Of a DNA stretch of 64,000 nt, positions 1 through 64,000 are shown piece by piece (position 1 is the stretch's first letter; every line of letters starts with the position of its first letter). The notes under the pieces were generated by a model that worked only from the letters and a program-made list of their open reading frames with translations, was not told where the DNA came from and did no database searches. The DNA lies in contig JAZDLN010000051.1 in NCBI GenBank assembly GCA_043801965.1, positions 19,720 to 83,719 on the forward strand. The letters run 5' to 3'. A program made the position numbers and the translations under genes. This DNA comes from Candidatus Falkowbacteria bacterium. Its GTDB lineage: Bacteria > Patescibacteriota > Patescibacteriia > Patescibacteriales > UBA12075.

Positions 1-1524
1 ACAGCCGCCCGGACAGGCCATCACTTCGATATAATCGTATTTTTTTAAATTTTTCAAAACCGGTTCGACGTGGCCGATGCCGTTAACGACGGCAACCCGG
101 AGCATCTTGCCGGCCACCGCCACGGTCGCTTCTTTTACGCCTTCGCTGCCGCGCACCGCCTTATAATCCACGCGCGACCGGCAAACGCCGCTTCGCCTGT
201 CCCCGCAGGCCAGGACATGAGCGGCACGCAGGGCCGATTCCATGACCCCGCCGGAACCGCCGAAGATCGCGGCCGCTCCGGAATACTTACCCAGCGGATT
301 ATCGGCCCGGCTGGTTTTTAATTTCGACAGGTCTAAATTATTCTTTTTGAGCATAAAAGAAAATTCCCGGGTCGTCAAAACATTATCAACCGGATACAGC
401 CCTTTGATTTTCATCTCCGGACGCTTCGCTTCGTATTTTTTGGCCGTACAGGGCATAATGGAAACCACTACGATATTTTTCGGATCTAACCCCATTTTTT
501 CCGCCCAATAGGTTTTGATTATTCCCCCGCCGTGGATATGGGGGCTTCTCGCCGTGGTCAGATGCGGCAATATTTCGGGATGATATATCTCCGCGTAATT
601 AACCCATCCGGGACAACAGGAGGTAATCATCGGCATTGGCGCTTTCGCGCTCTTTTCGGACAGCCTCGAGAGCAGCTCCTCCGCTTCGATAATGGTCGTT
701 ATATCGGCGGAAAAATTCACGTCAAATACGTAATCGAAACCGAGCTGGCGGAGGCCGGCCACTATCTGCTCCGTGACTATTCGGCCGTAAGGCAAGCCGA
801 AATCTTCTCCGATCGACACGCGGATCGAAGGCGCGAATTGCGCCACCATGACCTTGCCGCTCTTGAATTTATTTTTAATGAGGCTCTCTGTCTCTTTCCA
901 CTGCGCCTGCTCCTGGGCCGCCGATACCGGACAATGAACGGCGCACTGGCCGCAGAGAATGCATTGGATATTTTTCTTTTTGGTCGGAACCACTTCCTGG
1001 TTTACGCCTTTTCCCGCCAGCTCGAGATAATTTATGTTCTGCAGGAGTGAGCAGGCGTCGACGCAATTACGGCAATCGATGCATTGCGTGCCGTCGATCT
1101 CGACGGCATTGGCGAATTTATAAGTTCGGCGGTCTTTCTTCCGGTCGCGGAAGGTAGTGATCAATAGCTGGTATTTTTGGGCAGTTTTAAGGAGCTTGCA
1201 TTCGAAACGCCAAATGCACTCGGGGCACTTTTCAATATGCTCGGCATAAATAAGTTCCAGATTCGCGTTCCTCGCCCTCCTGACGCGTCCGCTTTCGGTC
1301 AATATCTCCATGCCGTCCTCCGCTTTGGTCGAACAGGATGTTACCAGATTTTTCCGTCCGGCCACCTCCACCACGCAAACCCGGCAATTGGCTTTTATCG
1401 GCAGATCAGGATGCCCGCATAGTCCGGGGATATGGATACCCTCGGACATTGCCGCCCGCATGATGGTCGACCCTTCCTCGCAAACCACCGTTTTGCCGTT
1501 TATTTTTATCTTGATCATTTTCAT
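1..1524 (-). CDS. hydA: [FeFe] hydrogenase catalytic subunit HydA, partial (C-terminus beyond window edge). N-terminal 2Fe-2S ferredoxin-like domain, two 4Fe-4S ferredoxin motifs (CIDCRNCVDAC, CILCGQCAVHCP) and an H-cluster domain.
   Basis: Minus-strand translation from ATG at 1524 (MKMIKIKINGKTVVCEEG...) is uninterrupted to position 1. It is absent from the ORF track because no stop lies in the window. All three H-cluster signature motifs are present: TSCCPGW, MPCTAKKYE and EVMACPGGC at the truncated end. Plus-strand track ORFs 70-1558 are shadow ORFs. Confidence 0.85.
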   Translation of the reverse strand, partial: MKMIKIKINGKTVVCEEGSTIMRAAMSEGIHIPGLCGHPDLPIKANCRVCVVEVAGRKNLVTSCSTKAEDGMEILTESGRVRRARNANLELIYAEHIEKCPECIWRFECKLLKTAQKYQLLITTFRDRKKDRRTYKFANAVEIDGTQCIDCRNCVDACSLLQNINYLELAGKGVNQEVVPTKKKNIQCILCGQCAVHCPVSAAQEQAQWKETESLIKNKFKSGKVMVAQFAPSIRVSIGEDFGLPYGRIVTEQIVAGLRQLGFDYVFDVNFSADITTIIEAEELLSRLSEKSAKAPMPMITSCCPGWVNYAEIYHPEILPHLTTARSPHIHGGGIIKTYWAEKMGLDPKNIVVVSIMPCTAKKYEAKRPEMKIKGLYPVDNVLTTREFSFMLKKNNLDLSKLKTSRADNPLGKYSGAAAIFGGSGGVMESALRAAHVLACGDRRSGVCRSRVDYKAVRGSEGVKEATVAVAGKMLRVAVVNGIGHVEPVLKNLKKYDYIEVMACPGGC

Positions 1525-1530
1525 ATGTAT

Positions 1531-2301
1531 TTATAATTTGATCTTTCTCAGATCCTGATAGATCAAATGGGAATAGATCAGGGCAAAAGGCATAAAAGCG
1601 AAAGAGACGATCTGGGAAACAAAATTCCAAATGAGCACGAATATTTCATTTTTCGTGAAAGTCAAGGGAAGAACTATCAATAAAAAAAACAATGCCTGCA
1701 ATAACAATAATCGGCCCGCTACCGCCCACCAATATCCCCGGACCAATTCCCGGCTGCGCTTGATAGCGCTTACCCCCCCGACCCCCTCATAAACCAGGAA
1801 CCAAAGGGCGAAACCGTAATTGACAGCGGCGATAATACCAGGAATGATCAGTAATAAAGTCCAAAGGAAAACGAAAAACGCCGTGATAACACTAGTCGCG
1901 AAAAATTTCCAGGATATTTTTTTCGCCTCCAAAAAAGATCCTTTGACGGTCGGATGCTCCACCGCGTTTTTAACCATGACAAAAAGGCCGGCTCGGGAGA
2001 TAATCGCCATGATCACCAGAAATACCACGCTCCCCGCCCCCAAAAGAATCAGCAGATATCTTAGGAATAACAATACTATATTGCCGTTGTTCAAATAAGT
2101 CAAAACGCCGTTAAGGATAAATATTATCGCCAGGGGTAGCATCCCTAAAAGGGGCACCAATAACATACCGACAAACCGCCAAAAATTATTTTTGTATGAA
2201 ACCCATGATTCTCTTAATAGGTCCGCGACGGGGCTTATTTTTCGGTTTACCGGACCGCCGGCTTCCGCCCCGGCGAGCGTCGTTGTTTGTGATTGTGGCA
2301 T
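1531..2301 (-). CDS. Polytopic membrane protein of unknown function, between the NuoF-like gene and hydA.
   Basis: 256 aa with about 6 hydrophobic helices. Its stop TAA (1533-1531) lies 6 nt upstream of the hydA start, so the two are probably co-transcribed. Confidence 0.5.
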   Translation of the reverse strand: MPQSQTTTLAGAEAGGPVNRKISPVADLLRESWVSYKNNFWRFVGMLLVPLLGMLPLAIIFILNGVLTYLNNGNIVLLFLRYLLILLGAGSVVFLVIMAIISRAGLFVMVKNAVEHPTVKGSFLEAKKISWKFFATSVITAFFVFLWTLLLIIPGIIAAVNYGFALWFLVYEGVGGVSAIKRSRELVRGYWWAVAGRLLLLQALFFLLIVLPLTFTKNEIFVLIWNFVSQIVSFAFMPFALIYSHLIYQDLRKIKL

Positions 2302-2312
2302 GGTTTTAAAAA

Positions 2313-3407
2313 TTAGTTGGTTAATTTACGTGAAAAACAGTCGGAGATCGTTTTTCGGTCGGCTTTGGGCAGTTTCATCCTTTCGCCGACGGGGGTCATG
2401 ATCACGTTTTCCAAAAAAGAAAAAATCGCCGTCGGCGCGGAACTGCCGAGTCCGCAAAAACTCGTTTCGCTCAGGTTATTCAAAAGTTCCATGAGCATCT
2501 GCCAGTTCGTGTTCTTGTCGCCTAAAAGTTCGCGCAGGCGGAAAGTGCCTTCGCGGCAGGGCGTGCATTGTCCGCAGGATTCGGACCGGAAGAAATCCGC
2601 CCATTTTTTTATGAGCGCCATCGGGTCATGCTTGATGGCGCTATACAAGGTTATGGCCCCGCTCCCGACGGCCGGCCGTTTCAGCTGCTTTGAATTCAGC
2701 ACGACCCCGGAACCGTCGCCGCCGACTTGGACAAAAAACTCGAATCCCGGATAATTTTCCGTCTTTTTGAGGATCTTTTCGATGGTCCAGTCGGACGGAA
2801 AACGGTAAACCCCGGTCCAAAGGCAATCACCGTTAATCGTATAAAAACGCTCACCCTTATATTCCCCGGCCGCGGCCAGGCTGACGTCATAGAAGGTTTC
2901 CACGTTATTCACGAGCGTCGGATAATTCCAAAGTCCGTTCGTCGGCGGGAACGGCGGCCGCAAACGCGGTTCGACGCGTTTTCCCTCGATGCCGTTTAAC
3001 ACGGAGGTTTCTTCGCCGCCCGCGTATCCGGCCGTCTTCGGCTTATTGAATATAGTTACGGGCAAAGAGCCGATCGCTTGTTTTAATTTTTTAACCAATT
3101 TCTTGTTTTTCGAATACCGGGGGTTCAGGTAAACATATCCTTTGACGCCAGTCTTCTTCTTACCGCGCCCGCGGTCACTTAAATATTCGATAGCCAGTCT
3201 CATGCCGTCAATGAATCGTTCCGGATGATTTTCCAGTATGAACAGGTCTTTCTTTACGCCCGGTTCCCCTTCGGAAGCGTTGGCGATCACGTATTTTTCG
3301 CTTCCATGGGCCTTTTTCACGAATTCCCACTTAAGACCGGCTGGAAAACAGCCGCCACCGCGGCCGACCAAACCGGTTTTTTTAAGTTGGGTTATTATAT
3401 TGGGCAT
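2313..3407 (-). CDS. NADH-binding flavoprotein subunit, NuoF/HndC-like (51 kDa family), compact form.
   Basis: GLVGRGGGCFPAGLKWEF matches the NuoF FMN/NADH glycine-rich motif. ESCGQCTPCREG is the NuoF 4Fe-4S N3 cluster motif. It lies in the same orientation upstream of hydA. Confidence 0.8.
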   Translation of the reverse strand: MPNIITQLKKTGLVGRGGGCFPAGLKWEFVKKAHGSEKYVIANASEGEPGVKKDLFILENHPERFIDGMRLAIEYLSDRGRGKKKTGVKGYVYLNPRYSKNKKLVKKLKQAIGSLPVTIFNKPKTAGYAGGEETSVLNGIEGKRVEPRLRPPFPPTNGLWNYPTLVNNVETFYDVSLAAAGEYKGERFYTINGDCLWTGVYRFPSDWTIEKILKKTENYPGFEFFVQVGGDGSGVVLNSKQLKRPAVGSGAITLYSAIKHDPMALIKKWADFFRSESCGQCTPCREGTFRLRELLGDKNTNWQMLMELLNNLSETSFCGLGSSAPTAIFSFLENVIMTPVGERMKLPKADRKTISDCFSRKLTN

Positions 3408-3491
3408 AAAGCATTCTTAATATATTTAATAATCGAGAAACAGGATACAAAGTCATCTGTTCCTGCGTCTTTCCATCGCTTAAATTCTGAA

Positions 3492-4499
3492 TTAAACCAA
3501 TCTTTTCCTCCCCATATAATCAACCAGATCAACCATCCTGTTCGAATATCCCCATTCGTTATCGTACCAGGCGATCACTTTCACTAAATTGCCGCCGACC
3601 ACTTTCGTGAGGCCAAGGTCTATTATCGAACTGGCCGGGTTGCCGATTATATCGGTCGATACCAAGGGCGCGTCCGTAACCTCCAGAATACCTTTAAGGC
3701 GGGCGCTTCGGGCAGCTTTTTTAAAGCAGGCGTTTATTTTCTTTTCGTCAGTTTTTTTCCGGGTAACGAAAACGATATCGCAAAGCGATCCCACCGGGGT
3801 CGGAACGCGAACCGACATCCCGTCGAATTTTCCCCTTAAGGCCGGGATGGTTTCGGCCGCGGCGATAGCGGCTCCGGTCGTCGTCGGCACCATGTTTATG
3901 CCCGCGGCCCTGGCCCGCCTTAAATCCTTATGCGGGCCGTCCACTATCCGCTGGTCCGCGGTATAGGAGTGGATCGTGGTCATGATCGCTTTTTCAATTC
4001 CGAATTCCCGCCTGATAACGTCGGTCGCCGGGGCCAGGCAGTTGGTCGTACAGGAGGCGTTAGACAGGATCCGGTCGGTTTTTTTTATTTTATCTTCGTT
4101 CACTCCCATGACGATCGTTTTTATATTGCCTTTGGCGGGCGCGCTTATGATCACTTTTTTGGCGCCGGCCTTTAGGTGGAGCCCCGCTCCGTCCTTGTCC
4201 CTGAAAAAACCGGTCGATTCGATCACTACGTCCACTTCCATTTCTCTCCAAGGCAGTTCCCCCGGATCTTTGGCGGCAAAAACCGGATATTTCCTGTTAT
4301 TTACGATCAGGGCGTCTTTTTTATATCCGACTTTCCCCGCAAAACGGCCATATACCGAATCGTACGCGAGCAAATGCGCCAGAGTGGCCGTATCGGTCAG
4401 ATCGTTTATGCCGACGATTTTATGCGCCGACTTTTTACTTAAAACGGCCTTGAATACGGCCCGGCCGATTCTGCCGAAACCATTAATAGCGATATTCAT
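3492..4499 (-). CDS. gap: Glyceraldehyde-3-phosphate dehydrogenase.
   Basis: NGFGRIGR NAD-binding motif and catalytic ASCTTNCLAP motif. Start taken at MNIAINGFGRIGR (ATG 4499) rather than the track's upstream M. Confidence 0.9.
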   Translation of the reverse strand: MNIAINGFGRIGRAVFKAVLSKKSAHKIVGINDLTDTATLAHLLAYDSVYGRFAGKVGYKKDALIVNNRKYPVFAAKDPGELPWREMEVDVVIESTGFFRDKDGAGLHLKAGAKKVIISAPAKGNIKTIVMGVNEDKIKKTDRILSNASCTTNCLAPATDVIRREFGIEKAIMTTIHSYTADQRIVDGPHKDLRRARAAGINMVPTTTGAAIAAAETIPALRGKFDGMSVRVPTPVGSLCDIVFVTRKKTDEKKINACFKKAARSARLKGILEVTDAPLVSTDIIGNPASSIIDLGLTKVVGGNLVKVIAWYDNEWGYSNRMVDLVDYMGRKRLV

Positions 4500-4624
4500 A
4501 GTTTTTGTAATTTTAATTAATAATTCCAAAAAGATAAAATCTAAAAGCTAAAATATAAAAGCTAAAAGCTAAAAGCTATTAATATTATATCACAAATTAC
4601 GAAAAACAAAAAAGCCCCTTTTTT

Positions 4625-4668
4625 TAAAACTAAAAAAGGGAATGGACAAAAATCCATTCCCTGGCGGT
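4625..4668 (-). terminator. Rho-independent terminator downstream of the 4681-5706 gene.
   Basis: Minus strand reads AGGGAATGGA-loop-TCCATTCCCT followed by a T-run. Confidence 0.5.
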
Positions 4669-4680
4669 TTTTAAAAATTC

Positions 4681-5706
4681 TTAAGGCTTTTCGATAAAGC
4701 CGAGGCTCTTCAGGAAAGGCCCGATCTTTATGAAAGCATAACCCACGGAGAAGGGCGGCGGCGGAAACATAAAGGAAGCTATACCGACGATCTTGCCTTC
4801 GCCCCGCTCGTTTACGCGAAATAGCATTGAGCCGCTTGAGCCATCTACTATGACCATGTCCGTCAAAGCGAAGTTTTTCGTGTCAAAATCAAGCTTATTA
4901 AGCACAAGCTTCTCGAGATGGATATTGGCGGATACGCCCTTGTAAAGCTGCTCGATAATCATGCGGGGAGCGCCCCAGATATATATGGTTTCGCCGTACA
5001 TAAGGTCATGTTCGGTATCGTGATCGGATAAAGTCACGTAATCAAGCTGTCCGTCAAGGTGCTTTAAGCGCACGCCGGCGCTGTCGTTTTTGGGGTCGCT
5101 CCGGTAACTGTCCGGGGTCAAGTAAAATTCTTGGCTCGCGGCCAATTCCTGTCTGGCGGAGAAAAAATCGTCAAAATCCTGTTCACTGACGCAGTCCAGA
5201 AAAAATGGCCGCTGGTCCATGAACATGCGGATATCCGGATAGCGGTACGCTTTTTCTTTTACGAATCCGTCGGTCGCTTTGGCTATGGCGTTGACGGCGG
5301 AGCAATCACGGACAATGAAATATCTGGACTTTTTATGCTGCCAGACCACTTCTCCGACCATGGGCCCCAAAGGCGTCATTTGTCCGACTTGAAATGTTTT
5401 TAACGTTTCGCTGTCCAGCACGTGATGCGCGGTAAAAAGCCAATGTTCCTGGCCATAGATATATCCGCTGCCCGTAGACATGAACATGAAGCCCTTCTTT
5501 TTCCCGCCCAGATCCGCTTCGGTTTCATAATAATCGAAAACCGCGATCTTTACGCTGGCTTTCAGAAACCTTTCGGCTACATTATTGATTATTTGCGCGT
5601 CGCTTGGGGGAACAGCATCCGTCCCTCCGCAGGAGGCGCAGCTGAATATGAGAAAACAGCTGAATAATAACATCATTATGCCGCTAAAATAACGCCCGAT
5701 TTTCAT
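4681..5706 (-). CDS. Secreted, lipoprotein-like trypsin-fold serine protease-like protein.
   Basis: N-terminal signal ending in a Cys-rich lipobox-like segment (IFSCASCGG). TAHHVL (His) and GSSGSMLF (GDSGG-like Ser) motifs. Confidence 0.45.
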   Translation of the reverse strand: MKIGRYFSGIMMLLFSCFLIFSCASCGGTDAVPPSDAQIINNVAERFLKASVKIAVFDYYETEADLGGKKKGFMFMSTGSGYIYGQEHWLFTAHHVLDSETLKTFQVGQMTPLGPMVGEVVWQHKKSRYFIVRDCSAVNAIAKATDGFVKEKAYRYPDIRMFMDQRPFFLDCVSEQDFDDFFSARQELAASQEFYLTPDSYRSDPKNDSAGVRLKHLDGQLDYVTLSDHDTEHDLMYGETIYIWGAPRMIIEQLYKGVSANIHLEKLVLNKLDFDTKNFALTDMVIVDGSSGSMLFRVNERGEGKIVGIASFMFPPPPFSVGYAFIKIGPFLKSLGFIEKP

Positions 5707-5899
5707 TTAATACTCCTCTCCGGCAATTGTCAAAGAACCTGCCGCTTCGCGCCTAAATAAGCAATAAAATTTTGTTTTAAAAACGAGTATCCTGAAGCTA
5801 TTTTCATTATCGCACAATACAATAAATATGACAACTGCGCATATTTATAATGTCAAATAAAACACCCGCCGAAGCGGGTGTCGCGAATAATATATCAAT

Positions 5900-6802
5900 T
5901 TATTTATCCTTCTTGTTTTTTTTCTTGTCCCTGTTCAAATCGACCTCGATCACGGTAACGGCGCCGTTCTCTCCGGCGAACTCCACGTCGACCGATTGCT
6001 TTAAGGTGTGATGGCCGACGATCACTCCTCTTTTGCCGTCAACGTTGACTTTGGTGCCGATCGGCGGCATGCTGCCGCGGAGATGTTCATAACCGGCCTG
6101 TTCGTAGGCCAGACAGCACATAAGCCTGCCGCAGATCCCCGATATCCGGTCCGAGCCGCGGTGAGAGCACTGCTGCAATTCAGCCATCTCGCTCGTGATC
6201 GAAACCAGATTGTTAAGATGGCCGCGGCAGCAAAGTTCCTGGCCGCAATGCCCGATATCACCGGTTACCCGGGCCTCGTCGCGTATGCCTATCTGCTGCA
6301 GCCTTATCGTCCGGCCGAAATGCCTGGTCAATTCTTTGACCAATTCACGGAAATCGACCCGGCCATCGGCGATAAAGGCGAAAGTGATGCGCGAACCATC
6401 GAAAGCGAAATGCACGTCGATGAATTTCATGGGGAGATTCTGCTTATCCTTAAGATCTTTGGCGTAATCCAGAGCCTTCTTCTTTTCGGCTAAATTAGGT
6501 ACTTTTTCCATATCCCGGTCGGTGGCCACCCGCAAAACCGGTTTTATTTCCTTGCTTTCGTTTGCTTCCGCGGTCTCCTCCGGATTACCGGGAGTCTCAG
6601 TATTATCGGCGGCTATGTTCGTAACGGATTTTTTTTCCTCTTCTACGTTCGCCTCTCCTTCGACAAAACCCACCACCTCGCCGATCTCTATTCCCATATC
6701 GGTTCTGACCACGACTTTATCGCCTTCCGACAAATTCAGGTCGTTAGCGGAAAAATTATAAACCTTGTCCCAGGGAGTGAACTGTATTTGAGCTAATTTC
6801 AT
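5900..6802 (-). CDS. PSP1 C-terminal domain protein (RicT/YaaT-like).
   Basis: Cys-rich PSP1 core: IGHCGQELCCRGHL ... ICGRLMCCLAYEQ. Confidence 0.7.
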   Translation of the reverse strand: MKLAQIQFTPWDKVYNFSANDLNLSEGDKVVVRTDMGIEIGEVVGFVEGEANVEEEKKSVTNIAADNTETPGNPEETAEANESKEIKPVLRVATDRDMEKVPNLAEKKKALDYAKDLKDKQNLPMKFIDVHFAFDGSRITFAFIADGRVDFRELVKELTRHFGRTIRLQQIGIRDEARVTGDIGHCGQELCCRGHLNNLVSITSEMAELQQCSHRGSDRISGICGRLMCCLAYEQAGYEHLRGSMPPIGTKVNVDGKRGVIVGHHTLKQSVDVEFAGENGAVTVIEVDLNRDKKKNKKDK

Positions 6803-6880
6803 ATATCAAGAAACATAAAACATGAAGCATGAAACACGACATTTTTCGTGCTGCGTGTTGAGTGTTGCGTGTTATGTTTT

Positions 6881-7687
6881 TTATAAACTATACCTGACGA
6901 ATCCCGCGATCTTAACATCGCCCAAAACCTCTTCTACCTTCTTCTTGTCATCCTTGATGTACTCCTGTTTAACCAGACAGACATCCTCGTAATATTTATT
7001 GATCTTGCCTTCGAGGATCTTTTCTATGATATTCGCCGGCTTGCCTTCTTTGGCGAGCTGTTCGCGGTAAATTTCCATCTCCTTACCGACCTCCGCCGCC
7101 GGTACGTCTTCCGGCCGAAGGTATTTAGGATTCGCGGCCGCGATCTGCATGGCCATGTCATAAGCCAGATCGCCTTTTCCCGCCTCTTCCAACGACACTA
7201 AAACGCCGATCCGTCCGCCCGAATGGCTGTAAGCGGCGATAGTCCCGGCCGAAGACAGGACCGAGAACCGCTTGATGCCCATTTTCTCCCCGACGGTACC
7301 GGACAAGCCGTCCAGAACCTCTTTGACCGTTCCGCCCGTCAGCGGCAAGTTTTCCAGCTCTTCCAGGCTTTGCGGTTTCTTTTCTTTAATGACCTCTAAA
7401 ATATCATCTGATAATTTAAGAAATTTTTCGTTAAGGGCCACGAAATCGGTTTCGGCGTTCACCTCAAGGATATAGCCTTCGTTGCCGGCTTCGTTCACGC
7501 CCAATTTTATCACGCCCTCGGAGGCTTCGCGTCCGCTTCGTTTCGCCGCCTTGGCTATGCCTTTCTTGCGCAGTATATCCACCGCCTTATCTAAATCGTC
7601 ACCGGCTTCCGTCAGGGCGTTCTTGCAATCGACCATTCCGGCGCCGGTTTGCTCGCGTAATTGTTTGATTATTTCTAAGCTGCTCAT
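6881..7687 (-). CDS. tsf: Elongation factor Ts.
   Basis: N-terminal UBA-like IKQLREQTGAGMVDCKNAL and dimerisation-domain motifs. Immediately downstream of rpsB in the canonical rpsB-tsf arrangement. Confidence 0.9.
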   Translation of the reverse strand: MSSLEIIKQLREQTGAGMVDCKNALTEAGDDLDKAVDILRKKGIAKAAKRSGREASEGVIKLGVNEAGNEGYILEVNAETDFVALNEKFLKLSDDILEVIKEKKPQSLEELENLPLTGGTVKEVLDGLSGTVGEKMGIKRFSVLSSAGTIAAYSHSGGRIGVLVSLEEAGKGDLAYDMAMQIAAANPKYLRPEDVPAAEVGKEMEIYREQLAKEGKPANIIEKILEGKINKYYEDVCLVKQEYIKDDKKKVEEVLGDVKIAGFVRYSL

Positions 7688-7770
7688 ATTTTAAATTTAG
7701 GTATTAGGCGTGGCCGTCGGGGCCGGTAAAACCGGCGTTAAAACCTAACGACTTAAGCCAAAACTAATAA

Positions 7771-8469
7771 TTATTTTTTATTCGCCGCCGCTTTACCCTC
7801 GTTGATCGTGTCTTTAATGAGACCCAGAACGAGCTTGATGGTCTTCGTGGCGTCATCATTGGACGGAATCACGTAATTTATGCCGGTCGGATTAACGTTG
7901 GTGTCGCAGATAGCGATCAAGGGTATATTCTTCTTCCTGGCTTCGGTAACCGCGGTTTTCTCGTGTTTTATATCCCAGACGAAGATCGCGTCCGGCAAGC
8001 GGGAAAGTTTCGTGAGACCGCCCACCCGGAGTTCGAGCCTCTTTATCTCCCGATCGAATTCCAGCCGTTCTTTTTTCGTGTACTTGTCGAGCTTGCCGGT
8101 ACTCTTATCGTCCAGAAGATCCTTGTATTTTTTGATAAGTTTTTTGATGATCAGGAAATTGGTCAGACAGCCGCCCATCCATTTCTCCGAAATATAGGGC
8201 ATGTCGACTTCTTCGGCCATGTCTTTCAGTGGTTTTTTTACCTGCATCTTCGTGCCGACAAAAAGTATCATCTTGCCTTCGGCCGCGAATTTTTTCATGA
8301 ACTCGAGCGCGGTTTCGAGCATCTTCCGGGATTTGACGAGATCGATAACGTGCACGCCGCCATGCGCGCCGAAAATAAAAGGCTCCATTTTAGGGTGCCA
8401 TTTGCTGGTGCGATGCCCGAAATGCATGCCGGCTTTGAGCATCTGTTCGATGGTCGGTAGTTTTGTCAT
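7771..8469 (-). CDS. rpsB: 30S ribosomal protein S2.
   Basis: MLKAGMHFGHRTSKWHPKM ... VHVIDL ... LFVGTK are hallmark S2 motifs. The ATG at 8469 was verified. Confidence 0.95.
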   Translation of the reverse strand: MTKLPTIEQMLKAGMHFGHRTSKWHPKMEPFIFGAHGGVHVIDLVKSRKMLETALEFMKKFAAEGKMILFVGTKMQVKKPLKDMAEEVDMPYISEKWMGGCLTNFLIIKKLIKKYKDLLDDKSTGKLDKYTKKERLEFDREIKRLELRVGGLTKLSRLPDAIFVWDIKHEKTAVTEARKKNIPLIAICDTNVNPTGINYVIPSNDDATKTIKLVLGLIKDTINEGKAAANKK

Positions 8470-8906
8470 AAATTTCCTTTTTGCCTCTACCCCCCATATA
8501 ATGCGAATCTACGAATTATGCGGATTCTACGAACATGCGAATTGATTTTAACGCAGTTCATGTATCCGCCGATCAGCATTACAAGGAAAATTTTTAAGGG
8601 GTATGAGTGATTTTATTTAATAAATAATAGCCTTTAAGGAGGCTACAAAAAATAATTAACAATGATTATTCGCGATTTATCCGCGTAACAATTCGCGTAA
8701 AATCAGCGTTAAAATAATTCTGGCTGATTATACGCTAATCGCACTGCGGTCTTTACGCTTATTAATCATTGATATTAGTAAATATTATAACATTTCAAAA
8801 TAATTGTCAACCCTTGACTAATTATGATATTTATGCTTAAATTAAGTAATAAAATCCAAAAAATATTAATTCAATTTTGCTCGTTGACAATCAATAGGGG
8901 GGGGGC
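8470..8906. promoter_or_regulatory. AT-rich divergent intergenic region between rpsB (minus) and the plus-strand small-gene island. Contains iterated TTAT(N)CGCG-like motifs and a roughly 20 bp tandem direct repeat.
   Basis: aatgcgaatctacgaa / atgcggattctacgaa tandem copies at about 8508-8550. Several ttattcgcga / tttatccgcg / aattcgcgtaa units at 8660-8720. A G9 run sits just before the GTG start at 8907. Confidence 0.3.
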
Positions 8907-9104
8907 GTGAAAAAAAATGCCAAGTACAGTTTAAGGCGCGGGACAAGTAACGAAAATGACTGGGTTATTATTGACCAACAAGGAAAAACGGTCCTGGAAC
9001 TAAGCCGATACGATATGTGGGAAATAGAAGAAAAATTCAATAAAATTCGCGAGGAATCGCGCCGGACCCAATCCTTTGCCGGTATGCCTGGAACAAGAGC
9101 TTAA
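8907..9104 (+). CDS. Small hypothetical protein (65 aa, GTG start).
   Basis: ORF only; first gene of the plus-strand island. Confidence 0.35.
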   Translation: MKKNAKYSLRRGTSNENDWVIIDQQGKTVLELSRYDMWEIEEKFNKIREESRRTQSFAGMPGTRA

Positions 9105-9200
9105 AATAATCATTTGGTTGTTACAACGTAGAAAAACCACGAAAAATAGATGACCCGGGGGCAGGGCTCCGAAAAATATTCTGATTTAAGGAGAAAAAAG

Positions 9201-9659
9201 ATGGATTCTAAAAAAATAACTGTTTATGACCATGTTATAGAGGATCATTCCGGCGCGCATTTCCACGCCTACATGCTCAAAGCCTGCCCGGTCTGCGGCG
9301 GCAAACATCTGGACACGGTTGATATTTGTCCGGAAAAAAATCAGCCGATCACGGCAAGAGCGGCCAAACGCCTGGCCAAGGAAAAATATATTGCGGAAAA
9401 CATTCCGGATATGAAATATATGATGCGTTCTCTCGTGGCCGGCGCCATTGCGGCCTTAATTTCTATATTAACGGTGTTCTTCAGCTATGATAAATTTCAA
9501 AGCATTGATCCGGATAAGGGATTTACTATTACGGCCCTGGCGTTCATGCTGCCGCTTATACTGAGTTATGTTGTTGGCGTTCGCTTGGAAGTAAAACGGA
9601 AAAACCGCGTCCTGGCGGAATTTGAGGCAATACAAAGAGAGAGGGGAAAAATAAAGTGA
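9201..9659 (+). CDS. Hypothetical membrane protein with a CPVCGGKH zinc-ribbon-like motif and two C-terminal TM helices.
   Basis: AAGGAGAAAAAAG RBS precedes ATG 9201. The stop overlaps the next gene's GTG (GTGA). Confidence 0.45.
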   Translation: MDSKKITVYDHVIEDHSGAHFHAYMLKACPVCGGKHLDTVDICPEKNQPITARAAKRLAKEKYIAENIPDMKYMMRSLVAGAIAALISILTVFFSYDKFQSIDPDKGFTITALAFMLPLILSYVVGVRLEVKRKNRVLAEFEAIQRERGKIK

Positions 9660-9928
9660 AAAAAGAAAACGCCTGGCGCGAATTTCTGGATAAACATTAT
9701 CCATACAGAAAGATGACTCTGTTCTGGATTTTTATAATGCTACTCAGCGTCTCATCGTCCTTATGGCTGGTCCGGACACTTGAAAAATTGGTCTGGCTTA
9801 ATAACGGACTTTCTCCCCTTATCTCTCTTATCCCCTTTGCCGCGCTCTTTCTTCTCGGCATCGCCATGGAAATAAGGGTAGAAAACAAAATTCAGACAAA
9901 ATTTGAAAACCGACATGTAACAAAATAA
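9656..9928 (+). CDS. Small hypothetical membrane protein (2 TM).
   Basis: Translationally coupled (GTGA overlap) to the upstream gene. Confidence 0.4.
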   Translation: MKKENAWREFLDKHYPYRKMTLFWIFIMLLSVSSSLWLVRTLEKLVWLNNGLSPLISLIPFAALFLLGIAMEIRVENKIQTKFENRHVTK

Positions 9929-9946
9929 ACCACCGGGAGGGCCGAT

Positions 9947-10360
9947 ATGCTCGATAATCCGTTCGAAGACGAAGGTTTAACGCACCATGAACGAAAAACC
10001 AAGTTGAAAGAAATTTTTGACGAACTGCAAAGGCGCTTATCCGTCAAAGACCTCGAGGCAATCAAGGAAATGCTTACGGTTGCCGGTTTAGATGCCGCGA
10101 CCGTCAAGGGTATCGTTATCAATCCGCGAAAGATCGAACTTAGCCGGGAATTAGACTGTTTGGCCGAAGAATGGCAAAATGAACAGCTGCGTCATCCCAG
10201 AATAAGATACGCCACGCCCGACAAAATTTACGCCCTTAAGAAATCGTCCGAAAAACTCGCGTCCGAAGCCTCCCAGTCCGACCTCTGCCATCCGGAATAC
10301 ACCCGAGCGGCCAATCTGGATAAACAGATCAGTTTCGCGATACTGGATTATGAAGAGTAA
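9947..10360 (+). CDS. Hypothetical protein (137 aa, acidic, helical).
   Basis: ORF with upstream GGGAGG. No recognisable motif. Confidence 0.4.
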   Translation: MLDNPFEDEGLTHHERKTKLKEIFDELQRRLSVKDLEAIKEMLTVAGLDAATVKGIVINPRKIELSRELDCLAEEWQNEQLRHPRIRYATPDKIYALKKSSEKLASEASQSDLCHPEYTRAANLDKQISFAILDYEE

Positions 10361-10412
10361 GGAGTAAGCAAAATTTTATACAACAAACTCCCGGGAACAA
10401 TAAAGGAGAAAG

Positions 10413-10622
10413 ATGACAATAGATGAATTAACCAAAGCAACCGAAAATTCTATAAAAATGGCCAAAGAGATTTGGCTTCGTGCCGTCGGAACATCGGTTC
10501 CGGATGAAGGCGATAAAATGGCTATTGGCCAACTGGCCAGTGTCTTGCTTCAGGACCACCTTGCCCAACAGAGACAGCAACTCGATTCAAAATACAGTTT
10601 AATGGGCCAAGGCATGCCCTAA
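10413..10622 (+). CDS. Small hypothetical protein (69 aa).
   Basis: AAAGGAGAAAG RBS 7 nt before the ATG. Confidence 0.4.
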   Translation: MTIDELTKATENSIKMAKEIWLRAVGTSVPDEGDKMAIGQLASVLLQDHLAQQRQQLDSKYSLMGQGMP

Positions 10623-10690
10623 ACTAAAAAATTCTCACTAATCATTTCTAAAACCAAAAAACTCTCGCAAAAACGCGGGAGTATTTTTTT

Positions 10691-10789
10691 GCCCTCACCC
10701 CGGCTCTCCCGAAGCGTCGGGATCGCCGACCCTCTCCCGCGATTTAAATCGCGGGAGAGGGTGACGAGCGGAGCGAGTCGGGTGAGGGC
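10691..10789. repeat. GC-rich nested palindromic element, gccctcaccc ... ggtgagggc. It overlaps and encodes the 3' end of mnmA.
   Basis: Perfect palindrome ccctctcccgcgatttaaatcgcgggagaggg nested inside outer gccctcaccc / ggtgagggc arms. On the minus strand it reads ATGCCCTCACCCGACTCGCTCCGCTCGTCACCCTCTCCCGCGATTTAA, giving MPSPDSLRSSPSPAI-stop. Confidence 0.7.
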
Positions 10790-12099
10790 ATAATAACCCC
10801 GCCCCCTAAAACCTCGTCCCCGTCATAAAACACGACCGATTGCCCCGGTGTTACCGCCCGCTGCGGTTCCTTGAGTTTAACGTTATATTCCTTAACTCCG
10901 CCCTCAAGCGCCACCGGAACACCCCTCCCCCTCCCACCCCGAATGATGGGCGGGTGCCGGAGCGGAGCGGAGGCGGGAGGGGTATTGGGGAGAGGTAGAG
11001 ACGCGACTTCGCATCCCACCGCCTTATGCCGGTACCGGATCACGGCCTCGCATTTTAAAGGCATCTCCGGCTCGAATCCGGAAACCCAATTGATTTCAGA
11101 GACGATAAAATTATCGCGGAAAAGCGCCGGGTCGTTTGCGTCGGATACGACGTATAAAGTATTGGTTTTATAGTCCGTGCCCGCGACATAATAAGGCCCG
11201 GTGCCGCCAATCTCGACTCCCCGCCTCTGCCCGAGCGTATAAAGCGGCAAACCCTGATGCTGTCCGATTACTTTGCCCGCACCCTCTCGCGCCGCCGGAA
11301 CACCCCTCCCCGTCCCTCCCCTAATTAGGGGAGGGTGCTGAAGCGGAGCGGAGGCAGGAGGGGTGCTAGATGCAAGAGCCACTATCGGCCCGGGCTCCAT
11401 TTTAAGATATTTTTTCAGATACTCGTTATGCTCCAAAATCTTCCCCTCGCTGTTTAAAAAACAAACATCCTGGCTTTCGCCCGTTAAATGCGGCAATCCC
11501 GCCTCCGCCGCTATTTTCCTGATTTCATCCTTAGTGTATTCTCCGAGCGGAAACAGTATTTTTTTCAGTTGATCCTGCGTTAAAGTATATAAAAAATACG
11601 ATTGGTCTTTATTAGTATCTATACCCCTAAACAAAGCACATAATTCATTTTTCATGACATAATGCCCGGTAGAGAGATAATCCGCGCCTAATTCGTCAGC
11701 CACGCGTAAAAGCTCCCCGAATTTAATAAGCCGGTTGCACCTAACGCATGGATTTGGCGTTATCCCCTCTTGATAACTTTTTAAAAAATAATCTATTACC
11801 TCTTTCCGGAATCTGACGGTCAGATTGACCGGATAGAATCTTATGCCGAGCTTCTTAGCCACCTGCCGGGCCGCCGCCTCGCTTTTATCGTTCGGAAACC
11901 CCAGGCGCATGAATATGCCGGTTACGTCATAACCCTCTTTACGCAACAAAAAAGCCGCCGTGGAAGAATCTACCCCCCCGGACAAGGCTACAACAACACG
12001 AGATTTTTTTCCCGCACCGCCAGCTTGCCCCGCATAATCCCGAAGGGATTTGTGCGGGGACGTGGCAACTATTACTTTTTTATTTTTTGCATTTTTCAT
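10744..12099 (-). CDS. mnmA: tRNA-specific 2-thiouridylase MnmA. It carries two in-frame repeat-element insertions and an element-derived C-terminal tail.
   Basis: PP-loop SGGVDSS and motifs CVRCNRLIKF and DYLSTGHY. The 451 aa length exceeds the usual roughly 360 aa because of insertions TPPASAPLQHPPLIRGGTGRGVPAAREG and TPPASAPLRHPPIIRGGRGRGVPVALEG. Confidence 0.9.
   Translation of the reverse strand: MKNAKNKKVIVATSPHKSLRDYAGQAGGAGKKSRVVVALSGGVDSSTAAFLLRKEGYDVTGIFMRLGFPNDKSEAAARQVAKKLGIRFYPVNLTVRFRKEVIDYFLKSYQEGITPNPCVRCNRLIKFGELLRVADELGADYLSTGHYVMKNELCALFRGIDTNKDQSYFLYTLTQDQLKKILFPLGEYTKDEIRKIAAEAGLPHLTGESQDVCFLNSEGKILEHNEYLKKYLKMEPGPIVALASSTPPASAPLQHPPLIRGGTGRGVPAAREGAGKVIGQHQGLPLYTLGQRRGVEIGGTGPYYVAGTDYKTNTLYVVSDANDPALFRDNFIVSEINWVSGFEPEMPLKCEAVIRYRHKAVGCEVASLPLPNTPPASAPLRHPPIIRGGRGRGVPVALEGGVKEYNVKLKEPQRAVTPGQSVVFYDGDEVLGGGVIMPSPDSLRSSPSPAI
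10920..10984. repeat. In-frame nested-palindromic element copy (diverged) inside mnmA.
   Basis: cacccctccccctcccaccccgaatgatgggcgggtgccggagcggagcggaggcgggaggggta. Outer IR cacccctcc / ggaggggt(g/a). Confidence 0.65.
11301..11365. repeat. In-frame nested-palindromic element copy inside mnmA.
   Basis: cacccctccccgtccctcccctaattaggggagggtgctgaagcggagcggaggcaggaggggtg. Inner perfect palindrome ccctcccctaattaggggaggg. Confidence 0.75.
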
Positions 12100-12114
12100 C
12101 TTTAGTAAACTTCA

Positions 12115-12161
12115 CTCTCCCGTGAGCGACGCCAGCCGGGGGAGAGGGGCGGGGGTGAGGG
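12115..12161. repeat. GC-rich palindromic element with GGGGGTGAGGG tail, just upstream of mnmA.
   Basis: ctctcccgtgagcgacgccagccgggggagaggggcgggggtgaggg. Confidence 0.5.
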
Positions 12162-12188
12162 AAAAACAAAAAGCGCGCCAGCGCCTTC

Positions 12189-12225
12189 GTGCTAAATACT
12201 AAATACTATATGCTAAATACTTAAA
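12189..12225. repeat. TACTAAATAC direct-repeat element supplying the stop codon of the 12213-13613 gene.
   Basis: gctaaatactaaatactatatgctaaatactt. On the coding (minus) strand, repeated GTATTTAGT units place TAG in all three frames. Confidence 0.55.
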
Positions 12226-13613
12226 ACCAGTATATCCGATAAGCCGCCTTCCAGGGCGTGGAACTTAAAGTATATCAAGCTGGAAACGAATAAAATTACC
12301 AGAAAACTCTGCAGTATCACGTGCTTATGCTGGATCTCGTATCGGACAATGATGTTGACGATCAGGGCCATGATCAAAAGAGTAAGAATGGCGACAAAGA
12401 CGTAATTTACCGCCCTCGCTATACCGGAGGCGCGCATGGTCCTGGCGTCAGCCGTATTCTTGAACACCAGCGGTTCGCTCGGAATATTCTTTTCCAGGGC
12501 GCTGTTCGGGCTTGCCGGATCAGCCATCGCCAATTTTTGTCCATCCGCGGCCGGAACGGTTTCCGGCAATACCGGCGGGATAGCCGGCAATATTTCCGGT
12601 TCGCTCATGGTTTTCTCTTCAGCCGTTGGATTGGGGCTAACTTTATCTGCCGGTTTAGACTCAACGGTTTCCGTTTTCGGCGCCGGTTTTATGGCCGGTT
12701 TAACGACGGCGACTGCTGGCGCCGGCTTCTCTTCTTCTTTCTTGTTGTCATCGGCCAAAACGGCTACCGTTTCCGGCGTGGCCGGTTTAACATCGGCAGG
12801 AGAAGAAGGGGCGGGCTCGCCCGCCGGAGCTTTAGCGTAGGCGGGTCTGGTCGTACCGAAAAGCTGGACCAAAACATTGGTTTGTTTGCCGTTCATGGTA
12901 CCGGTTACCATCGCCAGTCCGACATCGGCGTAACGATCGTTTAAAATATTGTGCTTATGCGAGGGCGAGTTCATTAAAGCCCGGTGGGCCGAATCGGCGG
13001 AGGTAAAATTCATGGCTAAGTTTTCGCCCACGAACAGATATTTATATTGGCCGCGGTCGATCCAATCCCAGGGTTTTTTGCCGTCCGGCGAATGGTGCGC
13101 GAAATAACCTTTGGCGATCATGTCTTCGGCTTTCTCGTGCGCCGCGATATTGAGTACTAGGTTAGAATTAACGGTTCCCAGTCCCGCTTCCGCGCGGGCG
13201 CCATTGATCAAAGTCAGTATTTCTTCGGTCATGTTCTCGGTCATGCGTCCTTCCTCCGGGTAAACCAGGAACAAATATCCGACCAGGGATATTTTTATGA
13301 CGACCAGAAGCACAATGATCAAGGCCAGCGAATGGGCGCGGAGTATTTTCGGCTTGTGGCTGTTGCCGTCGTGGGGAATAAAATAATCATAAAATAACCG
13401 GCTCGAATCGGAGCAGTATTTACTGAACGTTTCCCGGCCGGTCCTAAGTTCGTTTATCTCCCTTTCTTCGCTCCGAAAAAAATCTTTCAGGTTTTGCCTG
13501 ATATCCTGATATTTTTTCTGTCCGTCCTGCCAAAAAAAGGCTACTAACTTATAAAGTAAATAGGCTAATATTAAATATAAAATTCCTCTTTTTTTATTGT
13601 TTTTCTGCGTCAT
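12213..13613 (-). CDS. CAP/SCP/PR1-like domain protein with a Pro/Ala-rich linker and membrane anchors.
   Basis: GENLAMNF ... HRALMNSPSHKHNILN resembles CAP-domain motifs. N- and C-terminal hydrophobic segments. Confidence 0.55.
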   Translation of the reverse strand: MTQKNNKKRGILYLILAYLLYKLVAFFWQDGQKKYQDIRQNLKDFFRSEEREINELRTGRETFSKYCSDSSRLFYDYFIPHDGNSHKPKILRAHSLALIIVLLVVIKISLVGYLFLVYPEEGRMTENMTEEILTLINGARAEAGLGTVNSNLVLNIAAHEKAEDMIAKGYFAHHSPDGKKPWDWIDRGQYKYLFVGENLAMNFTSADSAHRALMNSPSHKHNILNDRYADVGLAMVTGTMNGKQTNVLVQLFGTTRPAYAKAPAGEPAPSSPADVKPATPETVAVLADDNKKEEEKPAPAVAVVKPAIKPAPKTETVESKPADKVSPNPTAEEKTMSEPEILPAIPPVLPETVPAADGQKLAMADPASPNSALEKNIPSEPLVFKNTADARTMRASGIARAVNYVFVAILTLLIMALIVNIIVRYEIQHKHVILQSFLVILFVSSLIYFKFHALEGGLSDILVLSI

Positions 13614-13670
13614 AAATTTTATATTTTAATAATAGCATAAAAAGACTGAAACGTCAAGCAAAAATTCAAT

Positions 13671-13720
13671 GCCCTCACCCTGACCCTCTCCCTGGACTGC
13701 GGTGTCCAGGGCGAGGGAAC
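13671..13720. repeat. GC-rich palindromic element, reverse orientation.
   Basis: gccctcaccctgaccctctccctggactgcggtgtccagggcgagggaac. Confidence 0.5.
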
Positions 13721-13817
13721 TATAGTAAGATGTTGTGGAATTTTCCAATGTCAAAAATATTAAATTAGAAAGAGAGTTGAACAAAACAATGCAAAAAATC
13801 TAAACGTATAAAGTAAT

Positions 13818-13869
13818 CTCCCCTCTCCCGCGGCGCCGCAGCCGCGGGAGAGGGGCTGGGGGTGAGGGC
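13818..13869. repeat. GC-rich palindromic element.
   Basis: ctcccctctcccgcggcgccgcagccgcgggagaggggctgggggtgagggc. Confidence 0.55.
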
Positions 13870-13904
13870 AACAAAAAACAGGCGATGGTTTCGCCTGCGT
13901 GATT

Positions 13905-14330
13905 TTATTTGCCGCAGATTTCGATGATTTCCAGGACGACTTCCCCTTGACGATCCAAAGATAAATACTGTCCGAATCCTGGAACTTCTCTTTTTAAAAA
14001 CATATAAAGTTTTTCGGCGGTATTTTTTTCTTGTATACTTTTTTCTGCTTCAATAATCTCGGAAGCGATTTTTTTCGCCATTTCTATTATGGCGACTTCG
14101 ACCTTGCCCGTAATCGTAATCTCCGACGGCCTGTCAAGAAATTTTCCCATTAGGCCAATATCCAGTCTTAATCCCAAATCAGATTGCTGGCCGTTGAACT
14201 TGTAACGGACTAAACGAAAAACGTTACATCCTCCAGTTTTTTTGACCGCCCGTTCAGCCCGGAAAAACTCTATCCCCGGTAAATCCGCATGTTTTGCGTT
14301 TTCAACAATCGGAATGATTTTTTTTCTCAT
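13905..14330 (-). CDS. Hypothetical protein, weakly QueF/T-fold-like.
   Basis: Start taken at MRKKIIPIVENA (ATG 14330, overlapping the NUDIX stop). TGGCNV and AEKLYMF loosely resemble the QueF Cys and E(S/L)K(S/A)hK(L/Y)(Y/F) motifs. Speculative. Confidence 0.3.
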   Translation of the reverse strand: MRKKIIPIVENAKHADLPGIEFFRAERAVKKTGGCNVFRLVRYKFNGQQSDLGLRLDIGLMGKFLDRPSEITITGKVEVAIIEMAKKIASEIIEAEKSIQEKNTAEKLYMFLKREVPGFGQYLSLDRQGEVVLEIIEICGK

Positions 14331-14332
14331 TT

Positions 14333-14782
14333 TTACTGATTCTCCTTTTCCAAAATCCCCATTTTTTCGAACCAGTATTTCCAAACCGGTTCTAGGGTTA
14401 ATTTTTCCATTTCCTCTGGGGTATACCACCCCATAGATTTCGCTTCTTCGTCTTCTTTCCGCTCTTCGCCCTCGACTTCGCAAATGAACAGATACCAATA
14501 ATGGCATTTCACGCCGGCGCCACAATAATTCCAGGGCACCTCTTCTTCGTAAAGGTATTCAAAATCGACGACCGTAAATCCGCTTTCTTCCCTGACTTCG
14601 CGCTCCATGGCCAATTCCGGAACTTCCCCTTCGTCAACGTGTCCGGCTACTCCGGCGAACCCGAAGGGCTCTCTGGCGCGGTCGATCAATAAGTATTTTC
14701 CGTCTTTCACGATTACGGCCCCGACAGAATAATGCATCGGTCGCCCGTCGGAACTTGTCCCTGATTTTGGTTTCGGGTGCAT
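14333..14782 (-). CDS. NUDIX hydrolase.
   Basis: Nudix box GHVDEGEVPELAMEREVREESG. Confidence 0.8.
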   Translation of the reverse strand: MHPKPKSGTSSDGRPMHYSVGAVIVKDGKYLLIDRAREPFGFAGVAGHVDEGEVPELAMEREVREESGFTVVDFEYLYEEEVPWNYCGAGVKCHYWYLFICEVEGEERKEDEEAKSMGWYTPEEMEKLTLEPVWKYWFEKMGILEKENQ

Positions 14783-14861
14783 GTGAAATCCTTTCCTGAA
14801 AAAATTAATATTTAAAGATCGTATGTTTAAAAATATATAACGATTAGTCTTCCGTCCTGCT

Positions 14862-14884
14862 TAATACTAAATACTAATTTTCTA
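14862..14884. repeat. Short copy of the TACTAAATAC element at the stop of the sortase gene.
   Basis: ttaatactaaatactaattttcta overlapping stop TAG (14874-14876). Confidence 0.45.
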
Positions 14885-15539
14885 AAAGCTCCGCGATCAC
14901 GACCAGCCTCTGCGCGGTCGAGTAGATCGGCGTGCAGGTGAACATGGTCAGGGTCGGTTTTTCGGTCGGATTCATAATAGAAAGATCCGTGGGTTCCACT
15001 ACTTTTATTTCTTTGATACGGTAAAAATAATCCTTTTCTTTATATATCACGGAAACAATATCCCCGATAACCAATTTATCAAACAGGAAAAAGGTCAGAT
15101 TGTTGGGCGGCAGATATTTAAAACGATGCCCGGTAATGACGGTGTTGCCCCCTTTATCCGGGGTCGAACTTTCCGGCACGCGCCAGGAGCCGCGGGACAA
15201 GCCGTAATCGGCGGATTTAGCTTCCACGATCGGCGCGTTTACGCCGATCTTGGTGATTATTATCCGGTTCGGGGATACCGCGTACTCGGCTTCGGGTAGC
15301 TTGCTCACGATCTTGGCTGTTTTCTCTTTGACGATAACCTCGTCCTGATGGACGGCCGCCGCCTCCGTGCTCGTACCCGTAACTCCGGCCAGAGACGCCT
15401 CCCTTCTTTGCGTCATCCTGTATTTTACGGAAGGATAGAGCGGCAGGGCGAATATATAAACTATCACGAGGATAGCCAAAAATTCCATTGTTAAAACAAC
15501 CGCCTTTAAGACTTTTCCTTTTATCGCTTTTTTCTCCAT
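14874..15539 (-). CDS. Sortase family transpeptidase.
   Basis: N-terminal TM anchor, catalytic His (VITGHRF) and TLTMFTCTP (TLxTC Cys motif). Immediately downstream of a giant surface protein gene. Confidence 0.8.
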   Translation of the reverse strand: MEKKAIKGKVLKAVVLTMEFLAILVIVYIFALPLYPSVKYRMTQRREASLAGVTGTSTEAAAVHQDEVIVKEKTAKIVSKLPEAEYAVSPNRIIITKIGVNAPIVEAKSADYGLSRGSWRVPESSTPDKGGNTVITGHRFKYLPPNNLTFFLFDKLVIGDIVSVIYKEKDYFYRIKEIKVVEPTDLSIMNPTEKPTLTMFTCTPIYSTAQRLVVIAELLEN

Positions 15540-15557
15540 TTATATTGATCTAAATTA

Positions 15558-18500
15558 TTAATTTTTACCCGCGAAGCTCTTTCTTAACCGGAGAGGCCTG
15601 GTCTTTTTCAGGTTTACAACTTCGGGTATTTCTTCGTTATTGAGCGAGCGTTCCTTGATGGTCAGGATGATCGTTAAAATTACGAAAATCACGGAAAGCG
15701 CGATCAGAAGTTTCATGGCCAACCGGGCCGGAGCCAGATCGATCTTATTGCCGATCCGCCCGGAATTATCCAAAAAAGCAAAATCGTTTTCGCCGGGATA
15801 AAAGGTCTGGTCTAATTCCGTGGCGGTCTCGCCCGCGTATCCGGCGGCTAAAGCCTTTTCTGGTTGGCCGACGATATCGTCCAAAAAGCCTAAGCGGGAA
15901 ATAGCCGGGGCGACCGCGACCGGTTGCGGAACGGCAACTTCCTCACTGCTAAGACCTGCCACTGCCACGGTCTTGATCTCAAGACTGGACCGATCCCGGG
16001 CGGTTTCTGCGGTCCCGGAATTATCGGACTTAACTTCAAATTCGATCAAATATAGTCCCGGTTCGGCGGTCTTATCCGCCTCTACAGTAAAAAATACTTT
16101 CCTGAATTGTCCCGGAACCATATCTCCCAGGTTCCAATTGTTTATTATACCACCCCCATCTAAAAATGTCAATCCATCACCCAAACTTCCGCTCAGAATA
16201 ACGCCTTTAGCCGTTTTTACGCCGTTATTGGTAATAACCGCCTTGTAAGTAACCGTATCTCCGGGATTTGCGTAGTCCGCGCCGCCGGAAAGTCCGATCT
16301 CGAGCAAGGGCCTAAACCCAAACCAGTCCGGGTTCTCCACCTTGATCTTGGTCGAAGCGACCACAGCCACAAAATCATCCTTGGCCGCGTCGTATCCTTC
16401 GACGGTCACTTCGTTTGCGTAAACCCCGCTCCGGATATTGGACGTAATCTCGAGCGAGTAGCCGATACTGACCTCTTCGCGGTCGAGAACCGCGCCGAGC
16501 TCCCAAAGCTCCCGGTTAACCTCGACTTTCCCCTCTTCACCCGATAGAATATCCAGTACCAGTACGTCCTCCATGGGCGTACCGCCTGGATTCCTGATCG
16601 TGATCGTATAATTGACGACGTCGCCCGGACGGACAACATCGGCCGCGTCATTGGTTTTAACGACGACGAGAGCGGGAGATGTATTACCCATCCTGTTATC
16701 GGCGTCGGTTCGGGATGATAAAGAATTGCCCGCGCCGCCGGCGGCGGCCGCATTCCCGCCATCAACGACGACGGTCCCGCCGGCGGAATTATCACCCGGA
16801 TCGCGATCGTTTCCGAAGGATGAAATCGCGACGGTATTATCCGCGTTATGATGCCCCGCCGAAATATCGTCCCTGACCCTGACGGCATAACTTAAACTGC
16901 CCTGCGTATTGGGCGGGAGATCAGAGAGCGGCCAAGCGACAATACCGGCGCCCGCCTCGCTCCAGACGTAATTTTCGTCATAATCGTCGGACAGGGTCAC
17001 TCCGGTCGCCAGACCGTCGCCTTTGTTGCCGAACAGGAAGGTGTAATTTATATAATCCCCCCGCCTGACCGGCCCGGCCGCGTCGTTCGCTTCCGTTACC
17101 CAAAGATCAGGCAGACCGAAAGCCAGGTTGCCCTGCCAATCGCCGAAAACGTTTACCATGGAAAATTCCCAGCTATTGCCCGTAAAATTAGCGTTAATGA
17201 AATTTAAAAGGCTGTTTTGGATATTGATATCGCCGGTCGCGATACTGCCGCCGTCACTATGTAGAATCGAGTTATTGCCGGTCGAGGCGTTTATCTCAAT
17301 ATTATTGGTGGTCGAGGCCAGATTAGTATTACCGACGATCATTTGCGCGTAAGCGGAGTAAAATTCCGGATCGGATAGGATATCGTTATAGATCGTGATC
17401 CCGTATTCGTCCTCTAAGTAATCGTAACCGGCGGGAAGTCCGGTTATAAAGCCGTCCCAATTCCCGAAGATATTTACCCGCGCGAATTTCCAGGCATTGC
17501 CGGTTACGCTGTAGTTTATCAGGTTAAAAACATGCGACTCTACGACGGCCTCTCCGGTAGTGATCTCGCCTCCTCCCTCGGTCGTATTGTCGCCGGTCGA
17601 GGCGTTAATATCTATATTATTAAGAAGATCGGCCGCGTCCGTGTTGGCTAAAATAATACCGGCGGATTCGGCTTCAAGTTCCGGCGTCTGGGCGATAACC
17701 TCTGTCGTCGTCGCTGCTTCATCGGCACTGGTACTGGCGGCGTTACCGGGGCCGGGCAGGATAATATCGCCTTTAAGCTCGCCGAAAATATTAACGACCG
17801 CGAAAAACCAATCATTCCCGGCTACGTTCAGGTTGGCGATATTCACGAGGTCGTTCACGATCTCGATATCGCCGGTTTCGATCCGGCCCTCTCCGGTCGA
17901 GGTGGCGATTATATTATCGCCGGTATTGGCGTCGATAACGATATTATTATCCGTCGAAGCCGAATTATCGTTATTTATCGTCACGTAGCAATCGATAACA
18001 TCGCAGGCGCCGCTTTCTTCGACCGCTGTTTCCTCCCCGTTAAAGCCGGACAGGTCGATCGCGCCCATGACATGGTTGAAAATATTTATAAAATACTCCT
18101 TGCCGGGTCCGAAAAAATTATTATTGATGTAATTCAGGATGATATTGATAATGCCGACGTCGCCGGTCGTGATCAAAGCATCCCCGGACGATGACGCGAT
18201 AGTATTTCCGCCGCTATCACCGTTAAGCAGGACGTCGTTAGTGGTCGTGGCCGCGTTTAAGTTGTCTACCGATGTCGTGCCGCTGGCCGTATCCGGACAT
18301 TCCGCGCCGCAATCGGCTTCCAGGCCGTTCGAGTTAACGATATTTTCGGCAATAGCCTCGATAATCGCTTCGCCCGTCGCTATTGTTGAAGTGCCGGTAT
18401 TATCTTCCGTTCCGTTAATACCGGTCGTATCGGTCGCGTCGTCGACCGCTTCCGCTCCGTCGAGTTCGATAATCTCTATGTTGCCGTTGTTATCCGTCTG

Positions 18501-18746
18501 ATTTCCGTTGTCAGGATCGGCCGGGTCGTCAGCGGCCGCCGCGCTATCCTGCGCATCCGATAAACCGCCGTCGATAATATTTTGATTGATGCTCGACTCC
18601 GTCTCCGTCACTTCGGCATCGCCGGTCGCTATCTCTTCGGCCAAGACCATAATAACATTGTATGAATATAACGCCGAAAAGAACATTACTATAAATACAA
18701 TAATATTTTCTTTTATTTTTAAATTTTCATGGTATTGTCTGGACAT
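15558..18746 (-). CDS. Giant secreted, membrane-anchored repeat protein (1062 aa). It has four tandem roughly 85 aa repeats plus DUF11-like domains, and no canonical LPXTG.
   Basis: Signal peptide. Repeats contain TGDxxIxNxL.NxIN and NIFGxWxG. DUF11-type segments include VRPGDVVNYTITIRNPGG and ANPGDTVTYKAVITNNG. The C-terminus has DLAPAR followed by a TM helix and a positively charged tail. Confidence 0.65.
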   Translation of the reverse strand: MSRQYHENLKIKENIIVFIVMFFSALYSYNVIMVLAEEIATGDAEVTETESSINQNIIDGGLSDAQDSAAAADDPADPDNGNQTDNNGNIEIIELDGAEAVDDATDTTGINGTEDNTGTSTIATGEAIIEAIAENIVNSNGLEADCGAECPDTASGTTSVDNLNAATTTNDVLLNGDSGGNTIASSSGDALITTGDVGIINIILNYINNNFFGPGKEYFINIFNHVMGAIDLSGFNGEETAVEESGACDVIDCYVTINNDNSASTDNNIVIDANTGDNIIATSTGEGRIETGDIEIVNDLVNIANLNVAGNDWFFAVVNIFGELKGDIILPGPGNAASTSADEAATTTEVIAQTPELEAESAGIILANTDAADLLNNIDINASTGDNTTEGGGEITTGEAVVESHVFNLINYSVTGNAWKFARVNIFGNWDGFITGLPAGYDYLEDEYGITIYNDILSDPEFYSAYAQMIVGNTNLASTTNNIEINASTGNNSILHSDGGSIATGDINIQNSLLNFINANFTGNSWEFSMVNVFGDWQGNLAFGLPDLWVTEANDAAGPVRRGDYINYTFLFGNKGDGLATGVTLSDDYDENYVWSEAGAGIVAWPLSDLPPNTQGSLSYAVRVRDDISAGHHNADNTVAISSFGNDRDPGDNSAGGTVVVDGGNAAAAGGAGNSLSSRTDADNRMGNTSPALVVVKTNDAADVVRPGDVVNYTITIRNPGGTPMEDVLVLDILSGEEGKVEVNRELWELGAVLDREEVSIGYSLEITSNIRSGVYANEVTVEGYDAAKDDFVAVVASTKIKVENPDWFGFRPLLEIGLSGGADYANPGDTVTYKAVITNNGVKTAKGVILSGSLGDGLTFLDGGGIINNWNLGDMVPGQFRKVFFTVEADKTAEPGLYLIEFEVKSDNSGTAETARDRSSLEIKTVAVAGLSSEEVAVPQPVAVAPAISRLGFLDDIVGQPEKALAAGYAGETATELDQTFYPGENDFAFLDNSGRIGNKIDLAPARLAMKLLIALSVIFVILTIILTIKERSLNNEEIPEVVNLKKTRPLRLRKSFAGKN

Positions 18747-18828
18747 ATTTTAGTAGGTTAAAAGTAAGGCGAGAAGTAATAATTGATATTGGCATAAAAA
18801 CAAAACGCTCTCTTCAATCAAATAACCA

Positions 18829-18976
18829 CTTTTTCTGTCATCTCGACGACCCGCGGGAGGAGAGATCCATAATGCATTGCATCCGCGCTAAACGTCATTC
18901 CTGCGGACACAATGTATTATGGATCTCTCCCTCCGTCCCGAAACGTCGGGACTCCGGTCGAGATGACAGAAAAAAA
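18829..18976. repeat. MITE-like element with roughly 45 bp imperfect terminal inverted repeats (TTTTCTGTCATCTCGAC ... GTCGAGATGACAGAAAAA).
   Basis: Left arm tttttctgtcatctcgacgacccgcgggaggagagatccataatgcattg. Right arm caatgtattatggatctctccctcc...ggtcgagatgacagaaaaaaa. Related copy at 40811-40914. Confidence 0.6.
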
Positions 18977-19047
18977 TATTATTCAGAAAATTAAAACTTT
19001 AAAGCGTTTAACGGCGATGCTGGCTTACAATCGGAAATCGTCAATCC

Positions 19048-19698
19048 CTATCCCCAGAACCCCAGTATCTTTAAAATTCCCGCCTTGATAGCGCCGATGA
19101 AACCGGACCAGACAGCCGCGATTCCCCGGTTATCATCCGATCGATCGTCTTCCGCGGCGTTGCCGGCATCATCCGCGCAATCGCTTTCTTCGAGTGCGCA
19201 CAGCCCGTTCCCGGCCGGTTCTTCCGGCTCTTCCCAAAGCTCGCCCAAGACCGGCTCAGCAATACCCCTCCCCGTCCCTCCCCTAATTAGGGGAGGGTGC
19301 TGGAGCGAAGCGGAGGCGGGAGGGGTGTCTGAAATTTCCGCCTCCGCTTTATCGCTATCGGCGTTAACCCGGTTCTCTATTTTTAATTGAACGCTGTCTT
19401 CCGTTTCTTTCTCTATCTTTACATCAGTCACCTTTGTTCCGTTTATTTCGGTCTCTATCTCGATCTCTCCGCGCGTTTTCCCCTCGACAACGGCGCCGTT
19501 TTTCGCCGTATTGCCGCCGCTTGAGGCGGATGATTTTATATTATTGGTTATCTTTGCGCCCCCGGAATCGTCATAATAATAAACCTCGTCATATTCGGCC
19601 AGCAAATCATCGAGGTTAAAGGCCCGCGTCCCGGCCGGCAGAAACAGCATCGACGCTATGATAATATAATTAATTTTTTTAAAATATTTTACGGACAT
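19048..19698 (-). CDS. Secreted acidic hypothetical protein containing an in-frame palindromic-element insertion.
   Basis: Signal peptide. Internal DTPPASASLQHPPLIRGGTGRGIAEP segment encoded by the element at 19264-19327. Confidence 0.5.
   Translation of the reverse strand: MSVKYFKKINYIIIASMLFLPAGTRAFNLDDLLAEYDEVYYYDDSGGAKITNNIKSSASSGGNTAKNGAVVEGKTRGEIEIETEINGTKVTDVKIEKETEDSVQLKIENRVNADSDKAEAEISDTPPASASLQHPPLIRGGTGRGIAEPVLGELWEEPEEPAGNGLCALEESDCADDAGNAAEDDRSDDNRGIAAVWSGFIGAIKAGILKILGFWG
19264..19327. repeat. In-frame nested-palindromic element copy.
   Basis: tacccctccccgtccctcccctaattaggggagggtgctggagcgaagcggaggcgggaggggtg. Confidence 0.75.
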
Positions 19699-19766
19699 AC
19701 GATTCTGGATATGACGCGTTATAAGTTATGAACTTGTTCCAACCTGGCTACCCGATAACACCCTTT

Positions 19767-19904
19767 GTGTCATTCTGAACGGAGCCGGAGCGGAGTGAAG
19801 AATCTCTGGTTTAGCGCGCCTTACCGACAACACACCAGAACTATTTTTTCATGATGCTCGTTCTTATTCACGGGATTCTTCGGCCTAAGGCCTCAGAATG
19901 ACAC
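19767..19904. repeat. Inverted-repeat element GTGTCATTCTGA ... TCAGAATGACAC, related to the TGTCAT-terminated MITE family.
   Basis: Arms gtgtcattctgaacggagccggagcggagtgaagaatctc and gggattcttcggcctaaggcctcagaatgacac. Confidence 0.5.
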
Positions 19905-19953
19905 TTTCCAGACAATCCTGGCGCGCTTATTTACTAATTTGAACGGCGGGCGG

Positions 19954-19980
19954 GTAGAGACGAGTATGCCTCGTCTCTAC
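19954..19980. repeat. GTAGAGACG-armed palindrome.
   Basis: gtagagacgagtatgcctcgtctctac. Confidence 0.6.
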
Positions 19981-20013
19981 CGCGCCACGCCCTTTCCATT
20001 CTTCCGTTCAACC

Positions 20014-21162
20014 TTAGAATCTTATCCGATTGATAATGTGGTTCACCCTATTGACAATGCGCGTATCGCTGTTTGACGGACCAGTGGTAATAATGCCGCC
20101 CCAGCCCGCAGCGCCGCCGGCTCCGCCGGCTCCGCCGATATTATCGTCTTCCGAACCGGTTATCGATCCGCCGTTGCCGGCATCGGTTCCATCGCCGCCA
20201 TCGGCTATGTTATCGCCGGTCAGGGCGCTGGTATTGGCAGTATTGACGAGAGTGGCTGTGTCCAGGTTATTGATCACTATATTTTCCGTGCTGGAGGCCA
20301 AATCATTTTCGCAATCGCAGGGAGCTATTCTTGTCCTGTCGACATTAACTCTGTTTATGATCCTGGAAGCGGCAGTCGCGGCTCCGGTCGTGATATTGCC
20401 GCCGTCTCCGCCCGCGCCGCCCGCGCCGCCCGCGCCGCCGGTATTAGCGTCATCGGACTCGGTTACATTACCGCCGTGTCCGGCCGCGCCGCCCGCGCCG
20501 CCGTTAGCGGTATTATTACCGGTAGTAGCGAGGGTAGTAACAGTATTGGTGATAACGGCGGTTTTGGTATTCGTTACTTCTATGGACAGATCCCTTACTC
20601 CACCATTATCATCTTCATCATCCCCGTCTTCGTCCGGGCAGACCTCATCATACTCGATCGAAACCGCGTCCACGTCGTAAGCGTCCGCTGTGTCTCCGTG
20701 CAGGTCCGGATCGGTCGTATCGACCAGCCTGACGTACTGGACGCACTGGTCCACGTTAAAAGTGGTTACGCCGTCGCCTTCGCCTTCGTCATTATTGGCC
20801 TCGCCGATAAAATTAAAATTAATTCCGTCATCGCTCACGTACACATCGGCTGTTTCCAGGGGAAATGCTCCGCCGGTAATCTCGTAAGTCGCCAAGGTAA
20901 GTACGCCGGATGCTTTGACCGGGAATTCGAGGGTCAGGTCGCCGCCGAAACCTAAAGAAACGAAATCGCCGTCGTTCGGACCTAAGGCGTCAGTCGGATC
21001 GCTCCTTGAAGCGCTAACCGGATCGCCATTCTTCTGATCGCCCTGGTTGAATTCATCGACGCTGTCCGCGAAATCAAGAACAGCCGCGTCCGCGTAGAAC
21101 GTGGACATGAACGGCGATAAAGCCAACATAAGCCCTAAAACAAAAATAAATGTTTTCTTCAT
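20014..21162 (-). CDS. Secreted Gly/Asp-rich repeat protein.
   Basis: Signal peptide MKKTFIFVLGLMLALSPFMSTFYADA. Two internal copies of a GGAGGAGGAGG-containing module. No sorting signal. Confidence 0.5.
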   Translation of the reverse strand: MKKTFIFVLGLMLALSPFMSTFYADAAVLDFADSVDEFNQGDQKNGDPVSASRSDPTDALGPNDGDFVSLGFGGDLTLEFPVKASGVLTLATYEITGGAFPLETADVYVSDDGINFNFIGEANNDEGEGDGVTTFNVDQCVQYVRLVDTTDPDLHGDTADAYDVDAVSIEYDEVCPDEDGDDEDDNGGVRDLSIEVTNTKTAVITNTVTTLATTGNNTANGGAGGAAGHGGNVTESDDANTGGAGGAGGAGGDGGNITTGAATAASRIINRVNVDRTRIAPCDCENDLASSTENIVINNLDTATLVNTANTSALTGDNIADGGDGTDAGNGGSITGSEDDNIGGAGGAGGAAGWGGIITTGPSNSDTRIVNRVNHIINRIRF

Positions 21163-21242
21163 AAGATTTTCCGTTAAGTTATTATTTACTCAAAGGATTC
21201 AAATAAAGAACATCGACCTTTATCGCTTTTTATTCTTTGATC

Positions 21243-21282
21243 CTTTGGGCGGATGAGGACGAACGTCCCTATCCGCCCAAAG
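21243..21282. repeat. Nested palindrome ctttgggcggat-gaggacgaacgtccct-atccgcccaaag.
   Basis: 12 bp perfect outer arms around an inner palindrome ggacgaacgtcc. Confidence 0.45.
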
Positions 21283-21324
21283 AAAGGAAGGCTTTTTCTT
21301 CCTTCTTCGGATTTTTTACAAACA

Positions 21325-23931
21325 TTAAACAGCCTGCGTTTTGCGCCCTAAATATAAACCTATGGTCCCGAGCGATATCATGATCGCGGAGAGCGCGATT
21401 AACTCGTCAAAACCGAACCCGGTTTCCGGTAAAGTCGTACGCACCTCCAGATCAGCCGTGGTCCTTACCGGTTCATGGTTATCCGCCCGCGCTTCCGCCC
21501 GATTGACGTAAACGCCCGTGGCCGCGCTTCGGTCGATATTTGCCGAAATGATGATTTCCCGGCTCGCTCCGGGAGCCAGATCGCCGAGCATGAACGTTTT
21601 AGAGCTCGTGCCGTTATCGACAAAAGAAAGTCCGGAGGGCAGGGTATCGGTCATGACCGCGTTAAAAGCCGTTAAATTCCCCGTGTTCCTGACCGTAACC
21701 GTGAATTTAATATTCTTGTCCCCGGGTCTGGCGAAAACACGGTCGATCTTCTTGGTTATGGAAAGTATCGGTTCACCCTCTTCCCCCCTGACGCAAGTAT
21801 CACTCGATAAAGTATTTACGGAAATTTCCGGCCCGAAGATAATACTCGAATTATTGACGGATACCGGTCGGACGTAATAAGTTTTCCCGATATCAAGACC
21901 GATGATCGATTCTTCGTGGCCGGTAACTTCTTCGCTGTCCTGCGTGGTCGAAAACGCGTAACCGAAATTAGGAGCCGTGCTCGTGCCGATATCAGAGTGG
22001 GAAACCGTATCGTAAATAAGGCGTGAAGCGGCCGGTTTTGACGTTAACCAGGAAAATATCAGGAAGTCACAGCCGGAATTTACATTTTGAAAATTCTTTA
22101 TTTCGAATATTGGTATCCCGCCGCCGCCATTGCCGCCTCCGTTGCCGCCGCCTCCGCCATTGCTCGCGGGCTGTTTATAATTTACGAAATCAACGGTTTT
22201 GTCTTCGCTTTTATGTTCCTTTTTATCTGTTTTTATGTTGACGATCGCCATGCCGTCAGCGGGATCGACGTAACTCCAGCCGGAAGGAAGAGTCTCGGTA
22301 ATAGTGTAATCGCCTTCCGGCAGTCCGCCGAAAACGGTACAACCGTTTACCGTTGATTGGGTGGTCGTGGCCACAGTCCCGCCCGAGAGCGTGAACTGCC
22401 AGACGGCCGTGGTTGTGGCGCGATCGCCGGTCGTCGAAGCCGAGCCGTCCGCGTCTTCGTATTTGCATACCTTGATCGACCCCTCCGGTTCCCGGAAGTT
22501 TACGAACTTTACGGTTTTGTCTTCGCATTCTTCAAGGTTCACGGTTATCTTGCCATCGGCCGGATCGACGAAACTCCAGCCGAAAAGAAGAGTTTCGGTA
22601 ATAGTATAATTTCCGGCCGGAAGCTCATCGAAGGTGGCACAGCCGTCAATGGTCGATATTGCGGTCGTGGCCGTGCCGTCATGGATAATATATTCCCAGA
22701 TACTGTCGGATAATATCCGGTCGTCAGTGGTCGAGGCCAGTCCGTCTTTATCTTCGTATTTGCATACTTTGATCGAGCCGGTTTTATCGCCGCCGCCTCC
22801 GCCGCCGTTGCCTCCGCCGCCTCCGCCGCCATTACCCTCCTCTTTATAATTAACGAAATTGACGGTTTTATTTTCGCCTTTTAAGAGTTTCGCGGCCATA
22901 ATTCCGTTAGCGGGTTCGACGTAACTCCAGCCGGAAAGAAGAGTTTCGGTAATAGTATAATCCCCGGCAGTAAGCCCATCGAAAGTGGCGCAGCCATCCA
23001 CGGTAGATCTTACGGTCGTGGCCGTATCGCCGTTAAGGGTATATTCCCAGACGTTATCGGCAAGCGTCCGGTCGTCCGTAGTCGAGGCCGAGCCGTCCGC
23101 GTCTTTGTATTTGCAGACTTTGATCGAACCTTTCGGCGCCGGAGGAACAGGTTCTTCCTTGTGATTCACGAAAGCGATGAACTTATTCTCCGCGTTACCG
23201 AGATTAACCGTCCGTATGCCGTTATCGGGAACAAGAAAAGACCAACCGGAGAGCAGGGTTTCCGTAACAGTATAATTGCCCGCTTCCAGTCCGGTAAAAG
23301 CGGTACAGCCGTTTTCGGTCGTCTGTATTTTATCCGCGCCTCCGGAAAGGGTGTATTCCCAGATCGAATCGGAAAGGACGCGGTCGTAAGTGGATAAAGC
23401 GATCCCGTCCGCGTCTTCATATTTGCAGACAGTGATAGATGAAGAGATCGTCTCGGCCTGACGATTACCGAAATGCAGACTGCTTATGTTCTGTCCGGCC
23501 TGCAGATTAACCACGTGTTTCGTGGGGTCGTCCTGGTTCGGGTAAACTATATTATTCGGAAAAGTCTCTGTCCAGCCGGGTTTCTGGGTTTCGGCCACGA
23601 TATAATTACCGGCCGCGAGGTTATCGAAAATATAGCAGCCGAAATCGTTGGTTACGGTCGTAGTGGAAACATCCCCGCTTAAAACGATCTCCCAGCCGGG
23701 GAGGATATCCGCGGTACTGGTGCCGGTTTCATCCCAGAAACCGTCGCCGTCAGCGTCATTCCATTTACAGCCGGAAATCGAGCCTAATGGCGGCTCCGCG
23801 GCTTTCGCTTCCTCCGGAACGGCAAAAAACACGCCTACGAAAGACATGTTGAAGATAAGTACGCTTAAAAGGAAAACATTGAAGAATCTCCGGATTCTTC
23901 TGGTTTTTTTACTGAGGCTTGGGATCTGCAT
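21325..23931 (-). CDS. Cell-wall-anchored (LPETG) pilin/adhesin-like protein with four Cna-B/prealbumin-like repeats, poly-Gly linkers and a C-terminal DUF11 domain.
   Basis: Repeats SIKVCKYEDADG ... GDYTITETLLSGWSY. The C-terminus ends LPETGFGFDELIALSAIMISLGTIGLYLGRKTQAV (motif, TM, basic tail). Confidence 0.75.
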   Translation of the reverse strand: MQIPSLSKKTRRIRRFFNVFLLSVLIFNMSFVGVFFAVPEEAKAAEPPLGSISGCKWNDADGDGFWDETGTSTADILPGWEIVLSGDVSTTTVTNDFGCYIFDNLAAGNYIVAETQKPGWTETFPNNIVYPNQDDPTKHVVNLQAGQNISSLHFGNRQAETISSSITVCKYEDADGIALSTYDRVLSDSIWEYTLSGGADKIQTTENGCTAFTGLEAGNYTVTETLLSGWSFLVPDNGIRTVNLGNAENKFIAFVNHKEEPVPPAPKGSIKVCKYKDADGSASTTDDRTLADNVWEYTLNGDTATTVRSTVDGCATFDGLTAGDYTITETLLSGWSYVEPANGIMAAKLLKGENKTVNFVNYKEEGNGGGGGGGNGGGGGGDKTGSIKVCKYEDKDGLASTTDDRILSDSIWEYIIHDGTATTAISTIDGCATFDELPAGNYTITETLLFGWSFVDPADGKITVNLEECEDKTVKFVNFREPEGSIKVCKYEDADGSASTTGDRATTTAVWQFTLSGGTVATTTQSTVNGCTVFGGLPEGDYTITETLPSGWSYVDPADGMAIVNIKTDKKEHKSEDKTVDFVNYKQPASNGGGGGNGGGNGGGGIPIFEIKNFQNVNSGCDFLIFSWLTSKPAASRLIYDTVSHSDIGTSTAPNFGYAFSTTQDSEEVTGHEESIIGLDIGKTYYVRPVSVNNSSIIFGPEISVNTLSSDTCVRGEEGEPILSITKKIDRVFARPGDKNIKFTVTVRNTGNLTAFNAVMTDTLPSGLSFVDNGTSSKTFMLGDLAPGASREIIISANIDRSAATGVYVNRAEARADNHEPVRTTADLEVRTTLPETGFGFDELIALSAIMISLGTIGLYLGRKTQAV

Positions 23932-24060
23932 AGGTTTGATTGTAAATAAATAATAACTGAGTTATTATTCCGTTAGTTTATAATTATGAAATATTAATAA
24001 TTGAATTATAGTTTCGACTGATTAAATTATTGTTATTATTTAGTTAAATCAGTATTAAAG

Positions 24061-24161
24061 CCATCCCCTCCAGGGCGCGATGTCCGGGGAGGTTGGACTA
24101 AAATGTTCAATATCTCCCTTCTCCCTGCCAATAGGCAGGGAGAAGGGTTGGGGATGAGGGC
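24061..24161. repeat. Two adjacent GC-rich palindromic elements; the second has a GGGGATGAGGGC tail.
   Basis: tctcccttctccctgccaataggcagggagaagggttggggatgagggc. Confidence 0.5.
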
Positions 24162-24258
24162 GATGGCCAACAAAAAAACAGCCGAATTATCAGCTGTCAT
24201 ATTTTTTTAACAAAATACCGTCAATGCTTTTATTTGGAAGTCTCCTCCAACGCATTCT

Positions 24259-24651
24259 TTACGCGGAGTTGTAATGTTCAATCCGCCCATTCAAGTCGTC
24301 TAAAAGAGCTTTTAAATACTGATACGGCTCTTCATGCGCGGGAAAAGACTGAACGATCGCCTTGATCTCATTTCTGGTATCGGCGATAAATTTCAAATTA
24401 AAATAAAAATTGCTCGTTATAAGCGCTTGGCAAAGCACCTCGATGCCGAAATTTATGCGCGCGCATGCCAACATTCTCTCTATCCCTTCGGTCGTTGGCC
24501 CGCCCACGCTCTCTAAGTACTCTTTAACGAGTTTTTTTATCTGTTCAACCGCCGCCATGTGTGGCAAATAGGTTAAACTCCACTTATCCTCGTTATTCCC
24601 GCAAATTACGTAACCACCCATCTTGCGCCTCCTATCGATTGTTGTGACCAC
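24259..24651 (-). CDS. Hypothetical protein (130 aa).
   Basis: ORF only. Confidence 0.35.
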   Translation of the reverse strand: MVTTIDRRRKMGGYVICGNNEDKWSLTYLPHMAAVEQIKKLVKEYLESVGGPTTEGIERMLACARINFGIEVLCQALITSNFYFNLKFIADTRNEIKAIVQSFPAHEEPYQYLKALLDDLNGRIEHYNSA

Positions 24652-24919
24652 AATGATCTTTAAAAAAGTGCTATCCTCGCGCGGACGGGAATTCCGGCTC
24701 GAAGAAAAGCCCGAATTTCCGCCCTCCGTAAAAATAGCATCCTTTAATATATTTTCAAGTGAAAATTATCCTATTTATCTTTCGGCATATAATCCGCGTT
24801 TTGCGCTTCTATCATCTCTCCGCGGATCCGGCGCAGATTTATACGCGGATTTAACGCTGATATGTGTTCTTGTTATGCGCTTGCCCCGCATGAGCGAAGC
24901 GATTTTGCGGGATTATGCG

Positions 24920-27900
24920 TTACGCGTTATACGCCTTGCGCTTTAAGAGCGCGCTCGCTCCAGTAAGTCCTCCGACCATCATAATGAGAGCCATAAACTC
25001 GAAGACGCTCCATCCTGTTTCGGCCAATACTTCTATTTCCCTAACCTCCAGGTCTGCCATGGCCTCGAGCTGTTTATGGTTATCGGATCTTATCGTGGCG
25101 GTATTGACGTATATTTTTTCCGCGGCATCGTCTATGACGTTCGCTAAATAAGTGATTTCCCCCGTTTCGCCGGGCAGAAGGTCTCCGATGGCCCATTCCC
25201 GGGTGGTCGAAGCGGTATCGGCGTAAACGATCCCCTCGGGAAGAATATCCTTGATTATGACGTTAAAAGCGGTTAAATTCCCCGTATTGGCGTAATTGAT
25301 CACGTACTTGAAATTCTTATCCCCCGGATTGTAGAATGATTTCTCGTCCGGAATGACTTTCGTGATCGAAAGTATCGGGTCCCCTTCTTCGCCTTTGACC
25401 TCGACGCAGGCGTCGGTCTTGTATTTGACGGTTTTCTCGGCTTTATCCGATCCTTCTTCGGCCTTGGCCGTAAAGGAATATTCGGTATAAGGCTTTAAGC
25501 CGCCGATCGTGGTCGAATGCAGGGTGCTTTCCGTGGTCGTGTCGGTCGAGGTGGCGTCTTTGATATCGTCGGAATCGAGGCCGTAAACGACCCAGCTGGT
25601 CACGGTCTTGTTAGTGCGCCATTCTATTTTGGCCGTATTTTCGTCAATGCACTTAGCTTCAATTTCCATGATATCGAGGAAAACATGGCCTCCGCCGCCG
25701 CCTCCGCCGCCTGGCGTAGTGCAGTCGTTCTTACAGCTGTCATTATTATTGCTATTAGCGTCATCGCACTGTTCTCCCCTGTTCGTCTGGACGATGCCGT
25801 CGCCGCAATAAGGACCGCCGCCGCCCTCAGTCGTGCAGGTGGCGGAGCAGCCGTCGCCGGAAACGTTATTGCCATCATCGCATTGCTCTCCAGGGGTGTT
25901 TCCCGATATACCATCGCCGCACTTGGGCAAAGTGCAATCGTTATGGCAGCCGTCGGCATTATCGGTGTTTCCGTCGTCGCATTCTTCGTCCAAGACGTTA
26001 ACTGTGCCGTCGCCGCAACGTGGTTCCGGGGTCTGATAATTAAGGAAAATAAGCGGTTCAAGGCTTACCGCGCCGACCGTAACCTGATGCGCGCCGCCGT
26101 AAGGATAGGAGTTTACCCAGTTTCCGCCCACAAGCGGCATTTCGGCAACCGTGTAGTCGCCATAAACCAGGCCGTCTAAAGTAACACAGGCTGTTTCGCC
26201 GTTAGTGGCCGCGTCTACATTCGTTAAATCCGGCTTAGTAACCAGGAAATTCCAGGTTAAGGGCGTATCGGTCGCGTGCTCGTAAATTCCGAGCAGGCCG
26301 TTATCGTAATATTTGCAGATGGTTAATGATCCGGTTTCGATCGCGCAATTAGCGTCACAGCCATCGCCATCGATGCTATTATGATCGTCGCATTGTTCGC
26401 CGGTATCGATGTTGCCATCGCCGCAGTAGGGTACGTTTTCCAAGACGCAATCAGCGCTACAGGTTTGGTGCGGCCCGACGCCGGTCAAGCCGTCACATTG
26501 CTCCCAGCTTTGGTTTATAAGGCCGTCTCCGCAAATAGGTCCGTCGTCCTCGTTTTGGCAGTTAGCGTCGCAACCGTCGCCATCAATGTTGTTATGATCG
26601 TCGCATTGTTCGCCGGAATCTATGTTGCCGTCGCCACAATAGGGCACGTAATTCGTTTCGCAGTTATTGTCGCAGGTGTAATGTTCTGGAACGCCTGCAT
26701 TGGTCGGATCGTTAAAATCGCAGATCTCGGTGCCGTTTTTTATGCCATCGCCACAATAAGGGATATAGGTCAAATCGCAGCTTAAATTACAAATATTATG
26801 CTCTGGAACGCCGGCATTGGTCGGATCGTTAAAATCGCAGATCTCGGTGCCGTTTTGAACACCATCGCCGCAGAAAGGACCGGTTAAGGTTATTTCGCTG
26901 CAGATACCGGAGCAATAGGTGCAGTTTCCGCCGTAAGCCGGGACACACTGCCGGCCGTTATTTACGCCGTCGTCACAAACTTCGCCGTTATCCGGATTGC
27001 CGTCGCCGCAATAAGGCACGTATGTCGTTTCGCAGTTATTGTTGCAGGTGTAATGTTCCGGAACGCCGGCATGCGTCGGATCGTTAAAATCGCAGATCTC
27101 GGTGCCGTTTTGAACGCCATCGCCACAGAAAGGACCGGTCAGGGTCATCGGTTGGCAAATATTTGAACAATAAGTACAGCTTCCCCCATAAGCCGGGACG
27201 CATTGTACTCCGTTTTGTCCGTTATCGTCGCAAATTTCGTCGGTATCGGTAATACCGTCGCCGCATTCAGGCTCCGTGCAGTTATTGCGGCAATCGTCAT
27301 TATCGATGTCATTGCCGTCGTCGCATTCTTCGCTTACCTGATTGACGGTTCCGTCTCCGCAGACCGGAGGCGCGCAGAAAACTTCAGTGGTTTCTTCTTC
27401 GCAAAGAGCGGCCGGCAATTCGTTGGCGGTTACGCAAGCCTTATTTAAAAGAGTCGATCCGCAGGCCGTATCGGTTTTAACTGAAGTTAAAATCTCTATG
27501 ACCCTCGTTTCACCCGGATGCAAAACGTCATAAACCCATTCGTTGTTGCCGCTGGTCGGAACAGGGTTTGAACTCGTAAAAACGGTCTGACTGCTATAAT
27601 ATTCCTTAAGTATGACACCGCTCCCCGTACAATCGGCCGTACCGATGTTTTCCAGGGTCAGGACGTACGATAAATTTCCCCCCGGAGATACCGGATCCGG
27701 ATTGTCTGTTTTAGTAAGCTTTAATTTACACTCCGGGCCGCCGCAAAAAGTCAGATGGCTGATATCGTAAGCTCCCTTAACAACCGTTCCGGATGTTCCT
27801 CCTGGGAATTCCGTATAATTAGTAGCCGCCTTCCTTAAAACTTTAGCTACCGCCGGATTTGAGGTCCAGCTGGCGGAGGCGGTGTTTCCGGTAACAGCGG

Positions 27901-28522
27901 TGGTATAATCAGAATTGTGCTTGCTTATATCTTCGTTCCAGTCGCCGCTCCACTCCCATTTAGCAACCGTAAAATAGTCGTCGCCTAATTTTTCCTTGCA
28001 TTCGTCGCCGTCTTTTTTGTTCGTAAAAGTACAAAAAACATTTTCTTTATCATCAAGGTCGATTACGACTTTTCGATTAGGGATATCGATAACCGCTTCC
28101 GCGTCTCCGGTACAAACAATATTAGTCAGCGTCCATCCCGCCCTGGCCTCTTCGGTAATGGTGTATTTTCGATCTCCGGTAACATAAGCGTTTTTCGTGC
28201 CGCCATCGGTTAAAATAAAACTTCCCAGACCGCCAATAAAATTAAAAGAGGTTTTTCCAGATCCGGATTCTGACGGATTGGTTACTTTCTTGATAGTAAT
28301 ATTCCCGTGACACGCCAAGGCCTCTCCGGGCGCGACCATAAAAATACCTCCTAAAGCCATGCCGAAAGACATATTAAGCACAAGGAGGCTCATGGAAAAA
28401 ACGTTGATCGCTTTGTAAATTTTGCCCTTTCTGGTGTTTAAAAAATTGGGCGCGTAATGAAACGCGTAATTAGGAGCTATCTGCCGGGATGATAGCAGAT
28501 TAGGAGAGTATGAGTCATGCAT
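24920..28522 (-). CDS. Giant cell-wall-anchored (LAETG) adhesin with about 12 Myxococcus-type cysteine-rich repeats, a fibronectin-III-like domain and a DUF11 domain.
   Basis: Repeats CGDG..N..EQCDDGN...GDGC...C match the Myxococcus cysteine-rich repeat pattern. The C-terminus ends LAETGWSVFEFMALIMMVGGLTGASALLKRKAYNA. Confidence 0.75.
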   Translation of the reverse strand: MHDSYSPNLLSSRQIAPNYAFHYAPNFLNTRKGKIYKAINVFSMSLLVLNMSFGMALGGIFMVAPGEALACHGNITIKKVTNPSESGSGKTSFNFIGGLGSFILTDGGTKNAYVTGDRKYTITEEARAGWTLTNIVCTGDAEAVIDIPNRKVVIDLDDKENVFCTFTNKKDGDECKEKLGDDYFTVAKWEWSGDWNEDISKHNSDYTTAVTGNTASASWTSNPAVAKVLRKAATNYTEFPGGTSGTVVKGAYDISHLTFCGGPECKLKLTKTDNPDPVSPGGNLSYVLTLENIGTADCTGSGVILKEYYSSQTVFTSSNPVPTSGNNEWVYDVLHPGETRVIEILTSVKTDTACGSTLLNKACVTANELPAALCEEETTEVFCAPPVCGDGTVNQVSEECDDGNDIDNDDCRNNCTEPECGDGITDTDEICDDNGQNGVQCVPAYGGSCTYCSNICQPMTLTGPFCGDGVQNGTEICDFNDPTHAGVPEHYTCNNNCETTYVPYCGDGNPDNGEVCDDGVNNGRQCVPAYGGNCTYCSGICSEITLTGPFCGDGVQNGTEICDFNDPTNAGVPEHNICNLSCDLTYIPYCGDGIKNGTEICDFNDPTNAGVPEHYTCDNNCETNYVPYCGDGNIDSGEQCDDHNNIDGDGCDANCQNEDDGPICGDGLINQSWEQCDGLTGVGPHQTCSADCVLENVPYCGDGNIDTGEQCDDHNSIDGDGCDANCAIETGSLTICKYYDNGLLGIYEHATDTPLTWNFLVTKPDLTNVDAATNGETACVTLDGLVYGDYTVAEMPLVGGNWVNSYPYGGAHQVTVGAVSLEPLIFLNYQTPEPRCGDGTVNVLDEECDDGNTDNADGCHNDCTLPKCGDGISGNTPGEQCDDGNNVSGDGCSATCTTEGGGGPYCGDGIVQTNRGEQCDDANSNNNDSCKNDCTTPGGGGGGGGHVFLDIMEIEAKCIDENTAKIEWRTNKTVTSWVVYGLDSDDIKDATSTDTTTESTLHSTTIGGLKPYTEYSFTAKAEEGSDKAEKTVKYKTDACVEVKGEEGDPILSITKVIPDEKSFYNPGDKNFKYVINYANTGNLTAFNVIIKDILPEGIVYADTASTTREWAIGDLLPGETGEITYLANVIDDAAEKIYVNTATIRSDNHKQLEAMADLEVREIEVLAETGWSVFEFMALIMMVGGLTGASALLKRKAYNA

Positions 28523-28685
28523 AAAAAACGTCAGGCATATAATTTAAATAAAAATTATGCCTGGATGAATATTTAATTAGAATGATTATCTACCTTAGCA
28601 TAATTTTCTCTATTTTGTCAATAGTAAAATTAAAAAATATTAATATTTGATATTATTCTAACATTAAATAAATTAATAACATAAA

Positions 28686-28730
28686 AAAAACAGGCTATTT
28701 TTTAGCCTGTCATGTTTTTTTGGGGAAACG
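28686..28730. terminator. Bidirectional rho-independent terminator.
   Basis: acaggcta-ttttt-tagcctgt flanked by an A-run and a T-run. Confidence 0.55.
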
Positions 28731-28772
28731 GTTAATAAGAATTAAGTTCGAATTTTTTGGATAATATTTTTT

Positions 28773-28940
28773 TATTTTGTTGATATGGCAAGCATGCATA
28801 TGCCCACCGTCAGAAGGAAATAACCCAAGTCTTCGAATTTTTTCAGTTTAGGCCATACGCCTATGCCGAATCCCGGCAGAATGAACGATATTCCTATCCA
28901 ATGACACAGACCGAGTTGTTTAAAAAACAAAAGGCCCATA
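28773..28940 (-). CDS. Unlisted small membrane protein (55 aa), MGLLFFKQLGLCHWIGISFILPGFGIGVWPKLKKFEDLGYFLLTVGICMLAISTK.
   Basis: Hand translation of the minus strand. AAGGAGGG is 3 nt upstream of the ATG. Two hydrophobic helices. Followed by the terminator at 28686-28730. Coordinates approximate (+/-2). Confidence 0.4.
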
Positions 28941-29076
28941 TACCCTCCTTCTTATATTTTTTATGTAAAGCCACAGCTTATATTTACTTATACGCTTAAA
29001 AAAGGATTTTGTTACACTAAATATTTTTTTTCTCGCCGAATTTCCCACAAAAAAACCCTCTGTGGAGACGCCCACG

Positions 29077-29104
29077 GTAGAGACGAGGCATGCCTCGTCT
29101 CTAC
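29077..29104. repeat. GTAGAGACG-armed perfect 28 bp palindrome.
   Basis: gtagagacgaggcatgcctcgtctctac. Confidence 0.65.
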
Positions 29105-29137
29105 GGGGGGTATTTAGGTGTTTGGTTTCCGCCCGCC

Positions 29138-29165
29138 GTAGAGACGCGATTAATCGCGTCTCTAC
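29138..29165. repeat. GTAGAGACG-armed perfect 28 bp palindrome with a different centre.
   Basis: gtagagacgcgattaatcgcgtctctac. Confidence 0.65.
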
Positions 29166-29207
29166 GCCGCGACATCTCCGAAAATAAAAAACCATGTTAG
29201 CTAGTCC

Positions 29208-29267
29208 TTCCCCCCTCCCGGCGGGGATGCCTGCCTGCCGGCAGGCAGGGACAGGAGGGGGTCAGAA
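29208..29267. repeat. GC-rich nested palindromic element.
   Basis: ccttcccccctcccggcggggatgcctgcctgccggcaggcagggacaggagggggtcag. Confidence 0.5.
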
Positions 29268-29276
29268 GTCCGGCAA

Positions 29277-29316
29277 CAAAAAAAACACCTCCGGAAATCC
29301 CGGAGGTGTTTTTAAA
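29277..29316 (-). terminator. Rho-independent terminator of the 29329-33417 gene (bidirectional hairpin).
   Basis: cacctccgg-aaat-cccggaggtg with flanking A-run and T-run. Confidence 0.6.
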
Positions 29317-29328
29317 TATCTGAACTAT

Positions 29329-32300
29329 TTAAGCTTTTACCACTCCGAATTTAAGGACCTTGGCTATCCCAAATAAACCGAGAACGGACAGGACAAGGAT
29401 TAAAAGTTCGCTCTCGTCAAAACCGGTTTCAGCCAGGACTTTAACGTTCTCGACCGTCAGATCGGCCGTTGCGCTCGCGTCAGCGGCGCTATTATCGGCT
29501 TTAACCGTGGCGGTATTGGCGTAAACCTTGGCCGCGGCGGTTTTATCGATATTTACGGTATAGCTTACTTCTTTCTTTCCGCCTTGGGCGATATCGCCTA
29601 ATTCCCAGGTGCGGGTCAGGCCTTCCGCGTCAGAAAACATGAGGCCAGCTTCCATAGTATCGGATAATACCACGTTTTTTGCGTCAACGTTATCCGTATT
29701 AGTAACGGTTATGGTATATTTTACGCCGGTATCGCCCGGATTGGCTTTAACCCGGTCAACGGTCTTTGTAAGCGAGAGGGTTACGCTCTCTTCGCCCAAA
29801 ACGGACACTGAGATCGGTTCCGGGTTCTCTACGGGCGCTGATCCGGCTTCTCCGGTCTTGTATTCTACCTGCTTGCCGTAGATTTCCGGCGAAGCCGAAG
29901 ACATAGGCCGGAAATAATAGGTCGTGTTCGGGGTAAGACCGGTTATGGTTACCGAGTGGCCGGTTACGTGCTCTTCGTCAAGTTCGGTTGACCACTGGTA
30001 GCCGTAATTCGGGGCCGATTCGCCGGAAACGTCGGGGTGGCTCACCGTATCGTAGATAACGCGCGAAGTGCCGGCTTTGTTGGTCAGCCAAGTGATAGTA
30101 ATAAAATCGCCGCTTAAATTTCCGGCCCGTTCGTTATAGATGGTAAGCTCAGAGGGCAACCAGCCGCTTCCGCCCTGATTATATTCACAGCTCTGGTCGT
30201 CGTTAGTAGCGCCGGAATTATAGTTAGTAGCCGAAGAGTCCATACAGCCGTAAACCGGTTCAAAATGATTCAGGAGATACACTTCTCGGAAATTCGGATA
30301 TTGTTCCCCATCACCGATGGTCACTTCATGCGCTTTCTGAGGATATGTTTGCGTCCAACCGGCCTGTGCATCTTCGGTAATGGTATAGGTGCCGTAAGGT
30401 ACGGTAAAGTCAACACAACCGTGATTCCGGCTGTCATCGCCCTCGGTCGCACCGCTGTCGTTATGTCCGTTGTCGCCGGCAATATTCATGGTCCAACCGC
30501 CGAGAGGGTGTAGTATTCTCTGCGCGGTCGCAAGAACCGGTTTGACTATAAGATCCCGTAATTTCGCCAATACAGAATCGGCCTGCGTGTATTCCGGATA
30601 ATCCGGCTCGCCGTTATTATCGGTATCCTCGTATTTGCAGACCCGGATCGTGCCGGTCGGTTCGTCTCCTTCGTCTTCTTTATTGCCGAAATAATAAGTA
30701 ATATCGCCGTTAACAGTCACGTCTTCACAAACGACCATCAAGGGCACCTCCCCGCCGTTGGTCCAGTCAAAGGGCGTATTTCCCGGGTCGGTATTGGTCC
30801 ATCCGTCCTGCGTATATTCGCAGACCGTATATTCGCCGTAAGGCAGATTACTGAAAGTGAATTTGCCTTCGGAATCGGTAATGGTTTCCGGACCCTCATA
30901 CTGGTAATGATCGCCGCTGATAAATACTTTCCAACCCGGAATATAGGGTTCTTCCCCGTGTTCGCCGTTTTCATCTACATCGTTATATTTATAAATCGTG
31001 ATGGAACCGGTCGGGTCTTCCGGGGTGGTATAGTGATTCAGGAAGTAAACGATTGGGGCGGAATTATCTCCGTCCACCGTCACTGTCGCCGAACCATCCT
31101 CTTCTAAAACCGCATTACCGTCAACTCCGGTCTGTTCCCAATTATCTATATCCTCTTCCTCGGAAATATTATAAGTCCCGTAATCAACTTCGTTAATAGT
31201 GACACAACCGGTTTCGCCCGCCTGATAAGTCGTATCGTTCATGTAAAAATGCCAAAGCGGGTCGGTGACAGCCGGTTCATTCTCGTTCAATGCCCCGTTG
31301 CCGTCCAGATCGCTGTATTTGCAGATCGTGATAGAGCCAATCGGTTCGGCTGGGCATTCGGTTAATTCTACTTTAACATCATCAAGCAAGGTTCCGTAAG
31401 AATCCGGCGTTCCCAGATCTGTAAATGCAAGATCAGCGGAATCGCTGTCGGCGGTCATGGTATATTCATATAAAGTCCAGGCGGTATCGGTATTACCGGA
31501 ACCGTCGGCGCTGACCGTTTCGTCAATCGTTCCGAACTTAACACCCAGGCTGTTGTTACTCGAATCAGTATCCGGCCGTGGCGAGAATTTAAAAGTAAGT
31601 TTATAGACCGCTCCGGGAACAGTGGTAACGCTTTGAGAAATAACCACTGAGGCCGCTTCATTGCCCTCAACTGGATAATCTGTATCAAGCTCGGCCCATT
31701 GACTGCCTTCGCCCGCGGTCCATTCCAGAGAGACGGTTTGTAGTTCTAAATTAGCCGGTTCCGGCGCGCCTTCTTCGGGCGCGACCCAGGAAACGTCCCA
31801 GCCTAAACCGTCGGTACCGGACGGATAAATCTGCCACTTGCCGTCATGCTCGTTAACGGTCGGATTTTCAAAGCCGCCGTTCATTATCTTAACAAAACCG
31901 GTTTCGCAGGCCGGTTCGTCCGCTACGCAAGCGCAGCTAACGCAGGTTTCTCCGGTACCGCAAGCGGAACCGTCGCAATCCTCGCCCTCTTCAATGATTT
32001 GATTGCCGCAGACCGGATCGCTAGCGTCGCAAACGTCGCCCTTGCCGTCTTTGTCAGCATCCGCCTGGTTGGCATTTGATGTTAGTGGACAATTATCGCA
32101 AACGTTGCCGATGCCATCGCCATCCGAATCAGCCTGGTTGGCATTGGAGCTATTCGGGCAATTATCGCAGGCATCGCCCACGCCGTCCTGATCGCTGTCT
32201 TCCTGGCCGGAGTTGGCGGCCCATGGGCAGTTATCGCAGTCATCCGGAACGCCGTCGGCATCCATATCCTGCGCATCGTCTGTGCCAGGACACATATCGC

Positions 32301-33417
32301 AGGCATTGCCGGCGCCGTCCTTATCGGCATCCGCCTGATCCGGATTAGCCGTGCTAGGGCAATTATCCTCGTTATCGCAGAAACCGTCGTCATCACTATC
32401 CGTACAAGAGCAAGTTAAATCTGATCCATCGCAATCCTGATCTATGCTGTCGCCGCAAATTTCAGAGGCGGCAGGATTAATATTGCTGTTATCATCATTG
32501 CAGTCAATACCGCTGGTGGTTTCCGCGTATCCTTTCGGAATGCTGCTGCCATAGCAGATAGAAATCTTCCCGTCCGAACCGGCCGTATCGGCATCGTAAT
32601 AATAACCGTCGTTATCGCCGTCATACCAATAGCTATCCACTTGCCATGAATCAGGGTTAGAGTCGTTGCAGTCAACTGGCCCGCATTGTCCGCCCTCTAC
32701 CGAATAACCATCTTGGTCGTTATCGGTGCACGCCAATGCAATACTTACCCCATCAACGCGAAAGTATTCAGAGCTAGGATTATCGTCATTTGTATCATCG
32801 TCGCATTTGTTATCCCAATTAGTAAACGAACAACCTGAGTTATTTTTATACCGAAGTGTAAATTTCTGATTATCAACATATTCCGATGGAAGATTAACTG
32901 CTTGTAACGCGCTCCAACCCTCATCATTGTTATTGTTATTATCATCTAGTTCGTGCGAAGCTACTTCGTGCCAACCATCACCAGCGGTACAGGAATCCCC
33001 CTGGTGCACATAAACTTTTCCGTATTCGTTGTTTTCAGCATCAGCATCACCACGCCAATAGTACTTTAAAACTAAACCGGAATAACCCCTTGCGTCAATT
33101 TTTGCGCAAATCCATTCATTATCACCAATTTTTGCGAAACGTCCGCCATCTGGGCTAGCGCCATCTGGTTCACTGCCCGGCTTTTTGGCAACCGTATATC
33201 CGTTTGATTCATCCCAATTATCAATATTATTATCATCGTTTCCCGCTCCGAATCCATCTGACCACGGCAACCCAGCCGCCTCTACTCCGGTCCCAACAAA
33301 AAACACGCCCATAAGTGACATGTTGAAGATTAATACTGATAAGCTAAAGACGCTTAAAAGTTTATAGCCGCTCTTCCTGAGGCGCTCCAGGCGATAATGC
33401 CCGATGTTTTTGTGCAT
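29329..33417 (-). CDS. Giant cell-wall-anchored (LAETG) adhesin with thrombospondin type-3 Ca-binding repeats, three prealbumin-like repeats, an FN3-like domain and a DUF11 domain.
   Basis: DSDQDGVGDACDNCP / DADKDGKGDVCD TSP3-type repeats. Repeats GSITICKY ... GTYNISEEE ... W. The C-terminus ends LAETGFDESELLILVLSVLGLFGIAKVLKFGVVKA. Confidence 0.75.
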   Translation of the reverse strand: MHKNIGHYRLERLRKSGYKLLSVFSLSVLIFNMSLMGVFFVGTGVEAAGLPWSDGFGAGNDDNNIDNWDESNGYTVAKKPGSEPDGASPDGGRFAKIGDNEWICAKIDARGYSGLVLKYYWRGDADAENNEYGKVYVHQGDSCTAGDGWHEVASHELDDNNNNNDEGWSALQAVNLPSEYVDNQKFTLRYKNNSGCSFTNWDNKCDDDTNDDNPSSEYFRVDGVSIALACTDNDQDGYSVEGGQCGPVDCNDSNPDSWQVDSYWYDGDNDGYYYDADTAGSDGKISICYGSSIPKGYAETTSGIDCNDDNSNINPAASEICGDSIDQDCDGSDLTCSCTDSDDDGFCDNEDNCPSTANPDQADADKDGAGNACDMCPGTDDAQDMDADGVPDDCDNCPWAANSGQEDSDQDGVGDACDNCPNSSNANQADSDGDGIGNVCDNCPLTSNANQADADKDGKGDVCDASDPVCGNQIIEEGEDCDGSACGTGETCVSCACVADEPACETGFVKIMNGGFENPTVNEHDGKWQIYPSGTDGLGWDVSWVAPEEGAPEPANLELQTVSLEWTAGEGSQWAELDTDYPVEGNEAASVVISQSVTTVPGAVYKLTFKFSPRPDTDSSNNSLGVKFGTIDETVSADGSGNTDTAWTLYEYTMTADSDSADLAFTDLGTPDSYGTLLDDVKVELTECPAEPIGSITICKYSDLDGNGALNENEPAVTDPLWHFYMNDTTYQAGETGCVTINEVDYGTYNISEEEDIDNWEQTGVDGNAVLEEDGSATVTVDGDNSAPIVYFLNHYTTPEDPTGSITIYKYNDVDENGEHGEEPYIPGWKVFISGDHYQYEGPETITDSEGKFTFSNLPYGEYTVCEYTQDGWTNTDPGNTPFDWTNGGEVPLMVVCEDVTVNGDITYYFGNKEDEGDEPTGTIRVCKYEDTDNNGEPDYPEYTQADSVLAKLRDLIVKPVLATAQRILHPLGGWTMNIAGDNGHNDSGATEGDDSRNHGCVDFTVPYGTYTITEDAQAGWTQTYPQKAHEVTIGDGEQYPNFREVYLLNHFEPVYGCMDSSATNYNSGATNDDQSCEYNQGGSGWLPSELTIYNERAGNLSGDFITITWLTNKAGTSRVIYDTVSHPDVSGESAPNYGYQWSTELDEEHVTGHSVTITGLTPNTTYYFRPMSSASPEIYGKQVEYKTGEAGSAPVENPEPISVSVLGEESVTLSLTKTVDRVKANPGDTGVKYTITVTNTDNVDAKNVVLSDTMEAGLMFSDAEGLTRTWELGDIAQGGKKEVSYTVNIDKTAAAKVYANTATVKADNSAADASATADLTVENVKVLAETGFDESELLILVLSVLGLFGIAKVLKFGVVKA

Positions 33418-33576
33418 ATTTTTCTACATCCCGTCCCGAAATTCATAAAAATATGAACTATGGACGAAAATTATTTATAAATATTTAACGAATAAATAAA
33501 AAATAGCCCCCTTTATTTCAACCAAGGCTTAACCCTATTATTGCATATTTTTAAAAATCAAGCAATATTTTCCAAC

Positions 33577-35163
33577 CTAATTCGCGGCTCTTTTCCGAAG
33601 TATCGCCGCCGAACCCGCCAGGACGAGCATTACGCCCAATAGTACGATAAATTCAACATTATCAAAGCCGGTTTCGGGCAGTTTAACTGGCGCTGGCGCT
33701 TCGCCGCCCATGGGCGCTCCAATCGCGCTTCCTTTGACTTCGATAGCCAGGGTAGCCATGACCGGATTATGATTAGAAGCGTAGGCCACGGCCGTATTAG
33801 CGTAAATTCCAGGTAAGGCCACCGCGCCCACGTCCACCAGGTATTTTATAATCTTGACCTCTCCGGGTAAAATATCGCCCAGGCTCCAGGTCCGGACCGG
33901 CTCGCCCGTATCGGCGTGCACAAGGCCGCCGTAAAGAGTATCGGCTAAAGTAACGGCATAAGCGGTTAAATTGCCTTGGTTGGCGACCGTAATCGTATAT
34001 TCGATACTGCCGCCGCCGATATTGGCCGTAGCCCGGTCCGCGGTTTTTTCTATGACCAGTTCCGGATTCCCGGCTTCTCCTAAAACCATGGTTTCTTCCG
34101 TAGCAACCGGCAGAGTTTCCGGGATCTTTACCGGGGCGACCGGATTAATTTCTCCGACGACAATATCGGCCGTAGCCGTGACCGGAGAATGATTCACGGC
34201 AAAGGCCTGGGCCACGTTAGTATAGATCCCGGGCGTGGCCGAAGTCGCGATATCGACAAGATAGGTAATATTTTTGATCGTTCCCGGCTCAATGTCACCC
34301 AGAAACCATTCCTTCGACGTGTCTTCCGTGCCGTCGAAAACGAGCCCCGCGGGCAGATTATCAACCACGTTCACGCCGTAAGCGGCTAAATTACCGTTAT
34401 TCGCGACCACGATCTTAAATATTTTCTCGCTGATCAGATCCGAGTTGTTGGCGTTCTGGTTTAAAATTACCTTCCCGATCGATAAATTAGGCGCGCCCGT
34501 CTCGCCCAAAACCACGGTCTCGGTGTCGCCGCCTAAAGGCGCTAACGCCGGCGTCGATGTGCCCGGTTCAAGACTGCAGGAAATCGTACAATGGTACCCC
34601 GCCTGCACGCCAAGGTCGCCGTCACAGGCCTCGAAATACTCCGTAATGCCGTTGCCGCAATAAAAAGACCCTTCGTCGAATATTCCTTCATAGTTAGCGA
34701 AATCAACTTCTACCGCTTCTCCCGCTCTAAGGCCGATATTATAATCCACGCCCTTAGGCATGGTCTGCGTCCAACCCTCTTTTTTTATCTCTTTTAGGCG
34801 ATATTTTCCCTCTGATAAGCCGGAAAAGGAGAAACAGCCGTTATTATCCGTAGTCGTGGCCGCGTAAACCGAACAAATATCATTGATGTTGAACGCGAAC
34901 TCCCCTGTTTCGCTGATATTGCCGCAATTCTCTAAAACGATCTCCCAGCCAGGCAATTTTTCCCAGGTTTTTTCGGCTTTGCCGGTCCCGCTTATATCGC
35001 GATAATTACAGCCGGCAACAGAGCTTAAGACCGGGAGGGAACTCGTGGCTTCGGTACTGGTCGCTTCGGCGGATACGGGTTTAACGCCCAGAAAAAAAAC
35101 GCCGGAGGTTAGAAGAAATAAAATTATCAGGCTGAATCTAATACTGTTGGCCGTTTTAAACAT
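33577..35163 (-). CDS. Cell-wall-anchored (LPETG) protein with three DUF11 domains.
   Basis: Signal peptide. DUF11 repeats (NGNLAAYGVNVVDNLPAGLVF ...). The C-terminus ends KLPETGFDNVEFIVLLGVMLVLAGSAAILRKRAAN. Confidence 0.75.
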   Translation of the reverse strand: MFKTANSIRFSLIILFLLTSGVFFLGVKPVSAEATSTEATSSLPVLSSVAGCNYRDISGTGKAEKTWEKLPGWEIVLENCGNISETGEFAFNINDICSVYAATTTDNNGCFSFSGLSEGKYRLKEIKKEGWTQTMPKGVDYNIGLRAGEAVEVDFANYEGIFDEGSFYCGNGITEYFEACDGDLGVQAGYHCTISCSLEPGTSTPALAPLGGDTETVVLGETGAPNLSIGKVILNQNANNSDLISEKIFKIVVANNGNLAAYGVNVVDNLPAGLVFDGTEDTSKEWFLGDIEPGTIKNITYLVDIATSATPGIYTNVAQAFAVNHSPVTATADIVVGEINPVAPVKIPETLPVATEETMVLGEAGNPELVIEKTADRATANIGGGSIEYTITVANQGNLTAYAVTLADTLYGGLVHADTGEPVRTWSLGDILPGEVKIIKYLVDVGAVALPGIYANTAVAYASNHNPVMATLAIEVKGSAIGAPMGGEAPAPVKLPETGFDNVEFIVLLGVMLVLAGSAAILRKRAAN

Positions 35164-35397
35164 AAAATAATAAGGCTTATTTTGAATAAAAAAAACCCGC
35201 GTAGCATTTAAGGCGGCAAGGCGCGGTTCTTATCTGAAAGATTTTTTTGATATAAGCTAAAATGCTCATAAAAATAAATTGGTTTTCCTTGTTTGATTAA
35301 AATCACATTAACACAGTCGAAAAAATAAGTCAATACCTGAAAATACAAGAAAAGCCCATTTGAGCTATTCGCGGTCATGAACCTAAATTACTTTGCG

Positions 35398-35430
35398 ACA
35401 AAAAAACGCTTGAGAGATCAAGCGTTTTTA
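35398..35430 (-). terminator. Rho-independent terminator after the 35454-37898 gene.
   Basis: acgcttga-gaga-tcaagcgt followed by a T-run on the minus strand. Confidence 0.55.
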
Positions 35431-35453
35431 AGTTATTTTAAGAGAAAATATTA

Positions 35454-37898
35454 TTATTTCAGTATATCCGCGAATTGCTCCCTGACCACATCGGCCGTTT
35501 TTTGATCTAAGATATCCATAAGAGCGGATAATTGCGCCCGGCACTTATCTAATTCCCCTAATTTGCGGTACATGACGGCTAAACTATAGCTGGCATTGGC
35601 ATGACCCGGGCTGACGGACAAAATATTCAGGAATAAGGCTTCGGCGATATTAAGATCTTCGTTTCGTCCCACTACGTTGCCTGTTAGCTGATCCGGTTTG
35701 ACGCTTAATTCTTCGCCCTCATCCCCTTCTTCGTCGACCGTAAATTCGCTTTCAGTGATCTCCTTGGTAGCCGTCTGGTTAAGATTAAGCTGCGCGACGC
35801 CGCGATTGAAGAATAACCGCCCCAATTCGAACCGATAATCAATATTATTACCGGCAATCAGGCTGGCTCTTTTTAATTGTTCGATCGCGTCATCGATATT
35901 GCCGAGCTTTTCCGAGGCTATGGCCTTGCCGTAATAAGCCGAAGCCAAATCTCCTTTTTTCTCGATTGCCCGGTCATAGAATTTCACGGCCTCGCCGACG
36001 TAATATCCCTGCTCGGTCTTGTCGGTTTCGGCGTTTGCCCGAGCCATGTTTATCAAAGCCGTCCGTAAATACGGCACCGGATTGCTCGGATCGAGCTCCA
36101 TGACTTTTTTATAAAGATTTTCAGCCCACTCCAAGGCTCCCCGGGTATAAAACGAAGCATTTTCATAGATAAGAGCTAAAGATTCGTTGTTCATGGCTTT
36201 ATTCCCTGAAATCTCAACGGCCTTTTTCCCGTTCTCGATCGCTAAGCTTAGGTTAGCGCCCACTTCCGCCTGCCCCCCTCCGGCCATAGCTATCTGATTG
36301 GCCTTGGACATATAATTATTGGCCAAACCCAGATAATAACTGTCTTGATATGGCGCCAGGGAGATAGCTCTTTGTAATTTAATAATTTTACTGTCCACGA
36401 CCTGGTCTTCGATCGCTTTTTTAGCGTAAATATCGCCCATGTACATCTTAAGTCCCATGGTGAACAGAACGACTACGCCAGCGCTCACGCACAAAAATAT
36501 CGCGGCTAAAGCCAGAGCATACTTGGCCGAAGACCGGAAAGAAAGCTTAAGCGTTTTGAATTTTTCGGGATACATTATTATGGCGACCGATACGGCAAAA
36601 ATGGCCATTATGACGTTTACCAGGATTATCGAACCGTTTTGGGCGAATAAGAGGGCGAAAAGAATAATAGAGATCAGACTGGCGAATAGCGCCAGGAGAA
36701 TGGGATTAACGCTCTTTTCCTCGGTTTTTATTAGCGTCAGGAAGGTGATGGAAAGAGCGATTAAGACCACGATGCCGACGGCCACCGTGCCTAACGCCCC
36801 GACCGAGGCCAGAAGTTCGAATACGATGCCGCTGGCGTTGTCGAAGCGCATGTTCCACAACGGCGAACCGTTAAAGCTCAGGTCGCGGAAACGGGAAAAA
36901 TTATAATAGAACGTCGAGGGACCGGAGCCGAATATCGGATTTTCCATCACGCTGTTCCTGGAAATCTCCCAGGAAGCTCCCCGTGACAGGCTGACTTCAG
37001 CCGGCAAATTCAGAGTGGCGATGTTAAAATTTCCCAATACCAGCAAAATGATCAAAGCCAGGAAAACGAACAAGGGTATCAAGAGATTATTATTCGTAAT
37101 TTTTATGATCTTTGAGAGGAAGAACATTAATACGATCACAATGCTCACTATGGCCACGGGCCAGAAAGTGAATCCGTTGAGCAGGGCTAATATAGCCAGA
37201 TCCAGGGCGACAATTATGCCTGACAGGAGTTTTAAAATATAAACCGTCGCTTTTCGGGCCTGGGGCATTAATTCCCGCGTTTGGGCCGCCGCGATAAGTA
37301 AGATCGGCAGTATTATCACCAGATACATGGTCAGCTCGGAAAGCGAACCCAGCGGATTAAAGCCCTGGGCATGGGTAAAAGAGGCTGGCCAGACGTATAT
37401 TTTAATAAGCTGCAGGAATGAAAACAGCGTTAAAACCGTACCGGAGGCGAAAGCGGACCAGAATACGGTTTTTACCCGCTCCTTGGTAAGATTGTTAATA
37501 ACCAGATAATAAAACAAAATAAAAATGACCAGGGCCAGGAGGCTTTTGCTGGAGCCGCCGTAAGAACCGATCAGGCTGTCTTTACTGATTATCGACAATA
37601 TCGTAGAAACCGCGAAAACAACCAGGGTAGCCAACAACGGCAGATCCAGAGGCGTCCTTTTAAGGGATAATTCGCCCAATATAGCGCCCTTGGTTACCCA
37701 AGCCACAACGCCCAGAAGCACCAGGAAATAGAACAAAAGCAGCTTCTCAAAACCCATGCCCTGGGCTACCAACCCGGTAAAAAACAAAGGGCAAAGGAAA
37801 AAAACCAGGCAAATCGCTCCCATGATTATAATATCCAACCCCTTGGTCGAAGTGTGCTTGCCAGCCTTGACTTGATTATTTTGTTTTAATTCTTCCAT
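35454..37898 (-). CDS. O-antigen ligase (Wzy_C)-like polytopic membrane protein with a C-terminal TPR repeat domain.
   Basis: At least 12 TM helices in the N-terminal 450 aa. TPR-like repeats in the C-terminal 350 aa (LGLANNYMSKANQ ... YYGKAIASEKLGNIDDAI). Confidence 0.55.
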   Translation of the reverse strand: MEELKQNNQVKAGKHTSTKGLDIIIMGAICLVFFLCPLFFTGLVAQGMGFEKLLLFYFLVLLGVVAWVTKGAILGELSLKRTPLDLPLLATLVVFAVSTILSIISKDSLIGSYGGSSKSLLALVIFILFYYLVINNLTKERVKTVFWSAFASGTVLTLFSFLQLIKIYVWPASFTHAQGFNPLGSLSELTMYLVIILPILLIAAAQTRELMPQARKATVYILKLLSGIIVALDLAILALLNGFTFWPVAIVSIVIVLMFFLSKIIKITNNNLLIPLFVFLALIILLVLGNFNIATLNLPAEVSLSRGASWEISRNSVMENPIFGSGPSTFYYNFSRFRDLSFNGSPLWNMRFDNASGIVFELLASVGALGTVAVGIVVLIALSITFLTLIKTEEKSVNPILLALFASLISIILFALLFAQNGSIILVNVIMAIFAVSVAIIMYPEKFKTLKLSFRSSAKYALALAAIFLCVSAGVVVLFTMGLKMYMGDIYAKKAIEDQVVDSKIIKLQRAISLAPYQDSYYLGLANNYMSKANQIAMAGGGQAEVGANLSLAIENGKKAVEISGNKAMNNESLALIYENASFYTRGALEWAENLYKKVMELDPSNPVPYLRTALINMARANAETDKTEQGYYVGEAVKFYDRAIEKKGDLASAYYGKAIASEKLGNIDDAIEQLKRASLIAGNNIDYRFELGRLFFNRGVAQLNLNQTATKEITESEFTVDEEGDEGEELSVKPDQLTGNVVGRNEDLNIAEALFLNILSVSPGHANASYSLAVMYRKLGELDKCRAQLSALMDILDQKTADVVREQFADILK

Positions 37899-38068
37899 AT
37901 TTTTTACCTAAAGATAAAAAACCGCCAAAAGAGGCTTTATTGCCCCTTAAAAAATTCCGGTCATTTATCCACAATTAATATATAAACTTCTATTATTTTA
38001 TCAGAAATAAAAGACCATGTCTAATAAAATCGGGAAATAATGCAAGGCGCGATAAATAGAAAATTATT

Positions 38069-39214
38069 TTAATCCAGTATTTCGAGATAGCCTTTGGCCG
38101 TATTTTCCCACGAAAATCGCTGTTGGCTCTTACCGCTCTTTGTCGCCGGAAAAGAAGCCGGGTGGCCGCTCTTTAAAACCACGGAAATAGCGCCCGCTAT
38201 TTCCGCGATATTGCCGGAATCGACAAGCAAGGCCTCTTGGCCGACTACTTCCGGCAGGCTTGAATTAGATCCGGCTATGACCGGCACGCCACAGGCGGCC
38301 GCTTCCAGGGGCGGAAACCCGAAGCCCTCGTAAAACGAAGGGTAAACGAACAGGGCGGCTAGATTATAAATATAAACTTTATCTTCTTCATCCACGTAAC
38401 CGATGAATTTTATGTCTTGGCGGTATTTTGATTCCCGCCATTCCCGAAAAATATCTTCCGATTTCCAGCCTTTGGCACCGGCGATAACTAATTTCATGTC
38501 CTTCGAGCCGCCATTGGCGTCCCGAAAGATGCCGTAAGCCCGGATCAGACCGGGCACGTTCTTGCGCGGCTCAAGATTGCCTACGTACAATATATAATTC
38601 CGCGGTAAGGCGTATTTTTTCCGCGCGGCCTCGAATTCTTCCCGTTTTTCCGTCCGGTCAAGCGGCTGATAACGGCGGCTGATACCCGGATAGATAACCC
38701 TTATCCGGGCCTCGTCGATGCCGCAAAGTTCGATTATGTCGCGCTTAGTGTTTTCACTGACCGCCGCGATCATGTCGAATCCTTTAAGCATCTTTTTGAC
38801 GTTAAGGGCGCGATGCCAGATATTCTTGCGCAAGGAAAAAAACTCGGGATAACGCAGGAAAGACAGGTCATGGACGGTTATGATCTTCCGGCAACGGTCG
38901 GATAGGGACAGAAAATTAATATGGGGAGAGATAAACCGATCCACTCCGAGCAGACGGTCGATCTTCGGTCGGCCCAGGGTTTTCTGCATAAAATAATTGA
39001 ATATCTTGTTCGGATGGCGGGTGCGGACGACCCTCGCGTTATCGGCGTTGAATTCGGGGATTCTGGAGCTTATGTCGCGGCCGGAATTATAAAACAGCCG
39101 GTATTCCCGGCTTCGATCGACCTCTAATATCTTCCGGACGAGATTATAAGTATAGCCGGACACGCCGCTCCAGTTTTCGTCCATCAATGTTCGGATGTCG
39201 ATGCCTATTTTCAT
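38069..39214 (-). CDS. Glycosyltransferase family 4.
   Basis: EGFGFPPLEAAACGVPVIAGSNSSLPEVVG retaining-GT C-terminal motif. Start at MKIGIDIRTL (ATG 39214). Confidence 0.8.
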   Translation of the reverse strand: MKIGIDIRTLMDENWSGVSGYTYNLVRKILEVDRSREYRLFYNSGRDISSRIPEFNADNARVVRTRHPNKIFNYFMQKTLGRPKIDRLLGVDRFISPHINFLSLSDRCRKIITVHDLSFLRYPEFFSLRKNIWHRALNVKKMLKGFDMIAAVSENTKRDIIELCGIDEARIRVIYPGISRRYQPLDRTEKREEFEAARKKYALPRNYILYVGNLEPRKNVPGLIRAYGIFRDANGGSKDMKLVIAGAKGWKSEDIFREWRESKYRQDIKFIGYVDEEDKVYIYNLAALFVYPSFYEGFGFPPLEAAACGVPVIAGSNSSLPEVVGQEALLVDSGNIAEIAGAISVVLKSGHPASFPATKSGKSQQRFSWENTAKGYLEILD

Positions 39215-39355
39215 GAATAGATTTCCACAAATCAACAAATCTGCTACAAATTTATAAATACAGAATCCCGCTTTTATTGGATTTGTAAATTTGTATATGA
39301 TTCGTAAATTCGCGGGTTTTAAAGATTAATCATCGCCACGGACCCATTCTCATAA

Positions 39356-40519
39356 TTAAAATGCCTGTTTCCCTTCAACTGAGTTTCTGAACTTCCCGTA
39401 CTCTTCCTCGATAAATTTCACGATCTCGTCCTTAAACCTTTCCTTTGAAAATTTAAGGGCGTGCCCCCTGATCGCGCCCGGGTCATACCTGGCCGCGTCG
39501 AATTTTTTTACCGCCCCGACGATGGCCGTCGCGGTCTGCTCGTCGAAAAACTCTCCGGTCATTCCCTCTATGACGGTCTCCGTGGCGCCGCTCTTCCTGA
39601 AAGCCAGCACCGGCCGTCCGGAGGCCTGCGCCTCCACGACCGTGATGCCGAAATCTTCGTCCTGGGGATGGATAAACGCCTGAGAGAGCGCGTAAAGCTC
39701 CGCCCGTTTTTCGTCGTCCACGCGCCCCAGGAACTCTATATTTCCGGCGGCGCCGGCGATCTTTTTAAGCCTGGGCATATCCGGACCGTCGCCGAAAACC
39801 TTTAGCTTTAAACCGAGATCTTTAAAGGCCTCGATCACGATATCGATCCTTTTATACGGGTTCAGGCGGCAACCGGCCAAAAAATATTTTTCTTCGGCTT
39901 CGCGTTCGGCAATATAAAATTTATCAAGTTCTACCGGCGGGTAGATCAGGGTCGAATTCTGACGGTAGTATTTGCTTATACGGCTCCGGACGGTTTTGGA
40001 GTTGGCGATATACCGGTCAACCCGGTCGGCCGCTGTCCGGTCCCAGACCCGGACATAATTCAAAACCAGCGAGATCAGTTTTTTAAAATATTTATTGTAT
40101 TTAAGTTCGCTGATATACTTGTGCGTGTAATCCCAAAGATAACGGGTTGGAGTATGGCAATAGCAGACATGAAGCGTATCTAATGGCGTGATCACGCCCT
40201 TGGCGAAAGAGCTTGAGTCCGACAAAACAAGATCATAAGAACTTAAATCGAAAAATTCTATGGCCATGGGCATGAAGGGCATGTACCATTGGTAATGCCT
40301 GACGCCGCCCGGAAGCTTCTGGATGATAGAGGTATATATTTTCTTGCCGGCATAATATTTTTTCGCGTTCTTCTCTTCGTAAAGCAGGGTGTAGATCGGC
40401 GCTTCCGGAAAAATTTCCGTAAAAACGCGTAAAACCGCTTCCGCTCCCCCGTCCTGGGCCAGGTGGTCGTGGACAAGGGCCACTTTTAGTTTTAAGTTAT
40501 TACCTTGATTATTTTCCAT
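39356..40519 (-). CDS. Glycosyltransferase family 4.
   Basis: EDFGITVVEAQASGRPVLAFRKSGATETV motif. Confidence 0.8.
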   Translation of the reverse strand: MENNQGNNLKLKVALVHDHLAQDGGAEAVLRVFTEIFPEAPIYTLLYEEKNAKKYYAGKKIYTSIIQKLPGGVRHYQWYMPFMPMAIEFFDLSSYDLVLSDSSSFAKGVITPLDTLHVCYCHTPTRYLWDYTHKYISELKYNKYFKKLISLVLNYVRVWDRTAADRVDRYIANSKTVRSRISKYYRQNSTLIYPPVELDKFYIAEREAEEKYFLAGCRLNPYKRIDIVIEAFKDLGLKLKVFGDGPDMPRLKKIAGAAGNIEFLGRVDDEKRAELYALSQAFIHPQDEDFGITVVEAQASGRPVLAFRKSGATETVIEGMTGEFFDEQTATAIVGAVKKFDAARYDPGAIRGHALKFSKERFKDEIVKFIEEEYGKFRNSVEGKQAF

Positions 40520-40810
40520 ATTTATGATAGATTTTTTTTATCTACAAAATTTATTATTCGTTTGTTCTTTGTAAACTCGAAAAAAATGGTGGAGGCTTAT
40601 ATGAGATTTTTAGCACTGTATATCAGGCAAATTTTTTGCCAACATGACTGGGATAAAGATGAGGCCAATATCGCTACAACATTTTGCGATGAAATATCTT
40701 CAACCAACACATCCGTGTCCCTGCTGTGCAAAAAATGCGGCTGGCACCGATCCTTTAAAAAATATAAATTTTAAATCCATGACACCGCGGCCAAAAAATC
40801 CGTGGTTTTT

Positions 40811-40914
40811 ATTTTTTTGTCATCTCGAGCGCCAGCGAGAGATCTATAATGCGTCATGGGTGCCGCCTGTTTCGTATTATAGATTTCTCCCTTCAGTCGA
40901 AATGACAAAAAACA
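40811..40914. repeat. MITE-like element, second copy of the TTTTGTCATCTCGA-terminated family.
   Basis: tttttttgtcatctcgagcgccagcgagagatctataatgcg ... cgtattatagatttctcccttcagtcgaaatgacaaaaaac. Confidence 0.6.
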
Positions 40915-40949
40915 ATGTGTTATTATATTTAATCGGCAATCAAAAATCC

Positions 40950-42395
40950 CTAAACGGCCTTCCGTCCCCGGATTATCGCCAACGGAGTCCTGAATAAAAT
41001 AGCCAGATCAATGAGCAGGGACCAGTTCTCGATATAATAGGTGTCAAGTTTTACCTCTTCTTCGAACGAGAGATCGCTCCGGCCCGAGATCTGGGCCAGG
41101 CCGGTTATGCCGGGTTTAATTGTCATAACCTTCTTGTGGCGAGCCTCATATTGCGTTACCTCCCGCGGCTGATGCGGACGCGGACCGACCAGGCTCATAT
41201 TGCCCCAAAAAACATTGAAGAACTGGGGTAATTCGTCTATGCTCCATCGGCGGATAAACCGCCCCAGGCGCGTAACGCGCGGATCATTGGCGATCTTATA
41301 GACCGGTCCTTCTTTGGTATTCTGTTCGCGGATCAACTCCTTTTCGTAATCTTCCGCCGCGCCGCTGGCGTATTCCGCGCCCGTACAGTACTGGATGAGC
41401 ATGGAACGGAATTTAAGCAGTTTGAATTTTCGGCCTGCTTGGCCGACTCTTTCGTTCATATAGAAGACCGGCCCCCGGGAATCAAGCTTTACCGCCAGCG
41501 CCGCTAAAAGAAACAAAGGACTGATTATGACAATAAGGATAACCGACCCGATAATATCGAAGATCCGCTTGATTATCCGTCCCCAGCCGTCCAGGGGCGT
41601 TTTCTTGACCTCGACGATCGGGATGCCCGCTATTTCAGTAACTTCCGTCTTCAGAACTTTGGCGCCTAAAAGATCGGCGGCATATTTAAAGGTTAGGTGA
41701 TATTCATCGGCGAAATCGTAAAGCCTTAAGGTCTCCGCCTTGCTTAAATTAGGGTCGCTCTGGATAAGCTCGTCCACATCTTTCGCCTTCAGGTATTCGA
41801 TCAATTCGTCCCGCGCCTCAAGATCGAAGCTCCTGAGCCTTTTTACGACCTCAAAACCGGAATCGCGGTTAACGGAAAATTCGTGGATAAGATTTTCCGT
41901 GGTTTTGCTGTTCCCCACCAAAACCACCTTGTGCACGCCGATACCGCTCCGGAATAAAGCGCGCTGGAGTAGCCGGACAAGGCTGCGGGCGAAACTTATA
42001 TAAATTATCGCCAATATCAAGCCGGCCAAAACTATAAAACGGGAGTCGAATAACTCCCGTCTGATGAAAATAAGCACTACAACCAGCATAAAGCCGGTAG
42101 AGCAGGCCAGGACCACGCGATAGAGCTCTTTTACGAGCTTTCTGGCGCTTCTGATATTATAAAGCCCCGCCAAGGCGAAGATTATAAGCCACAACGCCGC
42201 TACGATCGATACCGCCTTAAGATAACCGTAAAAATCAAGATTAAATATGACCGGACGGTATGTCTGGAAAAATTCGGCGTAACGTATGTAGTAAGCCGAG
42301 ATCCCCGCTAAAATTATGGCGGCGAAATCCAGGGGTACCAATAGAAACGAAAAAAATAATTCAGAACGTTTCATAATAACGAAGACGGCAGACAA
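40950..42395 (-). CDS. Polyprenyl-phosphate sugar phosphotransferase, WbaP/bacterial sugar transferase family.
   Basis: N-terminal TM bundle. C-terminal domain [22 protein letters not shown] ... DSRGPVFY ... [21 protein letters not shown]. Confidence 0.85.
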
Positions 42396-42465
42396 CAGAC
42401 GACGGAATGAATAATAAAATTTACATTCTATTTTCTGTTCACTGCTTTCTAAAATCCAATAATAT

Positions 42466-42876
42466 CAGGACGGGTTATAAGCCGGATTCTGTTCCCGTCG
42501 AATGACGGGAGATGGCCATTTATCTTGGCTTATCGTTGCCGATAAGCTCGTGCGAACCACTTTTCCCACGTGGAAGCGAAGCTTCTTTACGTGGTTTGTT
42601 CTTGCTCCAGGCAGGGTTTACCGCGAACACGCCGTTACCGGCGGTCGAAGCTTGTAGCCTTTTGACTCGAGATCAAAAAACACCAAGCGACTTTTCACTT
42701 TTCCCCCGAGGAAAGCAAAGCTTTCTTTTCGGGGTAGTATTGTCTCTGTGGCACTTTCCCTGGGGTTACCCCCGGTCGTCGTTAGCGACTGCCATGACAT
42801 CGGCATAAAACCGAAGGGAGTCCGGACTTTCCTCTCAAAGTCCTTGAGGAGTTTGAGCGGCCATCGGCCCATCCTG
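42466..42876 (-). ncRNA. rnpB: RNase P RNA (bacterial type A).
   Basis: Minus strand contains GAGGAAAGTCCGGACTCC (P4 5' strand), GTGCCACAGAGACAA, GGTAAACCCTGCCTGGAGCAAGAACAAA and ACAGAATCCGGCTTATAACC (P4 3' strand). P1 pairs CAGGATGGG with CCCGTCCTG. Track ORFs 42512-42808(+) and 42618-42935(-) are spurious. Ends approximate. Confidence 0.85.
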
Positions 42877-42879
42877 ATA

Positions 42880-42960
42880 TTATCGGAATTTAAAGTTCTA
42901 AAATTTATACTACCATTTATAATATAAAAAGTCAATCAAAAATATTATTAGAACTGGCGT
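42880..42960 (-). promoter_or_regulatory. Candidate rnpB promoter.
   Basis: Minus strand reads TTGACT, about 18 nt, then TAGTAT/TATAAAT, roughly 25 nt upstream of the mature 5' end. Confidence 0.3.
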
Positions 42961-43030
42961 GATGCAAATAAATTTTTTATTTAAATATTAGCAAAATATT
43001 AATATAATTTTAAGTTAACTATTAAAATAC

Positions 43031-43059
43031 TTGACAATATAAAAAATATATGCTATATT
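43031..43059 (+). promoter_or_regulatory. Near-consensus sigma70-type promoter: TTGACA, 17 nt, TATATT.
   Basis: ttgaca at 43031-36, 17 nt spacer, tatatt at 43054-59. Confidence 0.45.
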
Positions 43060-43065
43060 AATAAA

Positions 43066-43203
43066 TTAGCGGTGGCGATCGGCCGGTCTTCCGGCCGGTT
43101 GCCACCGATATATACAAGTACAGCCAGTTTTATATAATAAAACAACAATCCGCCTAAAAACGGCCAAAAAAACCACTCTGATCTATAAAGGGTGGTTTTT
43201 TGG
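43066..43203 (+). ncRNA. Candidate small RNA or structured leader of roughly 140 nt, bounded by the promoter and a terminator.
   Basis: Starts with a 16 bp GC-rich hairpin ggtggcgatcggccgg-tcttc-ccggccggttgccacc. Its two G-U wobbles are only valid in the plus-sense RNA. It ends at terminator aaaaaaaccactct...agggtggttttttt. Confidence 0.3.
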
Positions 43204-43213
43204 TTTTGTCGCG

Positions 43214-43257
43214 GTTTCCCCCTCTCCGGAATCGGAGAGGGGGCAAGGGGGTGAGGC
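43214..43257. repeat. GC-rich palindromic element with GGGGGTGAGGC tail.
   Basis: gtttccccctctccggaatcggagagggggcaagggggtgaggc. Confidence 0.5.
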
Positions 43258-43262
43258 AGGAC

Positions 43263-43291
43263 TTGACAAATCAATGAAAATTTGTTAAAGT
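43263..43291 (+). promoter_or_regulatory. Candidate promoter of the paralog operon: TTGACA, 17 nt, TAAAGT.
   Basis: ttgacaaatcaatgaaaatttgttaaagt. Confidence 0.35.
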
Positions 43292-43411
43292 CAAAATAAT
43301 TTTCGCTCCTTGAAAATCAATTTTTACGGTGTCTGCCTGAATTAGCGGCGCTATGTCCGGGATGGGCCCGGATGTAAAACCGTTTGACGGCGGATGCAAA
43401 GGAGAAAAAAC

Positions 43412-44326
43412 ATGGAAAAGAAACCAATCACGACGGATCAGTTGGGCGAAATCATTGAACAGTCTAAAAAGAAAAATGGTCAACGGATCCATCGGGATAA
43501 CCTGCAGGCTTTTTTGCGTAATCCCAGGCTGGTTGATACTAAACCCTATAGATCAGGCGCTTATTCTATCGCGGTTAATTATGATAAAAATATTGAAGAG
43601 ATGATAGACGACGGTCGTTACAAGCGCGTATATCGTAGTTCTATAAACTTTAGCTCTGATAATTTAAAACATCACCAAAAAAAAGGTAAAGGTATTACCA
43701 GCGTTGAAATTATTTGCCCGAACGAGGTGATTAGTAGCGATGACTTCTTGGGCCGCTTAAAGAAAGACGGCCTGCGCCCGGCATCCATCCAGGAATTTTT
43801 GTCTTTCCTGAATACCCATCCTGAAATTCCGACAGGTTTATCTGTTGTTTGTCTTGATTCTTTTAAAAACTTGGGGGATCATCTTGTTTTCTGTGTTAGG
43901 TCCAGTCACTCCGAAAGAACCCTTACGGCTACATTTTATGACACAAAATGGGATAAAGACACTAATTTCCTCGTTGTCCGTGAATCGGTCCAAGCACCGC
44001 AACCGCTCAAAACCTTTCTCCTCTTTGAGGAAATCCATGATCCTACCGTACCCGGCCCAGATTCCAGAAAAATACTGGCCACGATCCAGGCTACGGACGA
44101 AAAAGCTGCCGCCGCTCATCTTGGGGGCGAATATATAAGATTCCTCGGCCCCCTGGATAATGGACCCAGTATATTATTGCCCAGGAAACTTTTCAAACCA
44201 TGCGGGAAATACAGGACGCGTGATATGATGGAATTTAGACAAAACGGACTTAATATTCGCATAGATGCCAGATGTGCAGAGCACTATATTCGCATAGAGG
44301 AAGTTCCAAATATTATCGCGTCATAA
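43412..44326 (+). CDS. Hypothetical protein (305 aa). Its C-terminal roughly 110 aa are homologous to the three downstream small paralogs.
   Basis: AAAGGAG RBS 7 nt before ATG 43412. C-terminal LKTFLLFEEIHDP...ILATIQATDEKAAAAHLGGEYIRFLGPLD...LPRKLFKP aligns to the paralog core. Confidence 0.5.
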   Translation: MEKKPITTDQLGEIIEQSKKKNGQRIHRDNLQAFLRNPRLVDTKPYRSGAYSIAVNYDKNIEEMIDDGRYKRVYRSSINFSSDNLKHHQKKGKGITSVEIICPNEVISSDDFLGRLKKDGLRPASIQEFLSFLNTHPEIPTGLSVVCLDSFKNLGDHLVFCVRSSHSERTLTATFYDTKWDKDTNFLVVRESVQAPQPLKTFLLFEEIHDPTVPGPDSRKILATIQATDEKAAAAHLGGEYIRFLGPLDNGPSILLPRKLFKPCGKYRTRDMMEFRQNGLNIRIDARCAEHYIRIEEVPNIIAS

Positions 44327-44340
44327 GAAGGAGAAAAAAT

Positions 44341-44640
44341 ATGGCTACTCTGCAAACTTTCCTGCTTTTTAGCCACTCCCTCTTTGGTCCGGAATACGAG
44401 GAGAGGCACGATATACTGGTGGACGCGCCGGACGAAGAAAGCGTCGCCCGGTATTTCGGCGGCCGTTATTGTCCGGACAGAAGAGCGATAGAGTTGCCGA
44501 AAGAATCTTTTAAACGCGTGCGCGTGCTCGGCAACCGGTATAGATGCTACCAAAAAAATAATCTTTGCATCTGGTCGACGATCGATCCGGACAGGTTTGT
44601 CCCGATCCGGAAAGCCGAAAAACTTATTATTACGGAGTAA
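44341..44640 (+). CDS. Small paralog A (99 aa) of an unrecognised family.
   Basis: AAGGAG RBS. LQTFLLFSHSLFGPEYEERHDILVDAPDEESVARYFGGRYCPDRRAIELPKESFKR...DRFVPIRKAEKLIITE. Confidence 0.55.
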   Translation: MATLQTFLLFSHSLFGPEYEERHDILVDAPDEESVARYFGGRYCPDRRAIELPKESFKRVRVLGNRYRCYQKNNLCIWSTIDPDRFVPIRKAEKLIITE

Positions 44641-44656
44641 CCCCGAGGAGTAAAAA

Positions 44657-44983
44657 ATGATAGACACGGTCTTGGCAACAAAAGCAAAAAAATTAAAAAC
44701 CTTCATTCTCCTGGGAGACGACCCCTTAGGTCCGTGGGAATGCGCCCGGGGGAGATACTGCGTGCTCGTTGAAGCCGAAAACGAAGAAGCGGTCGCGAAA
44801 TATCTGGGCGGCCGGTACTCGAAAAGCTTATCGGCGATTTTCCTTCCCAAAGCTCTCTTTAAGCCGTTCCTCCCCGGCGTCTTAAAGTTCGAGAAAGATC
44901 GCTTTTGCGCTTATCTTAAAAGCAGTTTTGTCGAACGGGGCATTCGAATACAGGTGCCGGAAAAAATCAGGATAAAAGCTTGA
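44657..44983 (+). CDS. Small paralog B (108 aa).
   Basis: GAGGAG RBS. LKTFILLGDDPLGPWE...YCVLVEAENEEAVAKYLGGRYSKSLSAIFLPKALFKP. Confidence 0.55.
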   Translation: MIDTVLATKAKKLKTFILLGDDPLGPWECARGRYCVLVEAENEEAVAKYLGGRYSKSLSAIFLPKALFKPFLPGVLKFEKDRFCAYLKSSFVERGIRIQVPEKIRIKA

Positions 44984-45008
44984 TCATAACCCATTAATCG
45001 GAGGGCAC

Positions 45009-45338
45009 ATGAAAGAAGCCGCTAAAACCCTGACCACTTTCATTCTCTCCGGCCACGATCCTTTCGGGCCGGAGTATGAAGACGGCTGGTCCGGATCGGA
45101 CTGGGGCAAAATTCTTGTTGACGCCTCTGACGAAGAAAGCGTGGCCAGATATTTCGGCGGCCGGTATTGCCCCGAAATACAGGCCATAGAATTGCCCAAA
45201 AAGTTATTTAAACGGACAACTCACAATGGCCGGAGATGCCGAAAATTTGTAAAAGACAGTTTGATTGTCTTTATGACCGGCGACACCGACAGGTTTCGCC
45301 CGATCCGAAAAGCGGATAAACTAATTATCAGAGATTAA
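45009..45338 (+). CDS. Small paralog C (109 aa).
   Basis: GGAGGG RBS. LTTFILSGHDPFGPEYEDG...ILVDASDEESVARYFGGRYCPEIQAIELPKKLFKR...DRFRPIRKADKLIIRD. Confidence 0.55.
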   Translation: MKEAAKTLTTFILSGHDPFGPEYEDGWSGSDWGKILVDASDEESVARYFGGRYCPEIQAIELPKKLFKRTTHNGRRCRKFVKDSLIVFMTGDTDRFRPIRKADKLIIRD

Positions 45339-45343
45339 AACTC

Positions 45344-45369
45344 AACGGCTGAAAAATCAGCCGTTTTTT
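45344..45369 (+). terminator. Rho-independent terminator of the paralog operon.
   Basis: aacggctga-aaaa-tcagccg followed by tttttt. Confidence 0.6.
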
Positions 45370-45370
45370 A

Positions 45371-45414
45371 TTTTGTCATTCTGGAGAGAAGCTGCAGCGA
45401 AGCGATAGAATCCC
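45371..45414. repeat. Solo arm resembling the TGTCATTCTGA MITE terminus.
   Basis: ttttgtcattctggagagaagctgcagcgaagcgatagaatccc, compare the left arm at 19767. Confidence 0.35.
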
Positions 45415-45472
45415 GTTTTGACTGGTTAATGGCCAATAATCGTATATTACCAGCGAACTCAATACCCCGCCG

Positions 45473-45676
45473 CCCGGGGGTAAACCCCCAGGGCTACCAT
45501 TTCGGTTTTTTAAGCCCGCTAAAGCGGGCTATTAATTAAAGCGTCTTGATAAAAATCAAACTTTTGTTGTTCCTAACTTTAGTCACAAGCAGATATGAAC
45601 CCTAACGGGACGTTTTAGTTAATAGCGCCCTTTAGGGTGCTTTTTATTTTGTTAGCCCTGGGGGTTTACCCCCGGG
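45473..45676. repeat. Roughly 200 bp unit flanked by a perfect 22 bp inverted repeat (cccgggggtaaacccccagggc / gccctgggggtttacccccggg), with internal hairpins.
   Basis: Copies at 45473-45494 and 45655-45676. Internal hairpins agcccgc-taa-agcgggct and gcgccct-tt-agggtgc. Confidence 0.45.
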
Positions 45677-45677
45677 G

Positions 45678-46499
45678 CTAACCATGCTTCCTCCTTAGAT
45701 AATCAACCACCCCTAAAGTCGAACGATTCCCCTTCTCCGGCGGGAACCAGGTCTGGCCCGAGAGAAGCGGATGCCCTTCGTGCTTATAGAAGATCTTTTT
45801 CTCCTCCCGCTCCCACATGGCGAAAACCTTATCCGCTTTCCGCATGTCTATCTTCTGCTCGTAATCAAGTAAAGCCCTGTTCAAATACAAAAATCCCTTC
45901 GGGAACTTCTTGCTTATCCGAAGCGTCAACTCCCAATCCTCCCAGAATTTAATATTCTCGTCCCAGCCGCCCAGCTTCATTATCTCTTTGCGCTTATGGC
46001 ACATCGAACTAGTGTCGATCATGATCCGCCGGTGCCATAACCGCTTCAGATCGAAATACCGATCCGCGTTGGTGTATTCGTCCCGTACCCTTTTTTCCTC
46101 CCCGTTCTCATCGACTAAAGTCAAGCGGTAATTCTTCTTGCAGAAAACGAGGACCCTGTCCTTGTCTCCCGCGAACGCTTTACCCATAAGTTCTAAAAAC
46201 TCCGGATACCAGGCGTTGTCGGAGTCGAGGTAGGCGATAAGCTCACCCTTGGCCTGCTTCAGGCCGTAATTCCGGACCGCGGCCGGTCCGATATTTTTCT
46301 TTAATTTAAAATACCGGATCCGCGGGTCGGTAAATTGCCGCGCTAATTTCTCCGTCGCGTCGCGGGAGGCGTCGTCTATGATCAATAATTCAAAAAACGG
46401 ATAAGTCTGCGCCAAGACCGACTGGATCGCGCGCCACAATATATAGCAGCGGTCACGCGTGGCGGTAATGACCGAGAATTTCGGTTTATAATTTTTCAT
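45678..46499 (-). CDS. Glycosyltransferase family 2.
   Basis: FSVITATRDRCYILWRAIQSVLAQTYPFFELLIIDDASRDAT ... AYLDSDNAW (DXD-type motifs). Confidence 0.8.
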   Translation of the reverse strand: MKNYKPKFSVITATRDRCYILWRAIQSVLAQTYPFFELLIIDDASRDATEKLARQFTDPRIRYFKLKKNIGPAAVRNYGLKQAKGELIAYLDSDNAWYPEFLELMGKAFAGDKDRVLVFCKKNYRLTLVDENGEEKRVRDEYTNADRYFDLKRLWHRRIMIDTSSMCHKRKEIMKLGGWDENIKFWEDWELTLRISKKFPKGFLYLNRALLDYEQKIDMRKADKVFAMWEREEKKIFYKHEGHPLLSGQTWFPPEKGNRSTLGVVDYLRRKHG

Positions 46500-46602
46500 G
46501 GTTTTTTGCTTGAAATTATGATTTAATATTCTTTTCTCGCTTTACATATTATATCACGACTGTTTTAAAACAAAAAACCGCCTTAAAGACGGTTTACGGT
46601 TT

Positions 46603-47331
46603 TTAGATACAGGCCGAAACATATTCCCAGATGATGGGCAGGGCATCGCCCAGTCTCGCGGCCGCGGAGAAATTTTTATCTTTAAACAGGCAGACGGCGC
46701 TTAAAAGGCCGACCAGTGATCCGTCCGGCGTTATAACGACGCCGCCCGAATCGCCCACGGCCGCATCAATGTTCATATTAAAATGACCGTAATACTGCGT
46801 TGATGTATATTTTTGGCAGCGGATTATCGATTCCCCTTTGACTGAATATTCGTTCACGACCGTATGGCAGACCGTATTAAAAATACTGCCGGTAAAATTA
46901 CCTTCTTTGCGCACCAGTCGCTCTCCGCGCCTGCCTAAATATATTATCGGCTGGCTGAGTTTTTTTTCAGGTGGAACGTAAAATTTAAAACAGTTGCACT
47001 CATCGCCGGATAATGGAATTTTACACAAAGCAAGATCGTGGTCGGGGTCGCGGACGCATATTCGCGCGCGCGACGACGTTCTGCCGTCGGACATCCTAAG
47101 TTTCATTATACCGGGCGGGTAAATCAAGCAGTGGTCGCAGGTCAGAAAATAACCGTCCTGGGTCAGAAGCAGGCCGTTTCCCAGGTGGCTGCCGTCGGGA
47201 TAAAGTATTTCGATAACGGCGTTGGCGATATAATTTTCGGAGAATTCAGCGGTGGATTTCTGGAAATATCCGATGTTACGCAAAAAACATGAGAGCGACC
47301 GGGGTCTTGCCGTCTGCGGGTAAACGAGCAT
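46603..47331 (-). CDS. Trypsin-like (S1 family) serine peptidase.
   Basis: His motif LTCDHCL and Ser motif AVGDSGGVVITPDGSLVGLL. Confidence 0.7.
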   Translation of the reverse strand: MLVYPQTARPRSLSCFLRNIGYFQKSTAEFSENYIANAVIEILYPDGSHLGNGLLLTQDGYFLTCDHCLIYPPGIMKLRMSDGRTSSRARICVRDPDHDLALCKIPLSGDECNCFKFYVPPEKKLSQPIIYLGRRGERLVRKEGNFTGSIFNTVCHTVVNEYSVKGESIIRCQKYTSTQYYGHFNMNIDAAVGDSGGVVITPDGSLVGLLSAVCLFKDKNFSAAARLGDALPIIWEYVSACI

Positions 47332-47433
47332 TCCATTTTCTCCTTAATTTTAAAAGTTCAGATATTTTAACCTATTATATTTTACCACATGATAATTAAT
47401 AAAAAAAGGGGTCATTATGATCCCCTGTTTCTT

Positions 47434-47814
47434 TTATTTGCTCAAATAACAAGACTCTTCACTCACCTCGTAAAATACCCGATAACCCCGGTATATACGC
47501 GGATATTTATCCGTATCATTAAAGTCGTAAGGATAAGAATCCTTAAGCGCGACCCAGATGCAGTAATCAGACAAGTTCTCGCCTTTTACGAGGGTAAATT
47601 CCGCTTTTTTCCGCATCTCACTCAAGGTGGACTCGCCGCAACCGATGACCAGGGGAACCCTGAATATAAAATCCTTATACTCCGTTAGTACTTTTCTAAA
47701 TTGCTGAATTTCTTTTATTCGCCTCTTAGTACGCTTTATACCAACAAGTGACGCTATTATCCCTATGGTCACAATCACTAATATCCAGACCAAAGCAGTA
47801 TCCGCAGCGTTCAT
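47434..47814 (-). CDS. Hypothetical protein with an N-terminal TM anchor.
   Basis: ORF plus hydrophobic N-terminus VWILVIVTIGIIASLVGI. Confidence 0.4.
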   Translation of the reverse strand: MNAADTALVWILVIVTIGIIASLVGIKRTKRRIKEIQQFRKVLTEYKDFIFRVPLVIGCGESTLSEMRKKAEFTLVKGENLSDYCIWVALKDSYPYDFNDTDKYPRIYRGYRVFYEVSEESCYLSK

Positions 47815-47856
47815 CGCTCCCTCCTTTTTTTTCTTTTGATTAAAAAAGGACCAAAA

Positions 47857-49020
47857 TTATAATAAACCTGATTTTATAGAATAACGAATTTTTTCCATCA
47901 TGTCAAGATAAAATTCCAAATTATTAAGCGTCGCGAGACGCTGTCCCAACGGCTCCCGGATCTTGAATAAATAATGCAGATAGGCTTTAGATAAATTCCT
48001 GAGCTCTGGTAATTTACTCTCCGCGTTAATAGGCGTAAAATCTTCCGCGAACTTTGAGTTGGTAATATTATCAGTTTTATAAAAATTATTGGATATTGGA
48101 CATTGCCTGCCCGGCAAGGCAGGGATATTGGATATTCCACGTTTTTTCCGCCAGGAAAAAATGCGGCCGTGCCTTCCTTCCCGCGTCGGTATCACGCAAT
48201 CGAACATATCGACTCCCCGCCTGACCGCTTCGACGATATTTTCCGGATAGCCGACGCCCATAAGATACCGGGGCTTGTCCTTCGGTATCTCCGGCACGAG
48301 ATAATCCAGTACTGCGTACATCTCGGCGGCCGATTCCCCGACCGAGAGGCCGCCGATATTATAGCCGTCGAATCCGATTCGAGCGAGATCGGAGAGGCTT
48401 TTTAATCTTAACGCCTTATCCAATCCCCCCTGGATAACAGAGTGGAGCAACGGCTTTTCCCCTTTTAATTTATCGTGATATTTTTTCGTTTTTCGCGCCC
48501 AGGCAGTGGTCAGCTCCACTGATTGTTCGATATATTTCCGTTCCGCCGGCAGAGCCACGCATTCGTCCAGGCAAACCGCGATATCGACGCCTAAGTCCGC
48601 CTGGATCTTAAGCGACTTTTCCGGCGTTAAATAGTATTCCCGGCCGTCGACGTAAGACTTAAAACGCACCCCGTCAGCTGTAAGTTTTACCAGGTTTTCG
48701 CCCGATCTTTTTTTCGTACCGGCCAAAGAGAAAACCTGAAAACCGCCCGAATCCGTAAGTATAGGCCTATCCCAATCCATGAATTTATGAAGCCCGCCCG
48801 CTTTTTTAACGAGCTTCTCGCCGGGCCTGAGCATCAAGTGATAAGTATTGGATAGGAGAATCTGGGCGCTCAAACGCCGCATCTCTTCGGTCGCCACCTG
48901 CTTGACCGACGCCTGTGTAGCGACCGGCATGAAAAATGGAGTCTTTATTTCCCCATGTGCTGTTTTAAGTACTCCTAAGCGCGCTTGAGATTTTCCGTAT
49001 TTTTTTAAAATTTTAAACAT
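47857..49020 (-). CDS. tgt: Queuine tRNA-ribosyltransferase.
   Basis: TAHGEIKTPFFMPVATQASVK ... TDSGGFQVFSL ... zinc-site CxCxxC-type region. Typical TGT length. Confidence 0.9.
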   Translation of the reverse strand: MFKILKKYGKSQARLGVLKTAHGEIKTPFFMPVATQASVKQVATEEMRRLSAQILLSNTYHLMLRPGEKLVKKAGGLHKFMDWDRPILTDSGGFQVFSLAGTKKRSGENLVKLTADGVRFKSYVDGREYYLTPEKSLKIQADLGVDIAVCLDECVALPAERKYIEQSVELTTAWARKTKKYHDKLKGEKPLLHSVIQGGLDKALRLKSLSDLARIGFDGYNIGGLSVGESAAEMYAVLDYLVPEIPKDKPRYLMGVGYPENIVEAVRRGVDMFDCVIPTREGRHGRIFSWRKKRGISNIPALPGRQCPISNNFYKTDNITNSKFAEDFTPINAESKLPELRNLSKAYLHYLFKIREPLGQRLATLNNLEFYLDMMEKIRYSIKSGLL

Positions 49021-49031
49021 AAAACGTTAAA

Positions 49032-49060
49032 GTAGAGACGTAGCAATGCTACGTCTCTAT
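49032..49060. repeat. GTAGAGACG-armed palindrome.
   Basis: gtagagacgtagcaatgctacgtctctat. Confidence 0.6.
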
Positions 49061-49087
49061 GTATCGGGTATATTTCAATAAAATTTA

Positions 49088-51208
49088 TCATTCCACTACC
49101 CCCGCCCCCCTCGCGATATCGTCGTCCTCGAGCTTGGTGGTTTTGGCCGGAGTGGTAAAATCCAGCTCCGCTTCCGTTTCGCTGTCCCTGGCCTTAACGT
49201 TAGTACCGGGCAGGAGTACCATGATAGTATTCTTATCCTCCTCTCGCGGCGTGATTTTAAGGCTCCATTCGGCGCTCGAATCATAAACCGTAACGGGCAG
49301 GCGCCCGATATCCCAAACCACTTCATGGGTACCTTCCAAATACTTAACGGCGCCGGCGGTTGATCTTTCTTTGCCGTCCCAGCTTACGTAACTCGGGAGT
49401 TTGACCGATATCCTAAGATCCGAAAGTTCATGCAGGTTATTGTTGAGCTTCCAATAAACTTTATAGCTCGTGGTTTCCCCGGTTTTAGGCGGATGCGGCC
49501 CGGTGCCGACGGGAATATTGTCTTCGTTAAAATACCGCGCCGACTCCTCGAGTTTAAGATCGCTGTTTATCCTTATAAGAACCGTGTTGCTGCGATTATC
49601 GCTGTCTTCGGACTTCTCGGCCCCTTCTTCGATCTCCCCGACGCTGAATTGCGCGTAACTTTCCGCCTGGTATTTTTTACCCGGATCTATCGCGCCGACG
49701 TTAAGGATATCTATGGAAAAATCGATCGTGCCCTCGGCGTGCTTGGCGATCGCCTCCAGGGCGGGTATTTCTTCCTTGCTCCAGGTGATTGTGTTCCCCT
49801 TTTCTTTCCCCTTGTTTTCGTCTTTTAAGCTCGCCCAATCGAGGAAATCGCTGTCCAATACGGCCATGATCACGACGTCTTTCATGTCGGTCTCGCCGCT
49901 GTTCTTGTAGACGATCGAATAGTTCAGGGTTTGGCCGAAATCAGCCCCCTGGTTATCCCGGGCCCCGTTCACTATCATGGTCAGATTAAGATCGCTCTTC
50001 ATCACCTCGAAATTAAGCTTTGTCTCGTGGAATTTTATGTAACGTCCGGAAACTGAACCGGCGGTGGCGGTAGCGGTGGCGTTATCGACGATATTTTTTT
50101 CGAAGTAAACGACGATATCCTGCTTATCGGATTTTTTTTCAGTGAACTTTATCCTGATCGGCAATATTTTTTCTTCCGTTCCGAGGCCCTCGATCTCCCA
50201 GACCCCCGGTCTTATCATCTTGGCCGCCGCCAACTTTCCCTTATCCTCTTCCTTCGGAGCCGGAACGCCGATCTCGATATTTTCCTGCGGCTCGACCGTT
50301 AGGCGGAAATTGCCGATATAATTCTTTTCGTTCGGATTAAGCCTGATCGTGACCTCGTCCTCCTGCCCGATAAGGGCGCTCGCGATATAATCATAATCGA
50401 TCTCGATACCGATATCGTTTATCATGGTCGACGACGTGGTTTCTTTCCTGAATTCGGAGGAAAAATTTTCCGGCGAATACGTCAAGTCGGCGGTTATTAT
50501 CCCCCGGTCGTTCTCGAGCCCGACCATCATGCCCTTGATCTTTATCTTGCCCGTCTCCCGCGCTCCGACCGCTCCTATGTTCCACGATCCGATCTTATCG
50601 TTCTTTGCGTTGCCGCTTTCCGGATAGCTGTCCAGAAAGATGAAATTATCCGGAAATTTAGCTTCTATCCGGACGTTCCTGATATTGATATTGCTCGAGT
50701 TCTTATAATGGATCGAATAAAAAAATTCTTCTCCGACCGCCACTTCGCTTTTGCCTTCGATAGAAAATTCGACCGCGGTCGCGTCCGAACCGCCTCCTAA
50801 ATAAAAATACCGGTAAGCCCCGTAAGCCGCGCCGGCTATTCCTCCGGTCATAAAAATAAATAAAAAAAGCCAAAAAAAGAAGCCGCGGCGCTTCTTGATG
50901 TCCATTTTTTTAACGTCGATCATCTTGCCGTTATTATCTTCGTAAATTTCGTGCAGGCTCTCATCGATTTCCTCCTCCATTTCCCGGCTGATACCCTCTT
51001 CTCCGCCCTGGTCCCTTAAGGAGATCACTCCGTCCTGGCCGTAAGAATCACGGCTTCCGTACGCGGACTCTTCGACTAATTCCTCGAAACTCTCGACTTC
51101 CTCGTCGGTGGGCATCGGCCGCCGGATAAACTCCGCCAGCCCGGATTTTTTAGAATTTTTTATGACAATACTTTCGTCTAGATTGCTTTTGCTCCTGGGT
51201 TTTGCCAT
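49088..51208 (-). CDS. Type-II membrane-anchored protein with an acidic cytoplasmic N-terminus and extracellular DUF11-like beta-repeat domains.
   Basis: Single TM FFFWLFLFIFMTGGIAGAAYGAY. Repeated N.S..T..NV.I.A segments typical of conserved-repeat (DUF11) domains. Confidence 0.45.
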   Translation of the reverse strand: MAKPRSKSNLDESIVIKNSKKSGLAEFIRRPMPTDEEVESFEELVEESAYGSRDSYGQDGVISLRDQGGEEGISREMEEEIDESLHEIYEDNNGKMIDVKKMDIKKRRGFFFWLFLFIFMTGGIAGAAYGAYRYFYLGGGSDATAVEFSIEGKSEVAVGEEFFYSIHYKNSSNINIRNVRIEAKFPDNFIFLDSYPESGNAKNDKIGSWNIGAVGARETGKIKIKGMMVGLENDRGIITADLTYSPENFSSEFRKETTSSTMINDIGIEIDYDYIASALIGQEDEVTIRLNPNEKNYIGNFRLTVEPQENIEIGVPAPKEEDKGKLAAAKMIRPGVWEIEGLGTEEKILPIRIKFTEKKSDKQDIVVYFEKNIVDNATATATAGSVSGRYIKFHETKLNFEVMKSDLNLTMIVNGARDNQGADFGQTLNYSIVYKNSGETDMKDVVIMAVLDSDFLDWASLKDENKGKEKGNTITWSKEEIPALEAIAKHAEGTIDFSIDILNVGAIDPGKKYQAESYAQFSVGEIEEGAEKSEDSDNRSNTVLIRINSDLKLEESARYFNEDNIPVGTGPHPPKTGETTSYKVYWKLNNNLHELSDLRISVKLPSYVSWDGKERSTAGAVKYLEGTHEVVWDIGRLPVTVYDSSAEWSLKITPREEDKNTIMVLLPGTNVKARDSETEAELDFTTPAKTTKLEDDDIARGAGVVE

Positions 51209-51245
51209 AGCTATATCGCTTAGGAATGTTAAAAATTTATTCTAA

Positions 51246-51776
51246 TCATAACCTGAAATCCGTCTCGTGCCTGGTATTCTTTATGATCTCGTCCGCCTTG
51301 ATCTTCGCTTCCTGCTCCAGAAAAAATTTATTGACACCGGGTACGAGCGAGAGCCATTTTCTGATAAGGTCGATGATCTTTTTTACCTTTACTTTTCCCC
51401 GGCCGATAAGCTCGTTTATTTTAGCGGCCGTTTCTTCGCCCACCAGCTTGAATTCCTTTTGTTTCTCCGGCGTCATCCCCGCGAAAATATCCCCCAGATC
51501 TTTTTCCAGAATAACCTCTATCTTTTTCTGGCGCGCTTTAAACGCCGGTGTCGCGCCTCCGTACGGACCCGCGCCTAATTGTCCTTCCCCCTCCCGGGTT
51601 TTAGCCACCATTTCCGCTATTTCCTGACGACGCTGGCTATCGGCGCCGCTTTCGGTTTCGGGCGTCGGTAAGGTTTCGATCTTTTTCTCTTCTTTTTTTT
51701 CGCTTATTTCCGCGCCGCCCCGGATTCGATCTTTAAAACCTTCGATTTTTCCGATTAAGCTGTTGTCTTCCGCCAT
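51246..51776 (-). CDS. Hypothetical protein (176 aa, charged, helical).
   Basis: ORF only. Confidence 0.35.
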   Translation of the reverse strand: MAEDNSLIGKIEGFKDRIRGGAEISEKKEEKKIETLPTPETESGADSQRRQEIAEMVAKTREGEGQLGAGPYGGATPAFKARQKKIEVILEKDLGDIFAGMTPEKQKEFKLVGEETAAKINELIGRGKVKVKKIIDLIRKWLSLVPGVNKFFLEQEAKIKADEIIKNTRHETDFRL

Positions 51777-51941
51777 ATTTTATCTTTTTCTATCAAAAAT
51801 TCGATAGTTAATGCTTAAATATCCGCTTTTATCCCTAAAAATTATTATACCATATTTTCTAAAAAAATAAAACCCGCCATATTTTAAGATTACCCTAAAC
51901 CGTGTTATAATATAAACATAATAATTATCTAATAAATTAAT

Positions 51942-52880
51942 ATGCCAAAAACCGATAACATAAACGAGATCGAGGTCGCGGACCAGGACGGCAAAAAAAT
52001 ATCCTGGATCAATATCCGTAACGCCGGTAAAACCGAGCTGGATTGGCTCCGCAAAAAATTCGATTTTAAATTGTCGCATCTGTCGGCCTCGTCCGTCAAA
52101 GCCCTAACCCAAAGATCGATAATCGAAAAAACCGAAAATTATATTTTTATGATCCTGCATTTTCCGGTTTTCGCCGGCGATAAGGTGGTTACGGAAGAAA
52201 TAGACTTCTTCGTGGGCAAAGATTATCTGGTTACTTTACACAATAACAAAATCAAGCCTTTAAACGAATTATTCGGTTTTTATAAAAAAGAAAACGCCCC
52301 TAAAGACGGCGGCGTTATCGGTCTTCTGTGCCATATCCTGGAAAAACTGTCCGATATCCCCTTCGCGCTTTTGGACAAGAACGGTTCGGCGATAAACGAA
52401 TTGGAAGACATGATCTTCGACCACAAATCAAGAATGGCCGCTTCCCGCGTTTTGTCGTTAAGGCTTGGCATAATTAACGCTTGCGAGGCCCTGCAAAACC
52501 ATCAGCGCATAATAGATGTTCTTACTGAATACGCGGCCGAATTCCTTCCCGGCAATAAGGCGCGGGAATTGACCAGAAAGATACATAGGGACGCGAAGAC
52601 CATCTGGCTTAATCTCGAAAACCAAAGGGAGATCGTCGAAGTGCTTAACAGCACGAACGAATCGTTCATGAACTATCAAATCTCGAATATAATGAAAACC
52701 CTGACCATCTTCTCCGTGATCGTTTTTCCCTTAACCCTCTTAGCCGCCATATTCGGCATGAATACGGTTAACGGCATGCCGTTTATGGAAACAAAAAACG
52801 GCTTTTGGTCGATTATCGGTATAATGCTCTGCGGCAGTTTATTTATGGTGTTTTACTTCAAGGGAAAGAAGTGGCTGTAG
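51942..52880 (+). CDS. corA: Magnesium/cobalt transporter CorA.
   Basis: Two C-terminal TM helices with the GMN signature (AAIFGMNTVNGMP). Confidence 0.85.
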   Translation: MPKTDNINEIEVADQDGKKISWINIRNAGKTELDWLRKKFDFKLSHLSASSVKALTQRSIIEKTENYIFMILHFPVFAGDKVVTEEIDFFVGKDYLVTLHNNKIKPLNELFGFYKKENAPKDGGVIGLLCHILEKLSDIPFALLDKNGSAINELEDMIFDHKSRMAASRVLSLRLGIINACEALQNHQRIIDVLTEYAAEFLPGNKARELTRKIHRDAKTIWLNLENQREIVEVLNSTNESFMNYQISNIMKTLTIFSVIVFPLTLLAAIFGMNTVNGMPFMETKNGFWSIIGIMLCGSLFMVFYFKGKKWL

Positions 52881-52935
52881 TGATTTCATATTTGATTAAC
52901 GTTGACCTTCGAAAATGAATGGAAAAATTAAAAAA

Positions 52936-52966
52936 AACGAGCGGGAAAAATCCGCTCTTTTTTGTT
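52936..52966 (+). terminator. Rho-independent terminator after corA.
   Basis: acgagcggg-aaaaat-cccgctc followed by ttttttg. Confidence 0.55.
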
Positions 52967-52993
52967 GCGCGACTGCACGAAGCTGGGTTCTCC

Positions 52994-53023
52994 GCTTAAT
53001 ACTAAATACTATATACTAAATAC
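52994..53023. repeat. TACTAAATAC direct-repeat element supplying the stop codon of dus.
   Basis: cttaatactaaatactatatactaaatactt, near-identical to 12189-12225. Confidence 0.55.
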
Positions 53024-54071
53024 TTTTCAAATACTCCCCAAACACACCCTCAATCTCCTTAAACGTATTAACGCGCACCAATTCTCTTCTTAACTCTTTC
53101 GCCCCGGATAGCCCGGCCGCGTAAGCGCAAAGCTGGCCGCGCATCTCTACTATCCCCCGCCCGCCTTTAAGGCCCTCGGCAAGCCGGGCGTGTTCTAAGG
53201 CGATTTTAAATACCGCCCGGGGAGAGCGCGCAAGGCTCTGTCCGGTGCGCACGGCCTTGAATATCCACGGCCGCCCCAAAGCGCCGCGCGCGATCCCGAC
53301 TCCGTCGGCTCCGGTTTCGGCTAATAATTCCTCAACACAACTTTTGACGTCAGCTCCCCTCGCCCGCGGCGCCGCGACACCCCTCCCCGTCCCTCCCCTA
53401 ATTAGGGGAGGGTGGCGAAGCGGAGCGGAGCTGGGAGGGGTAACGGTAACGCCAACCCCTCCATTCGCCAGAATCACGCCCCCGAAATGATCGCGGGCTT
53501 TTTTTATTATTCCTGTGTCGATCGTCCCGGCAAAACCCTGCTTTAGGGTCCGGCCGTGGATCATGATAGCGGAAATATTCAAGTCTTTAATAAATTCCAA
53601 AAAATCGATCAAACCGGTTCTGTTGACCCTGGTCCGGGTTTTGATCGAAACCGGCAAATTCGTGTTATCGATCGTGCTTTCGATTATCTTCCGCGCCAGC
53701 GGCATATTATCCATAAGTACCGCTCCCGCGCCCTGTTTGGCGACTTTCTTTACCGGACAGCCGAAGTTAATATCGATCCCGTCCGGACCGATCTTATCCG
53801 AAATTAGGCGCGCGGCCGCCGCGAAGTGATCCGGTTTCGCACCGAAAAGCTGGACTACGTACGGACGTTCTACCGGATCGAACTTAAGCATCCCTAAAGT
53901 TTTAACCGGATCATAAACCAGGGCAGTCGCGCTGGCCATCTCGGAATAAACGACGTCCGCGCCGAATTTTTTGCAAATCCGGCGCATGGCGCTGTCCGTA
54001 TAGCCCGCCATCGGCGCCAGGGCGTAGATCGGCCGTCCCCGTTTTTTTAATTTTTCCCAAAAATTACGCAT
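53016..54071 (-). CDS. dus: tRNA-dihydrouridine synthase with an in-frame repeat-element insertion.
   Basis: LAPMAGYTDSAMRRI ... DINFGCP ... GADGVGIARGALGRPWIF. Insertion TPPSSAPLRHPPLIRGGTGRGVAAPRARG splits the conserved ANGG / ADV...TGADGV region. Confidence 0.85.
   Translation of the reverse strand: MRNFWEKLKKRGRPIYALAPMAGYTDSAMRRICKKFGADVVYSEMASATALVYDPVKTLGMLKFDPVERPYVVQLFGAKPDHFAAAARLISDKIGPDGIDINFGCPVKKVAKQGAGAVLMDNMPLARKIIESTIDNTNLPVSIKTRTRVNRTGLIDFLEFIKDLNISAIMIHGRTLKQGFAGTIDTGIIKKARDHFGGVILANGGVGVTVTPPSSAPLRHPPLIRGGTGRGVAAPRARGADVKSCVEELLAETGADGVGIARGALGRPWIFKAVRTGQSLARSPRAVFKIALEHARLAEGLKGGRGIVEMRGQLCAYAAGLSGAKELRRELVRVNTFKEIEGVFGEYLKSI
53388..53441. repeat. In-frame nested-palindromic element copy inside dus.
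   Basis: cacccctccccgtccctcccctaattaggggagggtggcgaagcggagcggagctgggaggggt. Confidence 0.75.
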
Positions 54072-54178
54072 AGTCTCAATTTAGCATGTTTGACAAAAAT
54101 TACAAGTCATGCTAACGTATTCTAATTATTAGTGGGTCTTTTAAAATTTTTTTAACCATAGTACGGGGAGGTTAAACA

Positions 54179-54784
54179 ATGAAAGCATTAAAAGTTCTGC
54201 TTTACGGATCCTGGATTGTGCTCTCACTAGCCGCCTGCTATTTACTGGCCACAAAATGGATGTTAAACAATGAGGGTTCCTATCGGATTAAGGAAAAAAT
54301 ATCCTATTTTACCGATCACCGTGAAGTTATATTAATGCCTGAATTTCCCTCGCCCGCCGGGCATAAATCGGAAATTTTCCTGGACGAAGCAAACTACGCG
54401 GATATAAAAAAATACGATCTGGCATTTTACAAAAAAAATTATGTGACTGACATATTATTCGATGATGACGAGCTCCAGATCAAATTCGCGAAATATGTTT
54501 ACAGGGAAAATCCCGGTTTTTACCAATGTTTTAATTTCGTTAAAACCATAAAACCGGTCGACCCTCCCGTTAAACTCAGTTTCTGGCGAGACTACAGGGT
54601 AAAAATATTGGCCGTTTCGATTAATGGAGATATTAGTGTCGAATTTATCCCCGAATTCAACAACTGGATCGGATTACTGGTAGTCGCGATAGTTTTCGTG
54701 ATCATGATCATGGGGTTTTACTTGATTGATGAAAAAATCGGTGGTAACCAAAAAAAGAAAGGAACAAAATGTGGAGAAATCTAA
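54179..54784 (+). CDS. Hypothetical membrane protein with N- and C-terminal TM helices.
   Basis: ORF with hydrophobic termini. Confidence 0.4.
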   Translation: MKALKVLLYGSWIVLSLAACYLLATKWMLNNEGSYRIKEKISYFTDHREVILMPEFPSPAGHKSEIFLDEANYADIKKYDLAFYKKNYVTDILFDDDELQIKFAKYVYRENPGFYQCFNFVKTIKPVDPPVKLSFWRDYRVKILAVSINGDISVEFIPEFNNWIGLLVVAIVFVIMIMGFYLIDEKIGGNQKKKGTKCGEI

Positions 54785-54794
54785 GATCGGGCCA

Positions 54795-55205
54795 ATGCAA
54801 ATTATGCGGTTAGCTACGGTAATTCTGCTGTTATTCGGAGTCTTTTATTTTATAGGCTTTAAAGCGCGACAAGAGCCCTTTGGCTCGCACGATCTAATGC
54901 CGGGCGCTTACGCCGGAATAACGATCATGGGAATTCCCGAGGAAATAGCGGACTTGTCGCCGGCCATACCCCACGGGGTAGCCGTTATGACCGTGTCTCA
55001 TGGCTATCCAGCCGAAGAAAAAGGGATAATTCCGGGAGATATCATAACCTCTCTGGACGGAAATGCGCTTAAAAATATGCTCCAGTTCTTTGAAATTATG
55101 CACGGCAAAAAACCGGCAGACGAATTAAGCGTCGGTATTCTGCGCGGCACGGAAAAACTTTCCTTCGATCTTATATTGGCCGCGGACAGGCCAGAATCAA
55201 ACTAA
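54795..55205 (+). CDS. Membrane-anchored PDZ-domain protein.
   Basis: N-terminal TM. PDZ-like GIIPGDIITSLDGNALKN ... ELSVGILRG. Start taken at MQIMRL (ATG 54795). Confidence 0.5.
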   Translation: MQIMRLATVILLLFGVFYFIGFKARQEPFGSHDLMPGAYAGITIMGIPEEIADLSPAIPHGVAVMTVSHGYPAEEKGIIPGDIITSLDGNALKNMLQFFEIMHGKKPADELSVGILRGTEKLSFDLILAADRPESN

Positions 55206-55288
55206 TCATAAAAACCGCAAAGCACCCAAACGGGTGCTTTTTAATATATTCGGAAATTTAAAGAATATTTCTATAAGCTAAAAGCTAG

Positions 55289-56674
55289 CTACTTTTTAAA
55301 AACCCTCTGTCCGTCCGGCGTATCTTCGACCGTATAGCCTGATTTTTCAATCTCATCGCGCAGACGGTCGGATTCGGCCCAATTTTTTTCTTTTCTGGCT
55401 TCTCGCCTTTCTGTTCTTAATTTTTCTACCTCTGTCGGCATGATTTCTTCCAAGATTTCAGTTATATTAAAACCGAAAACTTCATCGAATTTATTGAATG
55501 TCTTTAATTTATCTTCATTGGCGAGTTGATCGGATTTCAACATTTCCTGAGTTACCGCAAGAGCTTTCGGTAAATTTAAATCATCATTAATGGATTCTCT
55601 GAAAAACTTTTCCGCCCCCTCTATAACGGCACCCTCGCTAACTCCCAGTCCCCTTACCTGATTATATAAATGCTCTAACCCATTTTTGGCGTTAAGCATT
55701 ATTTCTTCGCTATATTCCATCGGTTTGCGGTAATGGGTCTGTAGGCAGGCGAAACGATAAACTAAGGGGTCGATCCCCTTCTTTAAAAAAGCATTATCGA
55801 GAGTCAAAAAATTATCCGCGCTCTTGGCCATCTTCTTGCCCCCGGCGATATTCAAAAACGCGCCGTGCATCCAAAAATTAAAAAACTTTTTCCCCGTGGC
55901 CGCTTCCGATTGCGCAATCTCGTTCGTGTGATGCACATTGATGTGATCGATGCCGCCGCAATGGATATCAAGTTTATCTCCCAGTAAAGCCGCGCTCATG
56001 GCCGAGCATTCGATGTGCCAGCCGGGAAAACCGACGCCCCAGGGAGAATCCCATTCCATCTGGCGTTTGGCGTCATTCGGAGAGAATTTCCAGAGAGCGA
56101 AATCCGTCGGATTTCTCTTCTCGTCGTTTTTTTCCACTCTGGCGCCCTCCTTTAAGGTTTCAAGGTCAAGATGCGATAATTTATTGTAATCGGGGAATTT
56201 AGCCGTATCGAAATAAATCCCGTCGCTTGTCTTATAGGTAAACCCCCTTGATTCAAGAATTTTAATGAGATCGATCTGTTGAATTATGTATTCGGTCGCT
56301 TTAGGCATCTCGCCGGGCATGATAATATTCAGGCGCTTAAGATCTTCCAGGAAAGCCTTAGTATAAAATTCCGCGATCTCCCAAACGCTTTTCCCTTCCC
56401 GTCGCGCGCCTTTTTCAAGTTTATCCTCGCCCATGTCCATGTCGCCCGTCAGATGCCCGACGTCGGTAATATTCATGACATGGCTGACCTTATAACCGTT
56501 ATACGTCAAAACCCGCTTCAGGATATCTTCGAAAATATAAGCCCGCAGATTGCCGATATGCGCGTAATTGTAAACCGTCGGACCGCAGGTATAAAGACCG
56601 ATCTCGCCCGGTTTTATTGGCATGAACTTCTCTTTTTTGCGCGTGAGCGTATTGTATAAAAAAATTTCCTCCAT
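55289..56674 (-). CDS. cysS: Cysteinyl-tRNA synthetase.
   Basis: HIGH motif (YNYAHIGN), KMAKS (KMSKS variant) and zinc-binding Cys/His positions. Confidence 0.95.
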
Positions 56675-56675
56675 A

Positions 56676-56963
56676 TTAAACTTTGGTCTTTATGTCAACG
56701 CCGCTGAAACCGTAGAGACCGTGGATTGTTTCGCAGGCGGTGGCATAGGCTTTTTGCCCGTTATCGGCCAGCTGACCGGTACTGCGCCACTCCTCATCCC
56801 CCTCTTTTTTCACTTCGACCAGGCCGGTTTTGGAATTCCACTGGGTTTCAAAAAAAATCTCCTTACCCCGGATCATCGCCTTTATTTTCTCCAAAGGCCA
56901 TTTATTCCCGTTTTCGGATTGGTTTTTCCTTATGGCGCTCATAAGTTCGCCGTATTCTTTCAT
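56676..56963 (-). CDS. Hypothetical protein (95 aa), translationally coupled to cysS.
   Basis: The stop is adjacent to and overlaps the cysS start. Confidence 0.4.
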
Positions 56964-57040
56964 ATTTTTTACTTAATAAATTAAGTGAATATTTAAATTT
57001 TACCCTAAGCCGGGTTTTTTTGCAATTATTTTCAGGCAAC

Positions 57041-57934
57041 CTAATCAAAAAGGCTGGTACTCAGGTATTTTTCCCCCCGGTCCGGAAATATAGTAACGAT
57101 ATTGCCGGCTTTGATATCGCCGGCTATTTTCAGGGCCGCGACCATGGCCGCCCCGGATGACATGCCGACGAATATTCCTTCTTCCCGGACTATCCGGCGC
57201 GACATAACGTAAGCCTCCTCCGTGTCTATCATGATGATCTCGTCCAGTTTCGACCGGTCGTAGATCGCCGGCACGATCGCCTCTTCCATGTTCTTGAGCC
57301 CCTGGATATAGTGGCCCTTGACCGGTTCGGCGCTCACTATCTTTACGTCCGGCTTGTATTTCCTGAGATACGCGGCTACGCCCATAAGCGTGCCGGACGT
57401 GCCGATAGAGCTCACGAAGTAATCGATTTCGCCGCCGGTCTGCTTCCAGATCTCCTGAGCCGTGGTTTCGTAGTGCGCTATCCGGTTATACTCATTGGAA
57501 AATTGATCGGGCCGGAAATATTTGTCGGGGAATTTTGCCGTGAGCTCTTTGCATTTAAGGATCGCTCCGTCCGTACCTTTATCTCCGGGGGTTAAGGTCA
57601 CTTTAGCGCCGAAAGCGGCGATCATCTTCCGGCGTTCGACCGAAACCGCCTCGCTCATGACTATTTCCGCCTTATATCCCTTGACCGCCCCGATCATAGC
57701 GAGGGCGATACCGGTATTCCCGGAAGTAGCCTCGATGATCGTCTTGTCCGAAGTTAATTTGCCTTCGGCTTCCGCTTGTTCGATCATTTTAAGAGCGATC
57801 CGGTCTTTGATGCTTCCTCCCGGATTAACCCCCTCCACTTTGGCGTAAATATTAACGGCCGGACGGGGATTTATTTTGCTTATTTTGACCATGGGCGTAT
57901 GGCCGATGGTTTGAAGAATATTTTTGCAGATCAT
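57041..57934 (-). CDS. cysK: Cysteine synthase (O-acetylserine sulfhydrylase).
   Basis: PLP lysine motif GGSIKDRIAL and TSGNTGIALAMIGAVKGYK. Confidence 0.9.
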   Translation of the reverse strand: MICKNILQTIGHTPMVKISKINPRPAVNIYAKVEGVNPGGSIKDRIALKMIEQAEAEGKLTSDKTIIEATSGNTGIALAMIGAVKGYKAEIVMSEAVSVERRKMIAAFGAKVTLTPGDKGTDGAILKCKELTAKFPDKYFRPDQFSNEYNRIAHYETTAQEIWKQTGGEIDYFVSSIGTSGTLMGVAAYLRKYKPDVKIVSAEPVKGHYIQGLKNMEEAIVPAIYDRSKLDEIIMIDTEEAYVMSRRIVREEGIFVGMSSGAAMVAALKIAGDIKAGNIVTIFPDRGEKYLSTSLFD

Positions 57935-58001
57935 ATTAATATATTTATGGAATTAACCGTTAAATAAAACGGCCCCAGATTTTACCCGGGGCTTAAAAGG
58001 T

Positions 58002-58223
58002 TCATTCATCGTCTTCGTCCTTGCGCGCAGGCGGAGGAACATATTTCGGGTAAGTCCTGGCGAACCAAGACTCGAAGTCGGAGGTGCCGTTGCCTTCTCC
58101 CAGTTTTAAGATTATTTTTGGCAGTTTTTCCGCACTTCTCGGCTTATGCCGATTATTGCCGCGTCGTTGATGCGTTTGGGTTTGTGCTTCCACTAAATCA
58201 ACCCTTTCGATGAGTAAATACAA
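58002..58223 (-). CDS. Hypothetical small protein (73 aa).
   Basis: ORF followed by a gcccc/ggggc hairpin at about 57968-57992. Weak. Confidence 0.25.
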   Translation of the reverse strand: MYLLIERVDLVEAQTQTHQRRGNNRHKPRSAEKLPKIILKLGEGNGTSDFESWFARTYPKYVPPPARKDEDDE

Positions 58224-58410
58224 ACCGCTAATCCGGCAATTTCACGGTTAGCGGGACCTTGGCCAGAATTCCACACAAAAAGTACTATAATCACAACATA
58301 ACACAAAAAAAAGAAAATGTCAAGCATTTTCCATTTTTTATGCTATTTTACATAATATAGTAATCACAAAAATCAGTCAAACTTAACCAATATAAAACAA
58401 AAAATCCTTA

Positions 58411-59706
58411 TTATTTTAACCATTCTTCCTCCTGTCTTACGAGCAGTGTCGAGGCGCGCAAAGGATCAGCCACGATCTCTTTAACGATCTTTTCCATCCT
58501 CATGCCCTGAGAACCCTTGACCAGAATAAGGTCGTTTTCCCGGATCCGATCCTGCATAAAACGGCCGACTTCGGAAGAATCCCCGAAACTGAAAATACGG
58601 TCTTCTCCCATCCCCTCCTCTTTGGCGCCATGGGCTATGTGCCGGGCACGCTCTCCGACCGTAAACAGCCAGTCGAAACCAGCCCGGGCCGCGTATCGGC
58701 CGACATCCTTGTGGCCCTCTTCGCTGTAAGCGCCAAGTTCGAGCATATCACCTAAAACAACGAATTTAACCGCGCCCTCTTTCACCGGTATCCGCTTTAA
58801 AGCCCCAAGCGCCGCGATGGCGGATTTTGGTTCGGAGTTATAAGTATCGTCTATGATGGTCGTGTTTTTTATGCCCGGGATAAGGCGCATCCGGCCTTTG
58901 GGCGAATCGAATTTCCGCAAAGCCTCCGATATTTCAATCTGATTCATGCCGAAGCTTAAACCGACGGCCGCGGCCGCCAGCGCGGCATAGACGGAATTGA
59001 TGCCTAAAACTCCGGGCAGGAGGACGGGGGTGTGCGAACCCTTATAGCCCATCTTAAAATTGATCCCCTTTATGTTGGCGGCGACAGCCTCTCCCGAATA
59101 ACTATAGTTGATCTCCTGGGCGCGGATATCGGATCTTTCTTCCAGCCCGAAAGTAATGACCCGGGCGCGGCTTTCCGCCGCGATGCGCCGACAATCCTCG
59201 TTATCGTAATTAATGATCGACCATCCCGAGGCCGGAATATTCCTGATGAGCTTGGCTTTCTCCTGGATCAGCTTGTTCCTGGAACCGAAATTTTCCGCGT
59301 GCACCGTGCCGATCATGGTCAGGATGCCCACCTTGGGCGCGGCTATGTTCAAAAGATAATCCATGTCTCCCGGATGATCAATGCCCATCTCTAATACCAG
59401 GATCCGGGGATAATCATCGTCCTTCCACAGGAAAAGCTTAAATCCCAGCCAGAATATCCGGATCCATCCGAAAATATTCTTCCCGGGAGATGCCGCTCCA
59501 ATTACGGTCAGGGGCAGGCCGAATTCGTTATTGTAATTTTTAAGGCAGGAAGCTACCCGGAATTTACCTTTAAGAACGGCGTAAACCGCGTCCCGGGCGC
59601 TCGTTTTTCCGACGCTTCCGGTGATGCCGACGATCTCAGGTTTCTGCTTGGCTATAACCAATTTGGCCAATATTTTAAGTTTTAACTGGATGATCTTCTT
59701 TAGCAT
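58411..59706 (-). CDS. murF: UDP-N-acetylmuramoyl-tripeptide--D-alanyl-D-alanine ligase.
   Basis: Mur ligase P-loop GITGSVGKTS. Central and C-terminal Mur ligase domains. Position after ftsI in the dcw order. Confidence 0.85.
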   Translation of the reverse strand: MLKKIIQLKLKILAKLVIAKQKPEIVGITGSVGKTSARDAVYAVLKGKFRVASCLKNYNNEFGLPLTVIGAASPGKNIFGWIRIFWLGFKLFLWKDDDYPRILVLEMGIDHPGDMDYLLNIAAPKVGILTMIGTVHAENFGSRNKLIQEKAKLIRNIPASGWSIINYDNEDCRRIAAESRARVITFGLEERSDIRAQEINYSYSGEAVAANIKGINFKMGYKGSHTPVLLPGVLGINSVYAALAAAAVGLSFGMNQIEISEALRKFDSPKGRMRLIPGIKNTTIIDDTYNSEPKSAIAALGALKRIPVKEGAVKFVVLGDMLELGAYSEEGHKDVGRYAARAGFDWLFTVGERARHIAHGAKEEGMGEDRIFSFGDSSEVGRFMQDRIRENDLILVKGSQGMRMEKIVKEIVADPLRASTLLVRQEEEWLK

Positions 59707-59777
59707 ATTTTATTTATGACTCCTTGGGCTTTGTGATAAATATATTAGCATAATAATCTAAAAGCTGAAAGCTGTTT

Positions 59778-61706
59778 TTACCTTTCTTTCGGTACCTGAT
59801 AATAATTCAAGATAAATTCGGCGATTTCGGAAAAGAGGGGCGCCGTCGAAGAATCCGCCCAGGCCACGTCTTTGGGGTCGTTTAATTTTACCAGCATGAC
59901 GAATTTCGGGTCGTCGGCCGGCGCGAAGCCGATGAAAGTATGGATCGTCCGGCCCGCCTCATAGCCCTTGGTCCCGCTGCCGGCCACCTGCGCCGTGCCG
60001 GTCTTGCCGCCGACGTAATAGCCTTTTACGGCCGCTCGCGTGGAATGGCCCTCTTCGACCACCCTGACCATCATGCCGGATAAAAGCAACGAGGTCCTTT
60101 CGGAAATAACCCTTCTTACCGGCTGCGGCTGGGTCTTTATCCTTTCCCCGGCCGAGGTCACTATTTCGTTCACCACGTAAGGTTTCATCAATATGCCGCC
60201 GTTAACGACCGCCGCGTAAGCGGTTATGGTCTGGAGAGGAGTGACCGTTATTCCCTGGCCGAAAGTGGCGGTCGCGACTTCCACCGGCCTGATGACGTCG
60301 CGCTCCAGGTTAACGATATTGCCGCCTCCTTCGCCCGGCAGCTCGATTCCGGTTTTTTGCCCGAAACCGAATTTTTTGACGTAATCCGCGAAAACCTCCG
60401 GGCCGGTTCTCTGCATAACGTGGATCGAGCCGGTATTTAAGGAAAGTTCCAGAACGGTAATCATGTCGACCGTGCCGTGGCCGCCGAAAGTATCGAAGTC
60501 GGAATTTTTAATCGGTTTTGACCAGCCGGGTATCTTTATCGAACCCTTGTCGTTATAGGTACTTTCCGGCGTGACTTTACCCTGGTCTATTCCGGCCGAC
60601 ATCGTAAAAATCTTAAAGATCGAACCGGGTTCGTATTGATCGAACACGGCGGGATTATTATAAATACCGATATTGTCAACCTTTCCGTAATTATTGGGGT
60701 CATAATCCGGCCAGGAACACATCGCGATGATAGCGCCGGTTTTCGGCTCCATAACTATGACGGTTCCGCCGTCGGCGCCGTGCCGAAGGGCGGCGGCGTT
60801 AAGTTTTTGGCAGGCGTTGAACTGGATCGAGCGATTGATCGTCAAGATCAAATCGCTGCCGTTTTTAGGTTCGTTGAATTCCCGGTCATTCACGATGATC
60901 AGGCTGCCGTTACCCGATCTTTCCGCCTTGATCGATCCCGGGGCGCCGGTCAATTCCTCGTTGAAAAAATTCTCGAGACCGTATCGTCCGATTTTTCCGG
61001 AATCGTCGAAACCCACGAAACCGAGCAGATGGGAACCGATCGAAAATTCCGGATAATAACGGTAAGACTCCATTATGTAATCTATACCCAAGCCGTGAAG
61101 CTCTTCGATATAAGGGTCGAGCGTTTCTTTTTCGACCTTTGAGCGAATCGGTTCGTAGGGATCGTTTTCTTTTGATAATTTATCCAGATAAGCGCCAATT
61201 ACTGATTTTTTTCTGATCTCCAATTCCAGTTCCCTTTTGATCACCCTGAACTCTTCCCGGTTTTTAATATCGGCGGCCGCTATGCCGAGGCCATCGGAGG
61301 AGGTTGCCGAAAAATAAGGGTCTTTCTTAAGCATCTCGTCGACCTCATCCTCTACGTTTTTCCGGTCGAATATTTCATATAAACGATCGGCCGCCTCCGC
61401 GGGACTCTTAACGTCTTTAGGTATGGCGTAAACCAGGGCGAAATCCTTATTCGTGGCCACCGGGTAAAAATCCTTCCCGTCCGGGACCGGGCTGTTCTGG
61501 ATATAGATTTCCCCGCGCGACGGCTGCAGCTTATTATATACCTGATGCTGGTCGGAAGCCAAGGCGACGTAAAGATCGTTCTTCGAAACCTGAAGTCCAT
61601 ACAGACGCAGCAGGATCGATCCGGCCAATAAAAAAATAACCGTCATGACCAGATTAAGACGATTACTGTTGTCGCTTTTTTTTCGGTTGTATTTGCTGGA
61701 AATCAT
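59778..61706 (-). CDS. ftsI: Class B penicillin-binding protein / peptidoglycan D,D-transpeptidase.
   Basis: N-terminal TM. SxxK (SIFK), SxN (SLN) and KTG (KTGTA) active-site motifs. Confidence 0.85.
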   Translation of the reverse strand: MISSKYNRKKSDNSNRLNLVMTVIFLLAGSILLRLYGLQVSKNDLYVALASDQHQVYNKLQPSRGEIYIQNSPVPDGKDFYPVATNKDFALVYAIPKDVKSPAEAADRLYEIFDRKNVEDEVDEMLKKDPYFSATSSDGLGIAAADIKNREEFRVIKRELELEIRKKSVIGAYLDKLSKENDPYEPIRSKVEKETLDPYIEELHGLGIDYIMESYRYYPEFSIGSHLLGFVGFDDSGKIGRYGLENFFNEELTGAPGSIKAERSGNGSLIIVNDREFNEPKNGSDLILTINRSIQFNACQKLNAAALRHGADGGTVIVMEPKTGAIIAMCSWPDYDPNNYGKVDNIGIYNNPAVFDQYEPGSIFKIFTMSAGIDQGKVTPESTYNDKGSIKIPGWSKPIKNSDFDTFGGHGTVDMITVLELSLNTGSIHVMQRTGPEVFADYVKKFGFGQKTGIELPGEGGGNIVNLERDVIRPVEVATATFGQGITVTPLQTITAYAAVVNGGILMKPYVVNEIVTSAGERIKTQPQPVRRVISERTSLLLSGMMVRVVEEGHSTRAAVKGYYVGGKTGTAQVAGSGTKGYEAGRTIHTFIGFAPADDPKFVMLVKLNDPKDVAWADSSTAPLFSEIAEFILNYYQVPKER

Positions 61707-61778
61707 AGCAAGGGTTTTCGTTTTTCTTAATGATTACACCCCTTGCGCCCGTTTCGGTCCGTGGTGTAAATATCGATA

Positions 61779-62138
61779 TTATTTTCTGGCTACCGCTTCG
61801 CTTATGACGGTAATATATTCGATCGTCCCGGCTTTGACAAGATTCATGCTTAAAGCCCGCTTTTGTATGTTCTCGTATGATTCTAATTCCGTTACCTTGT
61901 TGGTAATCAGCTTATTATTATTTTGCAGTTCCTCGGATTTAAGCCTTAGCTCCCGCAGGACGAATCCCTTGATGGACAGATCGTTTACGCTCGCCACAAA
62001 ATAAATACCGTTGATTATTATAACAATAAACAAAAACTTATTCAAAATTCCCAGATAAGACCTTTCGGCTTTTTTTCCCGGAAAAATTTTAGCGTTAAAA
62101 TTATAATTTTTATTTTTGTTTTTATCTTTTATTATCAT
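61779..62138 (-). CDS. ftsL: Cell division protein FtsL-like (bitopic, coiled coil).
   Basis: Single TM followed by a coiled-coil-like segment. Conserved position between rsmH and ftsI. Confidence 0.5.
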   Translation of the reverse strand: MIIKDKNKNKNYNFNAKIFPGKKAERSYLGILNKFLFIVIIINGIYFVASVNDLSIKGFVLRELRLKSEELQNNNKLITNKVTELESYENIQKRALSMNLVKAGTIEYITVISEAVARK

Positions 62139-62227
62139 AGTATCCGCTTGTAGAATAATCCGGATATTTGACTAAAAATCAAGCTGTCGCGTTTAAATTG
62201 ATGGCTGGAGGATTCTTATATTTTTCG

Positions 62228-63214
62228 TCATATTTTCTCCGCTACCCTCATCTTGGCACTTCTGGCCCTGGGATTAGCGGAGACCTCTTCGGCCGTCGGT
62301 AAAACCGTTTTTTTCGTAATTATCTTTAAAACCGCCTTATGGCCGCATTGGCAGACTGGTAACTGTGCCGGACAGACGCAATCCCGGCTTTCGGTTTTAA
62401 AAAAATTTTTAACTATCCTGTCTTCAAGGCTGTGGTAGGAAACGACCGCTATCCGGCCTCCCCCTTTTAAGATCCGGGCCGCTTGCGGTAAGGCTTTCTC
62501 CAAATTACCAAGCTCATCGTTGGTGGCGATCCTTAACGCCTGAAAAGCGCGGGTGGCGAAATGGATCTTTTTGTTATGCCTGTAGGCCCCCGGTACGGAT
62601 CCGCCGATTATATTCACGAGTTCTCCGGTATTTTTTATCTCTCCCTCTTTTCTCGCCGAAACAATGGCTCGCGCTATTCTTCCCGCGAATCTTTCTTCCC
62701 CGTATTCCCGCAATATTCTCGCCAATTCCGAAGCGGGATAACGATTAACAATATACTCCGTCGTCGGTTTTTCGTTTTCCGTTTTCTGGCCGAAGGCCAT
62801 GTCTAGCGGAGCATCCAGTTGAAAAGAGAATCCCCGGCTCCGGTCTTCGAGTTGAGCTGATGATAGACCCAGATCAAATACAATGCCGGAAAAAACAGGT
62901 ACCTCCGGAATCTCGGAATCCGCCTGAGCGGCAATCTCGGCTGACTCGCCCGATGCCATGATTTTATGTAAGTCTTTAAAATTTCCATGTATGATCTTTA
63001 TGTTTTTATTTTTTTCAAATTTTTCGCGTGCATTCTCGATCGCGAGACTATCCAGATCAAAGGCTGTTACTTCTCCGCGCTCGCCCACGCGCTCGGCCAA
63101 CGCGGCCGTATATCCTCCCCCGCCCAGGGTGCAATCCATGAATTTTTCTCCGGGCTTCGGATCAAGATACTCCAATACCTCCTCCAACATTACCGGCACG
63201 TGAATATATTTCAT
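62228..63214 (-). CDS. rsmH: 16S rRNA (cytosine1402-N4)-methyltransferase.
   Basis: HVPVMLEEVLEYL ... DCTLGGGGYT SAM-binding motif. Start taken at MKYIHVPV (ATG 63214). Confidence 0.9.
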   Translation of the reverse strand: MKYIHVPVMLEEVLEYLDPKPGEKFMDCTLGGGGYTAALAERVGERGEVTAFDLDSLAIENAREKFEKNKNIKIIHGNFKDLHKIMASGESAEIAAQADSEIPEVPVFSGIVFDLGLSSAQLEDRSRGFSFQLDAPLDMAFGQKTENEKPTTEYIVNRYPASELARILREYGEERFAGRIARAIVSARKEGEIKNTGELVNIIGGSVPGAYRHNKKIHFATRAFQALRIATNDELGNLEKALPQAARILKGGGRIAVVSYHSLEDRIVKNFFKTESRDCVCPAQLPVCQCGHKAVLKIITKKTVLPTAEEVSANPRARSAKMRVAEKI

Positions 63215-63509
63215 ACGACATGGGGCACTAAGCATGAAGCACTTACGGGTCGCGCGTCGCGTGTCGCCTGTTTCATGTTTCGTGCGCTAAAGCACTAAAG
63301 CGCGCGTTCGGGCAAAAATAATACTCCGCAACTCTTCCGTGTCCACCAGCGGCGCTTTGATGATCCGCACTTTCACGGTCTTGGGCTGCAGAGCGACTTT
63401 TGTTTCGCACTTGATTTTTTTCGTCATATTTTTATTTTTGTTTTTCCGCCGGAGGCGGGTGTTTTTGTTTTACGAAACTCGATATTCTTCATTTGTCGTT
63501 TAAAATTTG

Positions 63510-63941
63510 TCAGATCCCCAGATCTCCCAGCGCCTCAGCGATTTCCCCGGAATCTTTTTCCGTGCCCTGCTTGTATTTATCCCAGGCTTCCTCTTCCCAG
63601 ATTTCCAGCCGGTCGAACAATCCGGCGATCACGGTTTTTTTATTTAAAACCGCGAATTCCCTAAGGTATTCAGGCAGGTTTATCCGGCCCTGATTATCGA
63701 GATCGACGTCCATGGCCCCGGCCAGCATCAAACGGGAAAACGCCCGGGCCTTGGACTGGCTGATCGGCAGATCGGCGAGCTTGCGGGCGATTTTTTCCCA
63801 CTGCTCGTGGGTATATAAAAAGAGGCACCGATCCAGGCCACGGGTCACGACCGCCCCACCCTTTAGTTTGTCCCTGAATTTTACCGGAATCGCCAGCCTT
63901 CCCTTGTCGTCTAAATTATGCTTATATTCTCCGATAAACAT
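63510..63941 (-). CDS. mraZ: Transcriptional regulator MraZ.
   Basis: MFIGEYKHNLDDKGRLAIPVKFR, with duplicated SpoVT/AbrB-like halves. Start taken at MFIGEY (ATG 63941). The track start is a GTG extension. Confidence 0.85.
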   Translation of the reverse strand: MFIGEYKHNLDDKGRLAIPVKFRDKLKGGAVVTRGLDRCLFLYTHEQWEKIARKLADLPISQSKARAFSRLMLAGAMDVDLDNQGRINLPEYLREFAVLNKKTVIAGLFDRLEIWEEEAWDKYKQGTEKDSGEIAEALGDLGI

Positions 63942-64000
63942 ATCGCGGCGGATTAATAAAAAATATAACAAGATGTTTTTTAGCACCTGCTATATTCTTC

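What the first reader, a model, noticed from the sequence alone, without database searches (positions are those of the whole stretch)
14874..35163. Roughly 20 kb sortase plus giant-adhesin locus: five very large surface proteins, four with LPETG/LAETG sorting signals, combining DUF11, Cna-B-like, Myxococcus Cys-rich and TSP3 modules
- The sortase (TLTMFTCTP) is co-oriented with, and directly downstream of, a 1062 aa repeat protein.
- That protein has only a non-canonical pre-TM motif (DLAPAR) before its C-terminal TM helix and basic tail.
- Four further genes (21325-23931, 24920-28522, 29329-33417, 33577-35163) end in a canonical motif-TM-basic-tail sorting signal.
- Their anchor motifs alternate: LPETG, LAETG, LAETG, LPETG.
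- Module content is unusual for this kind of genome: about 12 Myxococcus-type CGDG..EQCDDGN..GDGC repeats, and thrombospondin type-3 calcium-binding repeats.
- Such multi-adhesin loci are plausible host/partner-attachment machinery in episymbiotic small-genome bacteria.
- Whether one sortase handles both the LPETG and LAETG substrates, and whether DLAPAR is a third variant, is open.
Basis: partly seen in the sequence, partly recalled or inferred. Interest (0 to 1): 0.65.

Follow-up and report, generated by a model that had tools for sequence, protein, structure and literature searches.

The report
Sortase and wall-anchored adhesin gene cluster
This is a real but fairly ordinary sortase gene cluster in an uncultured Falkowbacteria (Candidate Phyla Radiation, CPR) genome: one membrane-bound sortase enzyme sits beside four large surface proteins that carry its LPETG/LAETG anchoring signal, and a conserved three-gene surface module of unknown fold lies among them.

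Summary
On the minus strand lie a 221-aa sortase with an intact His138/Cys202/Arg211 triad and four secreted proteins of 868, 1200, 1362 and 528 aa. These end in LPETG, LAETG, LAETG and LPETG, each followed by a hydrophobic helix and a basic tail. They are the only such signals, and this the only sortase, in the 64-kb window.

The source is a Candidatus Falkowbacteria genome assembled from a metagenome. The sortase belongs to a large Patescibacteria clade that scores far below every curated class C, D, E and F cut-off. Across 49 related loci its neighbouring substrates mostly carry LAxTG, and less often LPxTG. One enzyme serving both motifs is therefore the simplest reading.

The 1062-aa protein is not a substrate here. 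Its orthologues end either in a true LAxTG signal or in a plain membrane anchor, and this one has the plain anchor. With two overlooked secreted paralogues (382 and 216 aa) it forms a conserved Patescibacteria-specific module whose repeat domain has no known fold.

The DUF11 (CLIPPER) and CnaB-like stalk domains mostly keep isopeptide triads. The Cys-rich and TSP3 modules are common in related loci, not unusual.

Verdict: a new member of a known kind, of modest interest.

The parts
14874..15539 (-). Sortase, 221 aa. It has an N-terminal membrane helix (residues ~12-35) and catalytic residues His138 (15126-15128), Cys202 (14934-14936) and Arg211 (14907-14909).
   Evidence: It matches Pfam PF04203 at 2e-23 and TIGR01076 at 64 bits against a cut-off of 39. 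The triad is invariant in alignment A1 and aligns with PDB sortases and with SaSrtA.
15558..18746 (-). 1062-aa membrane-anchored surface protein (p1062). It has a signal/anchor helix, four ~100-aa beta-hairpin repeats (17112-18284), three DUF11/CLIPPER domains (16029-17108), a linker, the DLAPAR stretch (15723-15740), a C-terminal helix (15657-15710) and a basic tail.
   Evidence: It is an exact match to NCBI 'hypothetical protein V1867_08215 [Candidatus Falkowbacteria bacterium]'.
19048..19698 (-). 216-aa secreted protein (p216). It has one half-copy of the p1062 repeat motif and a conserved amphipathic C-terminus. It also carries an in-frame palindromic repeat element at ~19250-19320.
   Evidence: Homologues sit in the same position in L001, L003, L004, L005, L047 and L049.
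20014..21162 (-). 382-aa secreted protein (p382). It has an N-terminal CBM32/discoidin-like domain (20638-21081) and two Gly-rich copies of the p1062-type repeat (20017-20580), and it ends ...NRIRF.
   Evidence: Foldseek against the PDB gives 2j7m (CBM32) at E 4.5e-5 and 57 hits at E<=1e-3. Local similarity to the p1062 repeats is shown. The family alignment is A4.
21325..23931 (-). 868-aa sortase substrate. It comprises a signal peptide with the IFNMSFVGVFF motif, five CnaB/SpaA-like repeats, an Fn3-like domain, a DUF11/CLIPPER domain and an LPETG sorting signal (21328-21432).
24259..24651 (-). 130-aa protein with no signal peptide and no family match. It is conserved in the same position in L001 at 86% identity. 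Its membership of the system is uncertain.
   Evidence: A strong terminator follows it at 24198-24177.
24920..28522 (-). 1200-aa sortase substrate. It comprises a SpaA_4 domain, a DUF11 domain, 9+3 Cys-rich CGDG..E.CD repeats (26330-27361 and 25703-26017) split by a CnaB-like domain, an Fn3-like domain, a second DUF11 domain and an LAETG sorting signal (24923-25027). It contains 67 Cys.
29329..33417 (-). 1362-aa sortase substrate. It comprises TSP3 calcium-binding repeats (32020-32415), a DUF642/choice-of-anchor-C domain (31369-31887), three CnaB/SpaA-like repeats, an Fn3-like domain, a DUF11 domain and an LAETG sorting signal (29332-29436).
   Evidence: A 15-bp-stem terminator lies at 29313-29281.
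33577..35163 (-). 528-aa sortase substrate. It comprises one CnaB-like domain whose Lys position is occupied by Asn, one Cys-rich unit, two DUF11/CLIPPER domains and an LPETG sorting signal (33580-33681).
   Evidence: It matches TIGR01167 LPXTG_anchor at 17.5 bits against a cut-off of 15.9.

Best explanation
**What it is.** This is a housekeeping-type sortase display system of a Candidatus Falkowbacteria (Patescibacteria/CPR) bacterium.

**How it most likely works**
1. Four secreted multidomain proteins are exported by Sec through N-terminal signal peptides. Two of them carry, and a third carries a variant of, a clade-specific ...NMSxxGVFF motif.
2. Each protein is held in the membrane by its C-terminal helix and basic tail.
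3. The single membrane-anchored sortase (Cys202 nucleophile, His138, Arg211) cleaves between Thr and Gly of L(P/A)ETG.
4. The acyl-enzyme is resolved onto a peptidoglycan precursor amine. This leaves the protein covalently attached to the wall.

**Layout of each substrate**
- The wall-proximal stalk is a DUF11/CLIPPER domain, usually preceded by an Fn3-like domain, together with CnaB-like repeats. Most of these domains retain Lys/Asp-or-Glu/Asn isopeptide triads.
- The variable distal heads are Cys-rich repeats, TSP3 calcium-binding repeats and a DUF642 sandwich. These presumably bind partner cells or surfaces.

**The second module.** The 1062-aa protein, with the 382-aa and 216-aa secreted paralogues, is a separate conserved surface module. 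In this lineage it is held by a plain membrane helix rather than by the sortase.

**Shown:** gene content, the catalytic triad, the sorting-signal architecture, the domain maps, the linkage of this sortase clade with LAxTG/LPxTG substrates, and the presence of peptidoglycan genes.

**Inferred:** cleavage, the wall nucleophile, isopeptide bond formation and the adhesive role.
For: - **Sortase identity.** It passes the Pfam and TIGR01076 cut-offs. The triad is invariant in 25 homologues and aligns with PDB sortases and SaSrtA H120/C184/R197.
- **Substrates.** Only four ORFs in the window have L[PA]ETG + helix + basic tail. All lie within about 20 kb upstream of the only sortase, on the same strand.
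- **Linkage across genomes.** In roughly half of 46 genome loci holding this sortase clade, the gene immediately upstream ends in L[AP]xTG-F...E + helix + basic tail. LAETG is the commonest form. Over all related loci, 31 signal-bearing proteins carry LA-x-T/S-G (22), LP-x-TG (7) or LTPTG/LVATG (2).
- **Precedent for dual specificity.** S. coelicolor SrtE1 cleaves both LAETG and LPETG in vitro (PMC5148588).
- **Peptidoglycan genes.** The same window holds murF (294 bits against a cut-off of 288.6), a class B PBP, mraZ and rsmH.
- **Stalk domains.** The K/D(E)/N triad is present in 7 of 9 DUF11 domains. The Lys and Asp align with those of the solved CLIPPER domain 9IFR (PMC12617251). The K/E/N triad is present in 10 of 11 CnaB-like repeats, and the YTITET Glu aligns with the YTLVET Glu of a solved pilin.
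- **Conservation.** The locus is syntenic in Falkowbacteria RIFOXYA2_FULL_47_19 (sortase 92%, p868 88%, p1062 75% identity).
- **Signal peptide.** The motif occurs in 9 of 35 signal-bearing ORFs against 1 of 438 others.
Against: - No biochemical data exist for any Patescibacteria sortase.
- The wall nucleophile and the peptidoglycan chemistry of this organism are unknown.
- The sortase scores 58-65 bits against the class C/D/E models, whose cut-offs are 140-165. Specificity therefore cannot be transferred from a characterised class.
- The residue aligned with the class E alanine-sensing Tyr is Val121. How Ala at P3 would be accepted is unexplained.
- Only 64 kb of the genome was seen, so a second sortase elsewhere could serve one of the two motifs.
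- The adhesin role rests on domain analogy only.
Confidence: 0.78

Rival explanations
1. The sortase is a pilus-polymerising enzyme like class C sortases. It would join the SpaA-domain proteins, especially the 868-aa protein, head to tail into covalent pili.
For: The class C model is among the best-scoring NCBIfam class models (63.5 bits), and several of the top PDB hits are class C sortases. The substrates contain SpaA-type domains, and p868 gives a weak hit to a SpaH/EbpB major-pilin model.
Against: The score is far below the class C cut-off of 160. The enzyme ends directly after the last catalytic strand, so it has no C-terminal membrane helix, and no DP[WFY] lid motif is visible by eye. 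No YPK[N/D]-type pilin motif occurs in any substrate. There is only one sortase in the window, whereas pilus loci normally pair a class C enzyme with a housekeeping one.
Confidence: 0.06
2. The 1062-aa protein is also a sortase substrate through a non-canonical L-A-P-A-R signal, which would be a third motif variant.
For: Its gene is 18 nt upstream of the sortase. I-[DN]-L-x-P-A-R just before the helix is shared with P0123, a homologue only about 46% identical overall. Orthologues in other lineages do carry LAATG/LASTG/LSPTG signals at their C-terminus, directly before the helix and immediately after the third DUF11.
Against: The scissile Thr-Gly pair is replaced by Ala-Arg. The motif lies about 90 residues beyond the last DUF11, whereas true signals follow it directly. 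Other plain-helix variants (P0126, P0127, P0130, P0137) share no motif. The basic tail, at more than 30 residues, is much longer than in the four true signals. Orthologues that carry true signals are not adjacent to a sortase, so adjacency does not imply a substrate relationship.
Confidence: 0.05
3. The sortase works mainly as a releasing or processing protease, or it attaches the proteins to a non-peptidoglycan acceptor such as a lipid, an S-layer or a secondary polymer, rather than to the wall.
For: The CPR envelope is poorly understood (PMC5220378). The locus lies next to glycosyltransferases, a Bac_transf priming transferase and a large polytopic TPR protein. The clade lies outside the characterised classes.
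Against: Peptidoglycan synthesis genes are present in the window. The triad and the sorting-signal architecture are canonical. Every characterised sortase transfers to an amine on the wall or on a pilin (established knowledge).
Confidence: 0.1

Closest known systems
Streptomyces coelicolor class E sortases SrtE1/SrtE2 with LAXTG substrates (chaplins)
   Same: It is a housekeeping-type membrane sortase whose substrates carry Ala at P3 (LAETG). SrtE1 also cleaves LPETG in vitro (PMC5148588), which matches the mixed LAETG/LPETG set here.
   Different: The class E model scores 57.6 bits against a cut-off of 160. The position of the class E Tyr (SaSrtA A104) is Val121, and V/I/L/M in the homologues examined. 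There is no long cytoplasmic N-terminal segment. The host is a Patescibacterium, not an actinobacterium.
Staphylococcus aureus SrtA with LPXTG-anchored MSCRAMM adhesins
   Same: It has the His-Cys-Arg triad, an N-terminal membrane anchor and tripartite sorting signals. The substrates are built from Ig-like and CnaB stalk repeats with distal binding heads.
   Different: No class A model hit was reported. Per PMC5148588, SaSrtA did not cleave the LAETG peptide, yet Ala is the commoner P3 residue in this clade. The substrates use a different conserved signal-peptide motif (NMSxxGVFF) rather than YSIRK/GS; the YSIRK comparison rests on general knowledge.
Clostridium perfringens SrtD (PDB 4D70), the closest solved structure by sequence
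   Same: It is the best phmmer hit (E 4e-10). The catalytic core aligns across His and Cys.
   Different: Class D models score 61-65 bits against cut-offs of 140-165. CpSrtD prefers LPQTGS and does not process LAETG (PMC5148588).
Fibrillar adhesins with CLIPPER (DUF11) isopeptide stalk domains (Costa et al. 2025, PMC12617251; PDB 9IFR)
   Same: The DUF11/DUF7507 domains lie next to the sorting signal and retain the Lys/Asp/Asn positions. They co-occur with SpaA-type domains and disulfides, as that survey describes.
   Different: Two of the three DUF11 domains of the 1062-aa protein have lost the triad. No bond has been demonstrated here.
Large Cys-rich exported proteins plus sortase noted in CPR genomes (Peregrinibacteria, PMC4736985; CPR protein-family survey, PMC6744442)
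   Same: This is the same kind of gene content: a sortase family found in more than half of CPR genomes, and exported proteins with Myxococcus-type Cys-rich repeats.
   Different: Those papers give no locus-level anatomy, motif statistics or description of the 382/216/1062-aa module.

Membership tests
Sortase superfamily (PF04203 / TIGR01076) | The profile HMM score is above the curated cut-off. | tested here: met
   PF04203 scores 82.9 bits against a cut-off of 26.6. TIGR01076 scores 64 bits against 39.35.
Sortase superfamily (PF04203 / TIGR01076) | The catalytic His-Cys-Arg triad is present. | tested here: met
   H138, C202 and R211 are invariant in 25 homologues (that alignment is numbered one lower). 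They align with SaSrtA H120/C184/R197 and with PDB sortases.
Sortase superfamily (PF04203 / TIGR01076) | The enzyme has transpeptidase activity on a sorting signal. | not testable with these tools
   This needs an enzyme assay.
Class E sortase | The NF033747 class model score is above its cut-off. | tested here: not met
   The window sortase scores 57.6 bits against a cut-off of 160. Five clade members score 57-71 bits.
Class E sortase | A conserved Tyr lies in the beta3/beta4 loop at the S3 subsite (SrtE1 Y229, equivalent to SaSrtA A104). | tested here: not met
   The aligned residue is Val121, and it is V/I/L/M in the homologues examined. Alignment in this loop is moderately reliable. An invariant Trp119 lies two residues earlier.
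Class E sortase | The substrates carry LAXTG. | tested here: met
   Two of the four substrates here, and 22 of 31 in related loci, have Ala at P3.
Class C (pilus) sortase | The class model is passed, a lid and a C-terminal helix are present, and the substrates carry a pilin motif. | tested here: not met
   It scores 63.5 bits against a cut-off of 160. The protein ends after the last catalytic strand. No YPK motif occurs in any substrate.
Class D sortase | The NF033746 / NF058671 model score is above its cut-off. | tested here: not met
   The scores are 60.8 against 165 and 65 against 140. A homologue that NCBI names 'class D sortase' (P0104) also scores only 65-69 bits.
Sortase substrate (cell-wall sorting signal) | The C-terminus is tripartite (LPXTG-like motif, ~20 hydrophobic residues, basic tail) and there is an N-terminal signal peptide. 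| tested here: met
   This holds for the 868-, 1200-, 1362- and 528-aa proteins. TIGR01167 passes its cut-off only for the 528-aa protein (17.5 bits against 15.9). It does not hold for the 1062-aa protein.
CLIPPER / DUF11 isopeptide domain (PF01345) | The HMM is matched and the Lys / Asp(Glu) / Asn triad is present. | tested here: met
   The HMM is above its cut-off in all five proteins. The triad is present in 7 of 9 domains. It is absent from p1062 domain a (no Lys) and domain c (none of the three). The Lys and Asp align with those of 9IFR.
CLIPPER / DUF11 isopeptide domain (PF01345) | The isopeptide bond actually forms. | not testable with these tools
   Model coordinates are not returned. 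It needs Isopeptor on the coordinates, or intact-mass spectrometry.
CnaB-type isopeptide domain (SpaA PF17802 / SdrD_B) | The HMM is matched, with Lys on the first strand, the catalytic Glu of the YxLxET motif and Asn on the last strand. | tested here: met
   SpaA scores 82 bits in p868. The CK[YW] / Y-x-[IV]-x-E / x-N-[YHKF] pattern is present in 10 of 11 repeats; p528 has Asn in place of Lys. The Glu aligns with that of the pilin 5YU5. Bond formation was not tested.
Curli / functional-amyloid beta-solenoid (for the p1062 N-terminal repeats) | There is fold or sequence similarity to CsgA or FapC. | tested here: not met
   The best Foldseek PDB hits are CsgA 8c50 at E 1.3 and FapC at E 5, which are not significant. 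There is no Pfam hit and no PDB hit with the family profile.

The most novel reading that the evidence does not exclude
The genes for the 382-, 216- and 1062-aa proteins encode a Patescibacteria-specific surface assembly.

- It is built from paralogous long-beta-hairpin repeats of a fold not yet solved.
- The membrane- or wall-anchored 1062-aa base protein would present a repeat platform. The secreted paralogues would dock or polymerise on it, one of them tipped with a CBM32-like lectin domain.
- Across lineages the base switches between sortase anchoring (LAxTG) and a plain membrane helix.
- Together with an out-of-class sortase clade that prefers LAxTG without the class E Tyr, and with a dedicated NMSxxGVFF signal peptide, this would amount to a CPR-specific surface-display pathway rather than a borrowed Gram-positive one.
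Probability: 0.25. Interest if true: 0.6.

Novelty: new member of a known kind. Interest (0 to 1): 0.35.

Why it matters
- **Why the topic matters.** CPR/Patescibacteria are thought to live attached to other cells, yet their envelope and attachment proteins are almost entirely uncharacterised.
- **What this locus offers.** It gives a concrete and testable set: one sortase, four predicted wall-anchored proteins with defined motifs, and a conserved unannotated surface module.
- **A possible tool.** A sortase that naturally accepts both LAETG and LPETG without the class E tyrosine could be a useful new tool enzyme. It would also test current ideas on how P3 specificity is set.
- **The limit.** As a genomic observation it is nevertheless an expected feature of these genomes.

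Tried and rejected
- **Source contig by the sortase.** An exact look-up of the sortase found nothing. The source was identified through the 1062-aa and 382-aa proteins instead.
- **Curli-like amyloid reading of the repeats.** This was rejected for lack of any significant match.
- **Structure of the 382-aa protein.** Only the N-terminal domain was confident. The Gly-rich repeats had pLDDT below 55.
- **Pilus reading.** This was rejected: there is no pilin motif, no lid and no second sortase.
- **Hypervariability.** It is not seen. Against the sister genome L001 the surface proteins are 66-92% identical, and the neighbouring housekeeping genes are 70-90% identical. Only part of the locus is covered there.
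- **Class assignment by phylogeny.** This was not possible without reference sequences. NCBIfam class models were used instead.
- **Promoter scan.** It was uninformative. The terminator scan gave three convincing minus-strand terminators.

Full report
**1. Observation**

- The 221-aa ORF at 14874-15539 matches the Pfam Sortase domain at E 2e-23 and passes the generic TIGR01076 cut-off.
- It starts 18 nt after the stop of the 1062-aa ORF (15558-18746).
- The ORFs of 868, 1200, 1362 and 528 aa end in LPETG, LAETG, LAETG and LPETG. Each motif is followed by F or W, an acidic residue, about 20 hydrophobic residues and a K/R tail.
- A pattern scan of all window ORFs of at least 80 aa found these four as the only such C-termini.
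- A profile built from sortase homologues hit only one of the 208 ORFs of at least 60 aa.
- The domain calls are all confirmed: DUF11, SpaA/SdrD_B, DUF4215/myxo_disulf_rpt and TSP_3.
- There are exactly 12 CGDG...E.CD units in the 1200-aa protein, arranged 9+3 around a CnaB-like domain.

**2. Source and conservation**

- The 1062-aa and 382-aa proteins are exact matches to NCBI 'hypothetical protein V1867_08215 / V1867_08225 [Candidatus Falkowbacteria bacterium]' on a 106-kb contig.
- A sister genome, Falkowbacteria RIFOXYA2_FULL_47_19 (L001), is syntenic over the part that could be fetched.
- Identities there are: sortase 92%, p868 88%, the C-terminal part of p1200 92.5%, p382 80%, p1062 75% and p216 66%.
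- The neighbouring CAP, NUDIX and MnmA genes are 90%, 78% and 70% identical.
- The surface genes are therefore not hypervariable at this distance.

**3. The sortase**

- His138, Cys202 and Arg211 are invariant in a 25-sequence alignment. They align with the catalytic residues of solved sortases and with SaSrtA H120/C184/R197. The SaSrtA sequence was recalled from memory and then checked by residue index.
- The enzyme has one N-terminal membrane helix. It ends right after the last catalytic strand. No lid motif is visible by eye.
- It belongs to a large family: 643 hits at E<=1e-5. The best 120 listed are 52-92% identical. The named ones are from Parcubacteria, Falkowbacteria and 'Patescibacteria group'.
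- Against the NCBIfam class models, the window sortase and five relatives score 57-87 bits for classes C, D and E, against cut-offs of 140-165. No class A hit was reported.
- The residue aligned with the class E alanine-sensing Tyr (SaSrtA A104, CpSrtD F92; PMC5148588) is Val121, and it is aliphatic in the homologues examined.
- By every test available here, this clade lies outside the curated classes.

**4. Which motif does it serve?**

- In 46 genome loci recovered with the sortase profile, the gene directly upstream of the sortase ends in a sorting signal in roughly half. LAETG is the commonest form (9 loci). LPETG, LAPTG, LAATG, LPPTG, LPNTG, LVATG and others also occur.
- Counting all signal-bearing ORFs in these loci gives 31 proteins: 22 with LA-x-T/S-G, 7 with LP-x-TG and 2 with LTPTG or LVATG. 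The motif is nearly always followed by F-x-x-x-E.
- This genetic linkage fits one enzyme clade accepting either Ala or Pro at P3. S. coelicolor SrtE1 cleaves both in vitro (PMC5148588).
- This is inference. No Patescibacteria sortase has been assayed, and no dedicated study turned up in the paper library.

**5. The substrates**

- The four share a C-terminal module: an Fn3-like domain (in three of the four), a DUF11 domain and the sorting signal.
- DUF11 was recently renamed CLIPPER. It was shown crystallographically to be a CnaA-like intramolecular isopeptide domain (PMC12617251; PDB 9IFR).
- In an alignment of the nine DUF11 domains of the locus, seven retain the Lys/Asp(Glu)/Asn positions. 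The Lys and the Asp of p868 align with the corresponding residues of 9IFR.
- The eleven CnaB/SpaA-like repeats carry C-K-[YW], Y-x-[IV]-x-E and x-N-[YHKF] in ten cases. The Glu aligns with the YTLVET Glu of a solved pilin. Most also carry a Cys pair.
- Bond formation itself could not be tested, because model coordinates are not returned.
- The N-terminal 'heads' differ:
  - p868 has five CnaB-like repeats.
  - p1200 has the Cys-rich repeats and 67 Cys in all.
  - p1362 has TSP3 repeats plus a DUF642/choice-of-anchor-C sandwich.
- p868 and p1362 share a conserved signal-peptide core, [IV][IFV]NMS[FYL]xG[VM]FF, and p1200 has a variant of it. Across all loci the motif occurs in 9 of 35 signal-bearing ORFs against 1 of 438 others (Fisher p = 2e-10).

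**6. Can the proteins be wall-anchored?**

- The same window carries mraZ, rsmH, a class B penicillin-binding protein and murF, which scores above its equivalog cut-off. Peptidoglycan synthesis is therefore encoded.
- The acceptor amine is unknown.

**7. The 1062-aa protein and its partners**

- The protein consists of a signal/anchor helix, four ~100-aa repeats, three DUF11 domains, a linker and a C-terminal helix with a long basic tail. Each repeat has the pattern N-x-x-x-x-A-x-T-G-x-N ... I-x-T-G-D ... N-x-x-N-x-N ... N-I-F-G.
- Its orthologues, about 930-1110 aa long, come in two forms:
  - In one form the third DUF11 is followed directly by LAATG, LASTG, LAASG, LTASG or LSPTG, then F..KEF, a helix and a basic tail. 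This is a true sorting signal.
  - In the other form, which includes the window protein, an 80-110 aa linker leads to a plain helix.
- 'IDLAPAR' lacks the Thr-Gly pair. It is shared only with its closest relatives, including 'INLLPAR' in a 46%-identical homologue. It may be a relic of LAPTG, but it is unlikely to be cleaved.
- Orthologues with true signals are not adjacent to a sortase. The adjacency seen here therefore does not indicate a substrate relationship.
- The repeat domain is widespread but unannotated. A search of the 1.84 billion cluster representatives found 1,630 at E<=1e-3 (1,158 at E<=1e-10). The ten clusters looked up carry no informative name; the only organism named is a Parcubacteria group bacterium.
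- There is no Pfam or NCBIfam match for the repeat region.
- An AF2 model (pLDDT 72.7, pTM 0.70) shows four modules of long beta-hairpins. It has no significant Foldseek match in the PDB; the best hits are curli CsgA at E 1.3 and FapC at E 5.
- The 382-aa and 216-aa proteins carry the same repeat motif. They precede p1062 homologues in at least ten loci, as a three- or four-gene cassette.
- The N-terminal domain of the 382-aa protein is CBM32/discoidin-like (Foldseek 2j7m at E 4.5e-5, with 57 hits at E<=1e-3).
- I read this as a separate, conserved surface module whose base protein is either sortase-anchored or membrane-anchored depending on lineage. How its parts assemble is unknown.

**8. 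Comparison with what is known, and novelty**

- A sortase family occurs in more than half of CPR genomes (PMC6744442).
- 'Sortase motifs' on multiple surface proteins have been noted (PMC5220378).
- Cys-rich Myxococcus-like exported proteins beside a sortase A have been noted (PMC4736985).
- The kind of system is therefore known, and the module content is typical for the clade. The same modules recur in L006, L017, L025, L028, L030 and L048.
- What this analysis adds:
  - the LA/LP motif statistics for the clade;
  - its position outside classes A-F, without the class E Tyr;
  - the dedicated signal-peptide motif;
  - the anchor switching and the unannotated fold of the 382/216/1062-aa module.
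- I rate the finding a new member of a known kind, with interest 0.35.

**9. Transcription units**

Three strong minus-strand terminators lie at 29313-29281, 28711-28689 and 24198-24177. They suggest separate units: p528-p1362, then p1200-p130, then p868 through to the sortase. The last unit contains 160-315 nt gaps that may hold further promoters.

Noticed in passing
window ~10910-10975 and ~11290-11355 (both inside mnmA, 10744-12099), ~19250-19320 (inside the 216-aa ORF), ~53365-53435 (inside the dus ORF, 53016-54071): A ~65-nt GC-rich palindromic element lies in frame inside four positions of three protein-coding genes. Its sequence is ACCCCTCCCGCCTCCGCTCCGCTYCRGCACCCTCCCCTAATTAGGGGAGGGACGGGGAGGGGTGT, and it encodes ...TPPASAPLQHPPLIRGGTGRG.... 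Three copies share an identical 36-mer, where 0 are expected by chance. One mnmA copy is cleanly absent from the sister genome L001; the other site holds a decayed look-alike there. The RNA folds at -42 kcal/mol (z = -2.0). An exact 26-mer was found in only 2 JGI metagenome contigs. It resembles the Rickettsia palindromic elements that insert in frame into genes (that comparison is from memory)..
   Followed up: partly
window 29071-29110 and 29134-29169 (in the 806-nt gap between the 1200-aa and 1362-aa genes): Two adjacent near-perfect palindromes share the arm CGTAGAGACG...GTAGAGACGAGGCATGCCTCGTCTCTAC... and ...GTAGAGACGCGATTAATCGCGTCTCTAC.... They translate on both strands as 'VETRLIASLRR'-type pseudo-ORFs. 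This is a second repeat family, of unknown role..
   Followed up: partly
window 23824-23856, 33298-33330, 28349-28381; also L001, L024, L026, L030, L031, L037, L048: Sortase substrates share a conserved signal-peptide core, [IV][IFV]NMS[FYL]xG[VM]FF. It occurs in 9 of 35 signal-bearing ORFs against 1 of 438 other ORFs. Three substrates also begin M-x-x-YSP[ND][FL]. This is reminiscent of the YSIRK/GS signal peptides of Gram-positive LPXTG proteins..
   Followed up: partly
window 49088-51208 (-): This is another 706-aa DUF11/DUF7619 surface-type protein without a sorting signal, next to tgt. A similar gene sits next to tgt in L049..
   Followed up: no
window 35454-42395 (-): Directly upstream of the adhesin genes lie an 814-aa polytopic membrane protein with C-terminal TPR repeats, two GT4 glycosyltransferases and a Bac_transf priming transferase. 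The same block precedes the surface-protein cassette in L048. This suggests a linked envelope-glycan locus..
   Followed up: no
window 10744-14782 (-): The order sortase - NUDIX - CAP-domain membrane protein - mnmA is conserved in several Parcubacteria/Falkowbacteria loci (L001, L007, L017, L037, L047)..
   Followed up: no
window 42462-42876 (-): A bacterial RNase P RNA of class A scores 206.7 bits. It is the only Rfam hit in the window..
   Followed up: no
window 58411-63986 (-): This is the start of a division and cell-wall gene cluster: mraZ, rsmH, a class B PBP and murF. It shows that peptidoglycan synthesis is encoded..
   Followed up: partly
window 24259-24651 (-): A 130-aa protein with no signal peptide and no family match sits between two adhesin genes. 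It is conserved at 86% identity in the same place in L001. Its function is unknown..
   Followed up: no

Follow-up and report, generated by a model that had tools for sequence, protein, structure and literature searches.

Intergenic palindromes in a Candidatus Falkowbacteria contig are probable double-foot REPs of the RAYT group 4 type

Palindromes and their surroundings in the window

The window analysed here is a 64,000-nt stretch of a Candidatus Falkowbacteria contig (JAZDLN010000051.1), and its genes lie almost all on the minus strand. Four intact copies of a short palindrome, all of them intergenic, are found at 19954-19980 (copy 1), 29077-29104 (copy 2), 29138-29165 (copy 3) and 49032-49060 (copy 4); the coordinates and sequences given for them in the original prediction are all correct. 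Copies 2 and 3 are perfect 28-nt palindromes with a foot at either end (a double foot) and the centres AGGCATGCCT and CGATTAATCG, respectively. Copy 1 also has a double foot and reads GTAGAGACG-AGTATGCCT-CGTCTCTAC, but its centre pairs imperfectly, leaving an 11-bp stem and a 5-nt loop, so that the self-complementarity noted earlier for every copy is perfect in copies 2 and 3 and incomplete in copy 1. Copy 4 is 29 nt long and has the centre TAGCAATGCTA. The outer 9-bp arm, first described as invariant, is so in copies 1 to 3, all of which end in CTAC, while the 3’ foot of copy 4 has decayed to CTAT, a single mismatch. Three different centre types are present within 30 kb of the window.

Two further traces of the element, additional to those predicted originally, bring the tally for the 64 kb to four intact copies, one decayed copy and one half-copy. 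The half-copy, GTGGAGACGCCCACG (29062-29076, plus strand), is 15 nt long, carries a GT[AG]G foot and AGACG, and directly abuts copy 2. The decayed copy, GTAGAGACGCGACTTCGCATCCCAC (10995-11019, plus strand), no longer folds; it lies in frame within mnmA, on the minus strand of which it is translated as CEVASL.

The arm GTAGAGACG has eight exact matches in the window, counting both strands, where 0.19 would be expected from dinucleotide-preserving shuffles of the window (none of 100 shuffles reached eight), and the full pattern GTAGAGACG-N(4-16)-CGTCTCTAC has three matches against 0.00 expected. Folded as single-stranded DNA, all four copies give -10.5 to -13.1 kcal/mol, with z-scores of -6.3 to -7.2 against shuffles. 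Their stems of 11-12 bp and loops of 3-5 nt lie within the ranges that define REPs (7-20 bp and 2-5 nt); a 5’ GTAG, which fits the GT[AG]G foot of the class, stands at offset 0 from the stem in four of four copies, and the 3’ foot of copies 1 to 3 fits C[TC]AC. When the 64 kb were searched generically for perfect hairpins preceded by GT[AG]G, these four elements were the sole result.

Other kinds of element were considered as well. The spacing of the copies is not regular, as it would be for CRISPR repeats, and a search of the window against Rfam gave no covariance-model match at the palindromes, the sole match at gathering score being a bacterial class A RNase P RNA (42462-42876, minus strand; 206.7 bits). 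The foot contains CGTCTC, the recognition site of BsmBI/Esp3I, and nothing was found that links restriction-modification to the element.

Each of the four copies follows shortly after the 3’ end of a minus-strand gene. The distance from the stop codon is 33 nt for copy 1 (ORF at 20014-21162, minus strand), 163-225 nt for copies 2 and 3 (ORF at 29329-33417, minus strand) and 27 nt for copy 4 (a DUF11 gene at 49088-51208, minus strand). Since just 11 nt separate the end of copy 4 from the predicted start codon of the next gene, tgt, there is no room for a tgt promoter, and either tgt is co-transcribed with the DUF11 gene through the hairpin or its true start lies further downstream.

These positions, together with the high stability of the hairpins, could suggest that the elements are primarily host-selected terminators or 3’-end stem-loops that stabilise mRNA, and REPs of E. 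coli are known to stabilise upstream mRNA. At the same time, neither a T-run nor a terminator-like score was found at any of the four copies, and a canonical intrinsic terminator (29281-29313, minus strand; a 15-bp stem and a T-run, after a 1362-aa DUF11/TSP3 gene) already stands between the upstream giant gene and copies 2 and 3, separate from the palindromes. Moreover, related copies lie in frame inside coding regions, both in mnmA of the window and in a REP-associated tyrosine transposase (RAYT) gene elsewhere. Position relative to gene boundaries, proposed originally as a means of deciding between terminator and operator, places the copies 3’ of genes and away from promoters, with neither a T-run nor a terminator-like score. 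We consider a primary role in termination or mRNA stabilisation improbable; a host-level effect on mRNA stability is possible.

Large DUF11, SpaA or TSP3-repeat proteins are encoded around copies 2 to 4, and in that respect the original description of the palindromes as neighbours of surface-protein genes was fair. The association itself looks incidental, since the flanks are unrelated in 120 loci from other genomes, and clustering of the ORFs in at least 120 such loci found no surface-protein family that recurs beside the palindrome.

Two other repeat families were seen in the same window. The second repeat, ACACCCCTCCCCGTCCCTCCCCTAATTAGGGGAGGGTGCTGGAGCGGAGCGGAGGCGGGAGGGGT, is about 63-76 nt long, occurs at 10908-10983, 11289-11364, 19264-19326 and 53377-53442, and forms a nested hairpin with an RNA minimum free energy of -45 to -50 kcal/mol. 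Its four insertions are in frame and in the same orientation in minus-strand ORFs, always encoding TPPASAPL(Q/R)HPP(L/I)IRGG(T/R)GRGV, and in this they resemble the in-frame insertions of Rickettsia palindromic elements. The host genes are mnmA (twice), a gene whose sequence reads as having a hydrophobic, signal-like N-terminus, and an ORF at 53016-54071. In mnmA (10744-12099, minus strand; 451 aa) the insertions fall at aa 246-271 and 373-398, alongside the decayed palindrome; they lie between Pfam domains and leave the frame intact. This repeat may be more unusual than the REPs. The third family, CCC(C/T)TCTCCC-variable centre-GGGAGA(G/A)GGG, often followed by GGGTGAGGG, was seen at 10730-10762, 12140-12170, 13684-13730, 13821-13855, 24116-24147 and 29209-29265; like the palindromes it combines conserved arms with variable centres, but it lacks the GTAG head.

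A shared foot and compensating centres in other genomes

When one genome per species was scanned for GTAGAGACG-N(6-14)-CGTCTCTAC, at least 120 stretches were found, from more than a dozen phyla, that share the same 9-nt foot and have a variable, paired centre. Among the matches listed, the hosts include Bacteroidota (Bacteroidales, Flavobacterium, Hymenobacter, Parabacteroides), Cyanobacteria (Nostoc, Calothrix and others), Chloroflexota, Acidobacteriota, Ignavibacteria, Rhodothermales, Balneolia, Geobacter, Desulfuromonas, Planctomycetes, Spirochaetes, Zixibacteria, Omnitrophota, Patescibacteria, Binatia and a Methylococcales MAG. The 9-nt foot is under strong primary-sequence constraint across phyla, and its identity over such a range would be unexpected for terminators.

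The 130 copies in the listed loci have unrelated flanks and differing but palindromic centres. The sequence of copy 3 recurs identically in loci from Nostoc, Scytonematopsis and Methylococcales and within the RAYT-like gene of locus L138. Most copies are extragenic: an open frame of 150 codons or more spans 33% of them, compared with 87% of random positions drawn from the same loci (p = 9e-20). Arms without inverted partners had been named beforehand as evidence that would count against a palindrome family, and almost all of the “lone” arms in the listed loci proved to belong to hairpins with one-sided decay of the outer bases, so this objection fails.

The centres vary in a way that keeps them paired. 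In the three centre layers beside the foot, 83-98% of positions form Watson-Crick pairs, with all four pair types represented; pairing is looser in the apical layers, and sliding the register lowers the paired share to 26-55%. Comparison of 135 distinct 28-mers from many genomes identified double-sided changes at the three foot-adjacent centre pairs in 41, 62 and 69 sequences, with 3-6 sequences unpaired at each, although many of these “compensatory” changes would be inherited and not independent, because copying would amplify centre subfamilies. For these 28-mers the covariation score was 0.319, as against 0.106 in shuffles, none of 500 of which reached 0.319. The compensatory covariation first read from the copies of the window thus holds at scale, and the paired, covarying centres support the hairpin as the object of selection. 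The further claim that selection acts on structure rather than on primary sequence is right for the centre but not for the strongly constrained foot.

In the window (29062-29076) and in loci L030 (4324-4372), L065 (1403-1463), L089 (864-927), L111 (1457-1514) and L017 (2702-2745), a complete copy is immediately preceded by tandem direct repeats of the hairpin’s 5’ half (the foot plus half of the centre, with a period of 15-18 nt), pointing to slippage or to an aborted round of cleavage and rejoining at the hairpin apex.

The same double-foot palindrome was also seen in at least 120 predicted viral stretches from IMG/VR contigs (L201-L320), where CGATTAATCG and CAAAATCTTG are the commonest centres in the stretches listed. 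No RAYT-like ORF was detected in the 1.06 Mb of these at least 120 stretches. They may come from prophages in hosts that carry REPs, may be contigs misclassified as viral, or may be vehicles by which the element spreads.

A recurring Y1 HUH partner enzyme

All-against-all clustering of the ORFs from the at least 120 palindrome loci listed yielded a single recurring family, of about 180-240 aa, that adjoins or lies around the palindrome in 6 of 120 listed loci, all six from Bacteroidota or Balneolia; the other clusters were generic (e.g. ABC ATPases). The proteins share an HUH motif, MPNHLHxII, and the motif Y(H/N)DHIIR...YIxNNP. They match NCBIfam NF047646 (REP-associated tyrosine transposase) with E-values of 1e-9 to 1e-16, at scores below its curated cutoff (37-58 bits against 80), and Pfam Y1_Tnp weakly, again below cutoff. 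The family profile has a sole match in the PDB, to 4ER8 (E. coli TnpA_REP; E 4.7e-5). By these sequence matches, the partner protein is a distant relative of the REP-associated tyrosine transposases.

The reciprocal test, in which 80 metagenome loci were picked by similarity to this protein alone, leads back to the hairpin: AGACG-N-CGTCT hairpins were present in 52 of the 80 loci and absent from 28, and in 52 of the 52 a hairpin lies inside the gene or at most 300 bp from it, with hairpins on both sides of many of the RAYT-like genes. The 72 full-length genes have the HUH variants NHIH (28), NHVH (20), NHFH (11) and NHLH (6) and in most cases YIxNNP as the Y motif; WQ is visible in the six seed proteins. 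An in-frame hairpin lies between the HUH and Tyr motifs in 39 of these 72 genes, about 280-340 nt from the start (for example L138 at 10287, L159 at 678 and L200 at 473), and the in-gene copy has the same centre as the flanking copies in 16 of 19 cases. The shared centres and the nearly fixed in-gene place suggest concerted evolution or a functional role.

The hairpins beside RAYT-like genes have GTAG on both sides (48), on one side (58) or on neither (16), and the single-foot copies are often inverted doublets with their GTAG heads outward. The enzymes are more alike within a centre type (51.4% protein identity) than between types (45.6%), a difference that none of 2000 permutations reached, and this relation between centre type and RAYT relatedness fits co-inheritance or co-evolution of the enzyme and the upper stem. 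The 64-kb window itself contains no RAYT-like ORF (hmmsearch at E<=1 over all stop-free stretches of at least 40 aa), and no close relative of the window was found among the RAYT-bearing metagenome loci. The best match to the window in these comparisons is an Omnitrophota MAG, in which two syntenic ORFs show weak similarity (37% and 27% identity).

The recurrence of this enzyme bears on whether the palindrome is an operator, that is, a duplex bound by a dimeric transcription factor at two GTAGAGACG half-sites. An inverted pair of invariant 9-bp half-sites, set apart by a fairly constant 9-11 bp, would suit such a site, but a spacer between half-sites needs no self-complementarity, and yet this one is 83-98% paired, with all four pair types, in the three layers beside the foot. 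The copies lie 3’ of genes or inside ORFs and not at promoters, and single-foot versions are as common as double-foot ones near RAYT genes (58 versus 48). The original prediction proposed a search for a co-varying DNA-binding protein: DNA-binding regulators recur nowhere in the neighbourhoods of the listed loci, and the protein that does recur there is the Y1 HUH enzyme. Because this partner is an enzyme of single-stranded DNA and not a transcription factor, because the copies lie 3’ of genes and because relatives occur in coding regions, we regard a dimeric-protein site as highly unlikely.

Similarly, the palindromes could be not free-standing REPs but what is left of a larger mobile element, or its ends (an IS200/IS605 end, a MITE or a PATE, for example), given that IS200/IS605 TnpA is the sister family of the associated enzymes and that two other repeat families share the window. 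Similarity stops at the foot, however, the flanks of the 130 copies being unrelated; neither tnpB nor an IS-like ORF family recurs beside any copy in the listed loci, and RAYT-like genes occur once per locus, flanked by the hairpins alone. An origin as element ends is therefore hardly to be expected.

The perfect palindromy might also be an unselected mutational by-product, either of intrastrand template switching, by which quasi-palindromes are corrected, or of a central deletion in an inverted REP dimer. Inverted single-foot dimers do flank many RAYT genes (e.g. L121, L122 and L188), and the tandem half-copies show that local rearrangement takes place at these sites. Such events would account for the double foot, but not for the paired and diverse stems of single-foot REPs, and they leave unexplained why centre type tracks RAYT lineage. 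We think it very unlikely that palindromy is no more than such a by-product, a reading that is in any case compatible with a REP/RAYT pair and not opposed to it.

Catalogued double-foot REPs and a proposed mode of action

The combination of hairpin and partner enzyme corresponds to a family that has already been described. Quentin et al. 2018 (BMC Genomics 19:475, PMC6006769) define a TnpA_REP subclass 2.4, the same group that Bertels et al. 2017 call RAYT group 4, with the signature NH[IFV]H, WQ and YIxNNP, a mean length of 194 aa and a distribution over Cyanobacteria, Bacteroidetes and various phyla. The motifs measured here (NHIH/NHVH/NHFH/NHLH and YIxNNP) agree with that signature. Bertels et al. 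2017 place group 4 in 61 species and 17 classes and find it common in Cyanobacteria, Chlorobia and Caldilineae. In Table S1 of PMC6006769, the REP consensus GTAGAGACGCACGGCCGTGCGTCTCTAC of Chloroflexus aggregans (ACL24330.1) is assigned to subclass 2.4 with double foot = T, and 15 entries contain GTAGAGACG, besides near variants such as GTAGAGACAAGGCATGCCTTGTCTCTAC.

The window elements resemble these REPs in their 5’ GTAG and 3’ CTAC feet, 12-bp perfect stem, 4-nt loop and length of 28 nt; the published consensus GTAGAGACGCACGGCCGTGCGTCTCTAC has the same foot, and subclass 2.4 REPs are likewise found in frame inside the RAYT gene. Considering these agreements, we conclude that the four palindromes are very probably double-foot REPs of TnpA_REP subclass 2.4/RAYT group 4. 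Unlike a subclass 2.4 REPtron, the window itself has no RAYT gene, so that the link to its own genome is indirect and runs through identity with the REPs of RAYT-bearing genomes; we infer that a RAYT is present in that genome. Since Table S1 of PMC6006769 lists GTAGAGACGCACGGCCGTGCGTCTCTAC and 15 entries with GTAGAGACG, the family is already catalogued down to its consensus: the element is known, and the finding is genuine and ordinary. The centre shared by in-gene and flanking REPs is not mentioned in the available text of Quentin et al. 2018. A literature search for the strings GTAGAGACG and CGTCTCTAC returned cloning and primer matches only, and the string was not found in the text or supplements searched of Di Nocera et al. 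2013, who treat GTAG-/CGTC-tagged REPs.

Three known systems help to place the elements. Like the REP/BIME elements of E. coli (RAYT group 2), they are extragenic hairpins with GTAG at the foot, lie 3’ of genes and are linked to a Y1 HUH partner. The palindrome of an E. coli REP is imperfect, has a bulge and one foot only, and is strand-specific (REP versus iREP), whereas the window elements are mostly perfect palindromes with a foot on both strands and present the same substrate on either strand.

Integron attC sites carry RYYYAAC and GTTRRRY cores; no such core was seen on reading the four copies, and the window elements form no cassette array. The attC enzyme is the tyrosine recombinase IntI, while that of REPs is a Y1 HUH enzyme. 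In architecture the two are analogous: the ends are conserved, the middle varies but stays paired, and it is the folded single strand of DNA that is recognised, a likeness discussed in PMC8266576.

REPINs, in turn, are non-autonomous, REP-derived units tied to a single-copy RAYT (Bertels and Rainey 2011). The inverted single-foot doublets that flank many subclass-2.4-type RAYT genes are like REPINs, but the window copies are singletons, and the pair at 29077-29165 is a cluster. This pair was considered as a REPIN and rejected, its centres being different and its arms merely 74% complementary over 34 nt.

How such elements may work can be proposed by analogy. At its base the hairpin has the guide tetranucleotide GTAG and AGACG, and because the 3’ end (CGTCT-CTAC) is the exact reverse complement, both DNA strands give the same GTAG-headed hairpin. 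A monomeric Y1 HUH tyrosine endonuclease encoded elsewhere would bind this hairpin when the DNA becomes single-stranded, reading the foot base-specifically while the upper stem need merely be paired, and would cleave and rejoin the DNA nearby, by which the elements would be copied or maintained. Such a model could account for an invariant foot, for a centre that is free to change but compensates, and for centre subfamilies amplified by copying; the double foot would make the two strands equivalent substrates. For group 4 this mechanism is modelled on the REP/RAYT pairs of groups 2 and 3, the groups for which we found published in vitro binding and cleavage, none having been found for group 4. 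With RAYTs of other groups, GTAG is required for cleavage in vitro and GTAG mutations abolish it; a stem mismatch nearly abolishes cleavage, and complementary stem swaps have mild effects (PMC8266576).

In the matches listed, one and the same 9-nt foot, GTAGAGACG, is shared by Bacteroidota, Cyanobacteria, Chloroflexota, Acidobacteriota and candidate phyla, although REPs are usually described as species-specific. It is conceivable, though we give it a small chance, that the recognition code of subclass 2.4 RAYTs is single, ancient and universal, with a strand-symmetric substrate that can be presented by either strand, and that the in-gene hairpin is functional (in autoregulation or as a master copy) and not a tolerated insertion.

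In annotation, the hairpins should be entered as RAYT group 4-type REPs; labels such as operator, terminator or new regulatory RNA do not suit them. From their presence, a subclass 2.4 RAYT gene is predicted to lie elsewhere in the genome. The wider family, with its symmetric, two-footed substrate and a foot conserved across phyla, merits biochemistry.
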